64,000 nt of DNA, from the NCBI GenBank assembly GCA_019058315.1, contig JAHPZH010000002.1, forward strand, positions 941,910-1,005,909. Reading direction: 5' to 3'. Positions within the stretch are counted from its first letter, which is position 1. Each line of letters begins with the position of its first letter. Shown here piece by piece: positions 1-64,000 of this stretch. The DNA is from Candidatus Helarchaeota archaeon (GTDB lineage: Archaea; Asgardarchaeota; Lokiarchaeia; Helarchaeales; RDOG01). A program made the translations under genes and the position numbers. The notes below the pieces were generated by a model. It saw only the letters and a program-made list of their open reading frames with translations, ran no database searches and was not told where the DNA came from.

Positions 1-624
1 TTAAAACTAACAACCCTTCAAAAAGATGCTCTCTACGAGCTTGGCAATATAGGTGCAGGAAATGCAGCTAATGCCTTATTTCAGATGGTTAACATGAAAG
101 TTGAAGTAAATATTCCTAAAGTTGAGATTGTAGATATAAATCAATATTTTAATACACTTTTTAATGATACTGAAAAAATATTTATTTCGAGGAGCCAGAT
201 AAACGATAAGATACAAGCAACTCTATTACTTATATTTAGACTTCCAGAATTATTGAAATTATTATCAATTATTGAAAATGAGAAAAATATTGAAAATAAG
301 AACATTAATAAATTACAAGATTTATCGATTAGCAGTGAAAATGTAGCAACAAAGCTTGCGAATACTTTAATTGGTCAATATATAGAAACAATGGGGCATT
401 TATTAGGATTTAAACTAAATATTAAGTCACCAACAATAAGTTTAGATATAAGACAAAATATACTTAATAATATAAAGGAAGAAGTAAAATATATTCAAAA
501 ATTAGCTCTTATAATTAATACTAATTTAATTAATAGTGATATTAAAAATTCTGGATTATTTTTATTGATACCGAATGTTAAAACACTACCAACATTACTA
601 AATATGTTATTTGATTTTAAATAA
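1..624 (+). CDS. cheC: CheC-family chemotaxis phosphatase, 5'-truncated by window edge
   Basis: Frame is open from base 1: LKLTTLQKDALYELGNIGAGNAANALFQM, with the CheC D-x3-E-x2-N motif. Lies upstream of cheR/cheB. Confidence 0.85.
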   Translation, partial: LKLTTLQKDALYELGNIGAGNAANALFQMVNMKVEVNIPKVEIVDINQYFNTLFNDTEKIFISRSQINDKIQATLLLIFRLPELLKLLSIIENEKNIENKNINKLQDLSISSENVATKLANTLIGQYIETMGHLLGFKLNIKSPTISLDIRQNILNNIKEEVKYIQKLALIINTNLINSDIKNSGLFLLIPNVKTLPTLLNMLFDFK

Positions 625-679
625 CGGGAGAATCAAAAACTGAATAAATTAATTTATTTAAAAGGAAGTTTAACTTAAT

Positions 680-1780
680 TTGGAACGACAGTCTTTTAAT
701 AAAAATCAAATCAAATTAACTAAACTTGATAGTATAAAAATTAATGAGGAATTATATCAGAAAATTATTCGATTTTTAAACAAAGAAACGCAATTAAATT
801 TTAGCTTTTATAGAAGAAATTTTATAGAGAAAAGACTAAAATTACGAATGATTAGATTAGAATATAAGGAACTTGAATCTTATTATAAACATTTAATATC
901 TAATAAAGATGAAATAGAAAAATTTATGGAAAGTTTTAATATAAATTATACACATTTTTTTAGAAACTGGGAAGTATTTGAGCAATTTCAAAATATATTT
1001 ATCCAATCATTAAATCATCAAATACAATACATTAATAGTAAACTGAAACCAGATCCTTCAAAAATTATCAGCAAGAAGAAAGAAATTAAAAAGAATGAGA
1101 AAACATCTAGGGAGATTTTAAGAAAAAATAATTCGAGTTATTATGGAATTACCCAAAATTCTATTAAAAATGAAAATTTAAAAAAATTTTTAAAGCACAC
1201 TTCAATATATCGAAAAATTGAGGCAAACAAATATTCTCATAACATAAATCCAATACTCATCTGGTCATGTCCTTGTGCTTCCGGAGAAGAACCATATTCG
1301 ATTGCTATGATTTTAGATAATCTAAAAATACAAATCAAAAATTTTCCAGAATTTAAAATAGTTGCCTCAGATATTGATATGAGTGCTATAAATAAAGCGA
1401 AAATTGGAATATTTTATGATAATTCAACAAAGGAAATTTCTAATTTTTATGAGTTAAAATATTTTAAGAAAAAAAAGATACCATATGGAAATGAATATGA
1501 GCTTAATGAAAAAATAAAAAATTCTGTTGAATTCATAAGAGAAGATATTACAAAAGCTCATAAAAAAAGCTGGCAATATGATATTATTTTTTGCCGTTAT
1601 CTAATGATTTATTTAAATAAAGAAAAAAGAGATGATTTTATAAAAGTAATAGAAAAGAAATTAGCTTGGGGAGGACTATTATTTTTAGGCAAAACAGAAA
1701 CTCTGTTAAATGTTTCCTGCAATCTTAAGCTTGTTGATTCAAAAAATCACATATATTTAAAAACTCTGTCTAATAATTGA
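680..1780 (+). CDS. cheR: Chemotaxis protein-glutamate O-methyltransferase CheR
   Basis: INYTHFFRN, IWSCPCASGEEPYSIAM, ASDID, YDIIFCRYLMIY and GGLLFLGKTE motifs; Lys-rich internal insertion. Confidence 0.92.
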   Translation: MERQSFNKNQIKLTKLDSIKINEELYQKIIRFLNKETQLNFSFYRRNFIEKRLKLRMIRLEYKELESYYKHLISNKDEIEKFMESFNINYTHFFRNWEVFEQFQNIFIQSLNHQIQYINSKLKPDPSKIISKKKEIKKNEKTSREILRKNNSSYYGITQNSIKNENLKKFLKHTSIYRKIEANKYSHNINPILIWSCPCASGEEPYSIAMILDNLKIQIKNFPEFKIVASDIDMSAINKAKIGIFYDNSTKEISNFYELKYFKKKKIPYGNEYELNEKIKNSVEFIREDITKAHKKSWQYDIIFCRYLMIYLNKEKRDDFIKVIEKKLAWGGLLFLGKTETLLNVSCNLKLVDSKNHIYLKTLSNN

Positions 1781-2979
1781 TGAAAATGGTAATAAGAGTT
1801 ATAGTTGCAGATGATTCTTCCTATCAAAGAACAATGATATCTAAAATGATATCTGAGCATGAGAAAATAGAAGTAATAGATACTGCAAGGAATGGAGAGG
1901 AGGCAGTTGAGAAAGTTTTAAAATTTCAACCGGATGTTTTATTATTAGATTTAATAATGCCTAAATTAGGTGGTTTAGAAGCATTAAAAAGAATAAGGCT
2001 TAAATATCCAGTACCAACAATAGTTTTTTCAGTTTTAGATCCAAAAACATTGGATTCATCAGTTAAGGCACTCCTTCTAGGAGCATTTGATTATATAATT
2101 AAACCTGGTGGAATATGGAAGGTAGAACTTCCAAAATTTAAAAAACAATTAATTTCAAAAATTATTTTGGCATATAAATCAAAAAAAATTAAACAATTTA
2201 ATAAGAAAAGCGAAAAAAAAATTATTCCGGACATTAAAACACAGAAACGAATTAATACGTTTAAATCTGAAAAAATAAAATACGAAATTAAAGAAAACTT
2301 TCCAAAACCTACTTTTAAAAATAATAAAGGCTTGAATTTAGATATAATTGTTATAGGTACTAGCGTAGGAGGTCCTAAAACCTTAAGATCAATTTTAAAA
2401 AAAATTCCAAAAAAATTTACTTGTCCTATATTAATTGTTCAACATTTGAATTCCAATTTTATGGAGATGTTTGCAAATAATTTAAATGAAATATGTAAAT
2501 TAAATGTAAAAGTCGCAGAAAATGATGAAATTATCCATTCTGGTAATATATATTTGGCTCCAGGAGGTAAACATATGGAGATTATCAGAAGGAATAACAA
2601 ACCATTAATAAGAGTATTTACTGGAGACCCAATTAATTTTTGTAAACCTTCTGTTGATCCATTATTTATTTCAGCAGCTCGTATCTTTAAGAATCAAGTA
2701 TTGGGAATTATTTTGACAGGAATTGGATTTGATGGCACTGAGGGACTTAAAGCAATTAGATTAGCTGGTGGAATAACTATTGCTGAATCTCAAGAAACTT
2801 GTGTAGTTTTTGGAATGCCAAAAGTGGCCATAGAAAAAGGTGCAGCTGAAATTATAGTACCAAATTATCAGATAATTGATTATATGGTTAAATTTTCAAA
2901 TAGATTTAAATATAGGATATCAGATAGATCCTATTTAGGTGAGGGCGATATAAATGAACGAGGAAATGAAACAAATTAA
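1777..2979 (+). CDS. cheB: Chemotaxis response regulator methylesterase CheB
   Basis: N-terminal receiver domain (VADDS, LLDLIMP); methylesterase motifs GTSVGGP, VQHL, KPSVD, LTGIGFDG, VVFGMP. Confidence 0.95.
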   Translation: MMKMVIRVIVADDSSYQRTMISKMISEHEKIEVIDTARNGEEAVEKVLKFQPDVLLLDLIMPKLGGLEALKRIRLKYPVPTIVFSVLDPKTLDSSVKALLLGAFDYIIKPGGIWKVELPKFKKQLISKIILAYKSKKIKQFNKKSEKKIIPDIKTQKRINTFKSEKIKYEIKENFPKPTFKNNKGLNLDIIVIGTSVGGPKTLRSILKKIPKKFTCPILIVQHLNSNFMEMFANNLNEICKLNVKVAENDEIIHSGNIYLAPGGKHMEIIRRNNKPLIRVFTGDPINFCKPSVDPLFISAARIFKNQVLGIILTGIGFDGTEGLKAIRLAGGITIAESQETCVVFGMPKVAIEKGAAEIIVPNYQIIDYMVKFSNRFKYRISDRSYLGEGDINERGNETN

Positions 2980-4108
2980 ACATGAACTTAATGAAAAAGC
3001 AAAAAAATTGGATTTTATTTTTCTATTTACCAATATTTGTCTAACTAAAGATATCAAAATAAAGGAAATTTTAGAAAAGCTAATTGAATTAATACAAACT
3101 GCTTGGCAATTTCCAGATTCAACAGCTGTCAGAATTAAATATGGTAATATTGAATATAAAACAGAAAATTTTAGGGAAACAAATTGGAAATTAATGGAAA
3201 AAATCGAAATAATGGAAAAGGTTCTTTCAATAGAAATCTATTCTCTTGAAGAAAATACATTTCTCCCAGATGAAAAAGAGTTAATAAAAGAAATTCTAAA
3301 TCGATTGAAGCCTATAATAGAGCTTGAAAATTTGAAGCTAAAATTAAAGGAGAAAAAAAGTGAAGGTTTGAATAAGTTGTCTATGCTCTCTGAAAAATCG
3401 GGTCTTTCTATGCAAGAATTGATACAGACAACCGTTAATGCAGAATTAGAACAATTTGCTTATGTAACATCGAAAGATCTTCAAGAACCGTTACGCATGG
3501 TATCAACCTATGTAAACTTACTCTCCAAAACTCTTAAAGATGAACTTGATGATGAGACAGAAGAATATATTACCTTCATTATAGATGGTGTGAAGAGAAT
3601 GCAGAAATTGATAGACGATTTAGTCGCTTTATCATATATAAGTAAAGAAGGGAAAGATTTCAAACCTACAAATTTTAATAATGCTGTAGAACTAGCAATT
3701 GATATTTTAAAAGAAGCAATTGACGATTCAAATACAGTTATAACTAAAGATGAATTACCAACAATACTGGCAGATGAATCTCAAATAATCCAATTATTTA
3801 AAAATCTCATTGGAGTTTCTATCATATTTCGTGGTGAAGAAAATCCCCAAATACATATCTCCGCTAAACAAATCGATGATTATTGGGAATTTTCATTACA
3901 TGATAATGGAGTCAGTATAGCTCCTTCATACTATGAACGAACTTTTGTCAATTTGCAGCGTTTAAATATGAGAGAGGAATATTTAGGAACAGGTATGGGA
4001 CTAGCAATAAGTAAAAGAATAATAGAACGACATGGTGGGAAAATAAGGTTGAAGCCACTCTCAGATAATGAAACAGTAATTTACTTCACAATTCCAATTA
4101 TTAAATAA
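2954..4108 (+). CDS. Sensor histidine kinase-like protein (HisKA/HATPase), probably catalytically degenerate
   Basis: ELEQFAYVTSKDLQEPLRMV (H-box with K at the His position), QLFKNLIGVSIIF, DNGVSI, GTGMGLAISKRIIERHGGKI. Confidence 0.85.
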   Translation: MNEEMKQIKHELNEKAKKLDFIFLFTNICLTKDIKIKEILEKLIELIQTAWQFPDSTAVRIKYGNIEYKTENFRETNWKLMEKIEIMEKVLSIEIYSLEENTFLPDEKELIKEILNRLKPIIELENLKLKLKEKKSEGLNKLSMLSEKSGLSMQELIQTTVNAELEQFAYVTSKDLQEPLRMVSTYVNLLSKTLKDELDDETEEYITFIIDGVKRMQKLIDDLVALSYISKEGKDFKPTNFNNAVELAIDILKEAIDDSNTVITKDELPTILADESQIIQLFKNLIGVSIIFRGEENPQIHISAKQIDDYWEFSLHDNGVSIAPSYYERTFVNLQRLNMREEYLGTGMGLAISKRIIERHGGKIRLKPLSDNETVIYFTIPIIK

Positions 4109-4190
4109 AGTGAATAATTATTAATTTTTTAAATTTCATTAAGAATAAAAAAACTTAATTATTATTTTCTAAAAGATTTAATAATAATTT

Positions 4191-5012
4191 TTAATCTTTA
4201 GATGAATAGGAAACTAATTTTTCTTTTAAATCTTCAGCTAAATCTCCTAATCGAGAAGCTGTTGTTGTGAGTTCTTCCATAGAAGCAGTCTGCTCTTCTG
4301 TGGATGCATTAATTGTCTCTAGAGATTCGAAAGATATCTTAATCTTTTCTATTATATCATTGATTCCTTTATTAGTAACAGATATTGAGTTTTTTGAATC
4401 CTCTGCTAATTTTCGAACCTCAGCTGCAACTACTGCGAATCCACGGCCATGTTCACCTGCTCTACCTGCTTCTATACTAGCATTTAACGCAAGTAAATTT
4501 GTTTGTTCTGAAATATTTATCAAAATATCCAAAATATTACGGATTTCACTTGAAGATTCCATTATTTCTTGACCAAGACTTGTGATTTGATTTGTAGTTG
4601 AAGCGATCTCTTCAGATGAGGCATTAACTTCGCTGGCACTCGCGGCCAATTCACTAGCAATATTTGATACATTTATTGATGACTCCTTACTCGCTTTAAG
4701 GACATTATTGATCGTTTCATGTTGTTCTATAATGATTTTACCTGAGTAGTATAAAGAATATAGAAAAGTTATAATTATGAGACTGGCGCATATTACAAAA
4801 ACAATTGCTTCACTAGGAAATACAACAAAATGAAAAGCAGCAGATTCGACTATTAATATGTATGAAACAACTTGTGTTAGCATAACTTTAAACGCTAATG
4901 AGCTAATGTTTGATTTAAAATAATACTTAAATGCTATAAGTATTGCTATACAAATGAATGGAACAACATAGATATAAAATTCAATAGGTACTATCATCTC
5001 TTCTGCAAGCAT
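4191..5012 (-). CDS. Methyl-accepting chemotaxis protein (about 3 TM plus short signalling domain)
   Basis: MCP hairpin tip [38 protein letters not shown]; N-terminal hydrophobic helices. Confidence 0.92.
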
Positions 5013-5197
5013 TATTTTTCACATTTTTATTATTGTTTTGAAGTAAGAAAGCAGCAAATAATTTAAACCTTATCAAATTACTATATCAATTTTTAGAAAA
5101 AATAGGTAGCAAACATTCATTTGAAAATTTTATCAAAAAATTGTTGCTAAAGATATGGATTTCATTACTGATAAGATAAAATAAAATTTAGATGATT

Positions 5198-5875
5198 TTA
5201 ATCTGATCGATTCATTTTTTTTATTTTTTCCAAAAAATATTCATCAACAACTTTTAATTTAGGTCGTTGATATTTTTCACTTAATTCAATTATAATTTCA
5301 TTATAATCAATAATAAACTCTCTCACGCCTTTCATAAACTTAAAGTAACTTTTTGGTGTAATTTTCTTCCCTTCTTGTTTTTCTTTACTTTTAAGCTCTC
5401 TAAAGATTTCTTTTCTGATAATACTATCCCACAAAGGAAAAAAATCGGGAACTAATAGATGGAGAAATTTTCCTGTAGCTGTCGATGCAAGGATACCATT
5501 GAAGATTTCAAAATGTTTATTAATCTGTTTTTTCCATTTATTATCATTTAAATCAGTATTTTCTATCTTTAAAGATTGATATTTGATTAAATCCTTACAA
5601 TGCTCTTTAACTGATTCAATTATGTCATAAGTCCAACTCTTCCTTTTTTCTGTATTAAGAACTCTTCCCATATTTCCCCAAATTAACAAATATGTCCGTA
5701 TTGGACCTTTTATATCACTTTCATCAATTTCACATAAATTAATCTTTTTTGTAAATTGAAGACAATTATTATAGATTATATCTGTAGCAAATTTCCATTC
5801 ATGTTCATGGTTTTTTACTAGATCCTCAATTTCTTTTTGGGCAGGTTTTAAGATTGAACTGTTTCTATCAGTCAA
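5198..5875 (-). CDS. Hypothetical protein, possible HhH/DNA-glycosylase-like fold
   Basis: 225-aa ORF; TATGKFLHLLVPDFFPLWDS and a late VVDEY resemble HhH-like families (inference). Confidence 0.5.
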   Translation of the reverse strand: MTDRNSSILKPAQKEIEDLVKNHEHEWKFATDIIYNNCLQFTKKINLCEIDESDIKGPIRTYLLIWGNMGRVLNTEKRKSWTYDIIESVKEHCKDLIKYQSLKIENTDLNDNKWKKQINKHFEIFNGILASTATGKFLHLLVPDFFPLWDSIIRKEIFRELKSKEKQEGKKITPKSYFKFMKGVREFIIDYNEIIIELSEKYQRPKLKVVDEYFLEKIKKMNRSD

Positions 5876-5991
5876 ATATAATCTCTCAAAATACTCAATT
5901 ATTCGTTAAAAATATTTGTAATAAATAGTCAAAAATATTTTTAATAAAGTTCTTTTTATTTTTTAAATTTAAATGATTTATGAGTGGAATA

Positions 5992-6004
5992 TAACTGCGA
6001 TTAT
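5992..6004 (+). repeat. Right half (TAACTGCGATTAT) of the 28-bp array site; leftmost site
   Basis: Exact match to the right arm of the full copies; left arm and core differ (GAGTGGAATA). Confidence 0.65.
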
Positions 6005-6174
6005 GAGACACTAAGAAAATACAGAAACTAAAAAAAAGAAATTTGGTTTATAGAATCTTTAAAACGAGGGGAATTTCTATTTCTCAACAATAAAGAAGAT
6101 TCTAATTTAAAAACTTTTAAATAATTTTTCTTAAAAATACAATTAATTCCTTTTTTAAAAAGAAGGTTAAAAAT

Positions 6175-6714
6175 ATGAATAAAGCAGGAGCAGCAGCAGT
6201 AATTTTTTTCCTGTTAGCTGCTGGAGCCATCGGCTATATAGCCTATGAAACGATGCAACCTACTCCTATAGACCCAGGTACTGCGTTATATATATACGAG
6301 AAAATTTTTCCGCCACCTCCACAAAGAAATACTTGGTACACAAAATATGACAGTTATAAATATACAAATCCAGCCTTAACTAACATACTTTTCAGTGAAT
6401 TACGAATAGAATTTGAAATTAGACCTGGAGAACATGTATTATTTAGTTTTTCGACACAAATTTTTCTTCCTTCTGGTGGACCCTTTACGGCAGCTGCCTT
6501 TTTCGTTGTTGATGGAATTGATAAAGAAGCTGGTTATCCATCTTGCGGTGTTGCAATGGATACATCAGATGGTGCGAGTATTCAAAGTTGCTCAATGTTA
6601 ATGGCCCTTTCCTTATCTCCGGGAACACACAACGTTACAGTTAAGATTATTGGGACTGACACAGGAATAAGATTTTCTGACACTAGTATGGCAGTCCAAA
6701 CTTATACAACTTAA
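6175..6714 (+). CDS. N-terminally anchored or secreted beta-sandwich protein
   Basis: Hydrophobic N-terminus, Pro-rich linker, LSPGTHNVTV; similar to 41230..41772. Confidence 0.7.
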   Translation: MNKAGAAAVIFFLLAAGAIGYIAYETMQPTPIDPGTALYIYEKIFPPPPQRNTWYTKYDSYKYTNPALTNILFSELRIEFEIRPGEHVLFSFSTQIFLPSGGPFTAAAFFVVDGIDKEAGYPSCGVAMDTSDGASIQSCSMLMALSLSPGTHNVTVKIIGTDTGIRFSDTSMAVQTYTT

Positions 6715-6745
6715 TTTTTTTTTATTAAATCTGAAAAAATGATTT

Positions 6746-6773
6746 ATACCCAATTTCAGACTTAACTGCGATT
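6746..6773 (+). repeat. 28-bp putative recombination site, copy 1
   Basis: ATACCCAATTTCAGACTTAACTGCGATT (consensus). Confidence 0.9.
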
Positions 6774-6937
6774 TTGAAAAATTGAAATTTAGAAGTTTCT
6801 CATTTTATGTAGTGATTTATAATTATTTTTTAACCTGTTATTGGTGAAGGGATGTTCAGAGAAACTTTATTGCCACAAGTTTAAATTTATATTAAATAAT
6901 TATGAGATCTAAATCAGTATATTAGGAGATATAAATC

Positions 6938-7879
6938 TTGGAATTTAAAGAAGCAAAAAAGATAGAAGCAGAAAAGATAGAAAAAAATTTTAGAAATGGT
7001 CCATTTCAAGAGTATAAAGATAAATGTAAGGATATTAAAGGAGAGTTTTCAATTGATGATGCGGGATTTGAGATTTTTCAGGGCCCAATTCTAAATTATA
7101 ATCCAATTATGATAATTGGTTTTAATCCCGGATATGGGAAGAAGGCAGGACCGGCTCAAAAAAACTTAGAACATAGAATATATTATAATATCCACTCTAT
7201 TTATGACACATTTTTAGAAAAGAGAATAAAAGGAGATTATACATATTTTGCTAGAAATCTAAGGAGATATTTTTGTTTTATTTTTCTAAATGAAGAACAA
7301 GCTAATTATAAACACACTTGTATTAATAGGCAATATTTGAAGGAGCGGAAAAGTCATGAAATTGATTCTTCTGCTCAATTTATGGATTATTGTATGAGCT
7401 GCCCACCTGTGGTTCAAAGTAGAAAATGGTTTAAATTAGAAAAAAATGAAATTTCCATACCATTTAAAATATTAGCAAGTGTTTTTGCTACTAACTTGAT
7501 TTTTTTTAAATCACCTGTTGAAGAGAGGCTCCATAATTTAGAGCTTGCCCTTCAATTAAGTCGCTCTATATTAATTGAATTAATAAATAAAGCAAACCCT
7601 AAACTAATAATAACATTCGGAAACGAAGTAGAAGATGAATTAGAGAAATTGCAAAAGGAGAAAAAAATTCGTGAAGACATCAAAATTTGTAGGTTGAATA
7701 ATCCTTCAACAGATAGAAGTGGAGAACTTACAGAACCAGATAACATCGAAAGACTTAAAAAATTGAGAAACTTCATCAAAGAACAGATCCAGAAATCTAG
7801 CGAATTTAGGCAAGAAATAGACTTCATTCTTTATAAAAATAAATTAGAGAAATTAGAGGAATTATTAAAAGTTAGTTGA
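6938..7879 (+). CDS. Uracil-DNA glycosylase superfamily-like protein
   Basis: IMIIGFNPG, TNLIFFKS, PKLIITFG and LNNPS (HPS-like) motifs in UDG order. Confidence 0.55.
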   Translation: MEFKEAKKIEAEKIEKNFRNGPFQEYKDKCKDIKGEFSIDDAGFEIFQGPILNYNPIMIIGFNPGYGKKAGPAQKNLEHRIYYNIHSIYDTFLEKRIKGDYTYFARNLRRYFCFIFLNEEQANYKHTCINRQYLKERKSHEIDSSAQFMDYCMSCPPVVQSRKWFKLEKNEISIPFKILASVFATNLIFFKSPVEERLHNLELALQLSRSILIELINKANPKLIITFGNEVEDELEKLQKEKKIREDIKICRLNNPSTDRSGELTEPDNIERLKKLRNFIKEQIQKSSEFRQEIDFILYKNKLEKLEELLKVS

Positions 7880-7944
7880 CTTACTTAGCAATAAGTAGTC
7901 TTAAAATAAAAAGAGAAGGAAATTATTTTTGTATTTTAGATAAA

Positions 7945-8083
7945 AAAAAATTGCACAAATTAAGCTCTAACTCAAAGTAAAAAGTTGAGCTTGTCAGATT
8001 ATAAATAATTAAATGAAGAACTGGATATTTTAACTGAGAAATTCAAAGATGTTTATAAAAAGGTAAAGGGAAATAAGATAAGT
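7945..8083 (+). pseudogene. Decayed helical-hairpin coding remnant, in frame with the downstream GTPase
   Basis: ALTQSKKLSLSDYK*LNEELDILTEKFKDV (stop at 8006-8008) aligns with the tail of 44737..45396 (SLLKEKSLKLEDYQHLKKELDDLSEKL). Confidence 0.5.
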
Positions 8084-8734
8084 GTGAAGTTAAAATATAA
8101 AATAGCGTTGGTCGGAGATCCTAAAGTAGGAAAGAGTAACCTCCTTAATAGATATATTGACGGAATCTTTAACCCTCCCCCTTCACGAATAGGGGTAAAA
8201 TTTTATCAAAAGACTGTTCAAATTCCAGGAACAAATGAGGAGGCTCGATTTTTATTCTGGGAAATGATTAACAGAAGATTTCAAGGGATAATCGAGCAGC
8301 ATTTCAAGAGCACGAGTGGAGTCATATTAATTTTCGATACTACAAGAAGGGAAACATTTGATAACCTCACTTATTGGCATGATGAAATCAAAGGGCGCAT
8401 CAAAAATGTTGTTCCCGGGATTTTAATTGGGGCTAAAATGGATCTCGTGGACCAAAGAGTGGTATCAACTAAAGAAGCGCAAGAATATGCAGATAAAATT
8501 AAATATGCATACATTGAAACTTCTGCAAAAACAAATCATAACGTTACCAAAGCTTTTAATTTTATGATTAGGGAGCTTCTAATTCCTGAAAAAGCCAAGA
8601 TCGATGAACTTATTAATAAGATAAAGAAAATAGAGAAAGATGGATTAAAATTTACAGAAGAATTCAAAATATTAAAAAAAATTAAAGAATTAAAAAAATT
8701 TAAAGAAGGATTAAATAAGTTGTATGAAGATTAA
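8084..8734 (+). CDS. Rab-like small GTPase with degenerate G3 and C-terminal helical tail
   Basis: G1 GDPKVGKS, IGVKFYQK, G3 FWEMIN, G4 GAKMD, G5 ETSAK. Confidence 0.9.
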   Translation: MKLKYKIALVGDPKVGKSNLLNRYIDGIFNPPPSRIGVKFYQKTVQIPGTNEEARFLFWEMINRRFQGIIEQHFKSTSGVILIFDTTRRETFDNLTYWHDEIKGRIKNVVPGILIGAKMDLVDQRVVSTKEAQEYADKIKYAYIETSAKTNHNVTKAFNFMIRELLIPEKAKIDELINKIKKIEKDGLKFTEEFKILKKIKELKKFKEGLNKLYED

Positions 8735-8870
8735 AAAAAAATTTAGCTTGCATCATAGAACTAACAATTAATTTATACTTTTTTATGCCGTATTATATTG
8801 CAGGAGTTGTAGCAGATAATTTTAAGAAAATATCTGCTGAATTAAGAAAAGAATTGCTATTATGATAATT

Positions 8871-8898
8871 ATACCCAATTTCAGATTTAACTGCGATT
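8871..8898 (+). repeat. 28-bp putative recombination site, copy 2
   Basis: ATACCCAATTTCAGATTTAACTGCGATT (1 mismatch); between convergent genes. Confidence 0.9.
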
Positions 8899-8918
8899 AT
8901 GTTACAAGATGGATAAAC

Positions 8919-11900
8919 TTATATGTTAAGGAAAATTTCATTAACTAAATTTTCGGTATCTTTAAAAATACCCACATTTCCAGCGAATTTCTCTAAATCA
9001 ACCTCAAATTCTTTTTCAAATTTTAATAACATCTCCTTTTGCCTCTCTATGATTAATTTGTTTGGCAATCCTGAGGTAATGAGTGCGATCACTGTATATT
9101 TTCCGTCTTGAATGCCTATTTCGAAATGTTGGTATGATAATTTTTGCATCCCTGTTTCTTTGGCTTCCGCACCTAATTCCATACCAAAACTTCGAATTGC
9201 TGTCAGAAATCCACCAATTAAATCAGAATCTAAGGCGGTTTCAGCGAAATTATAGTTATACATGTTCACTCCGCTTGATTTATTAATCAACATCAAAGCA
9301 AATAAGATCATTCTAGCATATTGTTCATTCATTTTATTTAATTGCCCTCTTAACTGGTTATTTCCTGTTTGGATATTTCTTTTTGTTTGCTCATCTGCTC
9401 CTGGAGATTCAAAATAATTTTTAGTATTACTCTCTAAAAGAATGATTATAGCGTCCATGCAAGTCAATATATCATATTGTAAATTTAGATATGTACGATT
9501 CCAAATTTCATCTTCTGTAATCTTTTCTAGATCAGCAATCCACTTATTAAATATCTCTGTAAATATTTTTGTGACTTGTAAATCAGGAAAATACGAATTT
9601 GATTTTATATGTAATTCTTTTAAAATCAGTAAAATATTATCAATTGGTGCTTTTTCTATACATAAATTATTCAATTCCGAAAGTCTTTGAGTAAATTCGA
9701 ATGCATTATAAACCTTGCTGGTTATTACATCCATGGTAGTAGAGATTTTTCTGGAATATTTAATTGCTAGATTAATAAGATTCTTAATATAGGCTAAAAA
9801 TCCGGTAGCTTGTTTTATATCTTCTAAATAAATATCAATTACAATATAGTCTTGTATTATAATAAGCTCAATAATTATGAGATCTCCACCAACCTTAGCC
9901 ACCCCTGAATATGTAATATGGAATTTTTCCTCTTCTTCTTCTACCTTTGTTACATCTAAAGATGAGATTTGCTCTTTTGCTATTCGATATGCATTAGGTT
10001 TAGTCAAACCTTCAAAATTTATTTCACTATGACTTCTCTGGAGTGTCTGCATTAAGGAAATTAAATTCGATGAACTAAGTTTTTTAGGTTGGACAAGGGG
10101 ACATTTAATTTGAACAACATTTGGGGTAATTTCCATAGAAATTAACTCACTTTTAGCTGTTTTGTAACTTACTTTTCCATGAATTCGTGATTTTCCACAA
10201 GTTAATGGGGTTAAGATGAAATCTGTTCCTATTGATTCTCCTGGTTCCAAGATATCAATAGTATTTATTGGTGTATCTATTTCATATTGCTGTTTTTTAA
10301 TTTCCAATGAAACTAAAATATCTCTTATTATTCTATCAGAGGTGTTTTCGACAACTATTTTATACCTAATAGCTCCTCCGACATAATCATAAGCTCTTCT
10401 TATTACAAGATCTTCTTTTAATATTTTAATAGGTTTTTTGGTTGGTTGAATAACCTTGATTTCTCCTTTTTGTTTCCTAGCTGCGTAAAGAACTATCGCA
10501 ACGATAACAACTGAGCCAATCATTATAATTAGAATAATGATAAAAATAATATCACTCTCAGGAAAGAAAAAAAGAGGTAATGATTTCGGAGGGTCGGATC
10601 TAGGAGGCTCATCTTCTGAAACTAACTCTATATAAGCCGAACTCTCTATATATATTATTTCCCAATCACTTCCCCACTCGCCATTTGTATCATCATCCCA
10701 TACTACATGAATATTTCCATTTTCATCTGTAATAATGCAAGGATTCTTACTATCTCCATCATTCCATCCAATAAAATCCGAAATGCAAGTGGCATTAGAC
10801 CACCCTGCAGTTGTATAATTTATATACATAATTTCCCAGTCAGTTCCCCACTCTCCAGTTGTCCAATCCTGCCAAACGACATGAATGTTATCGTCATTAT
10901 CCGCAGCGATGCTTGGATAATTGCTCTCATTGTTATTCCAACCATATATATCTGAAATACAAGATACATTCGACCAACCCATAGATGTATAATTAGCATA
11001 CATAATTTCAGTGTCCGTCCCCCATTCACCATTTGTATCATCCTGCCAAACAACATGTAAATTTCCGTCAACATCTGTGATAATTCTGGAAAAATTACTA
11101 TAAGCATCATTCCAATCCCATATTCCTCCATATCCATCTGAAATTACGGTTACATTTGACCAACCTTTCGCAGTATAATTCACATACATTATTTCTTGAT
11201 CTATTCCCCATTGACCATTTGTTTCATCCTGCCAAACTACATGAATATTACCATTATTATCAATTGCGATCGAAGGATCTGAACTCTCGCCAGTATTCCA
11301 CCCCCAAACTCCCCCATATCCATCTGAAATCACAGTTGCATTCGACCAACCCTCAGCAGCTGTATAATTCGCATACATGATCTCAATATCAGATCCCCAC
11401 TCCCCAATTGTCCAATCATCCCAAGTCACATGAATATTACCGTTATCATCAACGGCAATACTAGAGTGATAACTATTACCATCATTCCATCCGGTGTAAT
11501 CGTCCGAAATTACCGTTGCATTTGACCAACCTTCAGCTGTATAATTAGCATACATAATTTCAACATCTGTTCCCCAAGCACCTACAGTTTCATCGTGCCA
11601 AACAACGTGGACATTTCCAAATTTGTCCGTAGTGATGCTCGGTTCACAACTAGCTTTATCATTCCATCCTAAATAATCATCAGAAATGATGGTCACGTTT
11701 GACCAGCCTGTAGTCATAGTATAATTAACATACATAATTTCTGAATCAGTTCCCCAAGATCCATTCGTATTATCTTGCCAGACGACGTGAATAATGCCAT
11801 TACTATCTGCGGCAACGCTTGAACAACAGCTAGTACCACTGTTCCAACCCCAAAACTCTTTATAACCATCCGAAATTACGGTTGCACTTTTCCATGTGTT

Positions 11901-13385
11901 AGTTAAATTATTTCTTATCCGTTGTATATAAATATCGTAATCTGAATTTCTATAATCATTCCAGCTTACTATTGCTCCTCCCATTTGGTCGCTAACAATA
12001 CTTGGAGCATAAAGGGAAACTCGTTCAGTACATACTGGAATTCCATCAGCTGTGAAATTGACTTGTCCTTCTCCATTAACTTGTTGTAAAAAAATAGATG
12101 TGTTAGTATATCTCTGATCTCCCCAAGTAATAAAAGCTCCCCCATTTTGGTCTGAACAGATTCGAGGGTAAAATTGAGTTGAACTCTCATTACAAATCAA
12201 AATCCCATTTGTAGTCCAATTTATTGTCCCAGTGGAATTTATACGTTGTGCATAGATATCAAAATCACCAAATCTATTATCATACCAACAAATAATAGCC
12301 CCTTCATAACTATCATCACAAATTCTAGGAGAATATTGGCTATTTCCATAACTACATATAAGAGTTCCATTATTATTCCATTTTATATAACCCGTTGAAT
12401 TAATTTTTTGTGTATAAATATCCTTAATCGAATCTCTAAAATCAAGCCAACTGAATATTGCACCTCCATTTTTATCGCTGCATATGTCAACACTGTATTG
12501 ATCTTCAAATTCTGTACAAATTTCCACTCCATTATCTTTCCATAACATAAATCCACTAGAATTAATCCTCTGGGCATATAAATCTTTGCCAGCTACAAGC
12601 CCATTTCTATTATCTTCCCAGACAATAATTGCTCCCCCATCCCCATCTTCGACTATTTTAGGAAGAGCATGATAACTAATATTACATATCGCAGTGCCAT
12701 TGTCAAGCCATTGAGTATATCCGCTGGAATTAATTCTTTGCGCATAAATGCCAGGGGGTCCATCTCTCTCATCTGCCCAAGTTATGATGGCACCTCCCTC
12801 TCCATCGCTACAAATAGAAGGTATCTGCTGGTGTAAAGCTAGGTTACAAATAGGAGTCCCATTTGGTATCCATTGAATATTACCCCTTGAATCAATCTTT
12901 TGTGCATAAATATCGTCACTTCCTGTCCTATTATCTTGCCATGTAATAATTGCACCTCTATTGCCATCACTGACGATTTTAGGGAGGCTCTGATATGCAT
13001 CTGAAGTACATATTGGTTTTCCATCAAGTGTCCATAAAAGAACTCCTCCCGCACTTATTCTCTGAGCATAAATATTGGAATCTGAGGCACTAACTCTATC
13101 ATCCCGCCAAGTAACTATTGCTCCTCCTACTCCATCTGGACATAGAGCGGAATCCATTTGATTATTAATTTCAGTGCAAATAGGCGTTCCGTTATTATAC
13201 CACTTTATTTTATATATTGTTGAAAGAAATTCCAATTTTTTATCATTTGGAATAGAAATACCGTTTTTACCAGGATTATAAATTGGTAAGGGTGAATTTA
13301 CTGATGAAATAAATAAAAAGAACGGGATAAATACCAAAATTATTAAAATAAAAAAATACCACTTTGGGAGATCTTTTTTTTTCAT
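8919..13385 (-). CDS. Large single-pass membrane protein: extracellular beta-propeller repeats, TM, Ig/appendage-like domain, C-terminal longin-like domain
   Basis: Signal/TM N-terminus; repeats DGxGGAIxxWxDxR...DIYAQRI; second repeat class PSIAxDxxGNIHVVWQD; TM IIFIIILIIMIGSVVIVAIVLY; C-terminal SGVNMY...DSDLIGGFLTAIRSFG...FEKEF. Confidence 0.85.
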   Translation of the reverse strand: MKKKDLPKWYFFILIILVFIPFFLFISSVNSPLPIYNPGKNGISIPNDKKLEFLSTIYKIKWYNNGTPICTEINNQMDSALCPDGVGGAIVTWRDDRVSASDSNIYAQRISAGGVLLWTLDGKPICTSDAYQSLPKIVSDGNRGAIITWQDNRTGSDDIYAQKIDSRGNIQWIPNGTPICNLALHQQIPSICSDGEGGAIITWADERDGPPGIYAQRINSSGYTQWLDNGTAICNISYHALPKIVEDGDGGAIIVWEDNRNGLVAGKDLYAQRINSSGFMLWKDNGVEICTEFEDQYSVDICSDKNGGAIFSWLDFRDSIKDIYTQKINSTGYIKWNNNGTLICSYGNSQYSPRICDDSYEGAIICWYDNRFGDFDIYAQRINSTGTINWTTNGILICNESSTQFYPRICSDQNGGAFITWGDQRYTNTSIFLQQVNGEGQVNFTADGIPVCTERVSLYAPSIVSDQMGGAIVSWNDYRNSDYDIYIQRIRNNLTNTWKSATVISDGYKEFWGWNSGTSCCSSVAADSNGIIHVVWQDNTNGSWGTDSEIMYVNYTMTTGWSNVTIISDDYLGWNDKASCEPSITTDKFGNVHVVWHDETVGAWGTDVEIMYANYTAEGWSNATVISDDYTGWNDGNSYHSSIAVDDNGNIHVTWDDWTIGEWGSDIEIMYANYTAAEGWSNATVISDGYGGVWGWNTGESSDPSIAIDNNGNIHVVWQDETNGQWGIDQEIMYVNYTAKGWSNVTVISDGYGGIWDWNDAYSNFSRIITDVDGNLHVVWQDDTNGEWGTDTEIMYANYTSMGWSNVSCISDIYGWNNNESNYPSIAADNDDNIHVVWQDWTTGEWGTDWEIMYINYTTAGWSNATCISDFIGWNDGDSKNPCIITDENGNIHVVWDDDTNGEWGSDWEIIYIESSAYIELVSEDEPPRSDPPKSLPLFFFPESDIIFIIILIIMIGSVVIVAIVLYAARKQKGEIKVIQPTKKPIKILKEDLVIRRAYDYVGGAIRYKIVVENTSDRIIRDILVSLEIKKQQYEIDTPINTIDILEPGESIGTDFILTPLTCGKSRIHGKVSYKTAKSELISMEITPNVVQIKCPLVQPKKLSSSNLISLMQTLQRSHSEINFEGLTKPNAYRIAKEQISSLDVTKVEEEEEKFHITYSGVAKVGGDLIIIELIIIQDYIVIDIYLEDIKQATGFLAYIKNLINLAIKYSRKISTTMDVITSKVYNAFEFTQRLSELNNLCIEKAPIDNILLILKELHIKSNSYFPDLQVTKIFTEIFNKWIADLEKITEDEIWNRTYLNLQYDILTCMDAIIILLESNTKNYFESPGADEQTKRNIQTGNNQLRGQLNKMNEQYARMILFALMLINKSSGVNMYNYNFAETALDSDLIGGFLTAIRSFGMELGAEAKETGMQKLSYQHFEIGIQDGKYTVIALITSGLPNKLIIERQKEMLLKFEKEFEVDLEKFAGNVGIFKDTENLVNEIFLNI

Positions 13386-13648
13386 TATAATTCACTAAAA
13401 TTTTTAAATTTTTATGTTAAAATTACTAATTACTACGAATTAATGTCATTTGAAATGAATATATTTTTTAAAAATCACATACAATAAGAATATATATTTG
13501 ATTTTAGAGGTAAGTCAATTTTTTCTAAACTCTTTTCTATTTGTCAAAGTCTCCTTTTTTTTCTATTTCTTCCATAATTATTACCTCAAATTATGGAATA
13601 TTGACTTCTTTAAAACTAATCTTTTCCTTTTTTACCTAAAGAATTGCA

Positions 13649-14138
13649 GAATGCCCCTGCCTTCAGCGGGGGATGCAAGCAACAACGAAGTCAAAATTAT
13701 TTTAGTTATCAATTAGTCTTTAGTGGTTTAAATAGATTGAACAAGCTAGAGTAGGTGATGAAGAAATATAGGGCAATCAAGGTAAGGTTGTATCCCAATA
13801 GAGAAGAGAGAGCATTATTAGATCAGACCTTTGGCTGTTGTCGATTCATCTATAATAAGATGTTGGAGGAGAGGATTAGGGTGTATAAGGAGTTAAAGGA
13901 GGATAAGGATACTCTTTATGCCCATAAATATAAAACAGAGAGGGAGTATAAAGGACAGTTTCCGTTTTTAAAGGATGTTGATGCAAAAGCATTGCAATCT
14001 GAGTGGAGACATCTAAAATCAGCCTATGACAATTTCTTCAGGAATTTTAAGAAGGGTATAAAGAAGGGGTTTCCGAGATTTAAGTCTAAGAAGTCTAAGC
14101 AGTCCTATACAACATTTAATAGTAATAACAACTTGTAA
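13649..14138 (+). mobile_element. IS200/IS605-family remnant: left-end hairpin plus 5' part of tnpB
   Basis: GC-rich hairpin CCCCTGC-CTTCA-GCGGGGG at 13654-13672, upstream of a truncated tnpB; no right end or tnpA seen. Confidence 0.75.
13755..14138 (+). pseudogene. tnpB: Truncated TnpB (N-terminal 127 aa; RuvC and Zn ribbon missing)
   Basis: AIKVRLYPN..LDQTFGCCRFIYNKML..FPFLKDVDAKALQ..AYDNFF..GFPRFKSKK..QSYTT, then stop. Confidence 0.88.
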
Positions 14139-14139
14139 A

Positions 14140-14379
14140 ATGGACATCAATGATAATAGCATCGATATAATCATATGTTTCGATGTGTTTCATGCCTTCG
14201 GAGCGAAAGAAGAAAGTATCTTAAAAGAATTTAGCCGAGTATTAAACAAAAATGGGTTTTTGTTAATAAATGACCATCATTACAAAGAGGATGAACTAGT
14301 ATCTAAAGTTTTGAGCCATAAAATCTTTGCTTTGAAAAGGAAAAAAGAAGACTTTTATTTTTTTTTAACTAATGACTAA
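14140..14379 (+). pseudogene. C-terminal fragment of a class I SAM methyltransferase
   Basis: DNSIDIIICFDVFH..LKEFSRVLNKNGFLLI; the GxGxG motif I half is absent; abuts the truncated tnpB. Confidence 0.7.
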
Positions 14380-14458
14380 TATGGACAATACATCGTTGCT
14401 GGAAAGCGAAAAGAAATATTGTAATTCTGAATTATTGTGTGTCTATAGAATTAATTCT

Positions 14459-14486
14459 ATACCCAATTTCAGACTTAACTGCGATT
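14459..14486 (+). repeat. 28-bp putative recombination site, copy 3
   Basis: Exact consensus. Confidence 0.9.
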
Positions 14487-14603
14487 AGATTAATTTAAAA
14501 GACCTATCTTAAAAATATTAACTTATTATAAAAAATATTTTACTTGAAGTTGATATAAAGATAAGAGATAACAAAGAATTTTAGAATTTATGAAGGTGAT
14601 GTT

Positions 14604-15707
14604 ATGATCCCTCTTTTCCCGATAAACTCGATATTTATGGTTTTGGGGCTCATCTCAGTCTTTTCATCAGCAATTGCTGCAATTTTAACCTTGCATCAAT
14701 TTATGTTGACTAAAAATCGTTTAAATCTTTATACCTCATTAGGATGGATATTTTGGCTATTTTTTCTTTTAACCTTTACATTATCTGGTTATTTTTCAAT
14801 TTTCAACCAAGATATTGCGATTATTTTAATGCAAATAAGTATGACTATATCTGTTGCTATAACATTTAGTATGACATTAGCCTTTGATACCATGTCCCGG
14901 GAATCTGCAGATCCCATTAAATTAATCATAATTTCTTTTGTTTCCGCAGCACTTATCATATTTAGTATGACTCCGGGTTCATTGCATTATGAATTTTCTT
15001 CTGGGGTAATATTTTTTTATTGTAATGAGGTATTTATTTTATCATTTTTTATTTTAATGGGGTTTTTATCTTATATACACATTTTTTATAATGCAAAAAT
15101 TCTTTGGGTTGCTCCTAATAACTTAAAATTTCCAGCATTCATGGAGCTCCTAGGTGTGATATTCCTTGCACCAGGGGCATTAATAACACTAGTACTTGGC
15201 ACTAATTTAATTATTTCTGGGATTTCTTTTTTATTTATAGGGTTAGGTACTCTCCCGGTTGCGATAGTATTTGCTAAGTATTCGAAACTGTCCTACATAC
15301 TTCCTTTCAAGGCTTTACGTTTAACGATCATCGAGACTAATAGTGGAATTGCAATCTTCAATCATGTGTGGAATAAATTGGATGATTTGGTGGATGAGCA
15401 GCTTTTTTCAGGCATGTTGCAGGCTATATCTCAAATTTTAAATGAATCTCTTAAAAGGGGAAACGTACAAGAGATAAGGATGGATCGAGCCGTCTTATTC
15501 GTGAAAAGGCTCCCTTCCAATCCCATAGCATGTATTCTGGCTTCCACAAAATCGTCGAGTTCTCTTCAACATGCTTTGGATTCTTTTTCCGATCACTTCA
15601 GCAAAGATTTTGCTCTTTTTTTTGATAATCCACACATGATAGATAACTTCGATAGTGCCAAAAAACTTGTGGAGATCTATTTTCCATTCATCCCTGAGTA
15701 TGATTGA
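14604..15707 (+). CDS. 7TM membrane protein with C-terminal longin-like domain
   Basis: About 7 hydrophobic segments, then SGIAIFNHVW..DEQLFSGMLQAISQ..F..DF; paralog of 19012..20100. Confidence 0.8.
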   Translation: MIPLFPINSIFMVLGLISVFSSAIAAILTLHQFMLTKNRLNLYTSLGWIFWLFFLLTFTLSGYFSIFNQDIAIILMQISMTISVAITFSMTLAFDTMSRESADPIKLIIISFVSAALIIFSMTPGSLHYEFSSGVIFFYCNEVFILSFFILMGFLSYIHIFYNAKILWVAPNNLKFPAFMELLGVIFLAPGALITLVLGTNLIISGISFLFIGLGTLPVAIVFAKYSKLSYILPFKALRLTIIETNSGIAIFNHVWNKLDDLVDEQLFSGMLQAISQILNESLKRGNVQEIRMDRAVLFVKRLPSNPIACILASTKSSSSLQHALDSFSDHFSKDFALFFDNPHMIDNFDSAKKLVEIYFPFIPEYD

Positions 15708-15720
15708 GATTTGTATTATT

Positions 15721-15748
15721 ATATCTAATTTCAGACTTAACTGCGATT
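15721..15748 (+). repeat. 28-bp putative recombination site, copy 4
   Basis: ATATCTAATTTCAGACTTAACTGCGATT (2 mismatches). Confidence 0.88.
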
Positions 15749-16115
15749 ATAAGACTATGAATATTAAAAAAAGGGATAATTATAAGATTATTTTCGTTTT
15801 TTAATCAAAAATATTGTTTTTATAACTGCTACTATGAATGTCTAAAAAATTTCTATTCTAATAAAAAAAAAGATAAAATTTTGAAGGGTATTATCGCTTT
15901 TTAAGATAAATAAAAATTCCGACTGCTACTCTAATTCCTATTTTAGTTTTCTCAACGATATGATTGGGGCTAATTACATATCTTTATAAATAGGAGTAAT
16001 ACTCATTTTTTATAAGTGATTACAATTGTTTCGTATTACTAGAAGAAACGTCTTAACTGTAGTCATGATATTGATTCATAAGGAGATAAGCTGAAATACG
16101 TAGAGGTGATAATTA

Positions 16116-16790
16116 ATGAGCAAAATATTAGATTTTTGGATGAAAATTTGGTTATACATAATGGCTGCTGGTGGCATATTATTAATCGTACTGGTGGTTG
16201 TATTTTGGAATCAGTTTGATTTGGCAACCCTTTTGGTGTATTTTACTTGGATAGGTCTAGTGCTCCACGTGATGGAGGAATGGCGTTTTCCTGGGGGCTT
16301 CCATTATATCTATAATCTCATGAAAAAATCAGAAAACACAGATCGTTATCCCATGAACAGGGTATCTGACATGTTAACTAATTTCGGGGCTTTAATATTT
16401 GGCTTTGGGAGCATCATCATCGGTGTAAACCCCATAATAGCAATTTCTTTGTTCCTTTTTTGTGGCGTCGAAGTTCTAGCTCATACTGGCATCGGAATTT
16501 ATTCGAACAAATTACTCAATACCCAAGGAAAGAAAATTATCTACAATCCAGGGTTTCTAACAAGCTATCTAGTATTTTTACCTGTCTCAATTGGGTTCAT
16601 TTACATTTTTGCAACAGGAATATTACAAACAGTTTTTACTGATTGGTTGTTGGGTCTGGTTTTGATTGGCGGTATAGGATTTCTTTTAATTTTCCTCCCA
16701 GAAAGGATGTTACGAAACAAAAACTCGCCTTATCCCTTCACCGGGAAATATGAATTTGGATATTATAAGAAATTTATTGAGTTTAAATGA
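16116..16790 (+). CDS. HXXEE-domain membrane protein
   Basis: LHVMEEWRFPGGF and YNPGFLTS motifs; multiple TM segments. Confidence 0.85.
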   Translation: MSKILDFWMKIWLYIMAAGGILLIVLVVVFWNQFDLATLLVYFTWIGLVLHVMEEWRFPGGFHYIYNLMKKSENTDRYPMNRVSDMLTNFGALIFGFGSIIIGVNPIIAISLFLFCGVEVLAHTGIGIYSNKLLNTQGKKIIYNPGFLTSYLVFLPVSIGFIYIFATGILQTVFTDWLLGLVLIGGIGFLLIFLPERMLRNKNSPYPFTGKYEFGYYKKFIEFK

Positions 16791-16889
16791 ATATGGATTA
16801 TTATCAATTTCGATTTTTTTAACTCAATTACCAATATATCAATATTTTAAATTTAATGCTGTATATACTACTTCATCCCCAAAAAAAAG

Positions 16890-17633
16890 ATGAAAAACAT
16901 GAATTCAGATGAATCATTTATTTATTTAATATCGCATACTCAATCTATAATTTTGATAGCTTTAGTTGTATGCTTACTTTTTATAAGCATTAAAACTAAA
17001 TTGACTCATGTGGACAAATTTAGACAAAATTTTGTAGCTGGAATTTTTATTTATTTTGCCTCTGCAATGACTGTAATAATACTGTCAATTTGGCTTCTAT
17101 ATATTCTTCCTGAACCAATTTATAACTTGTTGGATATTTCTACAATAATAGGTGTAATTATAGCATATTTTTTAATCATTCGCGGACTTTTTATATTAAA
17201 TAGCTATCTTTCTTCATTAATCGATTATAATGAGCAGAATTATAAGAGAATTTCTATAATTATTGCTTTTCTTGCATCAGGAACTATCTTTATTACAAAT
17301 TTAATTATTTTAAAATTTGATCCTGCAAATATGGGGCTCATAATTCCTTTTTTCGGTCTGGGTATAGGGCAATTTTTTATATTCATCTATTGCTTCTTTT
17401 TACACAGAGAAATAAAAGTTCTTAAGATTAATATGATGGCTTACTTCGGGACAGGTTTTATGTTCCTTACTGTTCACCTTTCCCTCTCAACTTTATATAA
17501 TCTCGGAATAATTCCATATATAATTTGGTTTAGTATAATACTTGGTTTATGTAACAATTTAATGATTATCTTCTTAATTCTTGGTTACTTGAATTTTAAA
17601 AACCGAATAGACAAGATTAGCAGTGCTAATTGA
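16890..17633 (+). CDS. Multi-pass (about 7 TM) membrane protein
   Basis: 247-aa hydrophobic ORF. Confidence 0.7.
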   Translation: MKNMNSDESFIYLISHTQSIILIALVVCLLFISIKTKLTHVDKFRQNFVAGIFIYFASAMTVIILSIWLLYILPEPIYNLLDISTIIGVIIAYFLIIRGLFILNSYLSSLIDYNEQNYKRISIIIAFLASGTIFITNLIILKFDPANMGLIIPFFGLGIGQFFIFIYCFFLHREIKVLKINMMAYFGTGFMFLTVHLSLSTLYNLGIIPYIIWFSIILGLCNNLMIIFLILGYLNFKNRIDKISSAN

Positions 17634-17642
17634 AATTGATAG

Positions 17643-17807
17643 AGTGAGAACTTTCTAGATTTATTATTTTCTCCAATTGGGATAGTAATGATTGTAGGAA
17701 TTGTGGAAGCAATCATAGTAATTATGTTATTAATTAAGAACAATAGAAACCTAAATGAACGTTTACAAAAAGTCGAAAGACAAATTTCTGCTAAGAAAAC
17801 ATTTTGA
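17643..17807 (+). pseudogene. Orphan C-terminal membrane anchor of a surface protein
   Basis: SENFLDLLFSPIGIVMIVGIVEAIIVIMLLIKNNR...KKTF*; resembles FLDKLFDP+TM of 55996..57894; N-terminal part absent. Confidence 0.5.
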
Positions 17808-17962
17808 TTTTCTCTCACATGAAAAGCGAAATGATCCAACTAGATAACTTCTGTACGGAATATCTCATGGTAATTTGACATAAAAAATATAAATTTATTA
17901 AAATCACTGAAAAACAATAAAACCCTAAGTTCTAATATAAAAATTTTAATAATATAGCAAAA

Positions 17963-18931
17963 TTAGTCCATATTTTGTTCCATTTTCTGTTTAATTTCTT
18001 CTAGGGTTGTAATAGCGTCTTTAAATTGAGGGTCAATAGCGAGAGCCATATTAAGAAATTTAATAGCTTCTTGAAATTTTTTAAGACTTGAAAATACGAG
18101 TCCCAGAGCATACCACGCATTTTTATTTTTTGGATTTATTTCAACTGCTTTCTTATAACATTCTAATTCTTTTTGATAATTTCCTAAACAGGCATATCCA
18201 ACTCCTAAAAAATACCAAGACTCACTATCTTGAGGGAGAATATTGACTTTTTCTTTAAAACATTCCAAGGCTTTTTGATAATTACCTAGCTTTCCGTAAG
18301 CGAGTCCCATATTATGCCAAGCATCATTATCTTTAGGTGTAATTGCCACAGCTTTTTCGTAATTTTCAACTGCTTTTTGATAATTAGCAAGTTGAAAATA
18401 AGTAAATCCCAGATTATAAAATGCATCACTATATTCAGGATTAATTTCTACTGCTTTCTCATAGTATTCTATAGCTTTTTGATATTTTTCTAAATTTCCG
18501 TACTCCTTACCCATGTCGTACCAAGCTTTACTATTTTGAGGATTAATTCCTACTGCTTTTTCATAACATTCTATAGCTTTTTGATAATTTCCTAATTTAC
18601 CATATGCTAATCCCATGAAATGCCAAGCCCCATCGTCTTGAGGGTCTATTTTTACCACTTTTTCATAACAATTAATTGCTTTATGATGATTTCCCATATC
18701 ATAAAATGTGACACCCATATTGAACCATGCATCAATATATTGAGGATCAACACCAATAGCTTTTTCGTAATGTTCAATAGCCTTTAAATAATTTCCTAAA
18801 TTATAATATGCAAGCCCCATGATATACCATACAACACGATCTTGCTGGTCTATTTTGATTACTTTCTGGTAATATTCAATTCCTTTCAAAAATTCTCCGT
18901 TCTTAATTGATGTACGCCCCTTGTTTTTCAA
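17963..18931 (-). CDS. Tetratricopeptide-repeat protein
   Basis: About nine 34-aa TPRs (W..MG.AY..LGNY.KAIE.YEKAV.I.P). Frame extends to an ACG at 18967 after an SD-like AGGTAA. Confidence 0.92.
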   Translation of the reverse strand: MKNKGRTSIKNGEFLKGIEYYQKVIKIDQQDRVVWYIMGLAYYNLGNYLKAIEHYEKAIGVDPQYIDAWFNMGVTFYDMGNHHKAINCYEKVVKIDPQDDGAWHFMGLAYGKLGNYQKAIECYEKAVGINPQNSKAWYDMGKEYGNLEKYQKAIEYYEKAVEINPEYSDAFYNLGFTYFQLANYQKAVENYEKAVAITPKDNDAWHNMGLAYGKLGNYQKALECFKEKVNILPQDSESWYFLGVGYACLGNYQKELECYKKAVEINPKNKNAWYALGLVFSSLKKFQEAIKFLNMALAIDPQFKDAITTLEEIKQKMEQNMD

Positions 18932-19011
18932 TTCTAATAAAAGATCTACAGTGTTTTCTTTCGACGTTTTGATTACCTATTTTTCTTTAGAAACTAAAAA
19001 TAAATAATGAT

Positions 19012-20100
19012 TTAGTAATATGGAATGAACGGGAAACATTCATCAATAACCTTAGGAGTGTCTTTAAAAAGATTAACATCAGCTGTTTTTTGAAACTGGT
19101 CAATTTCGTTGCGATATTTTTTTGTAAAGACGTCTGCAAACAAATTGAGTGCTGATCTAAGTGATGCGCTAGATTTTGTAGCAAGCAAAACGAATACGAC
19201 ATGCAAGCGATCGGATTGTTTTAAAATCACTAAGCTCTCCTCAAGTTGTATTTCTTTTATGTTTCCTTTTTGTATAGTTTCTTTTACAAAATGACCCAAA
19301 GCTGAAATCATACCTGAAAAGAGATTTTCGTCGATTAAGAAATCTTTTTTATTCCATATATGGTCATATAGCGGGATGCTTTTATCTCGTTCGATTATGA
19401 CTAATCTAGATGCTTTAAACGGCAACAAGAATCCTAATTTCGGCTGCTTAGCGTAAACCACACCCATTAATAACGTTCCAATGGCAAAAAATATATCACT
19501 AAATGCAGGAATGGACTGGTTTATCTTCAAAGCGGTAACCAGGGGTGCCATTATCTGCTGGAATAAAATCCCAACATTTGCTAAATAAATCCAATTTTTT
19601 AATTCTTCTGGAGCATTACGCCAAAATTTAATTCCAAGATATATGACTGAAACCATGATGATTAAAACAAGTCCTAAGATAACGGATAAAAGCGTATCTT
19701 GAATGAAAATTGAGGGGTCTCCATTCGGATAAAGAAACTGGTAATAATATCTTAAATCGAAACAAAGAAAAAGCAACACTGCAGAAAGGAAGGAAATTAA
19801 CATCATTTTTCCCGTTTCGACAGATTCCCTGGTCATTACATCATAAAGTAAAGCGACGCTAAATGTTATTGGTATCCAAAGAATTACACTAAGAATTGCA
19901 TAAGTGAATGAGAAAAACAAAATTGCTAATCCTTTCGATACCTCCCATGATGTTAAAGAAAGGTAAGTTAAGGCACAGATGAAAAAATGTTTGTATCTTA
20001 ATCTAAAATATTGATAAAATAGAAAAATGGTGCCAAATGCTCCTGGAGCTGCACTGATAAAATAAATCATAACCTCTATTGTAAAAACCATAATAACCAT
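19012..20100 (-). CDS. 7TM membrane protein with C-terminal longin-like domain
   Basis: Paralog of 14604..15707 (shared D.M.RES, LPFKA.RL, DE.LFSGM, FPFIP). Confidence 0.8.
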   Translation of the reverse strand: MVIMVFTIEVMIYFISAAPGAFGTIFLFYQYFRLRYKHFFICALTYLSLTSWEVSKGLAILFFSFTYAILSVILWIPITFSVALLYDVMTRESVETGKMMLISFLSAVLLFLCFDLRYYYQFLYPNGDPSIFIQDTLLSVILGLVLIIMVSVIYLGIKFWRNAPEELKNWIYLANVGILFQQIMAPLVTALKINQSIPAFSDIFFAIGTLLMGVVYAKQPKLGFLLPFKASRLVIIERDKSIPLYDHIWNKKDFLIDENLFSGMISALGHFVKETIQKGNIKEIQLEESLVILKQSDRLHVVFVLLATKSSASLRSALNLFADVFTKKYRNEIDQFQKTADVNLFKDTPKVIDECFPFIPYY

Positions 20101-20193
20101 CTACTCAATTATAAGATTTCTTTTAATGCAAGATTTTTTAAATTTTCCATAACTTATAAAGCAATTAATTAATGAATATTCTTCAAAAAAGAG

Positions 20194-20817
20194 TTGAAAT
20201 TTGTGATAAAAAATCAAAAAATAATAGGAATTTGCGGAATGATTGCTCCAGTGATATTTAACTTGATATGGATTATCGGGGGTTTCATACAGCCCGGATA
20301 TAGTCATATTCGCGACGATGTAAGCACACTTATGGCATCGGGAGCACCGAACAAACTTTTATTCGATATTATGCATATTGCTGAATTAATTTTAATAATA
20401 ATATTTTTAATTGGCTTACTTCAAGTAATGAGAGATTTAGGAAACTCGTTTGTTGCTCCAATTTTATTTTTAATTTCACAGAGCATGGAACTTACTGTTA
20501 CAATATTTTTCCCTTTAGATTATGGTGGTGAGATTACCACATTAATTGGAACCATGCATTTTATACTTGTAGTGATACTTGGTTTCATTGCAATGGGTGG
20601 CATGTTTACAATGTGGTTTGAATTAAAGAAGGTAGACGAATGGAAGGGATATGATGTTTATTCGCTGATAACATTCATTTGTACTTTAACTCTTGGGCTT
20701 TTCTTATCAATGACTGCAGGAAGCGAAATAATGGGATTAATTGAAAGGTTCGTAATTGTTGCTAACGGACAATATTTCTTTGTAATAGCGTTAAAGGTTT
20801 ATCTTACAAGTGAATGA
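20194..20817 (+). CDS. DUF998-family membrane protein
   Basis: PGYSHIRDDVSTLMASGAP, FFPLD, TMH, GLIERF. Confidence 0.8.
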   Translation: MKFVIKNQKIIGICGMIAPVIFNLIWIIGGFIQPGYSHIRDDVSTLMASGAPNKLLFDIMHIAELILIIIFLIGLLQVMRDLGNSFVAPILFLISQSMELTVTIFFPLDYGGEITTLIGTMHFILVVILGFIAMGGMFTMWFELKKVDEWKGYDVYSLITFICTLTLGLFLSMTAGSEIMGLIERFVIVANGQYFFVIALKVYLTSE

Positions 20818-20912
20818 AATTAAATTTTATAAATCCCAATATATAATTAAGTTCAACTTTATTAACTAATTTAAATAATATACTTATTTAAACCAAAAAA
20901 GAGGGTATTTGG

Positions 20913-21629
20913 ATGTTATTTCGCAAGCTTGATGAAGATCGTGATCAAAAAATTGACGACTCAAAGCAATATCTTAAAAAGATACGAAATGATCTTGAAA
21001 TTTTAAAAAAGACAGACACTGGCATAGATTTTGATAATGTTGGAAAAAAACTTGATGCAATAAGTAAAATTATTGAGAAATTGCCTGAAAAAATTCCCAA
21101 GATAGAAATCACATCCAAATATATTAAAGAAATTTTCCAACTTCTAGAAATGTCCAACCAAAGCAATATTGCTTTATTAGTTGATATTGAAACTAAATTG
21201 GTAATTATGGGGTCTAGAATCCACTTGGTGGGTGTTCTTCAAAAAATAATTAAAAATCCTGATCGAAGGAGTATAGCACCTAGGGGAAAAATTTGGAAAA
21301 ATATTAAAGCATGTTTTCCTAGGTTCAAAGGTTTTAATGTGACCGTCTGGGGTGGTGGTGGATACATGACAAAAGCTGAAAGTTTTTCCGTTAAGTTAGA
21401 CGATTTTAAATATAAAAATGAAAAAACAGATTCTAAACTAACATCAAATCAAGCCCGTGAATCAGCTTTTAAAGAATTAATAAGTCTTGTAAGATCATTC
21501 CTCTCGTGGGAAATAGAGAAATATAGGGTGGACGAATATCTCAGGACTTGGACTTTTGATAAGGATTTAATAGTTAAGTTTCAATTCGATTGGCGTTCCT
21601 ATGAGGAACGATATGATCCAACAAGATAA
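20913..21629 (+). CDS. Hypothetical protein
   Basis: 238-aa ORF with an N-terminal coiled region. Confidence 0.65.
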   Translation: MLFRKLDEDRDQKIDDSKQYLKKIRNDLEILKKTDTGIDFDNVGKKLDAISKIIEKLPEKIPKIEITSKYIKEIFQLLEMSNQSNIALLVDIETKLVIMGSRIHLVGVLQKIIKNPDRRSIAPRGKIWKNIKACFPRFKGFNVTVWGGGGYMTKAESFSVKLDDFKYKNEKTDSKLTSNQARESAFKELISLVRSFLSWEIEKYRVDEYLRTWTFDKDLIVKFQFDWRSYEERYDPTR

Positions 21630-21693
21630 CTTTCATAGAAAATTTTGATAAAATCGTAATAATGGTAAGAAGAAAATGTTTTAAATTTATTGT

Positions 21694-21720
21694 CTACCCA
21701 ATCTCAAACTTACTGCGATT
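21694..21720 (+). repeat. 28-bp putative recombination site, copy 5 (degenerate)
   Basis: CTACCCAATCTCAAACTTA-CTGCGATT (3 mismatches, 1 gap). Confidence 0.8.
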
Positions 21721-21821
21721 ATAATAATTCTGTAGCATACTCATATTTTACTATTTTTGGTAGACAAAAATAAACGCTTTGATTATATGAATAAATTAAT
21801 AATAAATATTCTACTAAAATA

Positions 21822-22076
21822 ATGAATAACACATTTAGGTTTCAAAAGGAGTTGAATAAATTTAGTAAAATATCTGAAGATAAAGCTGTTAAATTAGCTA
21901 AAAAAGCGCTTTCGGAGAAAGGGTGGGATATTGAGAAATACATAATGAAAAAAGAAGAGTCTGATGAGAAATGGATAATCACTTTCGAAGGTAAAGAACC
22001 CCGACCTCCTGGAGATGAAATGACTATTTATGTTATTAAAAAAGATGGATCCATTAAGGTATTTATTGGAGAATAA
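21822..22076 (+). CDS. Small hypothetical protein (PepSY-like or immunity-protein-like alpha/beta)
   Basis: ISEDKAVKLAKKAL..KWIITF..PPGD..IYVIKKDGSI; family assignment is inference. Confidence 0.55.
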   Translation: MNNTFRFQKELNKFSKISEDKAVKLAKKALSEKGWDIEKYIMKKEESDEKWIITFEGKEPRPPGDEMTIYVIKKDGSIKVFIGE

Positions 22077-22198
22077 GAGAATTTTAAATTCTTAATTCCA
22101 ATTTCCTATAATAATTTTGCAGCAAATATCCATTTTTTGACTTCTTCGTGAGAGATATGATATAATAAGATAACCTGTAAAAATTTTAGTGGTAAATA

Positions 22199-23467
22199 AT
22201 GGATAAAATAACTTCTAAAGAAGATAAGAAATCTTTTCTATTATTAAAAAAGAAATGCGGGCTTATAGAAAGAGATTTTGCAGTTAATAAAAAAGGACAG
22301 CTCTATTATCTTAACCTTTCTGGTAAATATTTGAAAAAAATAGAAGGGTTCGAAAATTTCTCCCACTTACAAAAATTATATCTTTCTAATAATGAAATCA
22401 CGAAGATAGAGGGATTGGATAAGCTCTCCCAATTAAAAGAATTATATCTTGATAAAAATCAGATCAAAAAGATTGAAGGATTAGATAACCTCTCCCAATT
22501 GCGATTTTTATTCATTCCAAGTAATCCGATCACGAAGATAGAGGGATTGGATAAAATTTCTCAATTAACAGAATTAAATCTTGGGGAACTTAAGATCACT
22601 AAGATAGAAGGGTTGGAAAAGCTCTCCCTATTAATCTCATTATCAATTTCAAGAAATGAGATCAAAAAGATTGAGGGGTTGGAAAAGCTCTCCCAATTAA
22701 GAGAATTATGGCTTTCTGAAAATAAAATCAAAAAGATTGAGGGGTTAGAAAAGCTCTCCCAATTAATCTCATTATCAATTTCAAAAAATGAGATCAAAAA
22801 GATTGAGGGGTTGAACAACCTCTCCCAATTACAAACTTTATATCTTCCTAATAATCAGATTACAAAGATTGAGGGATTAGAAAACCTCTCCCAATTACAA
22901 GCATTAAACCTGAGTGAAAATCAGATCTCAAAAATCGAGGGGTTGGAAAACCTCTCCCAATTAAGAGAATTATACTTAGATGGAAATCTGATTGCGAAGA
23001 TTGAGGGGCTAGAAAACCTCGGTCATATAACAAGATTGGAGCTTCATAAAAATAGAATTTCTAAACTAGAAGGTTTGGAAAACCTCTCTGCATTAGAATG
23101 GTTAAATCTTTCTGATAATCAGATTATGAAAATTGAGGGTTTGAAGACTCTCTCCCAATTGAAAAAATTGAACCTAATAAACAACAAGATCTCAAAGATA
23201 GAGGGATTGGAATACCTCTCCAAATTAGCAGAGTTATATCTTTTTGGTAATCCCATAACTAAAATCGAAGGATTGAATATTCAGGATGTAAAAGCAGTAG
23301 TTATATACTGTCACCAAAAAAAAATACAGGACAAAAAAGATATGATTGCGGAATTAGAATATATTAAAGCACAAATAAATAAACCAGGAATTAAATTGTT
23401 AGAATTAAAATATTTAAAAAGACGCGTTCAGGAATTAACTGATAAATTAAGCGTTATTGATATATAA
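22199..23467 (+). CDS. SDS22-like leucine-rich repeat protein with helical tail
   Basis: About fifteen 22-aa repeats L.L..N.I.KIEGL..LSQL. Confidence 0.92.
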   Translation: MDKITSKEDKKSFLLLKKKCGLIERDFAVNKKGQLYYLNLSGKYLKKIEGFENFSHLQKLYLSNNEITKIEGLDKLSQLKELYLDKNQIKKIEGLDNLSQLRFLFIPSNPITKIEGLDKISQLTELNLGELKITKIEGLEKLSLLISLSISRNEIKKIEGLEKLSQLRELWLSENKIKKIEGLEKLSQLISLSISKNEIKKIEGLNNLSQLQTLYLPNNQITKIEGLENLSQLQALNLSENQISKIEGLENLSQLRELYLDGNLIAKIEGLENLGHITRLELHKNRISKLEGLENLSALEWLNLSDNQIMKIEGLKTLSQLKKLNLINNKISKIEGLEYLSKLAELYLFGNPITKIEGLNIQDVKAVVIYCHQKKIQDKKDMIAELEYIKAQINKPGIKLLELKYLKRRVQELTDKLSVIDI

Positions 23468-23485
23468 ATGATCTAAAACTATTCT

Positions 23486-23513
23486 GTTGCCAATTTCAGA
23501 TTTAATTGCATTT
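23486..23513 (+). repeat. 28-bp putative recombination site, copy 6 (degenerate)
   Basis: GTTGCCAATTTCAGATTTAATTGCATTT (7 mismatches); between convergent genes. Confidence 0.7.
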
Positions 23514-23575
23514 ATAGAACATTATTTTTTAATACTAAAAACTAAAAAGCTTAAAAAAAGGAAAAAAATTGAAGA

Positions 23576-25090
23576 TTATTGTTGCTTTTTGAGATAAACC
23601 AAGATTAAAACCACAGCTGCACCAATTCCAACAAAAATAACTGTAAGTGGAATTATTAATTGATCTCCCGCTCCTTGTAGCATCAAGAGGAGCAAAGGTA
23701 ATAAATTCTGTTCACCAGCTGAAGAGGGTCTTTCTAATAAGCGCATATTAGCATAGAAACTGGCGTATAACGTATTTTGGGCTTTGTCATTTGTCTGATT
23801 GCCGTAGTACCATTCGGGATCTAATGTACCATATCCTCCAAACACTATGCCAATAGGATTTATTCCTAATGGTAGACTGGTCACGCTTCCAAGATTTTGC
23901 CCGGTGTAGTTAACTGTTCGATTAATGGAGATCATCCACTCTATAATCGTATGGTTGCGACCAGATTCTTGCCCAGTCACATTGAAGCCAAAAGCCACAG
24001 TATAATTAAGATTGTTTAGAGAAGGTCCAAAATAACAAGTTATGTCTCGGTAACCACCTCGCTCAGTATGAAATCTTAAATCCTTAGTTCCATTATTATT
24101 AAGGTCAAGGAAAAGAAAGCCCGCATCATTAGCATCAGTGTTATTATCAGGTTCTACGTCATAGCAAATATATAGGTGGGTATTATCATGCTTGAGAAAC
24201 ACACTTATATTGTCGTCTGGATGGTTTGAAATTGGTTTAAAGAAGAAATGATATCGGGTCGCGTCGTCCCACTCGCCTGGAGTCATAATGCCGTCAATTT
24301 TAGGTGTTATAGTTTTGTATGGGCATAATAAATTAAGAAGTGGTCTATCTAATAAGAGCAAATCGGCATAGAAACTGGCATCGTTTGTACCCACAGGATT
24401 ATCATCTGTCTGATTGCCGTAGAGCCATTCAGGTGATAGTGTGCCGTATCCTCCAAAAACTACACCAATGGGATTTGTTCCAAATGGAAGACTAGATGCG
24501 CTTGTTAGATTCTGCCCTATGTAATTAGCTGTTCGATTAATGGAGATCATCCATTCTATAATTGTATGGGTGCGAGCAGGTTCTTGTGCGGTCAAATTGA
24601 AGCCAAAGGCAGCAGTAAAATTAAGGTTTGGTAGATTTCCAATGAAGGTCTGACTTACAAATCGAGATCCATCTCTTACCACTTGGAAACTAACATCTTT
24701 GTTTCCAGTATTATTGAGGTCAAGGAATAGATGGCCCGCATCATCGGTGCTATTATCATCATCTGGTTCAACATCATAGCACATAAATAGATGGGTATCA
24801 TTGTGCTTGAGAAAAATACTAATATTATCATCTGGGTGCCCTGAAGTTGGTCTAAAGAAGAAATAATATCGAGCAGCATCATTCCACTCTCCTGGAGACA
24901 TAAGACCATCGATCGTGGGTGTAAGAGCTGTTTTGGGACATAATAAAGTGGTATCTATAGAAAGTATATGGGTTGTTTCAAAATCATTCGACTGCGTTAC
25001 TTTGATTAATGGAGAAAATGAATTTGCTAGAAATAATGAACCTATGAACATCTGAAGGATTATTAAAACAAAAATTTTGCTTTTTTTCAA
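23576..25090 (-). CDS. Surface protein with two tandem CBM9/DOMON-like domains and a C-terminal anchor
   Basis: Signal peptide; duplicated ~200-aa unit starting TP.IDG.M.PGEW.DA; TM plus KKQQ. Confidence 0.75.
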   Translation of the reverse strand: MKKSKIFVLIILQMFIGSLFLANSFSPLIKVTQSNDFETTHILSIDTTLLCPKTALTPTIDGLMSPGEWNDAARYYFFFRPTSGHPDDNISIFLKHNDTHLFMCYDVEPDDDNSTDDAGHLFLDLNNTGNKDVSFQVVRDGSRFVSQTFIGNLPNLNFTAAFGFNLTAQEPARTHTIIEWMISINRTANYIGQNLTSASSLPFGTNPIGVVFGGYGTLSPEWLYGNQTDDNPVGTNDASFYADLLLLDRPLLNLLCPYKTITPKIDGIMTPGEWDDATRYHFFFKPISNHPDDNISVFLKHDNTHLYICYDVEPDNNTDANDAGFLFLDLNNNGTKDLRFHTERGGYRDITCYFGPSLNNLNYTVAFGFNVTGQESGRNHTIIEWMISINRTVNYTGQNLGSVTSLPLGINPIGIVFGGYGTLDPEWYYGNQTNDKAQNTLYASFYANMRLLERPSSAGEQNLLPLLLLMLQGAGDQLIIPLTVIFVGIGAAVVLILVYLKKQQ

Positions 25091-25226
25091 GAAAATTTAC
25101 TCCAAAATTTTTATAATTATTTATTTTGCTATATCTGATTATTTAATTTTTAAAAATTTTTAGGAATGATTTAACTAAATATTTCAAATGTTTAAAGAAC
25201 AGACATTTGAATGAATTAAAAATTCA

Positions 25227-25949
25227 CTATGAATCTTTTAGACCAATTTTAAACCCACACCAAACACATTCTATCGATGCTCCAGGAGTAGGGACTTTAT
25301 CAATTGGTCCTTTACAATTTGGACATCGCAAAGCTTCAAGTTCTTTTTCCAACCCCTCATATTTAGCTCCTCCCTTTTTTATTTCTGCCTTGATTCTATC
25401 TAAATTCATTAAATGTTTCTTATTAGTTGGTTCAATTTTATAGGCTGCTTCATAACAAAGAATGGCGTTTTTAATTTCTCCAAGGTTCTCATGGACTTTA
25501 CCTTTAGCATTTAAAACATCTAAATATTTTGGTTGTAATTTCAGAGCCCTCTCGAAAAAGTCAATTGCCCCATTAAAATTTCCAAGCTTAGCTTCCTTAT
25601 TTCCTAAATAATAGAGCCGTTTTGGTAGTTGCATCCATTTTTTCATTGCTTTATAAAAGTAAAGGCTTTTCTTTAAGTCATACTTTTTTTTGCCAAAAAA
25701 GATGTAAATTTTCTCTTCGCTTAATATTAATTCTGTATAATTGTAATCTATATCATTTCGTGATGAAACTGATACAATCATATGCATTTTAAGAGTTTTT
25801 GGTGTTCCCTTTTTAGGTTTAATGCATAGATTTTCTTCTGTTAATTCAATTTCGGATTCGATTTTATCAGACTTTTTTAGATTCTTAGAAGGAATGGTTT
25901 GAGAAAAAAACCCCTTCTTTTCATGAAAGGAAATTATTTCTTCTATCAT
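25227..25949 (-). CDS. PH-like + TPR + zinc-ribbon protein
   Basis: Two TPRs; CPNC..CVWC ribbon; N-terminal ELTEENLCIKPK shared with 28702..29346. Confidence 0.7.
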   Translation of the reverse strand: MIEEIISFHEKKGFFSQTIPSKNLKKSDKIESEIELTEENLCIKPKKGTPKTLKMHMIVSVSSRNDIDYNYTELILSEEKIYIFFGKKKYDLKKSLYFYKAMKKWMQLPKRLYYLGNKEAKLGNFNGAIDFFERALKLQPKYLDVLNAKGKVHENLGEIKNAILCYEAAYKIEPTNKKHLMNLDRIKAEIKKGGAKYEGLEKELEALRCPNCKGPIDKVPTPGASIECVWCGFKIGLKDS

Positions 25950-26129
25950 TTTTTTTCTCCAAATAAGTGAATTAAGGATTTTATTTTCATTTCCTTATTT
26001 AAAAATATCCATAATATTTGAAAACAACTATTTTTTTATCTTTTCTAATGATATAAAATGGATGGAGCTAAAGTTGAAAGTCCTCATATGATCAATTTTT
26101 AAATAAAACAATAAAAAAAATTCTAATTA

Positions 26130-27560
26130 TTACTTCCCACTTCTCCGGTCGGGACGTAATTTGGCTCGTGCATATGTATAACGAAATCTGAGTCCCATTC
26201 TATCTTTCAATGGTTTCATGAATTGTCCAACAGTAATCCCACCTTTTTTACACAAATCCGCTAATACTCTCCCGAACTTTTCTGGATTATCTATATGTTC
26301 CTCGGGTAAACCGAAACAGCCAGAACAAACCATATTTGCTTCATTAGGACAGATAGCACCACAACCAGAATTAGTAATAAAACCACAACACACATACCCC
26401 TGATTCAAAAAGCAGATATTCGGATCCATAATTCCTTCAAAATCTCGTTTATATCCTGTTATTGCCATATCTGGGCTTTTTCTATCACATTGATCGCAAA
26501 CAATTGTTTGACCAGCATCAAATCTTTCATCAAGTGAAAGTTTAAGCAATGCAACTCCAATTATATCTCTTGTTAATTCTGGTATGCTTGTAAGAATACT
26601 AATTGCAAGAGGACCTAATATTGGAGGATTTGCAGTTGCCACAGCTGTTAAATCCACTGCTTTTGCTCCCAATACATCTTTAGTTGGAAGCTCTAATTTC
26701 CTTAATCCCGCAATTTCTAGAATATTAGCATTAATATGAATATGTCCGAAATTTGGTAACTTCAAAGCAATAGTAGCAAATTCGATTATTTGAGCAATAT
26801 GTTTATCTGATAATTTTTCAACACTAATTGCCAATTTAGCAAGATCTACGGCTTCGGGATCAGCGGGTTTGGTTGAAATTCCCCACTCGCCCATTACTGG
26901 CTTGTTACCTTTTGGCCATCTCACTCCTGGTGCTGTAGCAGTGAGTGGTCCAAAGCATAATTTACCTTTTTTAAGGATACAATCAGCTCCACGCATCTCA
27001 CAGACTTCACAAACGTTAGTACCTGGATAATTCTCAGCTACCAAATACGTGGCAATGAAATAGACTGCACTCTTATAATTATGTGGTCTTGGAGGACAAC
27101 CAGGCATCCAAGCGTCGATTTTAACTATGTTCTCGTTAGGAACTACTTTGTCGGTGAATTTAGGAACATTTTCAATAGGTATAGCAAAATTATCAATAAT
27201 AGATTCCGCAGTTATAAATTTCCGTTTAGTGCATTCTTCAATAGGATAAATATTAGCAAGTCCTGCAACTGAACCATAACATGCACAAGTTCCATGCATA
27301 ATCAGGACTTTAGCTTTCTTGCGGATTGTCTCAAGTAAATGAATATCGTGTTCAGTACGAATTTGTCCTTCCACCATGCCAATATCAATTGAACCATCAT
27401 GCATATCTTCTAGTTGTTTGTCTTTTGTATCGACAACAGCTGCCCAATAAACTATCTCTAAAGCTGGTAAAATATCTAAAAGCTCTTCATGTAAGTCGAG
27501 TAGGGACTGATGGCAACCCCAACAACTACCGAGTTGAACAAAAGCTATTTTTATACCCAT
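26130..27560 (-). CDS. mvhG: F420-non-reducing [NiFe]-hydrogenase small subunit (MvhG-like), extended
   Basis: QLGSCWGCHQSLLDL, VEGQIR, GTCACYG, PGCPP, VCDQCDR, CFLNQGYVCCG..GCGAICP..CSGCFG. Confidence 0.8.
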   Translation of the reverse strand: MGIKIAFVQLGSCWGCHQSLLDLHEELLDILPALEIVYWAAVVDTKDKQLEDMHDGSIDIGMVEGQIRTEHDIHLLETIRKKAKVLIMHGTCACYGSVAGLANIYPIEECTKRKFITAESIIDNFAIPIENVPKFTDKVVPNENIVKIDAWMPGCPPRPHNYKSAVYFIATYLVAENYPGTNVCEVCEMRGADCILKKGKLCFGPLTATAPGVRWPKGNKPVMGEWGISTKPADPEAVDLAKLAISVEKLSDKHIAQIIEFATIALKLPNFGHIHINANILEIAGLRKLELPTKDVLGAKAVDLTAVATANPPILGPLAISILTSIPELTRDIIGVALLKLSLDERFDAGQTIVCDQCDRKSPDMAITGYKRDFEGIMDPNICFLNQGYVCCGFITNSGCGAICPNEANMVCSGCFGLPEEHIDNPEKFGRVLADLCKKGGITVGQFMKPLKDRMGLRFRYTYARAKLRPDRRSGK

Positions 27561-27635
27561 TATATTTTCACCAACTAATTGATTTTTAGAATTAAATAAA
27601 AATACTTCGTATTGATTTTATATCGAAAATAAACC

Positions 27636-27663
27636 TTACACAATTTCAGATTTAACCATGATT
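27636..27663 (+). repeat. 28-bp putative recombination site, copy 7 (degenerate)
   Basis: TTACACAATTTCAGATTTAACCATGATT (6 mismatches); between divergent genes. Confidence 0.7.
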
Positions 27664-27769
27664 ACAAAAAAGTCAAAATATGGAATTTTCTGAAATATAA
27701 AAATTAATAAACCATTTAAAAAAATATTTATATCTTTAGTTATAAAATTAAACTGAAGAAGGTGAGAAA

Positions 27770-28546
27770 ATGGCTATAGATTGGGGATATATTTTTGAGT
27801 ATGCACTAAATCAAATAATAAAACCCTCTATTTTTAATGATCCGTTTCAACTTATTATGCTTGGTATATGGCTTGTTGACGGGATTTTTTTAGCTGGATT
27901 GATTTGGATATTATATAAAAAATATAAAGATACTGAAAATTTTGAGTCATTATTATTTTTGATAGGTTTGTTATTTATATTAATATCTCTTGTATTCTTT
28001 AATATGGCAAAATTCTGTTATACGTCTTTAGGTTCACGAGGACCAGGGGATCTTTTATTTATAATTTCTCAAATTCCCGTTATCGTCGGAGCCTTATGTT
28101 TTAATATATTTGCAGTTCGTGTTACTTTTCCAAAACATTCAAGAATCGTCTTTTCTTTTGTTTTAATATTAGGAATTATTTTTTTAGTAACTATAACTTG
28201 GGGAGTTATTTATGGTCCTCCGTATACTAACGTTGTTAATTTTGATGTTCTTTTTTCTTTAGACATTATTTTTATACGTCTTTGTTCTCTTTTACCAATT
28301 ATTATGATTCCAGCTGCGGTTTTCTTCTATTTTGGTATAAAAATCCGAGATGAAGCTAAACATAAAAGTACCCGCTCCATCTGGTTGGGACTGGGAATAG
28401 TGTTTTTTGCTATAGCCTTCGTTGTTTCACCAATTACAATTGAATTAAGATTCTTACAAGCTTGTATTTTACCTGCTCCAATTATTTTTTACATCTGTTT
28501 TTCCATGCCAGATTGGTTTAAACGTAAAATTGGATGGCCTGATTAA
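27770..28546 (+). CDS. 7TM membrane protein
   Basis: About 7 hydrophobic segments; ends MPDWFKRKIGW; GGTGA SD upstream. Confidence 0.75.
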   Translation: MAIDWGYIFEYALNQIIKPSIFNDPFQLIMLGIWLVDGIFLAGLIWILYKKYKDTENFESLLFLIGLLFILISLVFFNMAKFCYTSLGSRGPGDLLFIISQIPVIVGALCFNIFAVRVTFPKHSRIVFSFVLILGIIFLVTITWGVIYGPPYTNVVNFDVLFSLDIIFIRLCSLLPIIMIPAAVFFYFGIKIRDEAKHKSTRSIWLGLGIVFFAIAFVVSPITIELRFLQACILPAPIIFYICFSMPDWFKRKIGWPD

Positions 28547-28637
28547 TCTCTTTTTAATCCTTTTTAAGAAAAAATAAGTAAAAAAAATATAAAAATAAAG
28601 TCTTTATAAATTTCTAATTTTTGCAATGAAAAGAAAT

Positions 28638-28697
28638 TTATGAATTAAAAGTCGGTCTTTTATCTTGCCAAGACGAAACTACTTCAAAAGCTTTAGA
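28638..28697 (-). pseudogene. Duplicate of the amidase 3' end
   Basis: Encodes SKAFEVVSSWQDKRPTFNS* versus amidase SKAFEEVAPWQDKRPTFNL*; shared DNA AATTAAAAGTCGGTCTTTTATCTTGCCAAG. Confidence 0.8.
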
Positions 28698-28701
28698 TCT
28701 G

Positions 28702-29346
28702 TTAAATTTGTCTTTTTAATTCAATCAATACACCGCAATGTTCACATTCACAGGGCGGTAAATATTGTAAGGGTGCTTTACATGATGGACATTTTAAAGC
28801 AGCTAACTCAGATATTTTTATTTTTGAAGGCATTTCAATGAAAAATTTTTCAATTTTTCTGAATAATTCTTTTTGTTTTTCTTTTTCATCTTTTATCTTA
28901 GGATAATCTATTAATTGAACTAAATGTTCCCAAAATTGTAAGGATAGATCATCATAAACATTTACACCCCTTTGATAAAATATCCCATTTTTACTCTTTT
29001 TAGTAACAGTAATTCTTTCAAAAAAGATATAGAATTTCCTTTTGTCTTTAGTTAAGATTTCCAATTGATTTTCCTCGAATTTTGTAGGTTTAATATAAAT
29101 TTTAAGCCTATTAAATGATTCTATTTCGCCTATTGGAATTTTTATTAGATCTAATTTTGTGTCTTTTGGTTTAATTATTAAATCTTGATTTGTTAATTCT
29201 AATCTTGCATTTATTGCTTGCTCTTTAGGAATTATTTGGTTAATTGGTCCTTTCAATGAATATCTAATTTTCCGGTGTTTGAATATTACAAATTTCTCTT
29301 TAGATGATACTATTTCGATATTAGGTGATATTTCTTTTCTCATCAT
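28702..29346 (-). CDS. PH-like domain plus C-terminal zinc-ribbon protein
   Basis: ELTNQDLIIKPK..IPIGEI; LAALKCPSC..CEHCG. Confidence 0.7.
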   Translation of the reverse strand: MMRKEISPNIEIVSSKEKFVIFKHRKIRYSLKGPINQIIPKEQAINARLELTNQDLIIKPKDTKLDLIKIPIGEIESFNRLKIYIKPTKFEENQLEILTKDKRKFYIFFERITVTKKSKNGIFYQRGVNVYDDLSLQFWEHLVQLIDYPKIKDEKEKQKELFRKIEKFFIEMPSKIKISELAALKCPSCKAPLQYLPPCECEHCGVLIELKRQI

Positions 29347-29435
29347 AATCCAGCCCTATTCAAAAGTATTAATTCTGTCAAGAATTATTTTATAGGTATT
29401 AAAAAATCCTCTTAAAATTTTTTAGGAAAATAAAA

Positions 29436-30920
29436 TCATAAATTAAAAGTCGGTCTTTTATCTTGCCAAGGTGCTACTTCTTCAAAAGCTTTTGAAACTT
29501 GAAGCACAGTAACCTCGTCAAACCGCTTTCCGACAATTTGCATTCCAATAGGCAATCCATCGCTATGCCAACCACAGGGGATTGATGCTGCGGGATGCCC
29601 ACTCATATTAAATGGATAAGTATATGAGAGCCATTCACTAGTACCCACCTTTTTCCCATCAATTTCAACTAAATCAAAGAGTGTTTTATCTATCCCAATA
29701 GCTGTACGGCCTACAGTTGGGGTAATTAGTAAATCATATTTCTTAAAATGTCGAGCGATATTATTACAGATCATTTCAATTTGAATTTCCGCCCTTTTTA
29801 TGTCTTTAGCAGAAAATTGTTTTCCTAACTTAACCATTTGAGCTAGGACAGGATCAATCTTATCTTCCCAATCCTTTAATAGACGCATCGCATCCAAAAC
29901 GTAATAAAAACTTGAAGCCCAAACTACTCCTAAAACCATGAAGACATCTCTTATTTTTGGCAATTTTCGACCAAGAACCAATTCCTTAGAGTATGAAAGA
30001 TCGATTAGATCTGATTCTTCTACATCCCAACCAAATTGCTCAAATTTCTCAAGACCATTCAAAATACTTTTTTCAACTTCAGAATCAACTATTTTCGCAG
30101 CTAGGTTCATAGCATAACCGATTTTAAGTTTTTTGGGTGGTGGCTCCTGCATTTTTTCAAGGAAGCTATAGTTAGGTTTAGGAATTGATAATTTATCAGA
30201 GTCATCTTCTCCAACAATAACATCAAGCATCAATGCAGCATCTTTTACGCACCGAACTATTGGACCATTCTGAGTAAATGTTGAGATAGATCCTCCAAGT
30301 CTAGAAAAAAGATGAGGAACACGACCAAAATTAGGTTTAATTCCATAGGTGCCACAAAAGCTACAAGGGACTCTAATTGAACCTCCTCCGTCGCCTCCTA
30401 TAGCTAGAGGTCCTAACCCAGACGCGATTGCTGCGGCGGCACCACCACTCGAACCACCCGGAGTTCTTCCTAAATTCCAAGGGTTTTTTGTAGCCCCAAA
30501 AATTATATTGGTAGTAATGGGGGCATATCCAAAAGGGGGGAGATTGGTCTTCCCTAACATAACAATCCCTGAATTTTTCAACCTAGCAACTGCTATGTCA
30601 TCTTCTGTAGGAATATAACTTTCAAATATTTTACAACCAAAGGTTGATCTAATCCCTTTAGTTTCTAGTTCATCTTTTATAGAAGTTGGAATTCCATGTA
30701 ATAATCCTAATTTTTCACCTTTTTTAACGGCGTTATCAGCATTTTTTGCTGTTTCTCTTGCTAAATCAAATGTTAATGTACAATACGCATTAATAATCGG
30801 GTTAATTTTTTCAATTCTTTCGATAATTACCTCAGTTGCCTCTACAGAGGTCAATTCTTGACTCTTTATTTTCTCTACCATATCGCAGGCAGACATAAAA
30901 CAAATATCTTCTTTTCTCAT
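29436..30920 (-). CDS. Amidase signature family protein
   Basis: GIPTSIKD, GKTN, TPGGSSGG, GGDGGGSIRVP, GLPIGMQIVG. Confidence 0.93.
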   Translation of the reverse strand: MRKEDICFMSACDMVEKIKSQELTSVEATEVIIERIEKINPIINAYCTLTFDLARETAKNADNAVKKGEKLGLLHGIPTSIKDELETKGIRSTFGCKIFESYIPTEDDIAVARLKNSGIVMLGKTNLPPFGYAPITTNIIFGATKNPWNLGRTPGGSSGGAAAAIASGLGPLAIGGDGGGSIRVPCSFCGTYGIKPNFGRVPHLFSRLGGSISTFTQNGPIVRCVKDAALMLDVIVGEDDSDKLSIPKPNYSFLEKMQEPPPKKLKIGYAMNLAAKIVDSEVEKSILNGLEKFEQFGWDVEESDLIDLSYSKELVLGRKLPKIRDVFMVLGVVWASSFYYVLDAMRLLKDWEDKIDPVLAQMVKLGKQFSAKDIKRAEIQIEMICNNIARHFKKYDLLITPTVGRTAIGIDKTLFDLVEIDGKKVGTSEWLSYTYPFNMSGHPAASIPCGWHSDGLPIGMQIVGKRFDEVTVLQVSKAFEEVAPWQDKRPTFNL

Positions 30921-30937
30921 TTCTACATCACAAATTT

Positions 30938-31546
30938 TTAGTTCTGAAATTTATTATACATATTAATTGAAATCATCAATAAAAATGGGTGCATTGTAAA
31001 CACAGCAATCCATTCAATAATAAAAGTATTCACAGAAAGCACAAGAATTAAATTAAATGCTGCTACTACAAAACCATACAGTCCGATGTATTTATTTAAA
31101 TCAGGATGTCTATATACAAATAATCCTCCTAGGGATAAAACTAACACCATGGTTATGAAAAACGTTGTGGACCAAAAACCATGTTCACTCGGAAAATCTT
31201 CTGAAAAGATACCAATCATAATATCAGCAAATGCGGCAAATCCTCCAATTATTTGAATTATAATTAATAATACTCTATCCATTTTATTATCGAGATACCA
31301 TTGATAAAGACCAAAAATAAAAACGAAAAATGCTGAACCAGTTAAAATCTGACCAATATTATATACAATTGCACCATTAGGGTTGTAACTGGAATTGCCC
31401 AGATCACTCAACCAATTATAAAATGGATTAAACGGGTTTGCAAAAGGATTAATTGGATTTGGAAATAACGCCCAAGAGATAAAAGTGGCACTAAAGAAAA
31501 AAATACTGGTAATAAATCCAGCAATACTGCTTATTGGTTTTTTCAT
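30938..31546 (-). CDS. DUF998-family membrane protein
   Basis: FNPFYNWLSDLGN, IGIFSED..H, IEW; multiple TM segments. Confidence 0.75.
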   Translation of the reverse strand: MKKPISSIAGFITSIFFFSATFISWALFPNPINPFANPFNPFYNWLSDLGNSSYNPNGAIVYNIGQILTGSAFFVFIFGLYQWYLDNKMDRVLLIIIQIIGGFAAFADIMIGIFSEDFPSEHGFWSTTFFITMVLVLSLGGLFVYRHPDLNKYIGLYGFVVAAFNLILVLSVNTFIIEWIAVFTMHPFLLMISINMYNKFQN

Positions 31547-31632
31547 TCAAATTCATCCCATTTAATAAATTAACATCTATTATTTTGTTTATTAATATTT
31601 CAGCAGTTAAAAAAAACAAAAAGACAAGTCTT

Positions 31633-32289
31633 TTATTTAGGTTTTAAGGCTTCTCCCAATAATTCATATAATAAAGTTATTATTTCATCTGGCTCTATAT
31701 TTTGCTTTTTTAAGAAATCTGTAGCTCTGATCACGTGTTCAATCATTGCAGAAGATAATAAGGATAATAAAATGCCTAATTTCATAGGATTAATATCTAA
31801 TCTCAATGATTTATCTTCAAATCCTAATCTCATAGTTTCCATAAATATCGCTTGCGTTCTTTTATTTTGATCATCATATTCCTTTACACTCTGGACTTTC
31901 TTATTAAAAAATTCTTCAGATATTCTCGATTCTACCTTAAATAAGAAATCAGCATATCCTGGATTGTTATTACAAAATTCTAAAAATGACATACCAATTA
32001 ATTTCAATTTTTCCCATCCTGTTTTTCCCTTGTTAATTGCCTTATTGAATCCATCATTCATAATATTTAAGCCCTTTGCTAGTATAGCAAGGTATAAATC
32101 TTGCTTGCTTTGAAAATATATATACAAAGTGCCCTTCGCGATTTTTAGATCATCCGCAATTTCCTGCATCTTCGTATTTTCGTATCCTTTATTAAAGAAT
32201 AACTTCTCTGCAGCCTCAATTATCTTGGTTCGTTTTTTTTCTCTCTTTTTTAAACGAATATTATCATTTTTTGAGATCTTATTTGACAT
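31633..32289 (-). CDS. TetR/AcrR family transcriptional regulator
   Basis: IIEAAEKLF..KGYENTKMQEIA..IAKGTLYIYFQSK. Confidence 0.93.
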   Translation of the reverse strand: MSNKISKNDNIRLKKREKKRTKIIEAAEKLFFNKGYENTKMQEIADDLKIAKGTLYIYFQSKQDLYLAILAKGLNIMNDGFNKAINKGKTGWEKLKLIGMSFLEFCNNNPGYADFLFKVESRISEEFFNKKVQSVKEYDDQNKRTQAIFMETMRLGFEDKSLRLDINPMKLGILLSLLSSAMIEHVIRATDFLKKQNIEPDEIITLLYELLGEALKPK

Positions 32290-32313
32290 GATTAAATCAC
32301 TTACATATTATTG

Positions 32314-32371
32314 TGACCAAGGGTCATATTTAAATATGACCGATGGTCATTGTAATTATGACCAAAAGTCA
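32314..32371. promoter_or_regulatory. Three TGACC-N3-GGTCA palindromes, putative TetR operators
   Basis: TGACCAAGGGTCA (32314), TGACCGATGGTCA (32337) and TGACCAAAAGTCA (32359), in the divergent tetR/ferredoxin intergenic region. Confidence 0.75.
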
Positions 32372-32399
32372 TCTAATAAAAAGCACGAGGTGTTGTGAA

Positions 32400-33185
32400 A
32401 TGAATAAGCAAAAATTTAGATTTGGATTGATAATTTTCATGTTTTTAATCTTTCCAATAATAATGAACTATTTTTCACCATATATAATTATTGATGCAAT
32501 AGCTCAAGGCATAATTGCAGGATCGTTCATTACTTTCGTTTCCATGTTCATCGGATCACTATTTTTTGGAAGGTTCTGGTGTGGATGGTTATGTCCTGCT
32601 GGAGGTTTGCAGGAAATATGTTCAAAACGAAAGGATAAACGGGTACCAGCAAAATATAGAAAGATCAAATATTTTATTTGGGTACCTTGGTTAAGTATCA
32701 TCGTTATTTTGGGAGTATTGGCTGGAAGTATCCAAACAATTGATCCATTTTTTAATACGGACTATGGAATCTCAGTAACTAACATACCAATGCTCATTAT
32801 ATATCTTGCAGTTGTCTTTGGAGTTCTTATACTCTCTTTAACTGTTGGAAAACGTGGTTTTTGTCATACGGCATGTTGGATGGCACCTTTTATGATAATG
32901 GGCACGAAAATTAGGAATTATTTCAAAAAATGGCCTTCATACCACCTAGAATGTATATCTGAAAAGTGTAAACAATGCAAAAAATGCGATAGAATATGTC
33001 CTATGAGTTTGGAAGTTTCAAAGATGGTGCTGGACGGTTGTATGGATAATGTAGAATGCATTCAATGCGGAACTTGTGTAGCAAATTGTCCCCAAGCAGC
33101 AATTACGACTGCTTGGAAATGGAAAAAGAAAACAAAAACTACGGAATTAAGTCAAAAAATTCCCATTGTTGTTACAATTAAATAA
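32400..33185 (+). CDS. Membrane 4Fe-4S binding protein (NapH/MauN-like polyferredoxin)
   Basis: GRFWCGWLCPAG, RGFCHTACW and two CxxCxxCxxxCP motifs. ATG 32400 after GAGGTG preferred over 32343. Confidence 0.88.
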   Translation: MNKQKFRFGLIIFMFLIFPIIMNYFSPYIIIDAIAQGIIAGSFITFVSMFIGSLFFGRFWCGWLCPAGGLQEICSKRKDKRVPAKYRKIKYFIWVPWLSIIVILGVLAGSIQTIDPFFNTDYGISVTNIPMLIIYLAVVFGVLILSLTVGKRGFCHTACWMAPFMIMGTKIRNYFKKWPSYHLECISEKCKQCKKCDRICPMSLEVSKMVLDGCMDNVECIQCGTCVANCPQAAITTAWKWKKKTKTTELSQKIPIVVTIK

Positions 33186-33226
33186 TTTAAATTTTTTCTT
33201 TTATTTCTTTGAAATAGATTGGTATT

Positions 33227-33643
33227 TTAATCTTCTTTAAATATCCTGTAATAATTCGTTTTTAAAGAGGGAAAAGAATAAATCTTAACATTTGGAAGAT
33301 ATTTTTTTATTTTCTGCTTAATCTTGCAATTATAATTAACAGGTTGATTACAATTGAACACTCCGATCTTTTTTATGGCATTAGGGGCACCTTTATTTAG
33401 GAGTTTGCCTAATTTTTTAATGTATGCAGATGTTTTTTGGAAATAACAAGGCCACTTGCAATCGTGGGTTGGGGTAACGACCAAGATCATTTCAGGGTCA
33501 AAATTAATAAGTTCTCGTGGATTTTTATTGTGTACTTTAAAAAGTTCAACCTTATTGCCATTAATTTTAACTTGATGAGTTAAGAATTGCGCTAAATGCT
33601 CAGTTTCTTCAAATTTATTTTCATAAAATATTGCAATTTTCAT
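33227..33643 (-). CDS. Flavodoxin-like protein (divergent, possibly truncated)
   Basis: MKIAIFYENKFEETEHLA..ILVVTPTH. Confidence 0.55.
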   Translation of the reverse strand: MKIAIFYENKFEETEHLAQFLTHQVKINGNKVELFKVHNKNPRELINFDPEMILVVTPTHDCKWPCYFQKTSAYIKKLGKLLNKGAPNAIKKIGVFNCNQPVNYNCKIKQKIKKYLPNVKIYSFPSLKTNYYRIFKED

Positions 33644-33919
33644 TAAATCACCTTTTTAATAATCAATCTAAAATATCGACTTCTAATTTTTGCCTATTTA
33701 GTAATTGAGCGAAATTTAAATATATATTCATGTTCTCCCTTCATTAACAAAACGTAATTGAAGTATCCTCGTTTTATGTGGTCTATTCAACTTGTTGGAG
33801 AAAAATGATAAGTTATATAGTGCTTTTTTCCACCTTCTCGTAATAAAATAACACATTTTCAAAGGCAAAATTGCAGTATTTTCTACCTAAAATTAAACTT
33901 AGAATAATATTGGGGAAAA

Positions 33920-34240
33920 ATGAATGTTATTCAAGCATCAAAAATCAACATGGTGAAAAAAATGGAATGGAAAGAAACAATAAATAAAATTCTGAAATTT
34001 TTTCTACTAGTATTATACTTGACGTTGGTCATTGCACTCGTTGTTGCTCCAATAGCACCTGCAATCATGACTTTGATTCCTGCTCAAGCAAGCAAGCCAA
34101 ATTACTTAGGTTACTATTCCATCTGCTCGTTTACTCCTTTCAGTACAATAATTTTATTGTTACTTATCGTTATAGGAGTGGTTCTGCTGGTAAAAACCAA
34201 ACCAATACATCGAGTAATTAAAATTTTTAAAAGTGAGTAG
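33920..34240 (+). CDS. Small membrane protein
   Basis: ASKPNYLGYYSICSFTPFST between two TM segments; true start may be 33962. Confidence 0.65.
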   Translation: MNVIQASKINMVKKMEWKETINKILKFFLLVLYLTLVIALVVAPIAPAIMTLIPAQASKPNYLGYYSICSFTPFSTIILLLLIVIGVVLLVKTKPIHRVIKIFKSE

Positions 34241-34302
34241 CCAAAAAATTACAGAAAAAAAACCTTCAATAACTTTATTTTTTTTAATATCTCATTTAAT
34301 GT

Positions 34303-35214
34303 ATGGATGAAATAGATTTCAAGATTAATTTATTATTAATGCTCAATTCAAGGTTATCCTATAGAGAACTAGCAGATCACTTGGATTTGACGGTAAATGC
34401 AGTATACAAGCGTGTGCAAGCATTAGTCGAATTAGGCATAATTCAGAAATTTACTGCAAGAATAAAGCCGGCTGCGTTAAACGCCATCTATAGCCTCATT
34501 TTTGGTAAAAGTGAGGTAACTGACTTAAATCAAGTAATAGCAAAACTGGGTAACCACCAAAATACTGCACAAATTATGTTATCAAGTAGAAATTATGTTT
34601 ATATTGGAGGTTATTTAAAAAATATTCATGATTTAGAAGATTACTCATCCTTTATCTCACAAACTGCGAAAATAGAATCCCCCAAAATTGGCTTTCTTCA
34701 TAGGGTTTACTCAGCATCTCCGATTTCATATACAATTCCCCAGTCAAGCTCTCTAAATCTAGATGAGTTAGATCGAGCTATAATTCAATCCTTACATGAT
34801 GATTCACGAAAACCCATATCTGAAGTAGCTGAAATTGTAAATAGAACACCAAATACTGTTCGCAGAAGATTATCTAGAATGTTGGAGGAGGGATCGATTG
34901 ATTTGACTATTAATTTTAACCCTATATCATCAAATGACATTTTCTCATTATTTCAAATAACCTTAAAACCTTCTGTAGACAAGCATGAAGTTGCCCAACT
35001 TATCCTTGACAATTATAAACCCAATATCTTCTTTATTTGGACTTTTAGCAATCTTCCAAATTTAATAACATGTTTTGTTTGGTGTAATACCATGAAACAA
35101 CTTCATGAAATGATTGAGGGGTTGAAAAAAGAAAAAGTAGAATCTATAATTCCTGATGTGCTTTATGAAGGACTGTTTTTTGATACATGGATAGATAAAC
35201 TATTTTCTTTATAG
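34303..35214 (+). CDS. Tandem Lrp/AsnC-type HTH transcriptional regulator
   Basis: Two AsnC HTH domains: MDEIDFKI..NSRLSYRELA and LDELDRAII..DSRKPISEVA. Confidence 0.88.
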   Translation: MDEIDFKINLLLMLNSRLSYRELADHLDLTVNAVYKRVQALVELGIIQKFTARIKPAALNAIYSLIFGKSEVTDLNQVIAKLGNHQNTAQIMLSSRNYVYIGGYLKNIHDLEDYSSFISQTAKIESPKIGFLHRVYSASPISYTIPQSSSLNLDELDRAIIQSLHDDSRKPISEVAEIVNRTPNTVRRRLSRMLEEGSIDLTINFNPISSNDIFSLFQITLKPSVDKHEVAQLILDNYKPNIFFIWTFSNLPNLITCFVWCNTMKQLHEMIEGLKKEKVESIIPDVLYEGLFFDTWIDKLFSL

Positions 35215-35449
35215 AAATTTGAAGTTAGAAAATTACAATTTAATTATTTCTTGCTTAAATAAATTAGAAATTTCTGTTGAAATATCAATAAATTAGGTTT
35301 CTATTTAAAACTTTTTTACACCATCAAGAAACTTATAAATCTCTAAATTATATTAATTTATTAAAATCCCCGGAATACTATAAAAACCAGTTTACGATGA
35401 AGAATTTCAACATTAAATTGTTTTTTTATATTTAAAGGAGTGGTTTTAT

Positions 35450-36394
35450 TTGTATTTAAATGAAAATTCAATTTTACGGTCTATAACGGTAGATAATTTT
35501 CGCCGTGCAATTCCAATGTGGTTCAGGTCACAGAAAAGGAAGTTTTTAAAAGCCCCTATGTGGACAAATTACGATCTTACTTACAAATGTAATTTACGTT
35601 GTGAACATTGCTACTTTCATAAAGCAGTGGAGGAAAAGCGAATACAAGGTAAGCCATTAAACGATTTAACGAATGCACAATGGATTAAAATATTCAAGTA
35701 TCATCGATCAATAGGAATTCATTCTGCTACTTTTACAGGAGGGGAACCAACGCTACGAATGAACCTCCTATTTGAAGCTAAGAAAATCTTTGATAATATT
35801 CAAATAATTACTAATGGACTTATAAAAATACCAGAATTTCCTGGGAAGCAGCCTGTTATTTGGACATCGTTGGATGGAGGATCTGAAACACATAATGCAA
35901 TACGTAGAGCCGAAATTTTTGATCGGGTTATTGAAAACGTCCAAGATGATAAGCGAATTTATCTAATTTGTACTGTTAGTTCCTCTAATTATGATGAAAT
36001 TGGCGAGGTTGCAAAAATAGCTCATGATGCGAATACAGGCGGACTATTCTACAATTTCTATACGGGATATCCTAAAGATCCCTTACTATTAAAAGGAAAA
36101 TCCTTACAAAAGACAATAAAGGAACTTACCAAAGCAATGGCAGACTATGGTGATTATATATTATTATCTAAGAAAATGATAGAAACATATATTAAAAAAT
36201 CACATGTTAAAGACTGTTTTTTTAAAAATGGGGAGGTACAAAGCTTTTTTCCTAATGGAAGAAGAAAATTTTGTGTCATGGGAAATACACCTGCCCTTTG
36301 TGCTAATTGTGGTTGCGTAGTTCCCATTGTAGCGCACTGCTTAAAAAAATTCGATCCTGAAACAATCGAGAAATTCAAAAAAATTCCGTTTTAA
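35450..36394 (+). CDS. Radical SAM protein
   Basis: CNLRCEHCYF, TGGEP, TNG, SLDG; C-terminal Cys cluster. Confidence 0.9.
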   Translation: MYLNENSILRSITVDNFRRAIPMWFRSQKRKFLKAPMWTNYDLTYKCNLRCEHCYFHKAVEEKRIQGKPLNDLTNAQWIKIFKYHRSIGIHSATFTGGEPTLRMNLLFEAKKIFDNIQIITNGLIKIPEFPGKQPVIWTSLDGGSETHNAIRRAEIFDRVIENVQDDKRIYLICTVSSSNYDEIGEVAKIAHDANTGGLFYNFYTGYPKDPLLLKGKSLQKTIKELTKAMADYGDYILLSKKMIETYIKKSHVKDCFFKNGEVQSFFPNGRRKFCVMGNTPALCANCGCVVPIVAHCLKKFDPETIEKFKKIPF

Positions 36395-36450
36395 TTTAAA
36401 AATTTCTCTAAATTCTCGTTCTTAATATCGATGAAAAAAAAGGTTTATTT

Positions 36451-39400
36451 TTAAAAATATTTTGGAATAAATTTTATGATTTTAGAAAAAGTCGATATTT
36501 TTCCAGAAAATGACTCCAGTTCTTCTGAATAAAAGTCTTCAACTTCATTAAGCAAATTTAATAATTTATTTCTTAATATATTCAAATTTTCTTCTGTTAT
36601 TAAAGCAACGGTAATATATTTACCATACTCAAAAAGTATTGTTACTTCTTCTTGTTCAATAATTTTAATTTTTGTCTGATTTTCAGTTAATTCTTGGATT
36701 AATGAAGATAATCCCATTAAACCTCCAGTAACCAAGCCAGGTGAAACTTCTTTATCCTTTCTAAATGAATGATCAAAGATACATACTCCTTGTGGCATGT
36801 AAAAATAAATATGGAGGATTCTATCCTTCCAATTAGCTTCTGATTCTGCTAGTTTATCGATGTTCTGCATTTCCCGAATATTCGTTGAGGAACTAATTTC
36901 GAGTGGACAAGAAGGTGCAGAAATTCCAACACTACTCTCAGAAATTAAGGGTTTTTCAATGAGATTTAATGCTGATGTTAGAATCATTTGTTCATTTTTT
37001 ATTAATTTCAGATATTTTAAGATTTCTTGTCTCCTTTTAATATATCCCGCATTTCCAAAAATATCAAGGGCACTATTAAGATAGTTTGTTGCTATGCTTA
37101 GATAATGATTCTTTTTATAATGATCTGTTTCATTATCTGATTGAATGATATGCCAAATACCATCAAAAAAAGTAGATGTTGCAATAGCCCATTTGGATTC
37201 TTGCGTAAAGCCCCCCAATTCGTAGTTCTTCGCTGAATCCCTCAAAAACATCTTAATTTTTTTGTAATATTCAGTCTTATCATCAAAATCTTTAGTTCTA
37301 TCAAATAAAGTCCCATATTGAATTGCAGAACAATAGGAAGAATTTCCTAAAGATAATTTTTTCATTCTATTTTCTGGAAAGATATTACTCGCTTTTTCAA
37401 ATAATTCCGAAGCACTTTTATAAAGGTCCGATTTCTGTTCAAAATCTGCTCGTTCCATCTGTTCCCAAGCCCTACATAAATAAAATATTGCGGTTAACTC
37501 CTCTTTTTCTCGTTGTAGTCTAAAAGTTTGGCATAATTTTTCAAAGAGAGAACTAGCCCTTACATATAATTCTGCTGCGAGTATTCGATTGCCTCTCAAA
37601 CTTTCCAACCTTGCCGTTTCTATCTGATAACGTGCATTACAATAGATCTCCCTGATCTGCGCCACCTGAATTAACTTCTTGAGTCTATCTATGACTTCAG
37701 GAGGTTTACCATCGGAAAGATATAAACTGATGATTTTAATTGCTTCTTCAAATTTCCTATTAGCAGCTTGATATTTCTCTGCCGATTCTTGGTGCTTATT
37801 TTCCTTGCTAAAACTTTCTGCTTTCTCTAAAATACTCCATGCACTATAAAATGCTGCTTCATAATTATATCCAGGAATTTTTTCTAAAATCGAGCTTGCT
37901 TTTTCATATTTTAATTGCGCATTATTATGATCTTCAACAATATGATACGATTTTGCAGTTTCAATTAGATTCCAAGCAGTCATGTAATCTTTTTCTTTTT
38001 CAATCTTTTGTACTAATTCAGTATGTGTGAGTGTAGCAATCGCTTTATCAAATGAATCGATTGCGTTCTTATAATTCACTGCTGCAGAAACGAAATTCCC
38101 TAATCTATCGTCTATTTGTGCTATTTGAATAAATCCAGATCCCATTAAATTGAAATATCCTTTATCTTTACAAAATTTAATAGCTTCTGTATAAGAATGA
38201 TATGATTCCTTGAAAATTTCAGCATCTTCTGTTAATCGTCCTATTTCATGATAAGAATCTCCTATTAAAAATAGGTTTTCAATATGAAATATAGCGACAA
38301 TCATCTTTTTGCTTTGTGTTAAATATTCTACCACATATTTATGGTATTCCAATTTTTCCGATATTTTTAATGCGTTTTTAGCCAATAACATTGCCGTTCT
38401 AGATGCACAAAACAAAAATCCAGAATAATAAAAGTAAGTATTAAATAGATTGGGATTTTGATAATCTTTAACTTCGTTAAAAATGTCCGCTGCAATTTTA
38501 AGGTGCTTTTGCCTTTCATTTTCATCCTTAAGTAAGTCCCCTAAGATCGTATTTACAGTACTCATTTCTACTTTAAATAATAAATTATATATTTTATGAT
38601 TTGGGTCATTTACAATAGATACCTTACTCTGAGCTAACTGGAGTAGTTCTAAAATCCTTTTTGCTAATTCAAGACGCTGGATCTCAGGAGATGAACGATT
38701 AAGAGCTCCAACTAAAAAGACTCCTGCAGTATAAAGGAGATTATGGGCTCCCAAAGTCTTAGGATATAATAATGTTGATGAAGCAATACAATGGGTTAAA
38801 TCATCTGTTATAAATTTAAAATCTTCTGCTGAAAATCCTAAATCTATTAAAAATATTGCAGTAGTGTATCTGGTGTAATAAAATAAAACCAAAGGATTAT
38901 GTGCACCAATACTTGGTAATAATTTTACTCCACTTCCAAGCCATTTCTGAGCTTTCTTTAACCATTTCTTTTGTTCAAATATATTTTTTGCATAATATGT
39001 CGAAAATGCTGAAAATGTCCATGAATAGAATGTATAAGCATAAAAAAGACTAAGAGTATTTGCTGAATTTTTGAATTTTTCAATCATTTCTTCAAACATT
39101 TCTTGCATTTTGTATAAAAACTGTTCAAGGTTTAAATATTCAGATGGTAGAAAGTGAGTAGTCCAATGGGTAAATTCCATGATACTATCAATTAGATAAT
39201 AAAGGTAAATGTCGGAAAATTCTTTTTGTTTTTTAATGTCATCCCATATTGAAGCCAATAAATTATCAAATTCTAAAACCATTTCCTTTAAATCTGCTTT
39301 TTCATCGATTTTGATAAGTTTTCCACCAATAAGTGAACTTAATGCCCGATTTTCTAATATTGCATTTTTTAACGATTCATTCGGATTTCCCTTTTCTAAA

Positions 39401-39825
39401 TTAATTATTTTTGATTTACAGAATAATTTTTTTGCATTAAGTAATAAAATCTCTTCTGATTCAAGGTTAGATTCAATAATACTCTTTATTAAATTTATCA
39501 AACCTGAACAAGCATTCATTTTTTCCTCAATTTTTAATTCTTCAAATATTTTTAATGCTTCCTGAAAACTTGAAATTGATAATTGGAATTCTTTTAAGAT
39601 ATCTTCATCCTTTTTTCCATAATCTGCAGCTATCTGATGGATTTCACCTAGATTATAGCAGATTTCACCCCTTGATTTCATTAATTCCTTATTTTTGCAG
39701 ATTTTCTTAGCCTTTTCCATAAGCTCTATTGCATTTTCCCAATTATAAACTTTCTTTTCTTGTTCAGCTTTTAGCAATAACTCTTCTATTTGTTTTTGAT
39801 TTTCCGATAGTGAATTATTTGACAT
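36451..39825 (-). CDS. Large TPR/alpha-solenoid protein with C-terminal longin-like domain
   Basis: Helical repeats, then GVCIFDHSF..PGLVTGGLMGLSSLIQE..FEYGKY. Confidence 0.8.
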   Translation of the reverse strand: MSNNSLSENQKQIEELLLKAEQEKKVYNWENAIELMEKAKKICKNKELMKSRGEICYNLGEIHQIAADYGKKDEDILKEFQLSISSFQEALKIFEELKIEEKMNACSGLINLIKSIIESNLESEEILLLNAKKLFCKSKIINLEKGNPNESLKNAILENRALSSLIGGKLIKIDEKADLKEMVLEFDNLLASIWDDIKKQKEFSDIYLYYLIDSIMEFTHWTTHFLPSEYLNLEQFLYKMQEMFEEMIEKFKNSANTLSLFYAYTFYSWTFSAFSTYYAKNIFEQKKWLKKAQKWLGSGVKLLPSIGAHNPLVLFYYTRYTTAIFLIDLGFSAEDFKFITDDLTHCIASSTLLYPKTLGAHNLLYTAGVFLVGALNRSSPEIQRLELAKRILELLQLAQSKVSIVNDPNHKIYNLLFKVEMSTVNTILGDLLKDENERQKHLKIAADIFNEVKDYQNPNLFNTYFYYSGFLFCASRTAMLLAKNALKISEKLEYHKYVVEYLTQSKKMIVAIFHIENLFLIGDSYHEIGRLTEDAEIFKESYHSYTEAIKFCKDKGYFNLMGSGFIQIAQIDDRLGNFVSAAVNYKNAIDSFDKAIATLTHTELVQKIEKEKDYMTAWNLIETAKSYHIVEDHNNAQLKYEKASSILEKIPGYNYEAAFYSAWSILEKAESFSKENKHQESAEKYQAANRKFEEAIKIISLYLSDGKPPEVIDRLKKLIQVAQIREIYCNARYQIETARLESLRGNRILAAELYVRASSLFEKLCQTFRLQREKEELTAIFYLCRAWEQMERADFEQKSDLYKSASELFEKASNIFPENRMKKLSLGNSSYCSAIQYGTLFDRTKDFDDKTEYYKKIKMFLRDSAKNYELGGFTQESKWAIATSTFFDGIWHIIQSDNETDHYKKNHYLSIATNYLNSALDIFGNAGYIKRRQEILKYLKLIKNEQMILTSALNLIEKPLISESSVGISAPSCPLEISSSTNIREMQNIDKLAESEANWKDRILHIYFYMPQGVCIFDHSFRKDKEVSPGLVTGGLMGLSSLIQELTENQTKIKIIEQEEVTILFEYGKYITVALITEENLNILRNKLLNLLNEVEDFYSEELESFSGKISTFSKIIKFIPKYF

Positions 39826-40147
39826 AGATAAACTATCCCACTCAATTATCCAGTTTTACCTAATTTTCTTCTATACAATGTTTGGCATTTTTAAAGTTTT
39901 TCATAATTTATCATTTTATATACTTTGGAGGAAAAATCAAAATAAATTCAAACGAAATAGTTAAAATCTTTTAGCTTTATAATTTTCTTTTCTAAAGCAG
40001 ATAATATTTCACTATATTCTTCACTAAACCTTAAATCTGCAAAATTTTCGAGTATAGTTATTTCATGATAAATTATAATTAACTTAGCTCTTTTCTTTTT
40101 TGCCAACGTTTGAAAATTGCCAGCTGCTTTTGTAACGGGGCATTCTT

Positions 40148-41077
40148 TTAGTCTAATTTAAATCTGGGGAATAGAGCAAGAATATTATCTCTCTCAATAG
40201 CTCTATGTTGCTGTAAATCGAATCCATCATATTTTTCAAATTCTTTAATTAATATGGATGTAAGTGGTTCGGGAAGAAATGGATAATCGCTACCAAAGAG
40301 AATATGGGATGGATCCGCTAACTCTTGAAGAGATCTTAAAGAATATGGAGTCGAAGAGAGTGCAAGATCATAATATAAACGTTTGAGGTATTTTATAACT
40401 CTCTTTTCTCCAAATGAAATTCTCCATGTTAGAAATGGAACCGCCCCTCCTGCATGTGGAAAAATGAAACGGATATTTGGGAACTTTTTCAAAGTCTGGT
40501 TATAAACGAGATTAGCCACAGCTCGAGTTGTATCAAAAACAAATTCCATTACCGCAGGCGGGACCTTAGTATTGGGTAATTTTTCTTTTGGAGGAGTATT
40601 TGGATGCACAAAAACTACGGCGTTTCTACGATTCAATTCATTATAAAGATCGTTTAATTCCGAATCTCCAAGATAATGCTCATCTACATTCGAAAGTAAT
40701 CCAACTCCATCTAATTTCAGAGTATCTAATGCATATTCCAATTCAAGTAGAGAGGCATTTATATCGGGTAATGGTAAAACTGCAAATGCCCCAAACCGTT
40801 TTGGGTATTTTTTAATAAGATCAGCTGAGAACTCGTTACAATGACGAGCCAATTTTCTGGTAAAATCGGTCTCTCTAAAATAAATTCCTGGAGCAGAAAT
40901 TGATACTACTGCTGCTTCGATATTTTGTCTATCCATAAATTTAATTGAGCTTTCTACATCCCATTCTGGGAAGTTTATGCCCGCACTTTTAATAATGCCT
41001 TTTTTAGCTAAAGATGAAATATATTCAGGTGGTAAAATATGATGATGAACGTCTATTTTTGGGGGAATGGTTGACAT
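40148..41077 (-). CDS. Amidohydrolase_2 family (ACMSD/decarboxylase-like)
   Basis: IDVHHH, VFVHP, FDTTRA, PHAGG, FGSDYPF. Confidence 0.9.
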   Translation of the reverse strand: MSTIPPKIDVHHHILPPEYISSLAKKGIIKSAGINFPEWDVESSIKFMDRQNIEAAVVSISAPGIYFRETDFTRKLARHCNEFSADLIKKYPKRFGAFAVLPLPDINASLLELEYALDTLKLDGVGLLSNVDEHYLGDSELNDLYNELNRRNAVVFVHPNTPPKEKLPNTKVPPAVMEFVFDTTRAVANLVYNQTLKKFPNIRFIFPHAGGAVPFLTWRISFGEKRVIKYLKRLYYDLALSSTPYSLRSLQELADPSHILFGSDYPFLPEPLTSILIKEFEKYDGFDLQQHRAIERDNILALFPRFKLD

Positions 41078-41229
41078 TACATAAACTCCAGTTTAATAAT
41101 TTATTACGAATTAATATATTCAATATATTTTTATTTTCTTTGTTATTTTCGTAAATATTTTTGCCAAATAAAAAAAGAAAGAAATTTAGATGGAATTGAA
41201 CGACATTGTATTAAAAGTTTAAGATATTG

Positions 41230-41772
41230 TTAAATATATGATTGAATTAACAAATTCTGACCGTAACCAGCTGCGGGATAACCAACCCGGACTGAAGCAC
41301 CACCACTAATACTGGCTTGTATTTGTATTGTATGCGTACCTGGCTTTACACCCGTTACTACAGTTTGTAAAGATATTGAAGTCCAATTATTATTCAGACC
41401 TGTTCTTATAAGTCCTACTGGACTTCCATCAACAAGGAATTGGAGAGAATACATATTAATACCATTTACTATAAGTACTTCAGACATGAAGCAGAGGTAA
41501 AGATTTACATCTTCGATACCTGTTATTACTATTGTTGCTGATGCACCGAGTATTAAGGTGCCAGAAGTTATATCCGAACCTGAATAAGAAATAAACCAAG
41601 TTTCTAGTATTTCTGTTGGGGGATCTAACCATTCTGTTAAAAGAATATAACTAGTAAGGGGATCCACACTTCTTGGGCGTAATCTATCGTAGATTTCAAA
41701 ATATCCAAAGCCAAATGTAGTCAAACCAACTACTAAAGCAATTATAGATAATGCAGTTGCTCCTTTAGACAT
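41230..41772 (-). CDS. N-terminally anchored beta-sandwich protein
   Basis: Paralog-like to 6175..6714 (F.VDG, PGTH). Confidence 0.7.
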   Translation of the reverse strand: MSKGATALSIIALVVGLTTFGFGYFEIYDRLRPRSVDPLTSYILLTEWLDPPTEILETWFISYSGSDITSGTLILGASATIVITGIEDVNLYLCFMSEVLIVNGINMYSLQFLVDGSPVGLIRTGLNNNWTSISLQTVVTGVKPGTHTIQIQASISGGASVRVGYPAAGYGQNLLIQSYI

Positions 41773-41959
41773 TTAAATATCACCTCATAATTTTATACAT
41801 GAGATTCTATTTAAGTTTTAATTGTAATTAGAATCTTATTTCAAATTAAGATTTTAAATGCTAATGATTATAAGAATTTAGATGTTTTAAGTATCTCATA
41901 CTATTCAAGCTATTGTTTATTTAAATTAATCCAATACCCTAAAAAATTGTTTCAAATTA

Positions 41960-42565
41960 TTAATTCTCATTTTCTTCTTCAATGATTAATTCTTTGTCAG
42001 GAGTTATGATTTTAACTGCGAAACCTTTAATTTTTTTACTTTGCTTTCCTAACCAATCTTTCATTTGTATTAAAGGTTTTTTAACTGGTTCTAATTTATT
42101 AATGAATTCTCTGATTGGATTTCTACGTCTCTTAATTGAAATTACTTCCTCGGAAAACCCAATTTCATGATTAATAATCTCCCGAACATCTTTCGAAAAA
42201 GGTTCAAATACTCTAACATTGCCTTTGTATGCTGAAATTTCGTCTCTATACTGTTGCTCAAATGCATCTGCAACTTTATGGAGAACGTTTTTAATTTTAG
42301 TTAATTTATCTTGTAGATCAGAAATAGAAATGTATAATAATTTCATATCACTAGTGATCCCTGTCACATACACTATTCTTGTTGAAGACAAACGAATCTC
42401 ATCAATTCTTTCGCTTCGAGTTTCCTCACTTAAATCATCTATGGCTTTTAAAAATCCAGAGAATAGATTTTGATCAATTCTCTCTGATTTATCCACCTCT
42501 ATAAGATCCAAAGTAAACAGAGGTATTCCCGAATTCTGGTCTATGATATATATACTTTCAATCAT
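41960..42565 (-). CDS. Stand-alone longin-like domain protein
   Basis: IYIIDQNSGIPLF..DQNLFSGFLKAI..FEQQY..GNVRVFEPF. Confidence 0.75.
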   Translation of the reverse strand: MIESIYIIDQNSGIPLFTLDLIEVDKSERIDQNLFSGFLKAIDDLSEETRSERIDEIRLSSTRIVYVTGITSDMKLLYISISDLQDKLTKIKNVLHKVADAFEQQYRDEISAYKGNVRVFEPFSKDVREIINHEIGFSEEVISIKRRRNPIREFINKLEPVKKPLIQMKDWLGKQSKKIKGFAVKIITPDKELIIEEENEN

Positions 42566-42871
42566 TTTGTATTGGACTCCTATTTTAAAAAATTAAAATA
42601 ATAGTTATATTTAACCTTTAGATTAAATTATTCATTTAGGAATTTCAACAAGTTTTGATTTCCATTGCAATCTTAAATTATTAGAATATAATAAAGATAA
42701 ATGAGATTTTCTTTTTTAAAATCTGATTTTAATAAAGGGAAATAAACATAAATTTAAATAAATTTTTATTATTTTTAATATATCATTAGGATGGTTGAAT
42801 TTCTAATTTTAGGCTTTGAAATGTCAAAATTAGGGTTTTAATCACAATAATACTAAAATTGGTGAAAAATA

Positions 42872-43027
42872 TTGGATACAGGAAGAAAAGATGAACGTGG
42901 TAGAGAGCTATACAAAGTGACTTGTGCAGATTGTGGCAAGGAAACCGAAGTTCCATTTAAACCAGACGGATCAAGGCCTGTATATTGCAGGGATTGTTAT
43001 AGGAAACAAAGACCTAAAAGGTATTAG
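42872..43027 (+). CDS. CxxC-x17-CxxC zinc-ribbon small protein (not in ORF track)
   Basis: TTG start after GGTGA; MDTGRKDERGRELYKVTCADCGKETEVPFKPDGSRPVYCRDCYRKQRPKRY. Confidence 0.9.
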   Translation: MDTGRKDERGRELYKVTCADCGKETEVPFKPDGSRPVYCRDCYRKQRPKRY

Positions 43028-43122
43028 AAAATTAATGTCATGTAAAACGAATTAAAGTCATTATATCTTTCTATTTAAATCAATTTTTTTATTTTAAATT
43101 AATTAATATTATTTAATTCTGC

Positions 43123-43854
43123 TCAGGTTTTCCAGACTTCGTCTAAATATTTCATTAGGACGAAATTTTCAACATCTCTTAGAGATTTTATTGAATTATC
43201 CTCCCGAAGTGCTGTTTCCATACTTTTTTGAATATCTTCATTTATCTTTAATTTTTTTGCTTTATATTTCAATAATTCTATTTTGACATCTATGGACGGA
43301 TCGGGGAATTCAATTTCATATAAACGGTCACGAATAGCATTATCAATAAGGTCTACTCGGTTAGAAGTTAATAGAATAAATTCTTTAGCGGTATTAAGAT
43401 TATCAATTTGGTGGAAAAATACATTCAAATGCCCTAGATACCAAGCTTCCAGCTTTATTCCCCAATCTCTAGTTATAAACAAGCCATCAGCGTCATCAAA
43501 CATATATATTATCGGAGAAATTTTTTTAGTTTTCTCCTGTCCACGTTTAAACACATTTCTAATTCTCTGTTCAGTCTCTCCGTATTTATGATGTGCAAGA
43601 TGTCCACAATCAGTGAAAATCATATTTTTCTGCCAAATATCTTCAGCTCCAATTTCAGTAACAACCCGTTCAATGACTTTAAGCGCTGTTATTGTTTTAC
43701 CATTTCCCGGAACGCCATAGAATAAGACTCCTTTTATTCCATCGGTAATTCGATTATCATATTGATGTTTTATTAAGGAAACACATTTAGAACAAACCTC
43801 GTTATGAAATGTTCCTAGTAGAGGTGTATCTTGTAATTCTTCTATTCGAACCAT
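43123..43854 (-). CDS. Single-domain AAA+ ATPase
   Basis: Walker A GVPGNGKT, Walker B YMFDDAD, SRH TSNRVDLIDNAIRDR. Confidence 0.85.
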   Translation of the reverse strand: MVRIEELQDTPLLGTFHNEVCSKCVSLIKHQYDNRITDGIKGVLFYGVPGNGKTITALKVIERVVTEIGAEDIWQKNMIFTDCGHLAHHKYGETEQRIRNVFKRGQEKTKKISPIIYMFDDADGLFITRDWGIKLEAWYLGHLNVFFHQIDNLNTAKEFILLTSNRVDLIDNAIRDRLYEIEFPDPSIDVKIELLKYKAKKLKINEDIQKSMETALREDNSIKSLRDVENFVLMKYLDEVWKT

Positions 43855-43965
43855 TTAAGCCACAGCTCTATTGTTGGCATAATTAGCTAATAATTTTAAA
43901 TTTTTGTGAAATATTAAAATTTAATATAATTAAAAATATTTTTAATTGCTAATTTACATTTTTAG

Positions 43966-44658
43966 ATGATTAATATGAATAATGAGGAATATGAAGATAC
44001 ACCACCGGAGAAAATGACTATCTCCATAATGCTTCGCTTGGTAGGATTAGCATTCATTTCTGGAGCTCTACTGGGACAAGCAATCGATTTTGCCTACCCT
44101 ATGTTTGGTGCTTTGCATTATCATGATCCTACTATACAAATTCCAAGTCTGGGTATTGAATTTTGCTGGTGGATCCCGATCTTGTATGGGACTGCTGGAG
44201 TTATATTAATGCTTGGATATGTGTTATTTGATAGATGGACACATCAGAAACCACGCGGAGGGTTTAACCCGAGATGGAGATTTGTACTTGCAGGAATAGG
44301 ACTTTTTGCCCTACAATTTTACGGAGGACCCTTTTTGTATGGTATAGGAGTCCCCAATTTTTGGCTCTTTTTTATCACAGTTTCGACTGGTCTACTTGTT
44401 TGGTGGGTGTTTGACCGGACGTATGGAGGTTTATTCATGCTCTTTCTGGTCGCCACTATTGGACCTTTACTTGAGTTCACAATGATTAACGTTCTAAATC
44501 TTTACCATTACTCCGGACCGGATATAGTTGGTCTCCCTCTGTGGATTATAGGCGCATATATGTGCGGGGCCGCTCCCAATGGCATCTTGGCTCGTAAATA
44601 TCTTGTTTATCTCCAAAAAACCAAGTCGAAAGATCTTGTAAAGGGAAAAGAACTCTAG
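43966..44658 (+). CDS. Six-TM membrane protein (possibly INSIG-like)
   Basis: Internally duplicated TM unit: LHY.DP..WWIP and YHY..PD..GLPLWI. Confidence 0.6.
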   Translation: MINMNNEEYEDTPPEKMTISIMLRLVGLAFISGALLGQAIDFAYPMFGALHYHDPTIQIPSLGIEFCWWIPILYGTAGVILMLGYVLFDRWTHQKPRGGFNPRWRFVLAGIGLFALQFYGGPFLYGIGVPNFWLFFITVSTGLLVWWVFDRTYGGLFMLFLVATIGPLLEFTMINVLNLYHYSGPDIVGLPLWIIGAYMCGAAPNGILARKYLVYLQKTKSKDLVKGKEL

Positions 44659-44736
44659 TTAAAATTACAATTTAGTTGAAATTCATTTTTTTTTGTAACT
44701 TCAAAATAATAAAATCCAAGTACATGGGAAATTCTA

Positions 44737-45396
44737 ATGAGCCAAAAAAAAAAGATATTTTTTAAGGTTGTAATAATTGGAGATTCTGGTTCAGGGAAGA
44801 CTTCTTTATTATATAGATATTTTCCACATAATTGGGGAATATATGCTACGCTAGGAGTTAATATAGAAAACAAGAAAATCGAAAGTGCTAAAAATAAGAA
44901 TATATCATTTTCATTTTGGGAAATAGTGGGAGATCCAAAAAAATATGACTCAGTATTTTTTAAAAAATTATATGCTGGAGCAAAAGGCATTATATTAATA
45001 TTTGACGTTGGAAATACAGAATCTTTTAGAAATCTTTCTTATTGGCTAAATGATATCAATAAATACATTGATTATGAATTTGCTGGAATCCTAGTAGGAA
45101 ATAAGATGGATAGGGCAGATCGAAAAATAACTTATTCACAAGGTCAAAAATTTGCAGATAAAATTGGCTTTGAATATATCGAAACATCTGCAAAGACAAA
45201 TATAAATGTAAAGGAAGCATTTCAATACATTATTGAGGAAATTTTACATCCTAAAAAAGAAAAAATAAATGAAATTGTAAAAAGGATTAAATATATTGAA
45301 TCATTACTTAAAGAAAAAAGTTTAAAATTAGAAGATTATCAACACCTAAAAAAAGAATTAGATGATCTCTCTGAAAAATTAGAAAAAATTTCATAA
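44737..45396 (+). CDS. Rab-like small GTPase with C-terminal helical tail
   Basis: G1 GDSGSGKT, G2 ATLG, G3 FWEIVG, G4 GNKMD, G5 ETSAK. Confidence 0.92.
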   Translation: MSQKKKIFFKVVIIGDSGSGKTSLLYRYFPHNWGIYATLGVNIENKKIESAKNKNISFSFWEIVGDPKKYDSVFFKKLYAGAKGIILIFDVGNTESFRNLSYWLNDINKYIDYEFAGILVGNKMDRADRKITYSQGQKFADKIGFEYIETSAKTNINVKEAFQYIIEEILHPKKEKINEIVKRIKYIESLLKEKSLKLEDYQHLKKELDDLSEKLEKIS

Positions 45397-45490
45397 TTTT
45401 AAGGAAAAAATTAAAGTGAATAAAATTCTTGTTTAAAAATAAGAAAAAAGAGAATAGTTTATTTTAATATTAAAGAGAAAGAGTGATTAT

Positions 45491-46579
45491 TTGTTTCAAA
45501 TAAATTTTGTTGAATTAACCTCGTTATTTCTCTATATTGTGTTTGCTTTTAATTCATTTTTTCTCGCATTCATGTTTTTCTTAAAGTTAAAGCGAGCGAG
45601 GGGATCTGGAATCGATCTAACACCATTTTTGGGGTTAGAAATTTTTTTGCTTCTTTTTGGTTTAGTACATATAGTGTGGGCATATTACCATTTCTATATT
45701 TACACATTTGAGTTAGCATTATATGGATTTGATTTTGAATTAGTAGGTATCTACAAAGTTTCTATTTTAATGACATATTTGGGACTTATAGGGTTTATTT
45801 TCTTTTCGGAAAAAATGGTGGGAAAAACCAAATTTATATTCACTTTTTTTAGTATTGGTTGTTGTATTTATGGAATATTTTTCACATTTACAATACAAGA
45901 CTTACGATTATTTACTTATTTCACTAATCCGGTTAATGTGACCGTTATATTCGCAAGTTTTTTATATACTCTTGTATTTAAAACGAAAGGGAAGATTCGG
46001 CAAAAAATGGCATTTAGTTTTATAGCTTTTTTAGGTTTTACTTTCTTTTTTGTTCTCGACACAAATATAGGTAGAAATCTTTTAAAATTACCTATCGAGG
46101 TCACATCTGTAATAGCGAAAATTGGTTTAATAATTACTTTAAATATTCAAGGAATCATTTTTCTCAGTTTTGAAACATTTACAGAGTTTGGGTGGAAGGA
46201 AAGACTAAAAGAACTTTATATTATTGCTCCTAGTGGAGCAACTCTTTTTCACCATTCTTTTATATCCAATATAGAAACTCCAACTCATGACTTAATATCA
46301 AGTGGTCTTATAGGAGTAAAGGGGATCTTGGGTGAGATCATGGAAAGTAGACAACATTTAAAAATTGTGGACCATGAAGATGTAAAAATTATTTTTGAAT
46401 ATGGTCGATATACCACAATGGCTCTAATTGTTTATGAAAATCTAAGTATTTACCACTCAAAACTAGCATCCCTAAGCAATCAATTTGAGGATTTATTTCA
46501 AGATATTCTTGCAAATTGGGCCGGTGAAATTGAGGTCTTCCTCCCAACAAAACGATTAATAGAAAAAACCTTTGATTAA
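45491..46579 (+). CDS. 7TM membrane protein with C-terminal longin-like domain
   Basis: About 7 TM segments, then SGATLFHHSF..HDLISSGLIGV..FEYGRY..FEDLF. Confidence 0.8.
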   Translation: MFQINFVELTSLFLYIVFAFNSFFLAFMFFLKLKRARGSGIDLTPFLGLEIFLLLFGLVHIVWAYYHFYIYTFELALYGFDFELVGIYKVSILMTYLGLIGFIFFSEKMVGKTKFIFTFFSIGCCIYGIFFTFTIQDLRLFTYFTNPVNVTVIFASFLYTLVFKTKGKIRQKMAFSFIAFLGFTFFFVLDTNIGRNLLKLPIEVTSVIAKIGLIITLNIQGIIFLSFETFTEFGWKERLKELYIIAPSGATLFHHSFISNIETPTHDLISSGLIGVKGILGEIMESRQHLKIVDHEDVKIIFEYGRYTTMALIVYENLSIYHSKLASLSNQFEDLFQDILANWAGEIEVFLPTKRLIEKTFD

Positions 46580-46649
46580 ATTCATGTGAATTTAAGAAAT
46601 CTGTAAAAATGTAATTAATATTAATCCGTATATTATAAAGGGAATTAAA

Positions 46650-47336
46650 TTGTCTCCTGATATCAGTAAAGATCCGAGAATTTTAATGGTAGAGCATGTA
46701 TTAAAGAGATTAAAAGACCTAACCGTTAACAAGAGGTATAAGCTTCCAGCTAGCAAGGAAAATACAATGGAAGCGATTTCTAAATTAAATTCTGCAATTA
46801 AAACGATAAGATATAGTTATACAGCTCCTTTAGAACTTGTAGATAATCAAGTCGTAAAAGAATTTGATTTAATGACAAATCAATTTTGGGATGCAATATT
46901 AAAAAATTATGGAGAAATCGAGAAAAATAAATTAATGGCAGCGGAGTTAAAATTTATTTTTAATATTTTAAAAGGTTTTAGAGAAAGATTAAGGATGGGC
47001 AATGAAATTTCAATAGAAAAATCGATAGATCTAATCGCAGTTAAAATTGTAGCTGTTACGAAATTGGATCAGAACTTGAAACTATGCCGAGTTGGTGACG
47101 GGAAGGGAATTATTACGATAATTACAAATTTATCCGAAATTAAGAAAGATATGGTGGTTCCTGCCGCAATATTACCTCCTCGAGAATTCGGAGCTGAAGT
47201 GAGTGAGGCAATGTTCTGTTCTGGCAAGGATCTGCTTGAAATGCATGATCATGTAGGAGAATATGTTTCTAATCTACCAGATACTGATTTAAAAGAAGTA
47301 AAACATACTATCGTGAATTTATTGAAAGATATTTAA
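46650..47336 (+). CDS. Archaeal tRNA-binding protein (helical N-terminus plus EMAPII/Trbp OB fold)
   Basis: DISKDPRI; LKLCRVGDG..IITNL..AAILPPREFGAEVSEAMF. Confidence 0.75.
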   Translation: MSPDISKDPRILMVEHVLKRLKDLTVNKRYKLPASKENTMEAISKLNSAIKTIRYSYTAPLELVDNQVVKEFDLMTNQFWDAILKNYGEIEKNKLMAAELKFIFNILKGFRERLRMGNEISIEKSIDLIAVKIVAVTKLDQNLKLCRVGDGKGIITIITNLSEIKKDMVVPAAILPPREFGAEVSEAMFCSGKDLLEMHDHVGEYVSNLPDTDLKEVKHTIVNLLKDI

Positions 47337-47440
47337 GATTTTAGCATTTTTTGAATTCAGAACATTAAATAAAAAAATGATGTTTTATAAAAAGAATTTA
47401 AAGAAAATTACTCACTGAAATAAGGAGGATAATAATTAAA

Positions 47441-48790
47441 ATGAGTTCAAAATCTACAGGGCTCTCGGTAGAGACAGTTCGTGTTATTGTATTTAAAGAT
47501 GGATATTGTATGTTTGTGAAGAAGGCCAAAGGTAGGGTTGATTCTACTAATAGAGCAATTATAAATAATGTTCCCGAGTCAATGGTTCTTGGATCATTCT
47601 GGGCAATTCCAGTTAATGGAAATTTAGCTAATATTATTGCGAAACAACAAATTATTACTCGGAAAGCGAAACAAGAAAAAGAAAAATGTCTTTTACTTAA
47701 ATTTAATGCAGATATGTCAGATAAAGATGTTGAAGTAGTTTTAAATTATTTTGGACCTGGAATTCGATGGATTCCTACTTATAGAATTACATTAGAAAAT
47801 GATGAACAATGTCACTTGATGATGCAAGCTGTTGTTCTCAATGAAGCTGAGGATCTTGATGATATTCCAATGGATCTAGTTGTGGGAGTTCCAAACTTTC
47901 GTTTTAAACAAATAATCTCACCAATGAGTCTAGAAGCGACTCTTCGAAATCCCCTCCAACAAATTGCTCCCCAACTTGAATCACAAACTCTTGGAAACGT
48001 TGTTATGACGCAACGAATGGGATATATGCCAGAAAGTGGACCTGCAATAGGAGGTACTCCTTCAACAGTTCCGGCATTGCCTTCTGAGCTAAGTGGAGAA
48101 GGATCCCAAGACTTATTTCTTTATAAAATACCAAAGATTTCGTTATTTGTGGGTGAGAGGGCAGTTATACCCTTAGTTTCTACTAAACAATCATTTCAAC
48201 ATCTTTATACCTGGGAAGTTCACCTAAGTCGATCAAGTGTGGATTTAATGCCAGGAAGTGTAAGTATTTCACCGATAAAATTAACTAGAAATGAGATCTG
48301 GCACCAAATAGAACTAACTAACCAAACTGAGGTCCCTTGGACAACAGGGGCTGCTTTAATCATGGAAAAGCTTCTACCAGTTGCTCAAGAATTATTAACT
48401 TATACTCCGATTGGTGGTATAGTCCGGATACCCCTTTCAGTTGCGATTGACATTAGAGGAAATTATTTTGAAGAGGAATTAACCCGTGAACCCAAAGCAA
48501 TTCATTTTGACAGAGATGATTATGCTAAAATAACAAAAAAAGGAACACTAAATGTAATTAATTATAAAGATAAAACCATAGATCTAATAATCAAATGCGA
48601 GTTTGGTGGCAACGCGAACCAAGCCTCACATGATGGTAAAATAAAAATATCCGATTTCCAAAATGACGATTGGACCGATTTTCGTGGGGCAAGGGCACTT
48701 ACTGGTCATAGTTCAATTCAATGGAAACTCCAATTTGCACCAAAAGAAAAACGAGAAGTAACGTTTAAATATCATTATTATATCAGGTAA
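47441..48790 (+). CDS. DUF4139-like protein
   Basis: VIVFKDG, GIRWIPTYRI, DLFLYKI, VPWTTG..LTYTP. Confidence 0.6.
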   Translation: MSSKSTGLSVETVRVIVFKDGYCMFVKKAKGRVDSTNRAIINNVPESMVLGSFWAIPVNGNLANIIAKQQIITRKAKQEKEKCLLLKFNADMSDKDVEVVLNYFGPGIRWIPTYRITLENDEQCHLMMQAVVLNEAEDLDDIPMDLVVGVPNFRFKQIISPMSLEATLRNPLQQIAPQLESQTLGNVVMTQRMGYMPESGPAIGGTPSTVPALPSELSGEGSQDLFLYKIPKISLFVGERAVIPLVSTKQSFQHLYTWEVHLSRSSVDLMPGSVSISPIKLTRNEIWHQIELTNQTEVPWTTGAALIMEKLLPVAQELLTYTPIGGIVRIPLSVAIDIRGNYFEEELTREPKAIHFDRDDYAKITKKGTLNVINYKDKTIDLIIKCEFGGNANQASHDGKIKISDFQNDDWTDFRGARALTGHSSIQWKLQFAPKEKREVTFKYHYYIR

Positions 48791-48859
48791 TTCTCCCAAC
48801 TCTTTTTTTTGCTCTATTCTTTATTTTTGTTATTAAATGATTATAAAAAACATTAAATT

Positions 48860-49060
48860 CTAAAAAAGATTGAAAATTGTGGTCAATGCTCCAAATACTA
48901 TTGCCTCAAAATTAAGAGAGCATTTGAAATTAATGAAGCGAACATTAAAAAATTTAGAAAAATCTTATCAAAAAAAGAATATGAGACGTGTTATAACGCT
49001 TATTTCTTAAAAAAAGAGCATTTAGATAGGGAAATAGAAAAAAAAATTAACATTTTTTAA
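48860..49060 (+). pseudogene. Orphan 3' fragment of a Cys-rich (DUF3795-like) gene
   Basis: KKIENCGQCSKYYCLKIKRAF...AYFLKKEHLD...*; no start codon or N-terminal half. Confidence 0.5.
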
Positions 49061-49073
49061 AGGTATAAATATC

Positions 49074-49511
49074 TCATAAACAATAACCGACAACTTCAGT
49101 TAATAAGGTCTTAGTTCTTATGTAAGTTCCGGAACCTCTGCCAATTTGTTGTCCATTTGAGTCAAAAATAATAGATTCTGCTATAAAATAGCTTTTTCCT
49201 CTATATACTACGTTGCCAACAGCTTGTAACACGCCGGAATCGATAGGGTGTATAAAATAAATCGTATAATTTCCTGTTAATAGGAAATAATCCGAAACAA
49301 GCGATTGAGCACTAAAAAAGCCTGCATCATCTGCTGCTTTAAAATAAACGGAACCATGAGTTGTTCTACCTGCTTGATAAAATTTTTCAGTAATTGGTAT
49401 ATATATTTCAGCTTTTGCTTTGGAAACTTTAATTTTTAAATTATAATATTCATTGCATGGGGCTATTAAATACATATGTTCTAATTTACGAAAATGGGTT
49501 TCTTTATCCAT
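49074..49511 (-). CDS. PaaI-family hotdog thioesterase
   Basis: THGSVYFKAADDA; GRGSGTY. Confidence 0.85.
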   Translation of the reverse strand: MDKETHFRKLEHMYLIAPCNEYYNLKIKVSKAKAEIYIPITEKFYQAGRTTHGSVYFKAADDAGFFSAQSLVSDYFLLTGNYTIYFIHPIDSGVLQAVGNVVYRGKSYFIAESIIFDSNGQQIGRGSGTYIRTKTLLTEVVGYCL

Positions 49512-49557
49512 ATTTCATCTCTCCCATATGATTTAATTTTTATTTTTTAAAATTTTT

Positions 49558-50985
49558 TTATTTTGAAATAAAATTAGCGTATTCAACTACTTTAGACAGA
49601 GAATTCGTCAAATCTTTTATACTAGTAAAAAATGGAATACCAATATCTACCATCGTTTTCCTAAAATTATTAAATTGAGTAAAATCACCAAATATCCAGC
49701 AAAAGATAGGTTTTTTTATTGATTTTAAAATCCCACTAAACATTTCATTTCCCGCCATATCCCACCCTCGTTCTCTAACTGCAATAATCGTTAATATTAT
49801 GACATCCACGTTTTGGTCTCTCGACAAAGCGACAAGAGTGTCACCCAAAGCCACACCACCACTTTTATCAATTGCTGGCCATATATCGCATGGGTTATCT
49901 TTTCCAGTTTTCATCCAATCTGGAAAATATTTTGAAATTCTCTTTCTAATTTTTTCTTCATACACTGCCATTTTAAGATTTGGATTTTTTTCTACGTTAT
50001 CCGATAAAACAACGCCTGCCCCACCGCTTATTGTGAGGATTGCTACTCGATTATTTTTTGGAAGTTTACTTTCATTATCTAACAAGATAGAAAATACATG
50101 TAATACTTGTAAAAATTCGTTAAAATCATTCACTCTAATGATTCCCGTTTGTCTTATAACTCCATTTAAAATATCATCATTAGTTGATAATGAACCTGTA
50201 TGTGATAATGCAGCTTTAGATCCCCCTGCTGATGTTCCTCCTTTAAGAAGAATTATAGGTTTTTCTTTTACAATTTCTTTTGCGAGTTTAAAAAATCTCC
50301 TTCCGTCCATAAAACCTTCTAGATATAACCCAATTACCTTAGTTTTAGGATCTTTAGCCATATATTTCAGCGCATCACATTCATTTACATCAAGTTTATT
50401 TCCAATTGCTAAGATCTTATTAACTGGAGTATAATGTTTTGAAGGATTACCAGTAATAATCTGTAACATCATGCCTCCCGCCATCATACCACTCTGGGAA
50501 GCAATAGATACCGATCCCTTGAGCTCTTCTATATCAACCTCCCGCAAAGCCGGTTTCAAAGGCACAAATGGGGTAAAAAGTTGATTATGAAAATCTGCAT
50601 AACCAGTACAATTAGGGCCCCAAACTCTAATTCCAGCATCATTTGTCAGTCGTTTTATTTCGTTAAATAATTCAAGGTTTCCGACTTCATTGAATCCTGA
50701 TGATTCAATTAAGATAACTTTCACTTTTTTTTGGACGCATTCTTTTACTACTTTTGAAACGTTAGTAGGTGGAATGAATACTATAACAAGATCCAAGTCT
50801 ACTTCTACATCAAGAACTGAAGGATAAGCTTTCATATCCAATATTTTAGTTGCTGATGGGTTAATTGGGAAAATTTTTAAATTTTTTTGTAATGTTAAAT
50901 TTCTTATAATGTTATTGGAATCTTTATTAGGGTTCCGACTTGCCCCTACAATTGCAACGGTTTTAAATGAAAAGAATTTCTGCAT
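49558..50985 (-). CDS. Acyl-CoA synthetase (ADP-forming) alpha subunit-like protein
   Basis: VAIVGAS, GPNCTG, ASQSG, GNKLD, YLEG, ALSHTGSL, TISGGAG. Confidence 0.88.
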   Translation of the reverse strand: MQKFFSFKTVAIVGASRNPNKDSNNIIRNLTLQKNLKIFPINPSATKILDMKAYPSVLDVEVDLDLVIVFIPPTNVSKVVKECVQKKVKVILIESSGFNEVGNLELFNEIKRLTNDAGIRVWGPNCTGYADFHNQLFTPFVPLKPALREVDIEELKGSVSIASQSGMMAGGMMLQIITGNPSKHYTPVNKILAIGNKLDVNECDALKYMAKDPKTKVIGLYLEGFMDGRRFFKLAKEIVKEKPIILLKGGTSAGGSKAALSHTGSLSTNDDILNGVIRQTGIIRVNDFNEFLQVLHVFSILLDNESKLPKNNRVAILTISGGAGVVLSDNVEKNPNLKMAVYEEKIRKRISKYFPDWMKTGKDNPCDIWPAIDKSGGVALGDTLVALSRDQNVDVIILTIIAVRERGWDMAGNEMFSGILKSIKKPIFCWIFGDFTQFNNFRKTMVDIGIPFFTSIKDLTNSLSKVVEYANFISK

Positions 50986-51116
50986 ATATTATTTTTAAAA
51001 ATTCTTAACAAAAATTCTTCGATTAATTCTAAATTCCTCCATAATATTACCAAAAATAAAAAATAGATATTCATAAATTATATTTACAAATTACAAAGAA
51101 GTCTAAGGAGGTTATC

Positions 51117-52724
51117 ATGAAAAGTAAAAAAACTAGATTATTTGTAATTCTACAAATTCTCCTAATCTTTTCTTATATTATTGGAAATAATATATTAAGA
51201 CAAAGCTATATCATCTCAATTAATAACAATATAAATGAAACTAAAATTAAAATTCGAAATTCTCTTAATTTGGTATGGGAAAAAACCGGAAAAGCAATTT
51301 GTATCAGTTTAGATGATCAGATGTATCCTCAAATATGTAATGATGGTGCTGAAGGTATGATTATAACATGGCGAGATGAGAGATTTGGAAATTATGATAT
51401 TTTTGCACATCGAATAAATTCAAATGGTGATAATATATGGGTAAACAACGGAATGCCTGTAGTCATCGAAAGTAATTCTCAGAAAGATCCTCAAATATGT
51501 AGTAATGGTGAAGGAGGTGCAATTATAACTTGGGAGGATAATCGGATAGGATCTAATGGTTATGACATATATGTACAAAGATTAAATTCTACTGGATTCT
51601 GGAATTGGACATTGAATGGTGTTGTCGTATGTAATATGACGGGTAGTCAATATGATCCTAAAATTTGTGTAAGTAATGATAGTAGTGCAATAATTGTATG
51701 GAAAGATTCAAGGATATCTAATTATGATATTTATGCTCAGTTAGTTAATGTTTCTGGTCATATGAAATGGGATACCAATGGAACTATTGTTTGTAATGAA
51801 CAGAGCCTTCAAGATTATCCAGAAATTTGTAGTGATGGTTTTGGGGGAGTTATTATTGTTTGGGAAGATAATAGAACTGGTAATTATGATATATATGCCC
51901 AAAGAATTAATTATATGGGTCAAGCGATTTGGGGCAATAACGGTACAAGAATATGCAATGAAAGCGGTCATCAAAGAACTCCCAAAATTTGTAGTGATGG
52001 CTTAGGCGGAGCTATTATAACTTGGGATGATAATAGAAGTATTAATTATGATATTTATGCCCAAAGGATAAATAGTACTGGACATGTTCAATGGATTAAT
52101 AATGGGATAATAATCTGTAATGAAATTGATATTCAAGGTGGAGTAAAGATATGTGAAGATGGAACTGGAGGTGCTATTATATCCTGGATGGATAAAAGAA
52201 TTGGTACCAATTTTGATCTTTATGCTCAAAGGATTAATTCAACAGGTTTCACATTATGGATAAAAAATGGTACGGCTTTATGTATTTCGACGACTGATGA
52301 TGAATTTCATAAATTATGTTATATCGGTAATGGGGACGTAATAATTACTTGGTCGAATCAAGAAAGTGGACTTGGTTATGACTTAAATGCTCAATATATC
52401 AGTTCAGATGGAATTATTAAATGGGGATCAAAGGGTGCTGTTGTATGCAATATGGATAGTAGTCAAATATATCCTGATCTCATTAATTATCAAGATGGTG
52501 GAGCCTTTATAGCTTGGTCTGATTACAGAAATACCAATTATGATATATTTGCACAAAGAATTAGTGATCAAAATACAAAACCTCCATTTCTATATGAATT
52601 AATTGTCTTGTTTCTTATACAACCATCATCTTCGCTATTAAATATTATATTGAAACCATATATGTTAGGAATAATAATTGGAGTGATAATAATTTTTGTT
52701 ATCATTATTAAAAAGAAACGGTGA
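51117..52724 (+). CDS. Surface beta-propeller repeat protein with C-terminal anchor
   Basis: About seven PQICSDGxGGAIITWxDxR..YDIYAQRINS repeats; TM plus KKKR. Confidence 0.85.
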   Translation: MKSKKTRLFVILQILLIFSYIIGNNILRQSYIISINNNINETKIKIRNSLNLVWEKTGKAICISLDDQMYPQICNDGAEGMIITWRDERFGNYDIFAHRINSNGDNIWVNNGMPVVIESNSQKDPQICSNGEGGAIITWEDNRIGSNGYDIYVQRLNSTGFWNWTLNGVVVCNMTGSQYDPKICVSNDSSAIIVWKDSRISNYDIYAQLVNVSGHMKWDTNGTIVCNEQSLQDYPEICSDGFGGVIIVWEDNRTGNYDIYAQRINYMGQAIWGNNGTRICNESGHQRTPKICSDGLGGAIITWDDNRSINYDIYAQRINSTGHVQWINNGIIICNEIDIQGGVKICEDGTGGAIISWMDKRIGTNFDLYAQRINSTGFTLWIKNGTALCISTTDDEFHKLCYIGNGDVIITWSNQESGLGYDLNAQYISSDGIIKWGSKGAVVCNMDSSQIYPDLINYQDGGAFIAWSDYRNTNYDIFAQRISDQNTKPPFLYELIVLFLIQPSSSLLNIILKPYMLGIIIGVIIIFVIIIKKKR

Positions 52725-55700
52725 ATGAAAATAAGAAATCAATTTTTTAAAAGGAATAAGATTTTTTTTTCTTTATTTTTTTTGATAATAACTATATCAA
52801 CATTAATCATATTATTTTTACAGATCCAAAATTCAAAATTTGATTTAAATGAATCCTTTAAAAACAAAAAATTCGTTCCTAAATATTATATTAACAGTTT
52901 AAATAACCAAATCATTAATTTCAATGATTCTAGCAACTTTGATAAAACTATAGTACCTAATACAAATCCGCTTGAAAGTAGTATAAATATCCCGAATTCT
53001 TCTGATCTTATTATTGAATATAAGGTCTCTTATAAGAGTGCCACTATAAATTTTATTAATAATATGGGTGGAAGAATAAAAAGAATATATCGTTATTCAA
53101 ACCAAATGGCTATTTATATTCCAATTGAGAATTTAACTTTATTAAAAGAATACAAAGGTCTTATTAGAGTAACTAAAGATAGGTTATTTAGAGCTTTTTT
53201 ACAATCCTCCGTCCCAATTATAAAACCAACAGCTACTTGGGCTCAAATAGAAACTTATTTTGGCTGTGCAATTAATGGTAGTGGAGTGCGTGTGGCAGTT
53301 CTAGATACTGGTATTAATGGAACTCACTGGGATTTTTGGCCTCGTGTTATACATAATGTTAGTTATGTTATAGGTGAGTCATGGGCTGATCTAAATGGGC
53401 ATGGTTCGCATGTGGCAGGAATTATTGCTGGAAATGGAAATAGAAGCTTTGGACAAAATGTTGGAGTAGCTCCTAGAGCATATCTTATGAATTTCAAAGT
53501 TTTAAATAAAGATGGTGCTGGATTTGAAAGTGATATTCTCGCTGCGTTAGAAGATTGTGTATCAAATGCGACTGATATAATAAACCTTTCTTTGGGTACA
53601 TATGAAAGTTCAAATGGAACAGATCCATATTCAGAAAAAGTTCGTTGGGTTGTAGAACAAGGAATCCCAGTAATTACTGTTTCTGGAGTGAATCATATAG
53701 GGAACTATAATATATCCATTCCAGGTACTTGTCCAACTGCAATTACTGTAGGGGCAACTACTGATTTAGATGTCATATATAGCCCCCAATCAAATGGACC
53801 AACTTTACCACCCTCGTATGATGTAAAACCAGATTTATTAGCTCCAGGGGACCATATTACCTCAGTTTATAAAAATGGAACACCTGGGGAATATTATATA
53901 GAAGGTAGTGGCACCAGCATGGCCTGTGCCCATGTTAGTGGCATGATCGCCTTAATTAAACAAGTTCATCCTACTTGGTCTCCAAAAATGATTAAAGATG
54001 CACTTATGAATAATGCTTTGAATCTAAATAAAGATGTCTTTAGCCAAGGTGCAGGACGGATTCAAGGTCCACAGAGTATTAATACAACAGTTATTGTAAA
54101 TGGAAGTATCAATTTTGGCTTAGTGGGTTCAAATAGGTCGAGAACATCCTTTTTAACCATTATAAATCTGGACACCACAGCAAAATCTCTGATAATAAGT
54201 CATAGTAATCCTAATTATCAAACTATCCCTTTTATAAACCTCCCTGCATCTACTAGAATAACCATACCTATCAATTTGTCATTTAATTCATTTAATAATT
54301 ATCATAATTATGATTTCCTTAAATTAGATTTTGGTATTAATTCAATTCACTCTGTTATAAGTAGTATTTGTCCAAATATAACTTTGAATTATCCAAATAA
54401 AATAAAATATAATCAAATTTCCAACTTCAATGGCTCTCTAATTATTGATAATGCCACTACTTTTAATTACACGGGTTATAAAGCAAAACTTTATCTAAAT
54501 TCCATTTTAAGTAAAGAACAATTCCTCAATAGCTCTGGATATTTTAACTTAAATTATTCATCATTTTTAAGAGGTAATTATAACGTCAGTATAGCTATCT
54601 ATGATCAATACAATAATTTTATTCATCAAAATGATAAAATATTGAAAGCAGAGGGAAATGATGTTGATATATTTAGTTTTGGTATTACGGAACAGGAAAA
54701 AATTGGCTTTATCTATTTAGAATTTTCTAATTTGGATGTTGGAAATGCAGTTGTAGATATTTTCACTCTTACTCATGCTTGGGTTAGATATACTGTAAAA
54801 GTCATCGATGGTAGAGCCATATTTTATACATTAGGGGTACTACCTGTGGGTTCATATCCTATACGAATTGAATTCAATGGTTCGTTAAAAGCAAATCCAG
54901 CAAGTGATAATTCCTTTTTATTTATTATTCCAAATAATGAAAAAGACACCCAAACAAGAAATAATTTAATAATTTTTGGAGTTCCTATAGTTGCATTCGC
55001 AATAATATCAATTGCAGTAATTTTAGAAAAAAGAAAACCAAAAATATTAAAAATTAAGAAAACAAAAAAAGTTATTGAGGAAACTAAAGATGAAGGAGAG
55101 GTAAGAGAAATAATTGAATTTGCCAGGTTACATTATGACAATAAACTGATTCAATTAAGTTGTTTTCGTAAATTATTTGATAAAGCTAAGGAAATGAGAG
55201 AAAAAAAAGATCCGTTCAATAAAAAAATATTTAGAGAGATAATTTATCATTTTAATTTTTATTCGAAGAATATTTCAATGAACGATCCTCAAGTCTATAC
55301 TACTGCTCAATTCAAAGAACTGTGGGAAATTAAGATGTTCTCATATTTATATATAGGTAACACTGAAAGAGCACAAAAATTAATGAAAAAACTAATTGAT
55401 TTCTGTAAAGATTCTAAAGACCCTGAATATAAAAAATGGCAACAAATATACAAAGATTATTTTTCAAGTGATTACATCCAAGAAGATCATTTGGTCTCCG
55501 AACAATTAAAAAAGTCTACAGAAAATGAAGTTCGAGAAAACACCTTATTGTTTGGAGATGAAAAAAGTATAATAAACAATTATCAAGAGATATTATTTGA
55601 AATCATGGGATTAATAAAAACACGGGAAAGAAACAAATTAATTAACGAGAGAATTTCAAAGAAAATTATCCAGATTTATGAAAATTGGAAAAAAGAATAT

Positions 55701-55922
55701 AATATAAATTTTAAGCAGCTATCTAAAATTCAATATAATGATCTATGTAAAATTCTTTGTTGGTCTTATATCAATATAAATAAATTAAAAAATGCTAGGG
55801 AAATTGCTAGGGATGCAATAGATTATTTCAGGAAAAGAAAAGAAAAGGATAACATATTATTTTGGAAGAATGGTATATATCTAATTTCGTTAATTATTAA
55901 AAGTAAGCATAATAAAAGATAA
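52725..55922 (+). CDS. Membrane-anchored subtilisin-like S8 protease with cytoplasmic helical domain
   Basis: Catalytic motifs VLDTG, NGHGSHVAG, SGTSMACAH; VKPDLLAPG; TM LIIFGVPIVAFAIISIAVIL. Confidence 0.9.
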   Translation: MKIRNQFFKRNKIFFSLFFLIITISTLIILFLQIQNSKFDLNESFKNKKFVPKYYINSLNNQIINFNDSSNFDKTIVPNTNPLESSINIPNSSDLIIEYKVSYKSATINFINNMGGRIKRIYRYSNQMAIYIPIENLTLLKEYKGLIRVTKDRLFRAFLQSSVPIIKPTATWAQIETYFGCAINGSGVRVAVLDTGINGTHWDFWPRVIHNVSYVIGESWADLNGHGSHVAGIIAGNGNRSFGQNVGVAPRAYLMNFKVLNKDGAGFESDILAALEDCVSNATDIINLSLGTYESSNGTDPYSEKVRWVVEQGIPVITVSGVNHIGNYNISIPGTCPTAITVGATTDLDVIYSPQSNGPTLPPSYDVKPDLLAPGDHITSVYKNGTPGEYYIEGSGTSMACAHVSGMIALIKQVHPTWSPKMIKDALMNNALNLNKDVFSQGAGRIQGPQSINTTVIVNGSINFGLVGSNRSRTSFLTIINLDTTAKSLIISHSNPNYQTIPFINLPASTRITIPINLSFNSFNNYHNYDFLKLDFGINSIHSVISSICPNITLNYPNKIKYNQISNFNGSLIIDNATTFNYTGYKAKLYLNSILSKEQFLNSSGYFNLNYSSFLRGNYNVSIAIYDQYNNFIHQNDKILKAEGNDVDIFSFGITEQEKIGFIYLEFSNLDVGNAVVDIFTLTHAWVRYTVKVIDGRAIFYTLGVLPVGSYPIRIEFNGSLKANPASDNSFLFIIPNNEKDTQTRNNLIIFGVPIVAFAIISIAVILEKRKPKILKIKKTKKVIEETKDEGEVREIIEFARLHYDNKLIQLSCFRKLFDKAKEMREKKDPFNKKIFREIIYHFNFYSKNISMNDPQVYTTAQFKELWEIKMFSYLYIGNTERAQKLMKKLIDFCKDSKDPEYKKWQQIYKDYFSSDYIQEDHLVSEQLKKSTENEVRENTLLFGDEKSIINNYQEILFEIMGLIKTRERNKLINERISKKIIQIYENWKKEYNINFKQLSKIQYNDLCKILCWSYININKLKNAREIARDAIDYFRKRKEKDNILFWKNGIYLISLIIKSKHNKR

Positions 55923-55995
55923 TTATTAAAAAAAAATCTAAATAAATTTAAAAAAAAATATTTATAAATAATAAAAAATACTAATGTGATTAAAT

Positions 55996-57894
55996 TTGAG
56001 GGAAAAAAAAGCATTCTGGTTAATTTTAGCATGTATTATTTTTGTCTTGTGTTCTCCAGCAATGAATAAACGGATTATATTCAATTATTTTTCATATAAT
56101 GAAAAAAATAATCGCTATACTCAATTGTCTACGAATCAAGTTCCAAATTTCTTATGGGAAGACAATGGTACTCCTATATGTACCGAAAATAATCATCAAA
56201 CTTTAGGGAGAATATGTACAGATACTACAGGAGGTGCAATAATAGTATGGGGTGATACAAGGAATATAGAATCGGACATTTATGTTCAGAGAATCACCGC
56301 CACTGGTCAAAAATTATGGAATAATAATGGAACTGTAATAACTAATGCAAGTGGAGATCAAAAACTCCCTAAGATTACCAGCGATGGTATAGGAGGTGCA
56401 ATTATCACTTGGATTAATGGTAGTGGTCTTAGCCAAGATATTTATTCTCAATATATAAACTCTACAGGAAATATTCAATGGAATCGCAATGGTACAAAAA
56501 TTTGTAATGAGAGTGGAAATCAGGATAAACCTCAAATCTGTTCTCCTATGAATGAAAATGCAATTATAACTTGGCAAGATCAACGTTTTTCAGATTGGGA
56601 TATCTATGCTCAATTAATAAATTCTTCCGGAAACATAAAATGGAAACCTAACGGAGTAGTCATTTCTAATGCTAGTAGTGATCAAGAAGAACCTCAAATA
56701 TGTAGTGATGGAAAAGATGGTGCAATTATAGTTTGGATGGATCATAGAGGCACTGATTATGATATCTATGCACAGAAAATAAATGCGACAGGTCATACCA
56801 AATGGGATAAAAATGGAACAGTAATATGTAACGTAAGTAATGATCAGAAGTCCCCTCAATTATGCTCAGACGGAAATGGTGGTGCATTTATTATTTGGAT
56901 TGACAACCGTACTGGAAATTGGGACATATTTTCACAAAGAATAAATAGTTCAGGTTATGTTCAATGGACTAAAAATGGTATTATAATTTGTAATGCAAAT
57001 CAAAGTCAAGTATATCCTCAGATATGTAATGATGGTTTCTTAGGTGCAATAATTACGTGGAGTGACTATAGGAGTGAAATTGATTTCGATATTTTTGCAC
57101 AACGAATAAATTCTTCGGGAAATGGATTATGGGGTAATAATGGTACTATAATATGTAATATGAGCAATGATCAAGCTTTTTCAAAGTTATGTACTGATGA
57201 GAATGGTGGCGCAATCATCGGTTGGCAAAGTTCTGGAGGTGCTTCTGGTACAGATATTTATACACAGCGTATTAATTCAACTGGGGATATTAAATGGGTA
57301 TCTAATGGTATATCCATTTGTACAGAGTCTGGTAATCAATTTGGTCCCTTAATGGTGAGCGATAACACTGGCGGTGTAGTTTTAACATGGCATGATTATA
57401 GAAATTCAGAATGGGATATTTTTGCTCAGCATATAAAAAACATTATACCGACTACAAACCAACCTGAATATATTACAACGACTATAAATAGTACAGAAAG
57501 TATCAATTGGACGGTATTTGACGATTTTGGTGGGGGTATGTTCCGAATTTGGACAAATGACACTAATAACAACAATTATATTTGGATAAATTGGACATTT
57601 TGGACTAAAAATACATCATATTTAATTCCAATCAATACTTCATATCCTGGAGTTTACAATTATACAATTGAATATTATGATGAACAATTACAATTTGGAA
57701 TTCCAAATACTGTGATAATTACAATTACAAATAGAACTAAATCTGGAGCTAATTTGGATTTATTATTGATTTTAGCTTTAGGTTTAAAACAACCCCAATT
57801 TTTAGATAAATTATTTGATCCTCTAGTAACTTTAGGCGGCATAATTGTCTTAACAATAATAATTATAATTGTAATTTATAAAAAGAAACAATAA
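55996..57894 (+). CDS. Surface beta-propeller repeat protein with Ig-like stalk and C-terminal anchor
   Basis: Same repeats as 51117..52724; PGVYNYTIEYYD stalk; TM plus KKKQ. Confidence 0.85.
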   Translation: MREKKAFWLILACIIFVLCSPAMNKRIIFNYFSYNEKNNRYTQLSTNQVPNFLWEDNGTPICTENNHQTLGRICTDTTGGAIIVWGDTRNIESDIYVQRITATGQKLWNNNGTVITNASGDQKLPKITSDGIGGAIITWINGSGLSQDIYSQYINSTGNIQWNRNGTKICNESGNQDKPQICSPMNENAIITWQDQRFSDWDIYAQLINSSGNIKWKPNGVVISNASSDQEEPQICSDGKDGAIIVWMDHRGTDYDIYAQKINATGHTKWDKNGTVICNVSNDQKSPQLCSDGNGGAFIIWIDNRTGNWDIFSQRINSSGYVQWTKNGIIICNANQSQVYPQICNDGFLGAIITWSDYRSEIDFDIFAQRINSSGNGLWGNNGTIICNMSNDQAFSKLCTDENGGAIIGWQSSGGASGTDIYTQRINSTGDIKWVSNGISICTESGNQFGPLMVSDNTGGVVLTWHDYRNSEWDIFAQHIKNIIPTTNQPEYITTTINSTESINWTVFDDFGGGMFRIWTNDTNNNNYIWINWTFWTKNTSYLIPINTSYPGVYNYTIEYYDEQLQFGIPNTVIITITNRTKSGANLDLLLILALGLKQPQFLDKLFDPLVTLGGIIVLTIIIIIVIYKKKQ

Positions 57895-57950
57895 TTCACG
57901 TTCTTTCTTTTTATTTTTCAAAAATTTCTAAAGATTTGTAATATACATCC

Positions 57951-60900
57951 TTATGAAAATGGAGAATAACCAACTATTCTTCCTATATCTCTCTTAAACG
58001 TATCCCAAGACATACCTAACATTATTTCACTCCTAAATTTTTTGGTTCTAGTTATTTTATATGAATAATATAAAGATCTTTGCAGACTACGAATATTGTT
58101 TTCCATAGTCTTTGGAATAAAAGTATAATCATCTCCAAATGGATTATAAAATAGTTTGGCATCAGGAAATTTATAAACTTGTGGTTCAGTAACTCTACGA
58201 CCAAATAAAAAGGAGGGTTTCTCTATAAGTTGACCAAAAATTTCAATTGACGCTCCTGCTTGTAATGGTCTTCCAAGAATATCCTCATCTAATTTACTAA
58301 CCCGCTCTAAAGGTTCGTAAAACGTCTCTCTGATTGATGGGATGTCGCCCGCTCCTTCCAGACTTGTCAAATAAGCTCTCTGAGCTCTGACCTCCTCTGC
58401 CTTCTCAGCTTTAGACCTCATATCAAAACCTAATTTTCCACCGACCTTTTTAATGGCAGTATCTATACCTTCATCTAAAATATAGGAAATAACTGCACCA
58501 ATAACATAATTTACTACATGACCATAGAAAAATTTAGGAGCATAACCTCCAATTATTGGTCCTGTGTTTATATACCATTGTGCTGCTTGAGGGATAGGAT
58601 TAGAAAATTCGAAATTCGCAAATGCATATCCCGTTCTTGGGGATCCTGCCAATTCTCCAGCTAAACCAGCTATTCCTCTAGCTGCAAGGGTTAAAAGTCC
58701 AGCGTGTAAAAATAATTCTGAAACAGTATCTGCTACAGTATAAGCTATCAATGCTATTGCAGCAGGTGAGGTTGCCCCATAAGAAATAATTGTTGAAGCG
58801 ATAGCGGCAATACAGACTCCGATTTTTACAATTGGTTCGAAATAAGCTGTATACCACTCCCAATCCTTCATAGTGAGTTTATGTAATGCTTTATAACTTG
58901 AATAAGCAAGTTTATAATCCTTATCGATTTCCAGAGGTATACCCATATATTTTACATCTAATAAATGACCTCTACGAAATTCATTCTGTTGTTCTAAGGT
59001 TAAGGAATTGAAATCTTTTCCATAGTTTTCCATTGCATATTGTTCTGGGTCGTAATCGTATATTTTAATTGTCAACCATGGTATTTGAACTTCTGCTCCA
59101 AGCATACTTAGCCAAGAATTCCAAATAAAATTATCTAATGGATAACCAAGAGAAACTTTATGGATATCTTTATTTAGATCCAGTTTAAATGGTTCTGCTT
59201 CATTTGAGGCATATACATAGGTAATATAGAACGTACTATCTGCCTTAGGAGTGTCTCCTACCCATTGGATCGAATTATAATATGGACTCTCTTCATCCTT
59301 TATATGTTTATAGTCAATATCTTTATAAAAGACCGTCTCATATTGAATAGTTATGTCATTTCCACCAGGAGAGTAAGGGGCTCCGTCCAGATAAAGGTGG
59401 ATGGTAAAAATGGGTGATTTTAATAGAAATTCCTCGATTTCGACGGTATACTGGTATCCTGAATTTATTTCATCTGTATAATCAAATGGTTGATTAATAT
59501 TTTGATCAATAATAATCATATTTTCATGATCTAAAGGGATATGAGTTAATTCATAAGAATTTGAGGTTGTAGATTCAAAAGTGTCAAGTTTTATGCCTTC
59601 TACATTAATAATATTTCCAGATTTAAGTAAGAAATTATATTCTTCTGAAGGTAGATATTCATATGCATCTCTTGCTTCTTTCATCCAGGAAGAATCTTCT
59701 TCCTCACCATATGAATTTTGAAAATTGCTCTCAATCCATATATATGCATTATTCACATCTGGGAAATGGGCTTTTAACGCAGCATCGAGTCTAATTTCGA
59801 ATGTTATATCCTGCAAAATAACGAATGGTAATCTTAATAATGTACCATAAGTATTAAACATTTCCCATTCTAATGGCTCTGAGGTAGCTATCCTTAATTG
59901 TAATGGTTCTCCAAATTCAGACCAACCAAATCCAGGGTCCCGTAAGGTTTTTTCATTAAATGGCATATCCGGATCTGTATATTGCTCATATAATTCCCAG
60001 TCTGTGTAATAACTCCTATAATCATGATCATTTATCCCCATATGACTAAAACCAGTGAAATACCCATACCAATCAGCACCCCATACACCTCCAAATAAAC
60101 CAGGTTCCGCAAGGTCAGAAAGTGGGAGCGGAGGACCAAATAGAACTTCTGGCATCATTAAAAATGCAGTAATTGGCATGACAAGAAAGTTTAAAGCATG
60201 AAAAAGTGGAGCATACCAAGTTGGTAATACAGTACCCCAAGCTTTGTTATAGATTGGTCTATTAAATGAATAAGTAGCAGGAATAAAGTCAGTCGTGACT
60301 GCTGGCCAATATCCTTCCCAATCAATACCAAAAGCACCAGTAGACGGATTCATATCAAGTAAATCGAAGCCAAATACACGTTTATGGATATTCCCAATCA
60401 TATTCTTATATCTATTACTTGTTATTGTGGTTAATTGTTGAAGTGTAATGAAATTTGTTATATATGCAGCGGTGAAACTAGTATTTAAATGGAACAAAGT
60501 AATCGGGTTTTGACTCATAGTATATGCTACAAATCCTCCACCATTATCATTTGCTTGAATAATACAAGGTATAGTGACTCCATCATATGAATTTCCAAAT
60601 CGGGCAAAATCAACTATTATTCTATCATAATAATCAATCAATGGTCTAACAAGTACTCCATAATTGGGAATATAGGGATCATTTAGACCTTCCCACATAT
60701 ATTTTCCATTATCAGTAGGTATTACTTCTCCTATACTTTTATTTATTTTGTAAGATGTATCAAGCAACGCCCATTTTATCCAATCCATATCCCTATTTTC
60801 TTCAAATTCGTCTTTATCCCTAAAATTAGTCTCTGCAGCCCAGTAATAATTAAATTCCATAGTTATTGATGGTGTAATAATGACTCTATAAGAATTATAT

Positions 60901-63900
60901 TTGTTAACCCAAATTCGGAGTTTATTTGTTTTTCCATCTTTTATATATTCATTAAAAGTAATGTCATTTACATGCCCCTCAAATAATACAGTATCTTGCA
61001 AACCGTGAAATTCCTTCCACATGTCAATTATTTTTACATGCATTAATGGTTCTTCCATATTAGGAGGTAGATTATAATTAACATTAAGTATGCTTAACTC
61101 CTCTAGAACTCCATAAGTCTGCGGGATAAATCTAAATTCTATAGATCTTCCGGGAGCAACTCTTTTCTTAAAGTCTATATCTATAATAAGACTATTCAGA
61201 TAGAATTCTTGCCTTATTAGATTAAGAAGTACCCAAATTTCATCAGATTGTAGGTGCATTAAGATATGTGGATCATCATCTATATAACCACTGAAGCCCG
61301 TTAACCAAAACAAACTAGACCAATCAAAAACAAAATGAGCCCCAATAGGAATACCAGCACCGTCAATATCTGGTATAAAGCTTACCAATCTTCCATCAAC
61401 CCAAATTCCACCTTTTAACCAAGCACCTCCAAACCCAAACTCGGGTGGACATCCACCAGATATAATCATGCTGTTAATCTTACCACCAGGCATTATGGGA
61501 ACTTCTACAGATTCATGTCCAATAGTTTCAGTATATGGAAATTCGCCACAGTAATAATAATACCATATATTCATGATTCCATGATGAATAGAGACAGTCC
61601 ATGAGAATGATGGCTCATATGCAGCTTGAGGACCGAATATTTGGTAGTGGTATGAATGACCATTTACATATAATCCCGTATAAGATTCTTTTTTACCATC
61701 TTGATCTCTATCAGGAGCATAAAGGTCGAATGGTGTAAATTCTACAAAACTTCCTTGTTCTGAGAATATGGGATAATAATATTCTTTCATTTCATTTATA
61801 TTTTGATAGAAAATCTCTCCTGGAATATCTAATACAGTATCAATTCCAAACATATCTGGTGATGTCTCTCGTGGTGTACCTTTGGGATGAGAAATATGAG
61901 TAAATGGACGATTACCAGTAAAAATAAATGATCCATAACTTTCGAGATATATTTCTAATAATGAAGCCTGAGCAAAGAAATGAATCCTGTCCTCATAACT
62001 ACCAGATAGAGAGCTCTGATAATCATTATAACGACGTGCATATATGTCTGGATAAAGATCCGAAACTTGTATTATTATTCCATTATATTCAGAAGTCATC
62101 GGTGTAAATGGTCTTCCTCCAATTCCACCCAGAGACCAAACACAAGTAAATATGTCTCTATACATATAGTCTGCAGTTACATTATATCCTCCAATGATAT
62201 GGATTTGATTTGTCATTAATAATGCTGTTGATGTATAGATAGCATGTTCCTTCATAATCATTTCAGAAGCATAATAGGAACTATCGGAATACCATTGATA
62301 AGTAGGATCATAAGCAATTAGTTTAAACCTGCCAGAAGGTAAATTTGTAATATAAATTGGAGAGGTCAAACCATTCCTTGGCGAAAGGCTTTCAATGCAA
62401 AACCTAAACCAATTTCCTGGCTGATGCTCTCCTTCTGCATCGGTCCATGGTATTTCTGATATTTTAATTAAAAAAGTATGTATTTCTCTTTCCAAAAGTA
62501 ACGTATATGTAGCCGTACAAGTTAAATCGGTTGCAATATTGAGTGTGTTATATTCTATTTCTTCCCCATCAACCCATAAAGATACAGGATTTTTCTTGGT
62601 TTGGATAGTAAATGTATACTCATCTGTTGAAGTGATTAGTAGATTGGTGAAGTAATATTTGTTATAGTTTATTTTTAATTCATCAGCAGCATAATGATAG
62701 CCGGATATAGTGACATAATCCATTTCTGAACGAATTATTGGATTATACCATCCATTCATCATTTCAGTTTGTGCATATCGTCCATTTTGGCTTAAGTGGT
62801 TTAAATTAAAATTATAACTAAAAGGTTCATCACTTATATCATCACCGTCTATGTCTCCAAATTTATGGGGTTCAGTGGGTGATACACGCCAATCAATAAC
62901 ATAATTATTTCTCGCATCCGTTCTATAATCTATTCTAATAATTACTGCTTTTGACGGTGCTTTTTTAAATTCTATGATTCCTAATGACTCAAATACATCA
63001 TATGATGAGGGATCTTGTTTTAAATCATCGAAATAGACACCATCTTTATCATTATCCCATGTTAATATTGGAGTATATTTAAGTTGGAATACAGCATTAA
63101 TTCCATCATTACCATATATTCGCTCTTTTTCAATTCTTTCAGGATTAAAAGCTATTGGTCTTTCTAAAAATTTATTAAAATAGAATGTAGTAAGCCCGAA
63201 GCTAGTTAAAGGTTCACTATAAGGTGCGTATTCACGGTATATTAAGTCGAAATATCCATCCACACCTGTCGATTGATATGAATTTAAATATATATTTCCG
63301 TAATAATATGGTTTCTCTACACTATTCTCTTTACACATCTGATCCACATAATATGGCAAAAATACATTGACAAAATTCCATGATTCTATATCTGTTTCCA
63401 ATGGAATTTCCCAATCAATGATTGAAGACTCAAAACTCTCCGCACTTGTGAACCAAATGGTTCCGAGCAATGTTGAAGCATCAAAACCATATAGATCGAC
63501 ACCTAAAGCGAGGGGTGGGGTTTTTATTCGTTCTATATAAATTAAATACTCACCATCAAGGAGATTCCAATGATCACCATCATGGAATTGAGAATTTGAA
63601 AAGCCATTTAATTCAGGATCGTATGCTATCATTATAGTTTCATTGGGTGGACCATACAATTCAATTATATTTGTACTTCCTATTAAAAGTTCAGAACTTG
63701 GAATGTCAATTGAACACCAATACCATTGATTATTTAAAACTTTGACTTTGAACTCATAATTATTTACTCTACCTTGAATTCTAGGTGATGTAGAATAGAT
63801 TAAAGCTTTAAGAGAAATAGAATTATATTTTAAATCCTCTGGATTATTACCAATTATTATTGACTTTTGCAATTTCTCGTCAGTTATCAACTCCAAATAG

Positions 63901-64000
63901 AAATCAAACTCCCCATTAATTTCCGTAGCTCCTGTTTCCCATGCTATATATGAATAAAATCGTTCCTTATCTTTATAAATTATCCCCATATAAAATGGAT
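57951..64000 (-). CDS. Giant protein (>2000 aa), 5' end beyond window
   Basis: Frame is open to the window edge; acidic and aromatic-rich; DxDxDG-like motifs; Gly/Ala-rich hydrophobic segment near the C-terminus. Confidence 0.8.
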   Translation of the reverse strand, partial: PFYMGIIYKDKERFYSYIAWETGATEINGEFDFYLELITDEKLQKSIIIGNNPEDLKYNSISLKALIYSTSPRIQGRVNNYEFKVKVLNNQWYWCSIDIPSSELLIGSTNIIELYGPPNETIMIAYDPELNGFSNSQFHDGDHWNLLDGEYLIYIERIKTPPLALGVDLYGFDASTLLGTIWFTSAESFESSIIDWEIPLETDIESWNFVNVFLPYYVDQMCKENSVEKPYYYGNIYLNSYQSTGVDGYFDLIYREYAPYSEPLTSFGLTTFYFNKFLERPIAFNPERIEKERIYGNDGINAVFQLKYTPILTWDNDKDGVYFDDLKQDPSSYDVFESLGIIEFKKAPSKAVIIRIDYRTDARNNYVIDWRVSPTEPHKFGDIDGDDISDEPFSYNFNLNHLSQNGRYAQTEMMNGWYNPIIRSEMDYVTISGYHYAADELKINYNKYYFTNLLITSTDEYTFTIQTKKNPVSLWVDGEEIEYNTLNIATDLTCTATYTLLLEREIHTFLIKISEIPWTDAEGEHQPGNWFRFCIESLSPRNGLTSPIYITNLPSGRFKLIAYDPTYQWYSDSSYYASEMIMKEHAIYTSTALLMTNQIHIIGGYNVTADYMYRDIFTCVWSLGGIGGRPFTPMTSEYNGIIIQVSDLYPDIYARRYNDYQSSLSGSYEDRIHFFAQASLLEIYLESYGSFIFTGNRPFTHISHPKGTPRETSPDMFGIDTVLDIPGEIFYQNINEMKEYYYPIFSEQGSFVEFTPFDLYAPDRDQDGKKESYTGLYVNGHSYHYQIFGPQAAYEPSFSWTVSIHHGIMNIWYYYYCGEFPYTETIGHESVEVPIMPGGKINSMIISGGCPPEFGFGGAWLKGGIWVDGRLVSFIPDIDGAGIPIGAHFVFDWSSLFWLTGFSGYIDDDPHILMHLQSDEIWVLLNLIRQEFYLNSLIIDIDFKKRVAPGRSIEFRFIPQTYGVLEELSILNVNYNLPPNMEEPLMHVKIIDMWKEFHGLQDTVLFEGHVNDITFNEYIKDGKTNKLRIWVNKYNSYRVIITPSITMEFNYYWAAETNFRDKDEFEENRDMDWIKWALLDTSYKINKSIGEVIPTDNGKYMWEGLNDPYIPNYGVLVRPLIDYYDRIIVDFARFGNSYDGVTIPCIIQANDNGGGFVAYTMSQNPITLFHLNTSFTAAYITNFITLQQLTTITSNRYKNMIGNIHKRVFGFDLLDMNPSTGAFGIDWEGYWPAVTTDFIPATYSFNRPIYNKAWGTVLPTWYAPLFHALNFLVMPITAFLMMPEVLFGPPLPLSDLAEPGLFGGVWGADWYGYFTGFSHMGINDHDYRSYYTDWELYEQYTDPDMPFNEKTLRDPGFGWSEFGEPLQLRIATSEPLEWEMFNTYGTLLRLPFVILQDITFEIRLDAALKAHFPDVNNAYIWIESNFQNSYGEEEDSSWMKEARDAYEYLPSEEYNFLLKSGNIINVEGIKLDTFESTTSNSYELTHIPLDHENMIIIDQNINQPFDYTDEINSGYQYTVEIEEFLLKSPIFTIHLYLDGAPYSPGGNDITIQYETVFYKDIDYKHIKDEESPYYNSIQWVGDTPKADSTFYITYVYASNEAEPFKLDLNKDIHKVSLGYPLDNFIWNSWLSMLGAEVQIPWLTIKIYDYDPEQYAMENYGKDFNSLTLEQQNEFRRGHLLDVKYMGIPLEIDKDYKLAYSSYKALHKLTMKDWEWYTAYFEPIVKIGVCIAAIASTIISYGATSPAAIALIAYTVADTVSELFLHAGLLTLAARGIAGLAGELAGSPRTGYAFANFEFSNPIPQAAQWYINTGPIIGGYAPKFFYGHVVNYVIGAVISYILDEGIDTAIKKVGGKLGFDMRSKAEKAEEVRAQRAYLTSLEGAGDIPSIRETFYEPLERVSKLDEDILGRPLQAGASIEIFGQLIEKPSFLFGRRVTEPQVYKFPDAKLFYNPFGDDYTFIPKTMENNIRSLQRSLYYSYKITRTKKFRSEIMLGMSWDTFKRDIGRIVGYSPFS

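Follow-up and report, generated by a model that had tools for sequence, protein, structure and literature searches.

The locus raises the question of how unrelated genes came to stand between copies of one short repeat at a single place in the chromosome of a Lokiarchaeon-type Asgard archaeon. The window, which is the whole 64-kb stretch of DNA that was analysed, was compared with the rest of its genome, with related contigs and with known recombination systems. It probably contains a chromosomal gene-cassette array built by recombination at conserved, asymmetric sites of ~28-35 bp, and this array appears to be an integron-like platform for gene capture, of a not-yet-described type.

Site copies and their distribution

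Seven intergenic copies of a 28-bp motif and a partial copy at the left end were found between 5971 and 27663, all on the + strand and all at the positions given in an earlier note on this DNA. The site consensus was ATACCCAATTTCAGAYTTAACTGCGATT, often preceded by TTCT and followed by ATA. Copies c1 (6746-6773, 28/28), c2 (8871-8898, 27/28, T at the Y position, between convergent genes) and c3 (14459-14486, 28/28) had 0-1 mismatch, and c4 (15721-15748, 26/28) had 2. The decayed c5 (21694-21720) carried 3 substitutions and a 1-nt deletion. In c6 (23486-23513, 21/28) the central CAATTTCAGATTTAA was intact and both arms were decayed. The last site, c7 (27636-27663, 22/28), was canonical through TTTAAC and then read CAT for TGC. 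From left to right, the mismatches of c1 to c7 numbered 0, 1, 0, 2, 4, 7 and 6. The first array site (5971-6004, + strand) was a hybrid: its left flank AAATGATTTAT was as in c1, its right arm TAACTGCGATT was exact at 5992, and its 16-nt centre was replaced by unrelated 10-11 nt.

Within 8 mismatches, no further position was found in the 64-kb window on either strand, in agreement with the earlier statement that the remainder holds no full copy. For the genome-wide scan that the note had named as a check, an nhmmer profile of the site was built from 15 copies and run on the 5.8-Mb genome. It found the seven array copies alone (E 2e-12 to 2e-5), with the half-site next as the best sub-threshold match (E 0.6); the copies were confined to this locus, not scattered. 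Among the 11.6 million positions of the whole genome, 21/28 matches occurred only 4 further times and 22/28 matches not at all. Because such matches are so rare, the weak copies c6 and c7 are significant (p about 0.01 for landing in these 22 kb on the + strand). The motif was absent from viral contigs, from the 3' ends of paralogues elsewhere in the genome and, by pattern search, from 399 other genomes of the phylum. A k-mer survey of the genome revealed no second isolated local repeat family with at least 3 copies. Public collections were scanned by exact match only and returned three matches. Two of these (L006, L008) were chance matches inside a coding region. The third, on an unrelated metagenome contig (L007), was a 34-nt identical site copy located 16 nt from a truncated gene.

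Every site was intergenic although the region is ~85% coding, and six of the seven lay 14-137 nt downstream of the stop codon of a + strand gene.

Cassettes and flanking genes

The units between the sites measured 741-5945 bp and held one to six genes each. Cassette A (6005-6745) contains one 179-aa gene (6175-6714, + strand), and cassette B (6774-8870) a 313-aa orphan gene and a Ras-family GTPase. Cassette C (8899-14458) carries a 1488-aa propeller receptor on the - strand, a truncated IS/TnpB fragment (13629-14138), which is the sole IS trace, and the 3' end of an orphan methyltransferase. A single 367-aa membrane gene makes up cassette D (14487-15720), which is common to the related contig L038. 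The six genes of cassette E (15749-21693) encode an HXXEE protein, a 247-aa protein, a TPR protein, a paralogue of the cassette D gene product, a DUF998 protein and a 238-aa protein. Cassette F (21721-23485) holds an 84-aa gene and an LRR protein gene, and cassette G (23514-27635) three minus-strand genes (504 aa, TPR, Oxidored_q6-domain protein). The cargo is ordinary host-type DNA, gene fragments included.

At the left flank, homology with the relative L036 stops at 5923, which leaves 48 nt to the first site. The flanking gene on this side (225 aa, 5198-5875, - strand) is DUF6308-like from language-model features only. It was considered as an intI analogue and rejected; it has no family match and is not beside the array on L038. 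Segmental duplication was likewise rejected as the origin of the array: paralogues are dispersed, duplication boundaries differ from the sites, and paralogue blocks in the genome are not bounded by sites.

Related genomes

By protein look-up, related species or strains were reached on three contigs (82-93% nt identity), and the site is present on two of them. L038 (GCA_048887025.1) carries 5 sites in one orientation, of which two match 28/28. Its modules are, in order, lactamase-rhodanese, cassette D, TPR plus radical SAM, hydrolase plus 2 small genes, and propeller plus the 238-aa gene. The first site on this contig (4334-4361) has the same anatomy as the first site of the present array, and downstream of two sites the genes begin after 5 and 24 nt, as in promoterless cassettes. 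L041 (GCA_013375355.1) has 2 co-oriented sites around a toxin-antitoxin-like DUF2283/RelE-like pair, and this cassette adjoins the same 238-aa gene. Most cassette genes of L038 and L041 have no orthologue in the present genome. The radical-SAM gene, which lies outside the array here (35450-36394, + strand), has its orthologue inside the L038 array, followed by a perfect site. The order of radical SAM and the 238-aa gene is permuted: the former precedes the latter on L038, follows it immediately on L041 and lies 14 kb beyond it here.

The same site was found in four independent assemblies from different studies. It is restricted to a single locus in the present genome and conserved around different cargo in the relatives, with copies 28/28 identical between species whose intergenic DNA defies alignment. 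An extended site variant is common to unrelated cassettes (L038 8944-8998, L041 1322-1376), which suggests that the site travels with the cassette. Two observations count against the array reading. Copy c5 lies inside a 135-nt segment (21631-21765) that is absent from the 93%-identical relative L042, and there c5 is wholly missing instead of one site being kept. Some rearrangement break-points are off-site; the gene upstream of the 238-aa gene is not the same one in every genome.

Exchange of cassette D

Cassette D is 97.2% identical at the nucleotide level here and on L038, and the neighbouring cassettes differ. Its noncoding leader is identical at 114 of 116 positions. The homology ends no more than ~10 nt to the left of c3 and 3 nt beyond c4 on the right, and these two sites are the left and right edges of the shared module. 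Third-codon divergence was 4.6% for cassette D versus 17-24% for three other orthologues, and this low value indicates a recent exchange. One cassette was recently exchanged, with break-points at its sites.

Some residual chance is left for a chimeric join at repeats on L038. Such a join is conceivable because L038 belongs to a short-read MAG and samples with G000-like strains exist. The L038 allele of cassette D has five of the seven variants listed for run X2 and differs at others. Runs X2-X4 (contigs only) contain 94-98% identical strains in pieces of <1 kb, and the joints listed for them have sides of 20-29 nt and lie away from the sites; neither a circular nor an empty-site junction was seen in these contigs. 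The L038 junctions are bridged by no independent contig on record.

The central proposal of the earlier note, a cassette array arising from recombination at direct repeats, is supported by these comparisons: on L038 and L041, the sites mark the boundaries at which modules occur, are missing or change order, and the exchanged cassette D is bounded by c3 and c4.

Site conservation and secondary structure

The 28-bp element might instead be a conserved cis signal (terminator, insulator or protein-binding site), with shuffling as a by-product of homologous recombination anchored there. We consider this unlikely. The gene upstream of the sites does show an orientation bias that suits it: the upstream gene is known for 13 sites, and 11 of these follow directly after the stop codon of a co-oriented gene. 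The sites are also much better conserved than their surroundings, and recombination tracts between 85%-identical genomes are expected to end at identity islands. However, a cis signal fails to explain how unrelated, lineage-specific genes gained one element at one locus only, and it leaves unaccounted for both the hybrid first and last sites and the identical L007 copy beside a truncated gene. Nor was a conserved fold found. DNA folds of 131 nt around each site gave no common hairpin (z-scores near 0 in six of seven sites, -2.2 in one), and Rfam returned zero site matches at the gathering threshold or at E<=5. These searches also uphold the view in the earlier note that attC hairpins are lacking.

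Several other identities of the site were rejected. No match to a tRNA was obtained. By-eye checks and the open-frame listing gave nothing consistent with a C/D-box sRNA, a small peptide or a 3' gene end. The idea of a "handle plus guide" RNA was dropped, as the flanks match AT-rich noise only.

Candidate enzymes

No recombinase was found on L038 or L041, nor in or beside any array examined. PF00589 had no match in the 64-kb window and two in the genome, one 125 kb away and one on another contig. The best score with the integron-integrase model (TIGR02249) was 24 bits versus a cutoff of 265. An Xer-like tyrosine recombinase gene, conserved in family and order, has orthologues in three further genomes (G001, G002, G004; 54-62% identity). 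The genome further encodes five giant SF2-helicase/Cas1 fusion genes, none within 64 kb of the array. Candidates for the enzyme are these fusions, the Xer-like gene at C5:822787-823824 and a lineage-specific tyrosine recombinase at C7:268588-269715. CRISPR was excluded, with no array in the genome, and no Y1 transposase was present. Ends of the IS200/IS605, IS91 or Helitron type were rejected for want of copies outside the locus, of a hairpin and of a Y1 transposase, and Aloposons, with tRNA targets and giant genes, were not comparable. The alternative that the copies are ends of a mobile element, which the earlier note had kept beside its main reading, is not supported either: no terminal inverted repeats were found, and no copies elsewhere in the genome.

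The helicase-Cas1 fusions bring up an insertion mechanism of the Cas1/casposase type, acting at the first intact repeat and duplicating the whole 28-bp target, with these array-less fusions as the integrase. Arbitrary DNA would go in, and the youngest repeats would stand at one end of a polar array. The CRISPR-like repeat length of 28 bp, the left-to-right climb in mismatches, the presence of five such fusions in a genome without a CRISPR array and a cargo of ordinary host-type DNA with gene fragments would all suit it. We nevertheless regard it as distinctly unlikely. The cassette ends have no terminal inverted repeats (AT-rich matches only), the end sites are partial hybrids and not full duplicates, and no Cas1 gene is near the array. 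The orientation bias of the upstream gene and the extended site variants common to unrelated cassettes also speak against it.

Site symmetry and Xer recombination

In the reading advanced first, the site had an imperfect inverted-repeat 11-6-11 geometry and was linked to dif and Xer. The site would then be, or imitate, the chromosomal dif, and the host Xer would have stacked the modules as Xer-exploiting elements of the IMEX/pdif type. The length of 28 bp agrees with this, and so do the directly repeated, partly decayed sites and the conserved Xer-like tyrosine recombinase. In Vibrio, IMEX arrays at dif consist of direct repeats with decayed copies.

We nonetheless judge this reading very unlikely. 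The arms are complementary at 6/11 positions only, where chance alone would give about 3.2 (p about 0.07, counted on the sequence itself). As this is about chance, "11-6-11 dif-like" describes the motif length and no demonstrated geometry. Single-recombinase dif sites, in contrast, are near-perfect palindromes, and the Thermococcales dif has few or no arm mismatches (PMC2958812). A functional dif is expected once per chromosome, at the replication terminus. A dimer resolvase would delete four or more intact copies in direct repeat, which makes the arrangement unstable for dimer resolution. The crossover proposed below, at AAC, would fall outside the 6-bp spacer. The site was not found in G001, G002 and G004, the carriers of Xer-like orthologues. 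Finally, the Xer-like gene scored 70 bits, far below the XerA model cutoff of 220, and GC skew was flat along the 1.4-Mb contig, so that no terminus could be placed. Of the first reading, the cassette array is supported and the dif/Xer identity is not.

Chance similarity or an assembly artefact, for which one could cite the AT-rich genome, the match of just 21-22/28 in the weakest two copies and the origin of the MAG contigs from short reads, is effectively refuted by zero motif matches in shuffled sequence, profile E values down to 2e-12 and the recurrence of the site in independent assemblies.

Proposed mechanism

The sites have no attC-like hairpin, weak dyad symmetry and no integrase beside them; the evidence as a whole supports the cassette-array reading and not dif/Xer. 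Under the cassette-array reading, units would enter, leave and swap by reciprocal site-specific recombination between the site of a circular cassette and a site of the array, and the recombinase would be encoded away from the array and act in trans. The crossover would fall at or beside the AAC triplet (positions 19-21; GTT on the other strand, within GTTAAGT). On the minus strand of the site, GTTAAGT is a GTTRRRY-like heptamer with the GTT (AAC) triplet. In three sites, namely the hybrid first and last ones here and the first one of L038, overlap with the canonical sequence is confined to AAC, and the overlap of first and last sites at this triplet fits reciprocal site-specific recombination. 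From its letters, we read c7 as a hybrid of the left part of a cassette site and the right arm of the original target. New cassettes would be added at the left, with decay toward the right. Circular intermediates, crossover point, polarity and enzyme type are what we infer from these patterns. The lack of a recombinase in or beside the arrays counts against this mechanism, and so does a site without clear dyad symmetry, which would be unusual for a tyrosine-recombinase core.

A more specific version is possible but doubtful. It holds that the array belongs to a native Asgard gene-capture system with a short, double-stranded 28-bp site, served by a lineage-specific tyrosine recombinase or a helicase-Cas1 fusion, which moves host-type genes between species. 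If true, its cargo would include eukaryote-signature families (small GTPase, longin, LRR, TPR), and the helicase-Cas1 option would give orphan Cas1 homologues a function. Changes in Asgard gene content are central to ideas on how the eukaryotic gene set was assembled, and few mechanisms of gene flux are known. The locus offers a concrete, testable one, in which a short site brackets single genes or small groups. It may also provide orphan recombinases or Cas1 homologues of the lineage with their first functional setting, and the pairing of an asymmetric 28-bp site and its own recombinase could serve as a new recombination tool.

Comparison with known systems

Integrons and CALINs, the latter being attC clusters that lack an integrase, have been reported in Asgard archaea (Ghaly et al. 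2022, PMC9668308). The present locus resembles both in its array of co-oriented sites, each after one or few genes, in cassette content that varies between related genomes and in the presence of toxin-antitoxin-like and single-gene cassettes. As in CALINs, no integrase stands beside the array; the crossover, which in integrons is at GTT/AAC, would fall at this triplet in a GTTRRRY-like heptamer (three sites). The attC sites of integrons are imperfect palindromes of 55-140 nt that form a hairpin (R''-L''...L'-R'). The site described here, in contrast, has 28-35 bp, cannot form an attC hairpin and has no R''-L''/L'-R' halves. Unlike in integrons, IntI is missing, the sites hardly vary within or between species, and many cassettes are multi-gene, in both orientations and with their own upstream regions. 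Because it differs from archaeal attC/IntI integrons in this way, standard integron finders would miss it.

IMEX of Vibrio (CTX/TLC) and the pdif modules of Acinetobacter share with this locus 28-bp sites that bound recombinase-less modules, with the enzyme in trans, and IMEX arrays share direct repeats with decayed copies. The pdif modules of Acinetobacter plasmids alternate in orientation, whereas the sites here are all direct. Unlike in Xer-dependent modules, there is no dif-like dyad symmetry, and nothing indicates that this site is the host dif.

CRISPR and tandem casposons are similar in the 28-bp repeat, in a polar array with degenerate distal repeats and in the Cas1 homologues of the genome. 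CRISPR spacers are short and uniform in length; the "spacers" here, however, are 0.7-6 kb of genes, with no leader and no adjacent cas genes. Unlike in casposons, terminal inverted repeats are missing and the end sites are hybrid.

In archaea, tandem accretion of integrated elements at one att site has been described, as has the integrase-less "mini-Yucahu" of Atabeyarchaeia (PMC8371274; PMC11529989). Accretion resembles the present locus in att copies that are repeated between serially integrated DNA, and "mini-Yucahu" is a small integrated element without its own integrase in another Asgard lineage. In contrast to att-site accretion, the array described here lacks integrase remnants as well as viral or plasmid genes, its target is neither a tRNA nor a gene, its units go down to one gene, and one site persists from species to species with changing cargo.

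The 28-bp site and its copies

Genome G000 (Candidatus Helarchaeota archaeon) comprises 5.8 Mb in 12 contigs with 30% GC, and the window covers C5:941910–1005909. Genes in the window include a chemotaxis cluster, members of large, expanded families of membrane proteins, and genes for Ras-family GTPases and for proteins with LRR and TPR repeats. Seven co-oriented copies of ATACCCAATTTCAGAYTTAACTGCGATT had been claimed and were found exactly where placed, all on the + strand: c1, c2 and c3 at 6746, 8871 and 14459 (0–1 mismatch), c4 at 15721 (2 mismatches), c5 at 21694 (3 substitutions and a 1-nt deletion), c6 at 23486 (21/28 match) and c7 at 27636 (22/28 match). A half copy at 5992 (+) consists of the right arm alone. 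Shuffled sequence gave zero motif matches; elsewhere in the genome, 21/28 matches occurred four times and 22/28 matches never. The genome-wide scan proposed in the earlier note was performed with a profile from 15 copies and recovered the seven array copies (E 2e-12 to 2e-5) and nothing else except, as the next hit, the half-site. In a k-mer survey of the whole genome, the motif was the sole isolated short repeat family with at least three local copies, all other local repeat families being paralogous gene sets. A search of 399 further genomes from the phylum, tolerating up to 3 mismatches, yielded no copy. The repeated motif was thereby confirmed as real and well past chance expectation.

Cassette content in related genomes

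Contigs of sister species were reached via exact-protein and cluster look-ups. Contig L038 (GCA_048887025.1, 13.7 kb; orthologous genes 82–89% identical to G000) carries five sites, all co-oriented and intergenic: a degenerate first copy, a 28/28 copy, a copy with a 2-nt deletion, a second 28/28 copy and one with 2 mismatches. Its order is lactamase-rhodanese gene, site, 367-aa gene of cassette D, site, TPR and radical-SAM genes, site, hydrolase and two small genes, site, propeller and 238-aa genes. No orthologue of the lactamase-rhodanese gene, the hydrolase or either small gene was found in G000, and the TPR and propeller genes have paralogue matches only; the radical-SAM orthologue lies at 35450–36394, beyond the array. 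On L041 (GCA_013375355.1, 84–87% identical), two sites flank a DUF2283/RelE-like toxin-antitoxin pair and are followed by a 180-aa gene, whose G000 orthologue is on a different contig, and then by the 238-aa gene with radical SAM immediately next. On the strain contig L042 (93% identical), the 238-aa gene is joined directly to the next cassette, and a 135-nt segment carrying decayed c5 (21631–21765) is missing. On L036, from a third sister species, homology ends 48 nt short of the first site. The proposal that modules are present, absent or reordered at the sites was thus upheld by different, permuted cargo bracketed by the same site in at least three related genomes.

A 34-nt identical copy of the site was found on L007, a JGI metagenome contig. 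Downstream of a TYW3 gene there is a small membrane ORF, and the copy overlaps the stop codon of this ORF. The copy lies 16 nt from the truncated N-terminal remnant of a gene for a membrane protein, and an intact homologue of that gene is on contig C3 of G000. TYW3 was not found in G000, and that of L007 reaches no more than 35% identity in any of the 151 phylum genomes sampled. Given the truncated gene and the distant TYW3, the site is also present beyond the genus, in a distant organism and adjoining a rearrangement break-point. L007 3896–4050 matches C3:450197–450357 over the gene's first 55 codons (71% nt identity); the contig is otherwise unrelated.

The flanks were also compared. A stretch of ~13 kb from C5:934917 to window position 5923 holds the chemotaxis (che) cluster, an MCP gene and the 225-aa gene (5198–5875, minus strand). 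The array begins 10 nt past a conserved 126-aa gene on L038; ~1 kb separates this gene from the 225-aa gene on L036, and the entire che cluster does so in G000. This spacing suggests that the che cluster was itself inserted into this variable region. Separately, an 83-nt direct repeat (28615–28697 and 29413–29495, 81% identical), made up of the amidase gene's final 60 nt and 23 nt past it, flanks one passenger ORF (28702–29346, minus strand), which is another small recombinase-less insertion with a different 'site'.

Probable recent exchange of cassette D

Cassette D with both its sites (14449–15751) is 97.2% identical to L038 (noncoding leader 114/116, coding part 1077/1104). Homology extends from ~10 nt left of c3 to 3 nt past c4, and the neighbours beyond are unrelated. 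Third-codon-position divergence from L038 is 4.6% for the cassette D gene, compared with 17–24% in three other genes: radical SAM, the 238-aa gene and one of 127 aa in the flank. Because divergence is this low and homology ends at the sites, cassette D probably passed between the lineages long after their split, with break-points at the sites. For this cassette alone, L038 may instead contain a chimeric join at 33-nt identical repeats, as the contig comes from a short-read MAG and other samples contain strains resembling G000; its allele has 5/7 of the variants listed for run X2 and differs at others. The remaining comparative evidence, however, is independent of cassette D. On a JGI contig known from its gene record, a protein of the 90% cluster of cassette D adjoins a convergent 330-aa gene, again a new neighbour.

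Site anatomy and candidate enzymes

Internal sites are canonical in each array. In the first sites here (5971–6004) and on L038 (4334–4361), both the left flank and an unaltered right arm AACTGCGATT are kept, and the 16-nt centre is replaced by an unrelated, shorter one. The last site, c7, is canonical up to ...TTTAAC, with three consecutive changes after it. Canonical portions of the hybrid sites overlap at AAC only (GTT on the opposite strand, within GTTAAGT). From these three sites we infer the pattern expected of secondary-site recombination followed by reciprocal cassette entry: a site-bearing circle would first recombine at a secondary site, after which further cassettes would enter at a full site by exchange at or near AAC. 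Mismatch counts climb from left to right (0, 1, 0, 2, 4, 7 and 6 for c1 to c7), which suggests cassette entry at the left and site decay at the right; the central CAATTTCAGAYTTAA persists in decayed copies. Extended versions are common to unrelated cassettes, namely TTCT on the left side and, on the right, AGATTTCATTCAATT (first site of L038, and L007) or ATGAGACA (first site of the G000 array, second site of L041); a 25-nt left flank is common to L038 site 4 and L041 site 2. This suggests that in some copies the functional site extends past 28 nt.

Cas1-type insertion duplicating a 28-bp target fits less well than reciprocal recombination. It would also yield a polar array, and G000 has five giant SF2-helicase/Cas1 fusion genes (L026–L030; 1474–2772 aa) at C6:304694–312496, C7:30995–39310, C11:723909–730388, C1:395420–399841 and C11:837694–843981, with no CRISPR array in the genome. 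These ORFs have an N-terminal DEAD/Helicase_C domain and a central Cas1 domain above the Pfam cutoff, and LRR repeats end one of them. However, the hybrid end sites, the lack of terminal inverted repeats at cassette ends and the site variants that travel along with cassettes argue against such insertion.

No recombinase gene was found in the window, L038 or L041, and neither a serine recombinase nor an HUH transposase in the genome. Two tyrosine recombinases are encoded in G000, both scoring far under the XerA and IntI model cutoffs. The Xer-like gene is conserved in family and order (54–62% identity in G001, G002 and G004), and the site was not found in these three genomes. The second (C7:268588–269715; L044 6586–7716) is lineage-specific, with no match in 40 relatives. 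Divergent from it, a giant ORF of at least 1836 aa (C7:270036–275543; L044 8037–13544) runs past the contig end, and the pair may form an aloposon-like element.

Cargo of the array

The array (5971–27663) carries ordinary genes of the lineage, not obviously of foreign origin: one gene of 179 aa; a Ras-type GTPase and an orphan of 313 aa; a propeller receptor of 1488 aa, together with a truncated piece of an IS/TnpB and the orphan 3' end of a methyltransferase gene; a membrane protein of 367 aa whose family numbers 16 copies in the genome; and proteins with TPR, LRR, DUF998 and Oxidored_q6 domains. Several have fairly recent paralogues elsewhere (73–87% nt identity). The motif was not found at paralogues of cassette genes in other parts of the genome. 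Local segmental duplication was rejected as the array's origin, since the duplicated paralogue blocks have no sites at their limits.

The Ras-type GTPase gene (7997–8689) has a recent paralogue at C5:333193–333911 (83% nt identity), the identity taking in 87 nt upstream and leaving out the last 15 codons. The truncated IS copy (13629–14138; TnpB N-terminal HTH, 84–87% nt identity to C3:1386436 and C6:149772) adjoins the methyltransferase C-terminal fragment (14140–14379), and the two represent decay within cassette C.

Comparison with known systems

Neither a tRNA piece nor an Rfam family matched the site, permissive thresholds included. The claimed absence of attC hairpins was borne out: 131-nt DNA folds round each of the seven copies had no hairpin in common (z-scores ~0 in six, -2.2 in one), so the site is not an attC. 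The 11-6-11 dif-like arms did not survive inspection. The 11-nt arms are complementary at 6/11 positions, about chance level for AT-rich sequence, and the dif reading is a coincidence of length rather than an established geometry. GC skew is flat over the 1.4-Mb contig, so no terminus can be placed on it.

We consider an integron-like cassette array the probable reading, and hold much lower confidence in the exact crossover point and enzyme class. The locus resembles a chromosomal integron or CALIN in the way it works, as a cassette array, and the putative AAC/GTT exchange point recalls the G/TT crossover of integrons, but it has neither of the two defining features, attC hairpin and IntI. Xer-dependent module arrays are similar in site length and in an enzyme acting in trans, whereas the locus here shows no dif symmetry, nor does its occurrence follow that of the Xer-like gene. 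Asgard MAGs are already known to carry integrons with true attC sites (PMC9668308), so the concept itself is not new. The short site is of a new kind, which attC-based tools would miss, and the feature is real and unusual, with the array probably active recently on an evolutionary time scale.

Follow-up and report, generated by a model that had tools for sequence, protein, structure and literature searches.

A 22-kb stretch of contig C5 of this genome (5.8 Mb, ~30% G + C) is split by seven sites of 32 nt, together with a truncated copy at its left end, into unrelated gene modules. It is a repeat-bounded cassette array without a linked integrase. We give about even chances to the explanation that these repeats are the recombination junctions of independently acquired modules, with the responsible enzyme acting in trans or since lost. 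The window, i.e. the whole 64,000-nt stretch that was analysed (C5:941910-1005909), begins at its left end with chemotaxis genes, namely those for CheR, CheB, a histidine kinase and a convergent MCP; from 5971 rightward (positions without a contig name are those of the window) follows a row of one repeated sequence. The original prediction of a seven-copy array held throughout, and all of its coordinates were found again, including the 11 nt shared by 5971-5981 and 6737-6747 and the 13 nt at 5992-6004. A search of the window for a tRNA, a tmRNA or an Rfam family as integration target gave no result, and there is no GC-skew turning point at the locus.

The consensus of the site is TTATACCCAATTTCAGACTTAACTGCGATTAT, in which 19 nt form the left part, TTATACCCAATTTCAGACT, and 13 nt the right part, TAACTGCGATTAT, referred to below as O. 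The seven copies, all on the plus strand, lie between 6744 and 27665. Copies 1 (6744-6775) and 2 (8869-8900, between convergent genes) agree with the consensus at 31 of the 32 positions, and copies 3 (14457-14488) and 4 (15719-15750) at 30 of the 32. Copy 5 (21693-21722) has a 1-nt deletion and about four substitutions, while copies 6 (23484-23515) and 7 (27634-27665) retain 24/32 and 23/32 positions, the latter with a contiguous core match of 16 nt. Copies 2, 6 and 7 have T where the other copies have C, within AGA(C/T)TTAA. When the copies were aligned with their flanks, conservation ended abruptly at the limits of the 32 nt, and the flanks and cargo around the seven sites are mutually unrelated.

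The site is unique to this locus within the genome. No further full copy was found in the 5.8 Mb by blastn-short, an exhaustive mismatch scan or nhmmer, which excludes a dispersed genome-wide repeat or regulatory motif. Among the 11.6 million genome positions of the mismatch scan, copy 6 alone reaches 24/32, and copy 7 shares its 23/32 with seven other positions. In addition, a profile was trained on copies 1-4 and a metagenome copy (described below), with copies 5-7 left out; these three were its top non-training matches in the genome (E 0.03, 0.21 and 0.45 for copies 5, 6 and 7), all on the plus strand and less than 12 kb to the right of copy 4. The genome has four exact copies of the 13-mer O, all on the plus strand of C5: at 5992-6004, in copies 2 and 4, and at a site 41.8 kb upstream. 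The 11-mer TAACTGCGATT has about five background matches genome-wide, so that a chance match on the correct strand less than 2 kb from the array would have a probability of ~1e-3.

Two inverted sequences were also noted. An exact inverted copy of the central 12-mer, TTTCAGATTTAA, lies on the minus strand at 6725-6736, 7 nt before copy 1 and 17 nt before the 12-mer of copy 1 itself; its positional significance is ~1e-3, and one other exact minus-strand copy in the window (2261) indicates how often the 12-mer arises by chance. At 47031-47043 on the minus strand, within the ORF 46650-47336, TAACTGCGATTAG is preceded by CAATTT and reads like the full site minus CAGACT. This O-like 13-mer was rejected as a site of the array, as it is inside an ORF and fits the approximately five genome-wide background matches of the 11-mer.

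The distribution of the site bears on the hypothesis that the 32-mer is a functional cis-element (a protein-binding site, part of a promoter or terminator, or an anchor for homologous recombination) that is kept by selection or gene conversion in one variable region. All seven copies are intergenic and co-oriented, the left edge of the site bears a TATA-like TTATA, and gene conversion could homogenise the four good copies. However, neither the other 5.7 Mb of the genome nor 399 genomes of the phylum contain the sequence, the next gene lies anywhere between 18 and 365 nt away, with convergent or divergent neighbours in two cases, and the sequence has neither an RNA or DNA structure nor an Rfam match. 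Moreover, a cis-element accounts neither for the break point shared by the partial sites nor for the copy in unrelated DNA, both of which are presented below. We consider this hypothesis very doubtful.

From left to right, modules 1 to 7 measure 739, 2093, 5556, 1230, 5942, 1761 and 4118 nt. Module 1 (6005-6743, plus strand) consists of one intact gene (6175-6714) for an orphan membrane or secreted protein of 179 aa, for which no relatives were found among 5.8 billion proteins. Module 2 (6776-8868, plus strand) carries a 313-aa gene without an assigned family and a gene for a Ras-family GTPase (8084-8734), and module 3 (8901-14456, mixed strands) a 1488-aa repeat protein on the minus strand, a truncated TnpB/IS remnant (~13629-14138) and a C-terminal fragment of a methyltransferase (14140-14379). 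Module 4 (14489-15718, plus strand) holds a single 367-aa gene (14604-15707) that ends 11 nt before copy 4. Six genes are found in module 5 (15751-21692, both strands), for HXXEE, TPR and DUF998 proteins and others without a family. Module 6 (21723-23483, plus strand) comprises an 84-aa ORF and a gene for an LRR protein (22199-23467), and module 7 (23516-27633, minus strand) three genes, for a 504-aa protein, a TPR protein and an Oxidored_q6-type protein.

Several observations on individual genes are worth recording. The Ras-family GTPase gene with 87 nt upstream (7997-8689) is 83% identical at the nucleotide level to C5:333193-333911, and the similarity ends 45 nt before the stop codon, pointing to a recent intragenomic duplication in which the 3' end was replaced. 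The stretch 13629-14379 comprises a truncated IS, of which the left end and the N-terminal HTH of TnpB are present, ~79% identical to copies on contigs C3 and C6; the TnpB remnant is fused straight to the C-terminal fragment of the SAM methyltransferase, and both dead pieces lie just before copy 3. The 504-aa ORF (23576-25090) has no family match and contains an internal tandem duplication of ~606 nt (23727-24947) with halves that are 74% identical. The Oxidored_q6 (hydrogenase small-subunit-like) gene (26130-27560, 476 aa) has a paralogue at C5:1145664-1147085 (83% amino acid and 77% nucleotide identity) and a third copy on C3. ATGAT motifs before some of the sites were considered as parts of a C/D-box sRNA and dismissed; by inspection, they are stop codons or site flanks, with no D box.

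Six of the seven sites lie 11-134 nt beyond the end of a plus-strand ORF, and the small modules contain one or two plus-strand genes, which supports recombination junctions. Every module has an upstream region of 100-370 nt. Modules 1 and 4 each consist cleanly of a single gene, and the site follows 11-29 nt past its stop codon. In gene orientation and site position, modules 1, 2, 4 and 6 are cassette-like; modules 3, 5 and 7 are 4-6 kb long and of mixed strand, and could perhaps be ordinary chromosome. The latter point counts against recombination junctions, as does a cargo of cellular-type paralogue families (Ras, LRR, TPR) instead of classic mobile-element genes. On the other hand, the gene fragments and the IS remnant support recombination junctions, since they are expected of a patchwork of acquired DNA.

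The quality of the sites declines along the array. Counted against the 32-nt consensus, mismatches run 1, 1, 2, 2, ~5, 8 and 9 from left to right, and the rank trend of decay with position has a rho of 0.98 (permutation p 0.0016). A left-to-right decay had been predicted from counts of 0, 1, 0, 2, 4, 7 and 6, and with those counts the same trend persists (rho 0.90, p 0.0095). The gradient is really one of two tiers, four near-perfect left copies and three decayed right copies; for the grouping of four good and three decayed copies at one end each, p is 0.057. The observation that the left copies are near-identical and the right ones unlike one another was likewise confirmed, and as the differences of the right copies from the consensus fall at different positions, these copies decayed independently. 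From the order of decay, the left tier appears to be the younger one. Entry of new modules at the left end, as originally proposed, is a possibility that would be consistent with the data from this one genome.

The left end of the array is formed by a partial site. As predicted, the half-site keeps only the right arm: positions 5992-6004 (plus strand) are exactly the right 13 nt of the repeat, TAACTGCGATTAT, i.e. the part from TAAC rightward. On its left lies AAATGATTTAT (5971-5981, plus strand). The same 11 nt lead into copy 1 (6737-6747), and a similar sequence, ATGATAATTAT, precedes copy 2. Genome-wide there are 55 copies of this 11-mer, and a copy less than 30 nt from copy 1 would arise by chance with a probability of ~1e-4. 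Between AAATGATTTAT and O, the 10 nt GAGTGGAATA (5982-5991, plus strand) stand in place of the 15 nt ACCCAATTTCAGACT of the full sites. The partial site retains both outer edges of a full site of the copy-1/2 type, with the central 15 nt swapped for 10 unrelated nt, and thus may equally be a rearranged full site.

Two further sequences resemble this partial site. The second partial site (15821-15849, plus strand) contains O and the right flank without a left arm, and it begins 73 nt past copy 4, at the border of the near-perfect and decayed tiers. It matches 5990-6018 at 22 of 29 positions, a level reached at just four positions of the genome, and a local alignment of the two partial-site regions scored 99 against 71.9 +/- 8.7 (maximum 97) for 200 shuffles, a post hoc comparison in AT-rich DNA. 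The right flank of copy 4 also resembles that of 5992-6004, over 29 nt. A third, less certain partial site (C5:906097-906120, same strand) is intergenic and lies 41.8 kb to the left, outside the window and beyond an island of defence genes and chemotaxis genes. The 16-mer ATATAACTGCGATTAT recurs once, at C5:906105, with TGAG eight nt upstream, and the far site shares TGAG-N4-ATA with the region of 5982-5991. It is the best match in the genome to the partial-site 24-mer, at 20/24; in this post hoc comparison in AT-rich DNA such a match is expected ~0.3 times genome-wide by chance, so that the far site is convincing by position alone.

In all three partial sites, the similarity starts at TAAC, and the two nucleotides just upstream are TA, in place of the CT or TT of full sites. 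The strongest internal evidence for an exchange at the 5' edge of TAAC is this shared break. The original prediction had tentatively placed the crossover at the core/right-arm boundary on the basis of the left-end site, and it gains from the two further partial sites (15821-15849 and C5:906097-906120), which break at the same point and fit an exchange at or next to this edge. If strand exchange occurred there, a junction with non-site DNA would keep O only, as at 5992-6004, at 15821-15849 and possibly at C5:906108.

An alternative hypothesis is that the locus is an active integron-like platform for gene capture, in which 5992-6004 would be a dedicated entry site served by a recombinase in trans and module age would rise from left to right. 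The gradient of site quality with a partial site at the well-preserved end, the clean single-gene units of modules 1 and 4, and the alike right flanks of 5992-6004 and copy 4 all fit this hypothesis, and the partial site at 15821-15849 opens the decayed tier as if there were one entry site per tier. The recurring break point and the TGAG-N4-ATA likeness to the far site would favour a distinct class of entry-type sites. However, there are two or three partial sites instead of one, and the left-end site, with both outer edges of a full site, may simply be a damaged one; it is therefore doubtful as an attI, to which the original prediction had likened it, and does not represent a unique class of sites. 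No integrase lies by the supposed entry site, and the polarity, taken as two tiers, has the p of 0.057 given above. The proposed likeness to an integron attI is also at odds with the sites forming no hairpin, and the likeness to a CRISPR leader with the leftmost copy being partial, not a whole duplicated repeat. We regard a capture platform of this kind as unlikely.

The gene beside the left-end partial site (5198-5875, minus strand) is divergent from the array and occupies the place where an intI would be expected. Its product had no match in Pfam, PHROG or NCBIfam, and the possibility of a hidden integrase was rejected because the protein is DUF6308-like by its relatives, with 193 representatives, mostly of ~200-230 aa. 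The closest relative, MFX1453270.1, is 79% identical and comes from a 2,993-nt contig of a Promethearchaeota MAG.

Farther to the left, C5:906216-922000 is a low-GC (0.265) island 24-36 kb left of the window start that carries defence-type genes, encoding a DpnII/MboI-like nuclease, an N6/N4 DNA methylase, a 990-aa cytidine-deaminase-TPR protein, PLD, nucleotidyltransferase, HNH and HEPN proteins. These are followed by genes for a protein-kinase-helicase fusion of more than 1,000 aa and an AAA_15 ATPase, by ordinary-looking genes and by the chemotaxis cluster. The G + C content between the far partial site and the window is 0.265-0.29, and this stretch is a defence-type variable region. The presence of such an island to the left of the array supports recombination junctions. 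Beside the chemotaxis genes of the nearest genome compared, which belongs to the same family and has a CheB 54% identical, the array is absent; in the relatives compared, homologues of the flanking genes are at most 54% identical.

Outside this genome, an exact-word scan of JGI metagenomes yielded one true copy of the site, on the archaeal metagenome contig Ga0209742_10004066 (L023; 5.4 kb, 33% G + C). It agrees with the consensus at 30 of 32 positions and, of all copies in the array, is closest to copy 3 (40/43 with flanks). The site lies between convergent ORFs, downstream of a TYW3 gene. The rest of the contig has no DNA similarity to the genome, save for a 161-nt stretch that is 71% identical to a gene on C3, and a search with its TYW3 at E 1e-10 found no match in this genome and 20 relatives. 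Adjoining the O side of the site are 50 codons homologous to the N-terminus of a protein of this genome with 236 aa (71% nucleotide identity), possibly a truncated gene. As the site is found on L023 in unrelated DNA, it moves independently of its surroundings.

The site was found neither in a first scan of 40 other genomes of the phylum nor in 399 of them scanned at up to three mismatches in 26 nt. A scan of the GTDB species collection gave a chance match only, and in IMG/VR, searched as a source of a viral or plasmid attP, the matches end at the query word. The absence from 399 genomes of the phylum shows that this is not a conserved housekeeping site such as dif; being rare, not conserved in the lineage and present in two unrelated contexts, it behaves as a mobile recombination site. 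The comparison is based on one genome and one outside copy, and that the known outside copies number one counts against recombination junctions.

Structure and enzyme complement were also analysed. Four sites were folded as single-stranded DNA, both by themselves and together with 105 nt downstream; the z-scores were -0.76 to +1.11, and no stem was shared. An attC-like or RNA structure was rejected, as the folds are no better than those of shuffled sequences and conservation is confined to 32 unstructured nt; forming no hairpin, the site is not attC-like. A dyad of 8-6-8, AATTTCAG / ACTTAA / CTGCGATT, pairs 6/8 arm positions (6/11 if extended), no more than expected by chance in AT-rich DNA. 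The 63-kb region contains no gene for a recombinase, a transposase or Cas1. In the genome, searches for a serine recombinase, an HUH/Y1 transposase and an rve integrase found none, and the only two PF00589 tyrosine recombinases, at C5:822820 (125 kb away) and on contig C7 (268.8 kb), are divergent and Xer-like, with 70 and 37 bits against the XerA cut-off of 220 bits. The weak, insignificant dyad, the 63 kb without a recombinase, the lack of the other enzyme classes in the genome and the low scores of both tyrosine recombinases all count against recombination junctions.

These data also bear on the hypothesis that the site is a chromosome dimer-resolution site of the Xer/dif type and that the array is a stack of IMEX-like elements exploiting it. 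The weak 8-6-8 dyad would suit such a site, the only recombinases of the genome are Xer-like, and arrays of IMEX are polar and leave hybrid partial sites. Nevertheless, the site occurs in none of 399 related genomes, and both recombinases score far under the XerA cut-off. By criteria for archaeal dif architecture drawn from PMC2958812, we rejected an identity with dif on account of the lack of conservation in relatives, of a skew turning point and of statistical support for the dyad. We consider this hypothesis extremely improbable.

A further hypothesis holds that the 32-mer forms the end of a transposon-like element (one-ended, rolling-circle or end-targeting) which copied or captured adjacent DNA and so produced head-to-tail units. 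Gene fragments lie just before some of the sites, and the truncated homologue of the 236-aa gene abuts the site on L023; AAATGATTTAT is present on both sides of module 1, like a target duplication, the inverted 12-mer lies beside copy 1, and module 3 contains the TnpB remnant. Against this, neither the six TnpB loci nor other parts of the genome carry the site, its copies are clustered and not dispersed as those of a transposon would be, and there is no conserved opposite end, terminal inverted repeat or hairpin. Neither an HUH/Y1 transposase nor an rve integrase was found in the genome. The more specific possibility that the 32-mer is the end of the TnpB elements of this genome was rejected, given its absence from the six loci, the lack of a Y1 transposase and the lack of a hairpin. 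Overall, a transposon end appears very unlikely.

The Cas1-like domains of the genome reside in giant ORFs on other contigs, with none on C5 near the array. At three loci (C6:303094-308380, C11:722542-727508 and C11:836306-841251), a TnpB gene lies ~4 kb from a weak Cas1-domain match in a giant frame of 2,100-2,600 aa, and two further giant frames with a Cas1-like domain are present on C7 and C1. The combination of TnpB and giant Cas1-like frames resembles a large element present several times, whose giant protein includes a fused Cas1-like domain. Aloposons of Heimdallarchaeum integrate at tRNA genes and carry giant genes (PMC8813620), and for these reasons they are not comparable to the array.

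Returning to the explanation by recombination junctions, we propose that modules were joined serially at a single chromosomal locus, leaving att-type sites at the junctions. Strand exchange would take place at or beside the 5' edge of TAAC; between modules it would leave a full site made of left arm and O, and where a site met non-site DNA, an O-only hybrid. The four left sites would be young or still in use, and the three right sites would be old and have decayed independently. The recombinase would have come from outside the locus, either acting in trans or encoded on a mobile element since lost, and the outcome would be an integrase-less array, intermediate in layout between the cassette array of an integron and decayed integrative elements in a tandem row. 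The same-strand sites within 22 kb, their sharp edges, the unrelated cargo, the shared TAAC break and the copy on L023 support this explanation. The anatomy, the confinement to this locus, the gradient, the shared break and the occurrence in unrelated DNA are observations, from which recombination as the cause, the crossover position, the order of age and the direction of growth are inferred.

If the sites are indeed recombination junctions, they would reveal a route by which the archaeal lineage closest to eukaryotes gains genes as modules. Such a mechanism would act on the paralogue families (small GTPases, LRR, TPR and longin-type proteins) whose expansion marks these genomes, and it would extend the known cassette systems by a variant with unstructured sites and an integrase in trans. 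For the two host tyrosine recombinases, the shared break directly 5' of TAAC defines a concrete recombination substrate. If the array is a fossil, it would be an ordinary scar of past integrations. A more far-reaching hypothesis, which we consider quite unlikely, is that the Asgard archaea (Promethearchaeota) possess a working gene-capture platform of a new type, built on short 32-nt sites without structure, on a partial site dedicated to entry and on a recombinase whose gene lies elsewhere, through which single genes, including those of eukaryote-signature families (Ras-like GTPase, longin-type, LRR, TPR), would be stacked and exchanged between lineages.

The array shares features with several known systems. 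CRISPR and casposon (Cas1) arrays are also polar, in that new units join at one end while the repeats at the other decay, whereas here there is no Cas1 in the region, the end copy is partial and the units are of kilobase size with genes. In IMEX at dif and in the pdif modules of Acinetobacter plasmids, modules are likewise bounded by short (28-32 nt) recombinase sites whose host enzyme is encoded elsewhere, and stacks of IMEX are polar. However, pdif sites alternate in orientation while those of the array are all direct, and, unlike the sites of Xer-dependent modules, the site described here is not conserved in relatives, is weakly palindromic and lies off the skew turning point.

A further comparison is with the cassette arrays of integrons, above all integrase-less clusters (CALINs) and sedentary chromosomal integrons. 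In these systems, too, co-oriented modules of one to a few genes are each closely followed by one type of site, the cargo is unrelated and partly orphan, a differing partial site is present at one end, and a polarity is plausible. Heptamers like RYYYAAC/GTTRRRY are also found in the site, as ACTTAAC and, on the opposite strand, GTTAAGT. In contrast, IntI lies beside the array in integrons, and no recombinase is nearby here; attC forms an R''-L''/L'-R' hairpin, whereas the 32 nt are unstructured (fold z ~0). In addition, conservation here extends to both sides of the inferred crossover, modules have their own upstream regions of 100-370 nt, and some are multi-gene on both strands. Thus, the layout is integron- or CALIN-like, yet it lacks two defining characters, IntI and the attC hairpin.

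Tandem integrative elements, CIMEs and island scars at one attB provide the other comparison. The array differs from tandem integrative elements in that it is not targeted to a tRNA, a tmRNA or the 3' end of a gene and in that its units are as small as 0.74-1.2 kb, with no integrase, replication or capsid genes left. Like the array, these systems show direct att repeats of a few tens of nt with hybrid or partial sites at the ends, their older units decay, their integrase-less units need a recombinase in trans, and the same att is found in different hosts. The att repeats expected of tandem elements are present here as seven direct copies, accompanied by partial sites that share the right 13 nt only.
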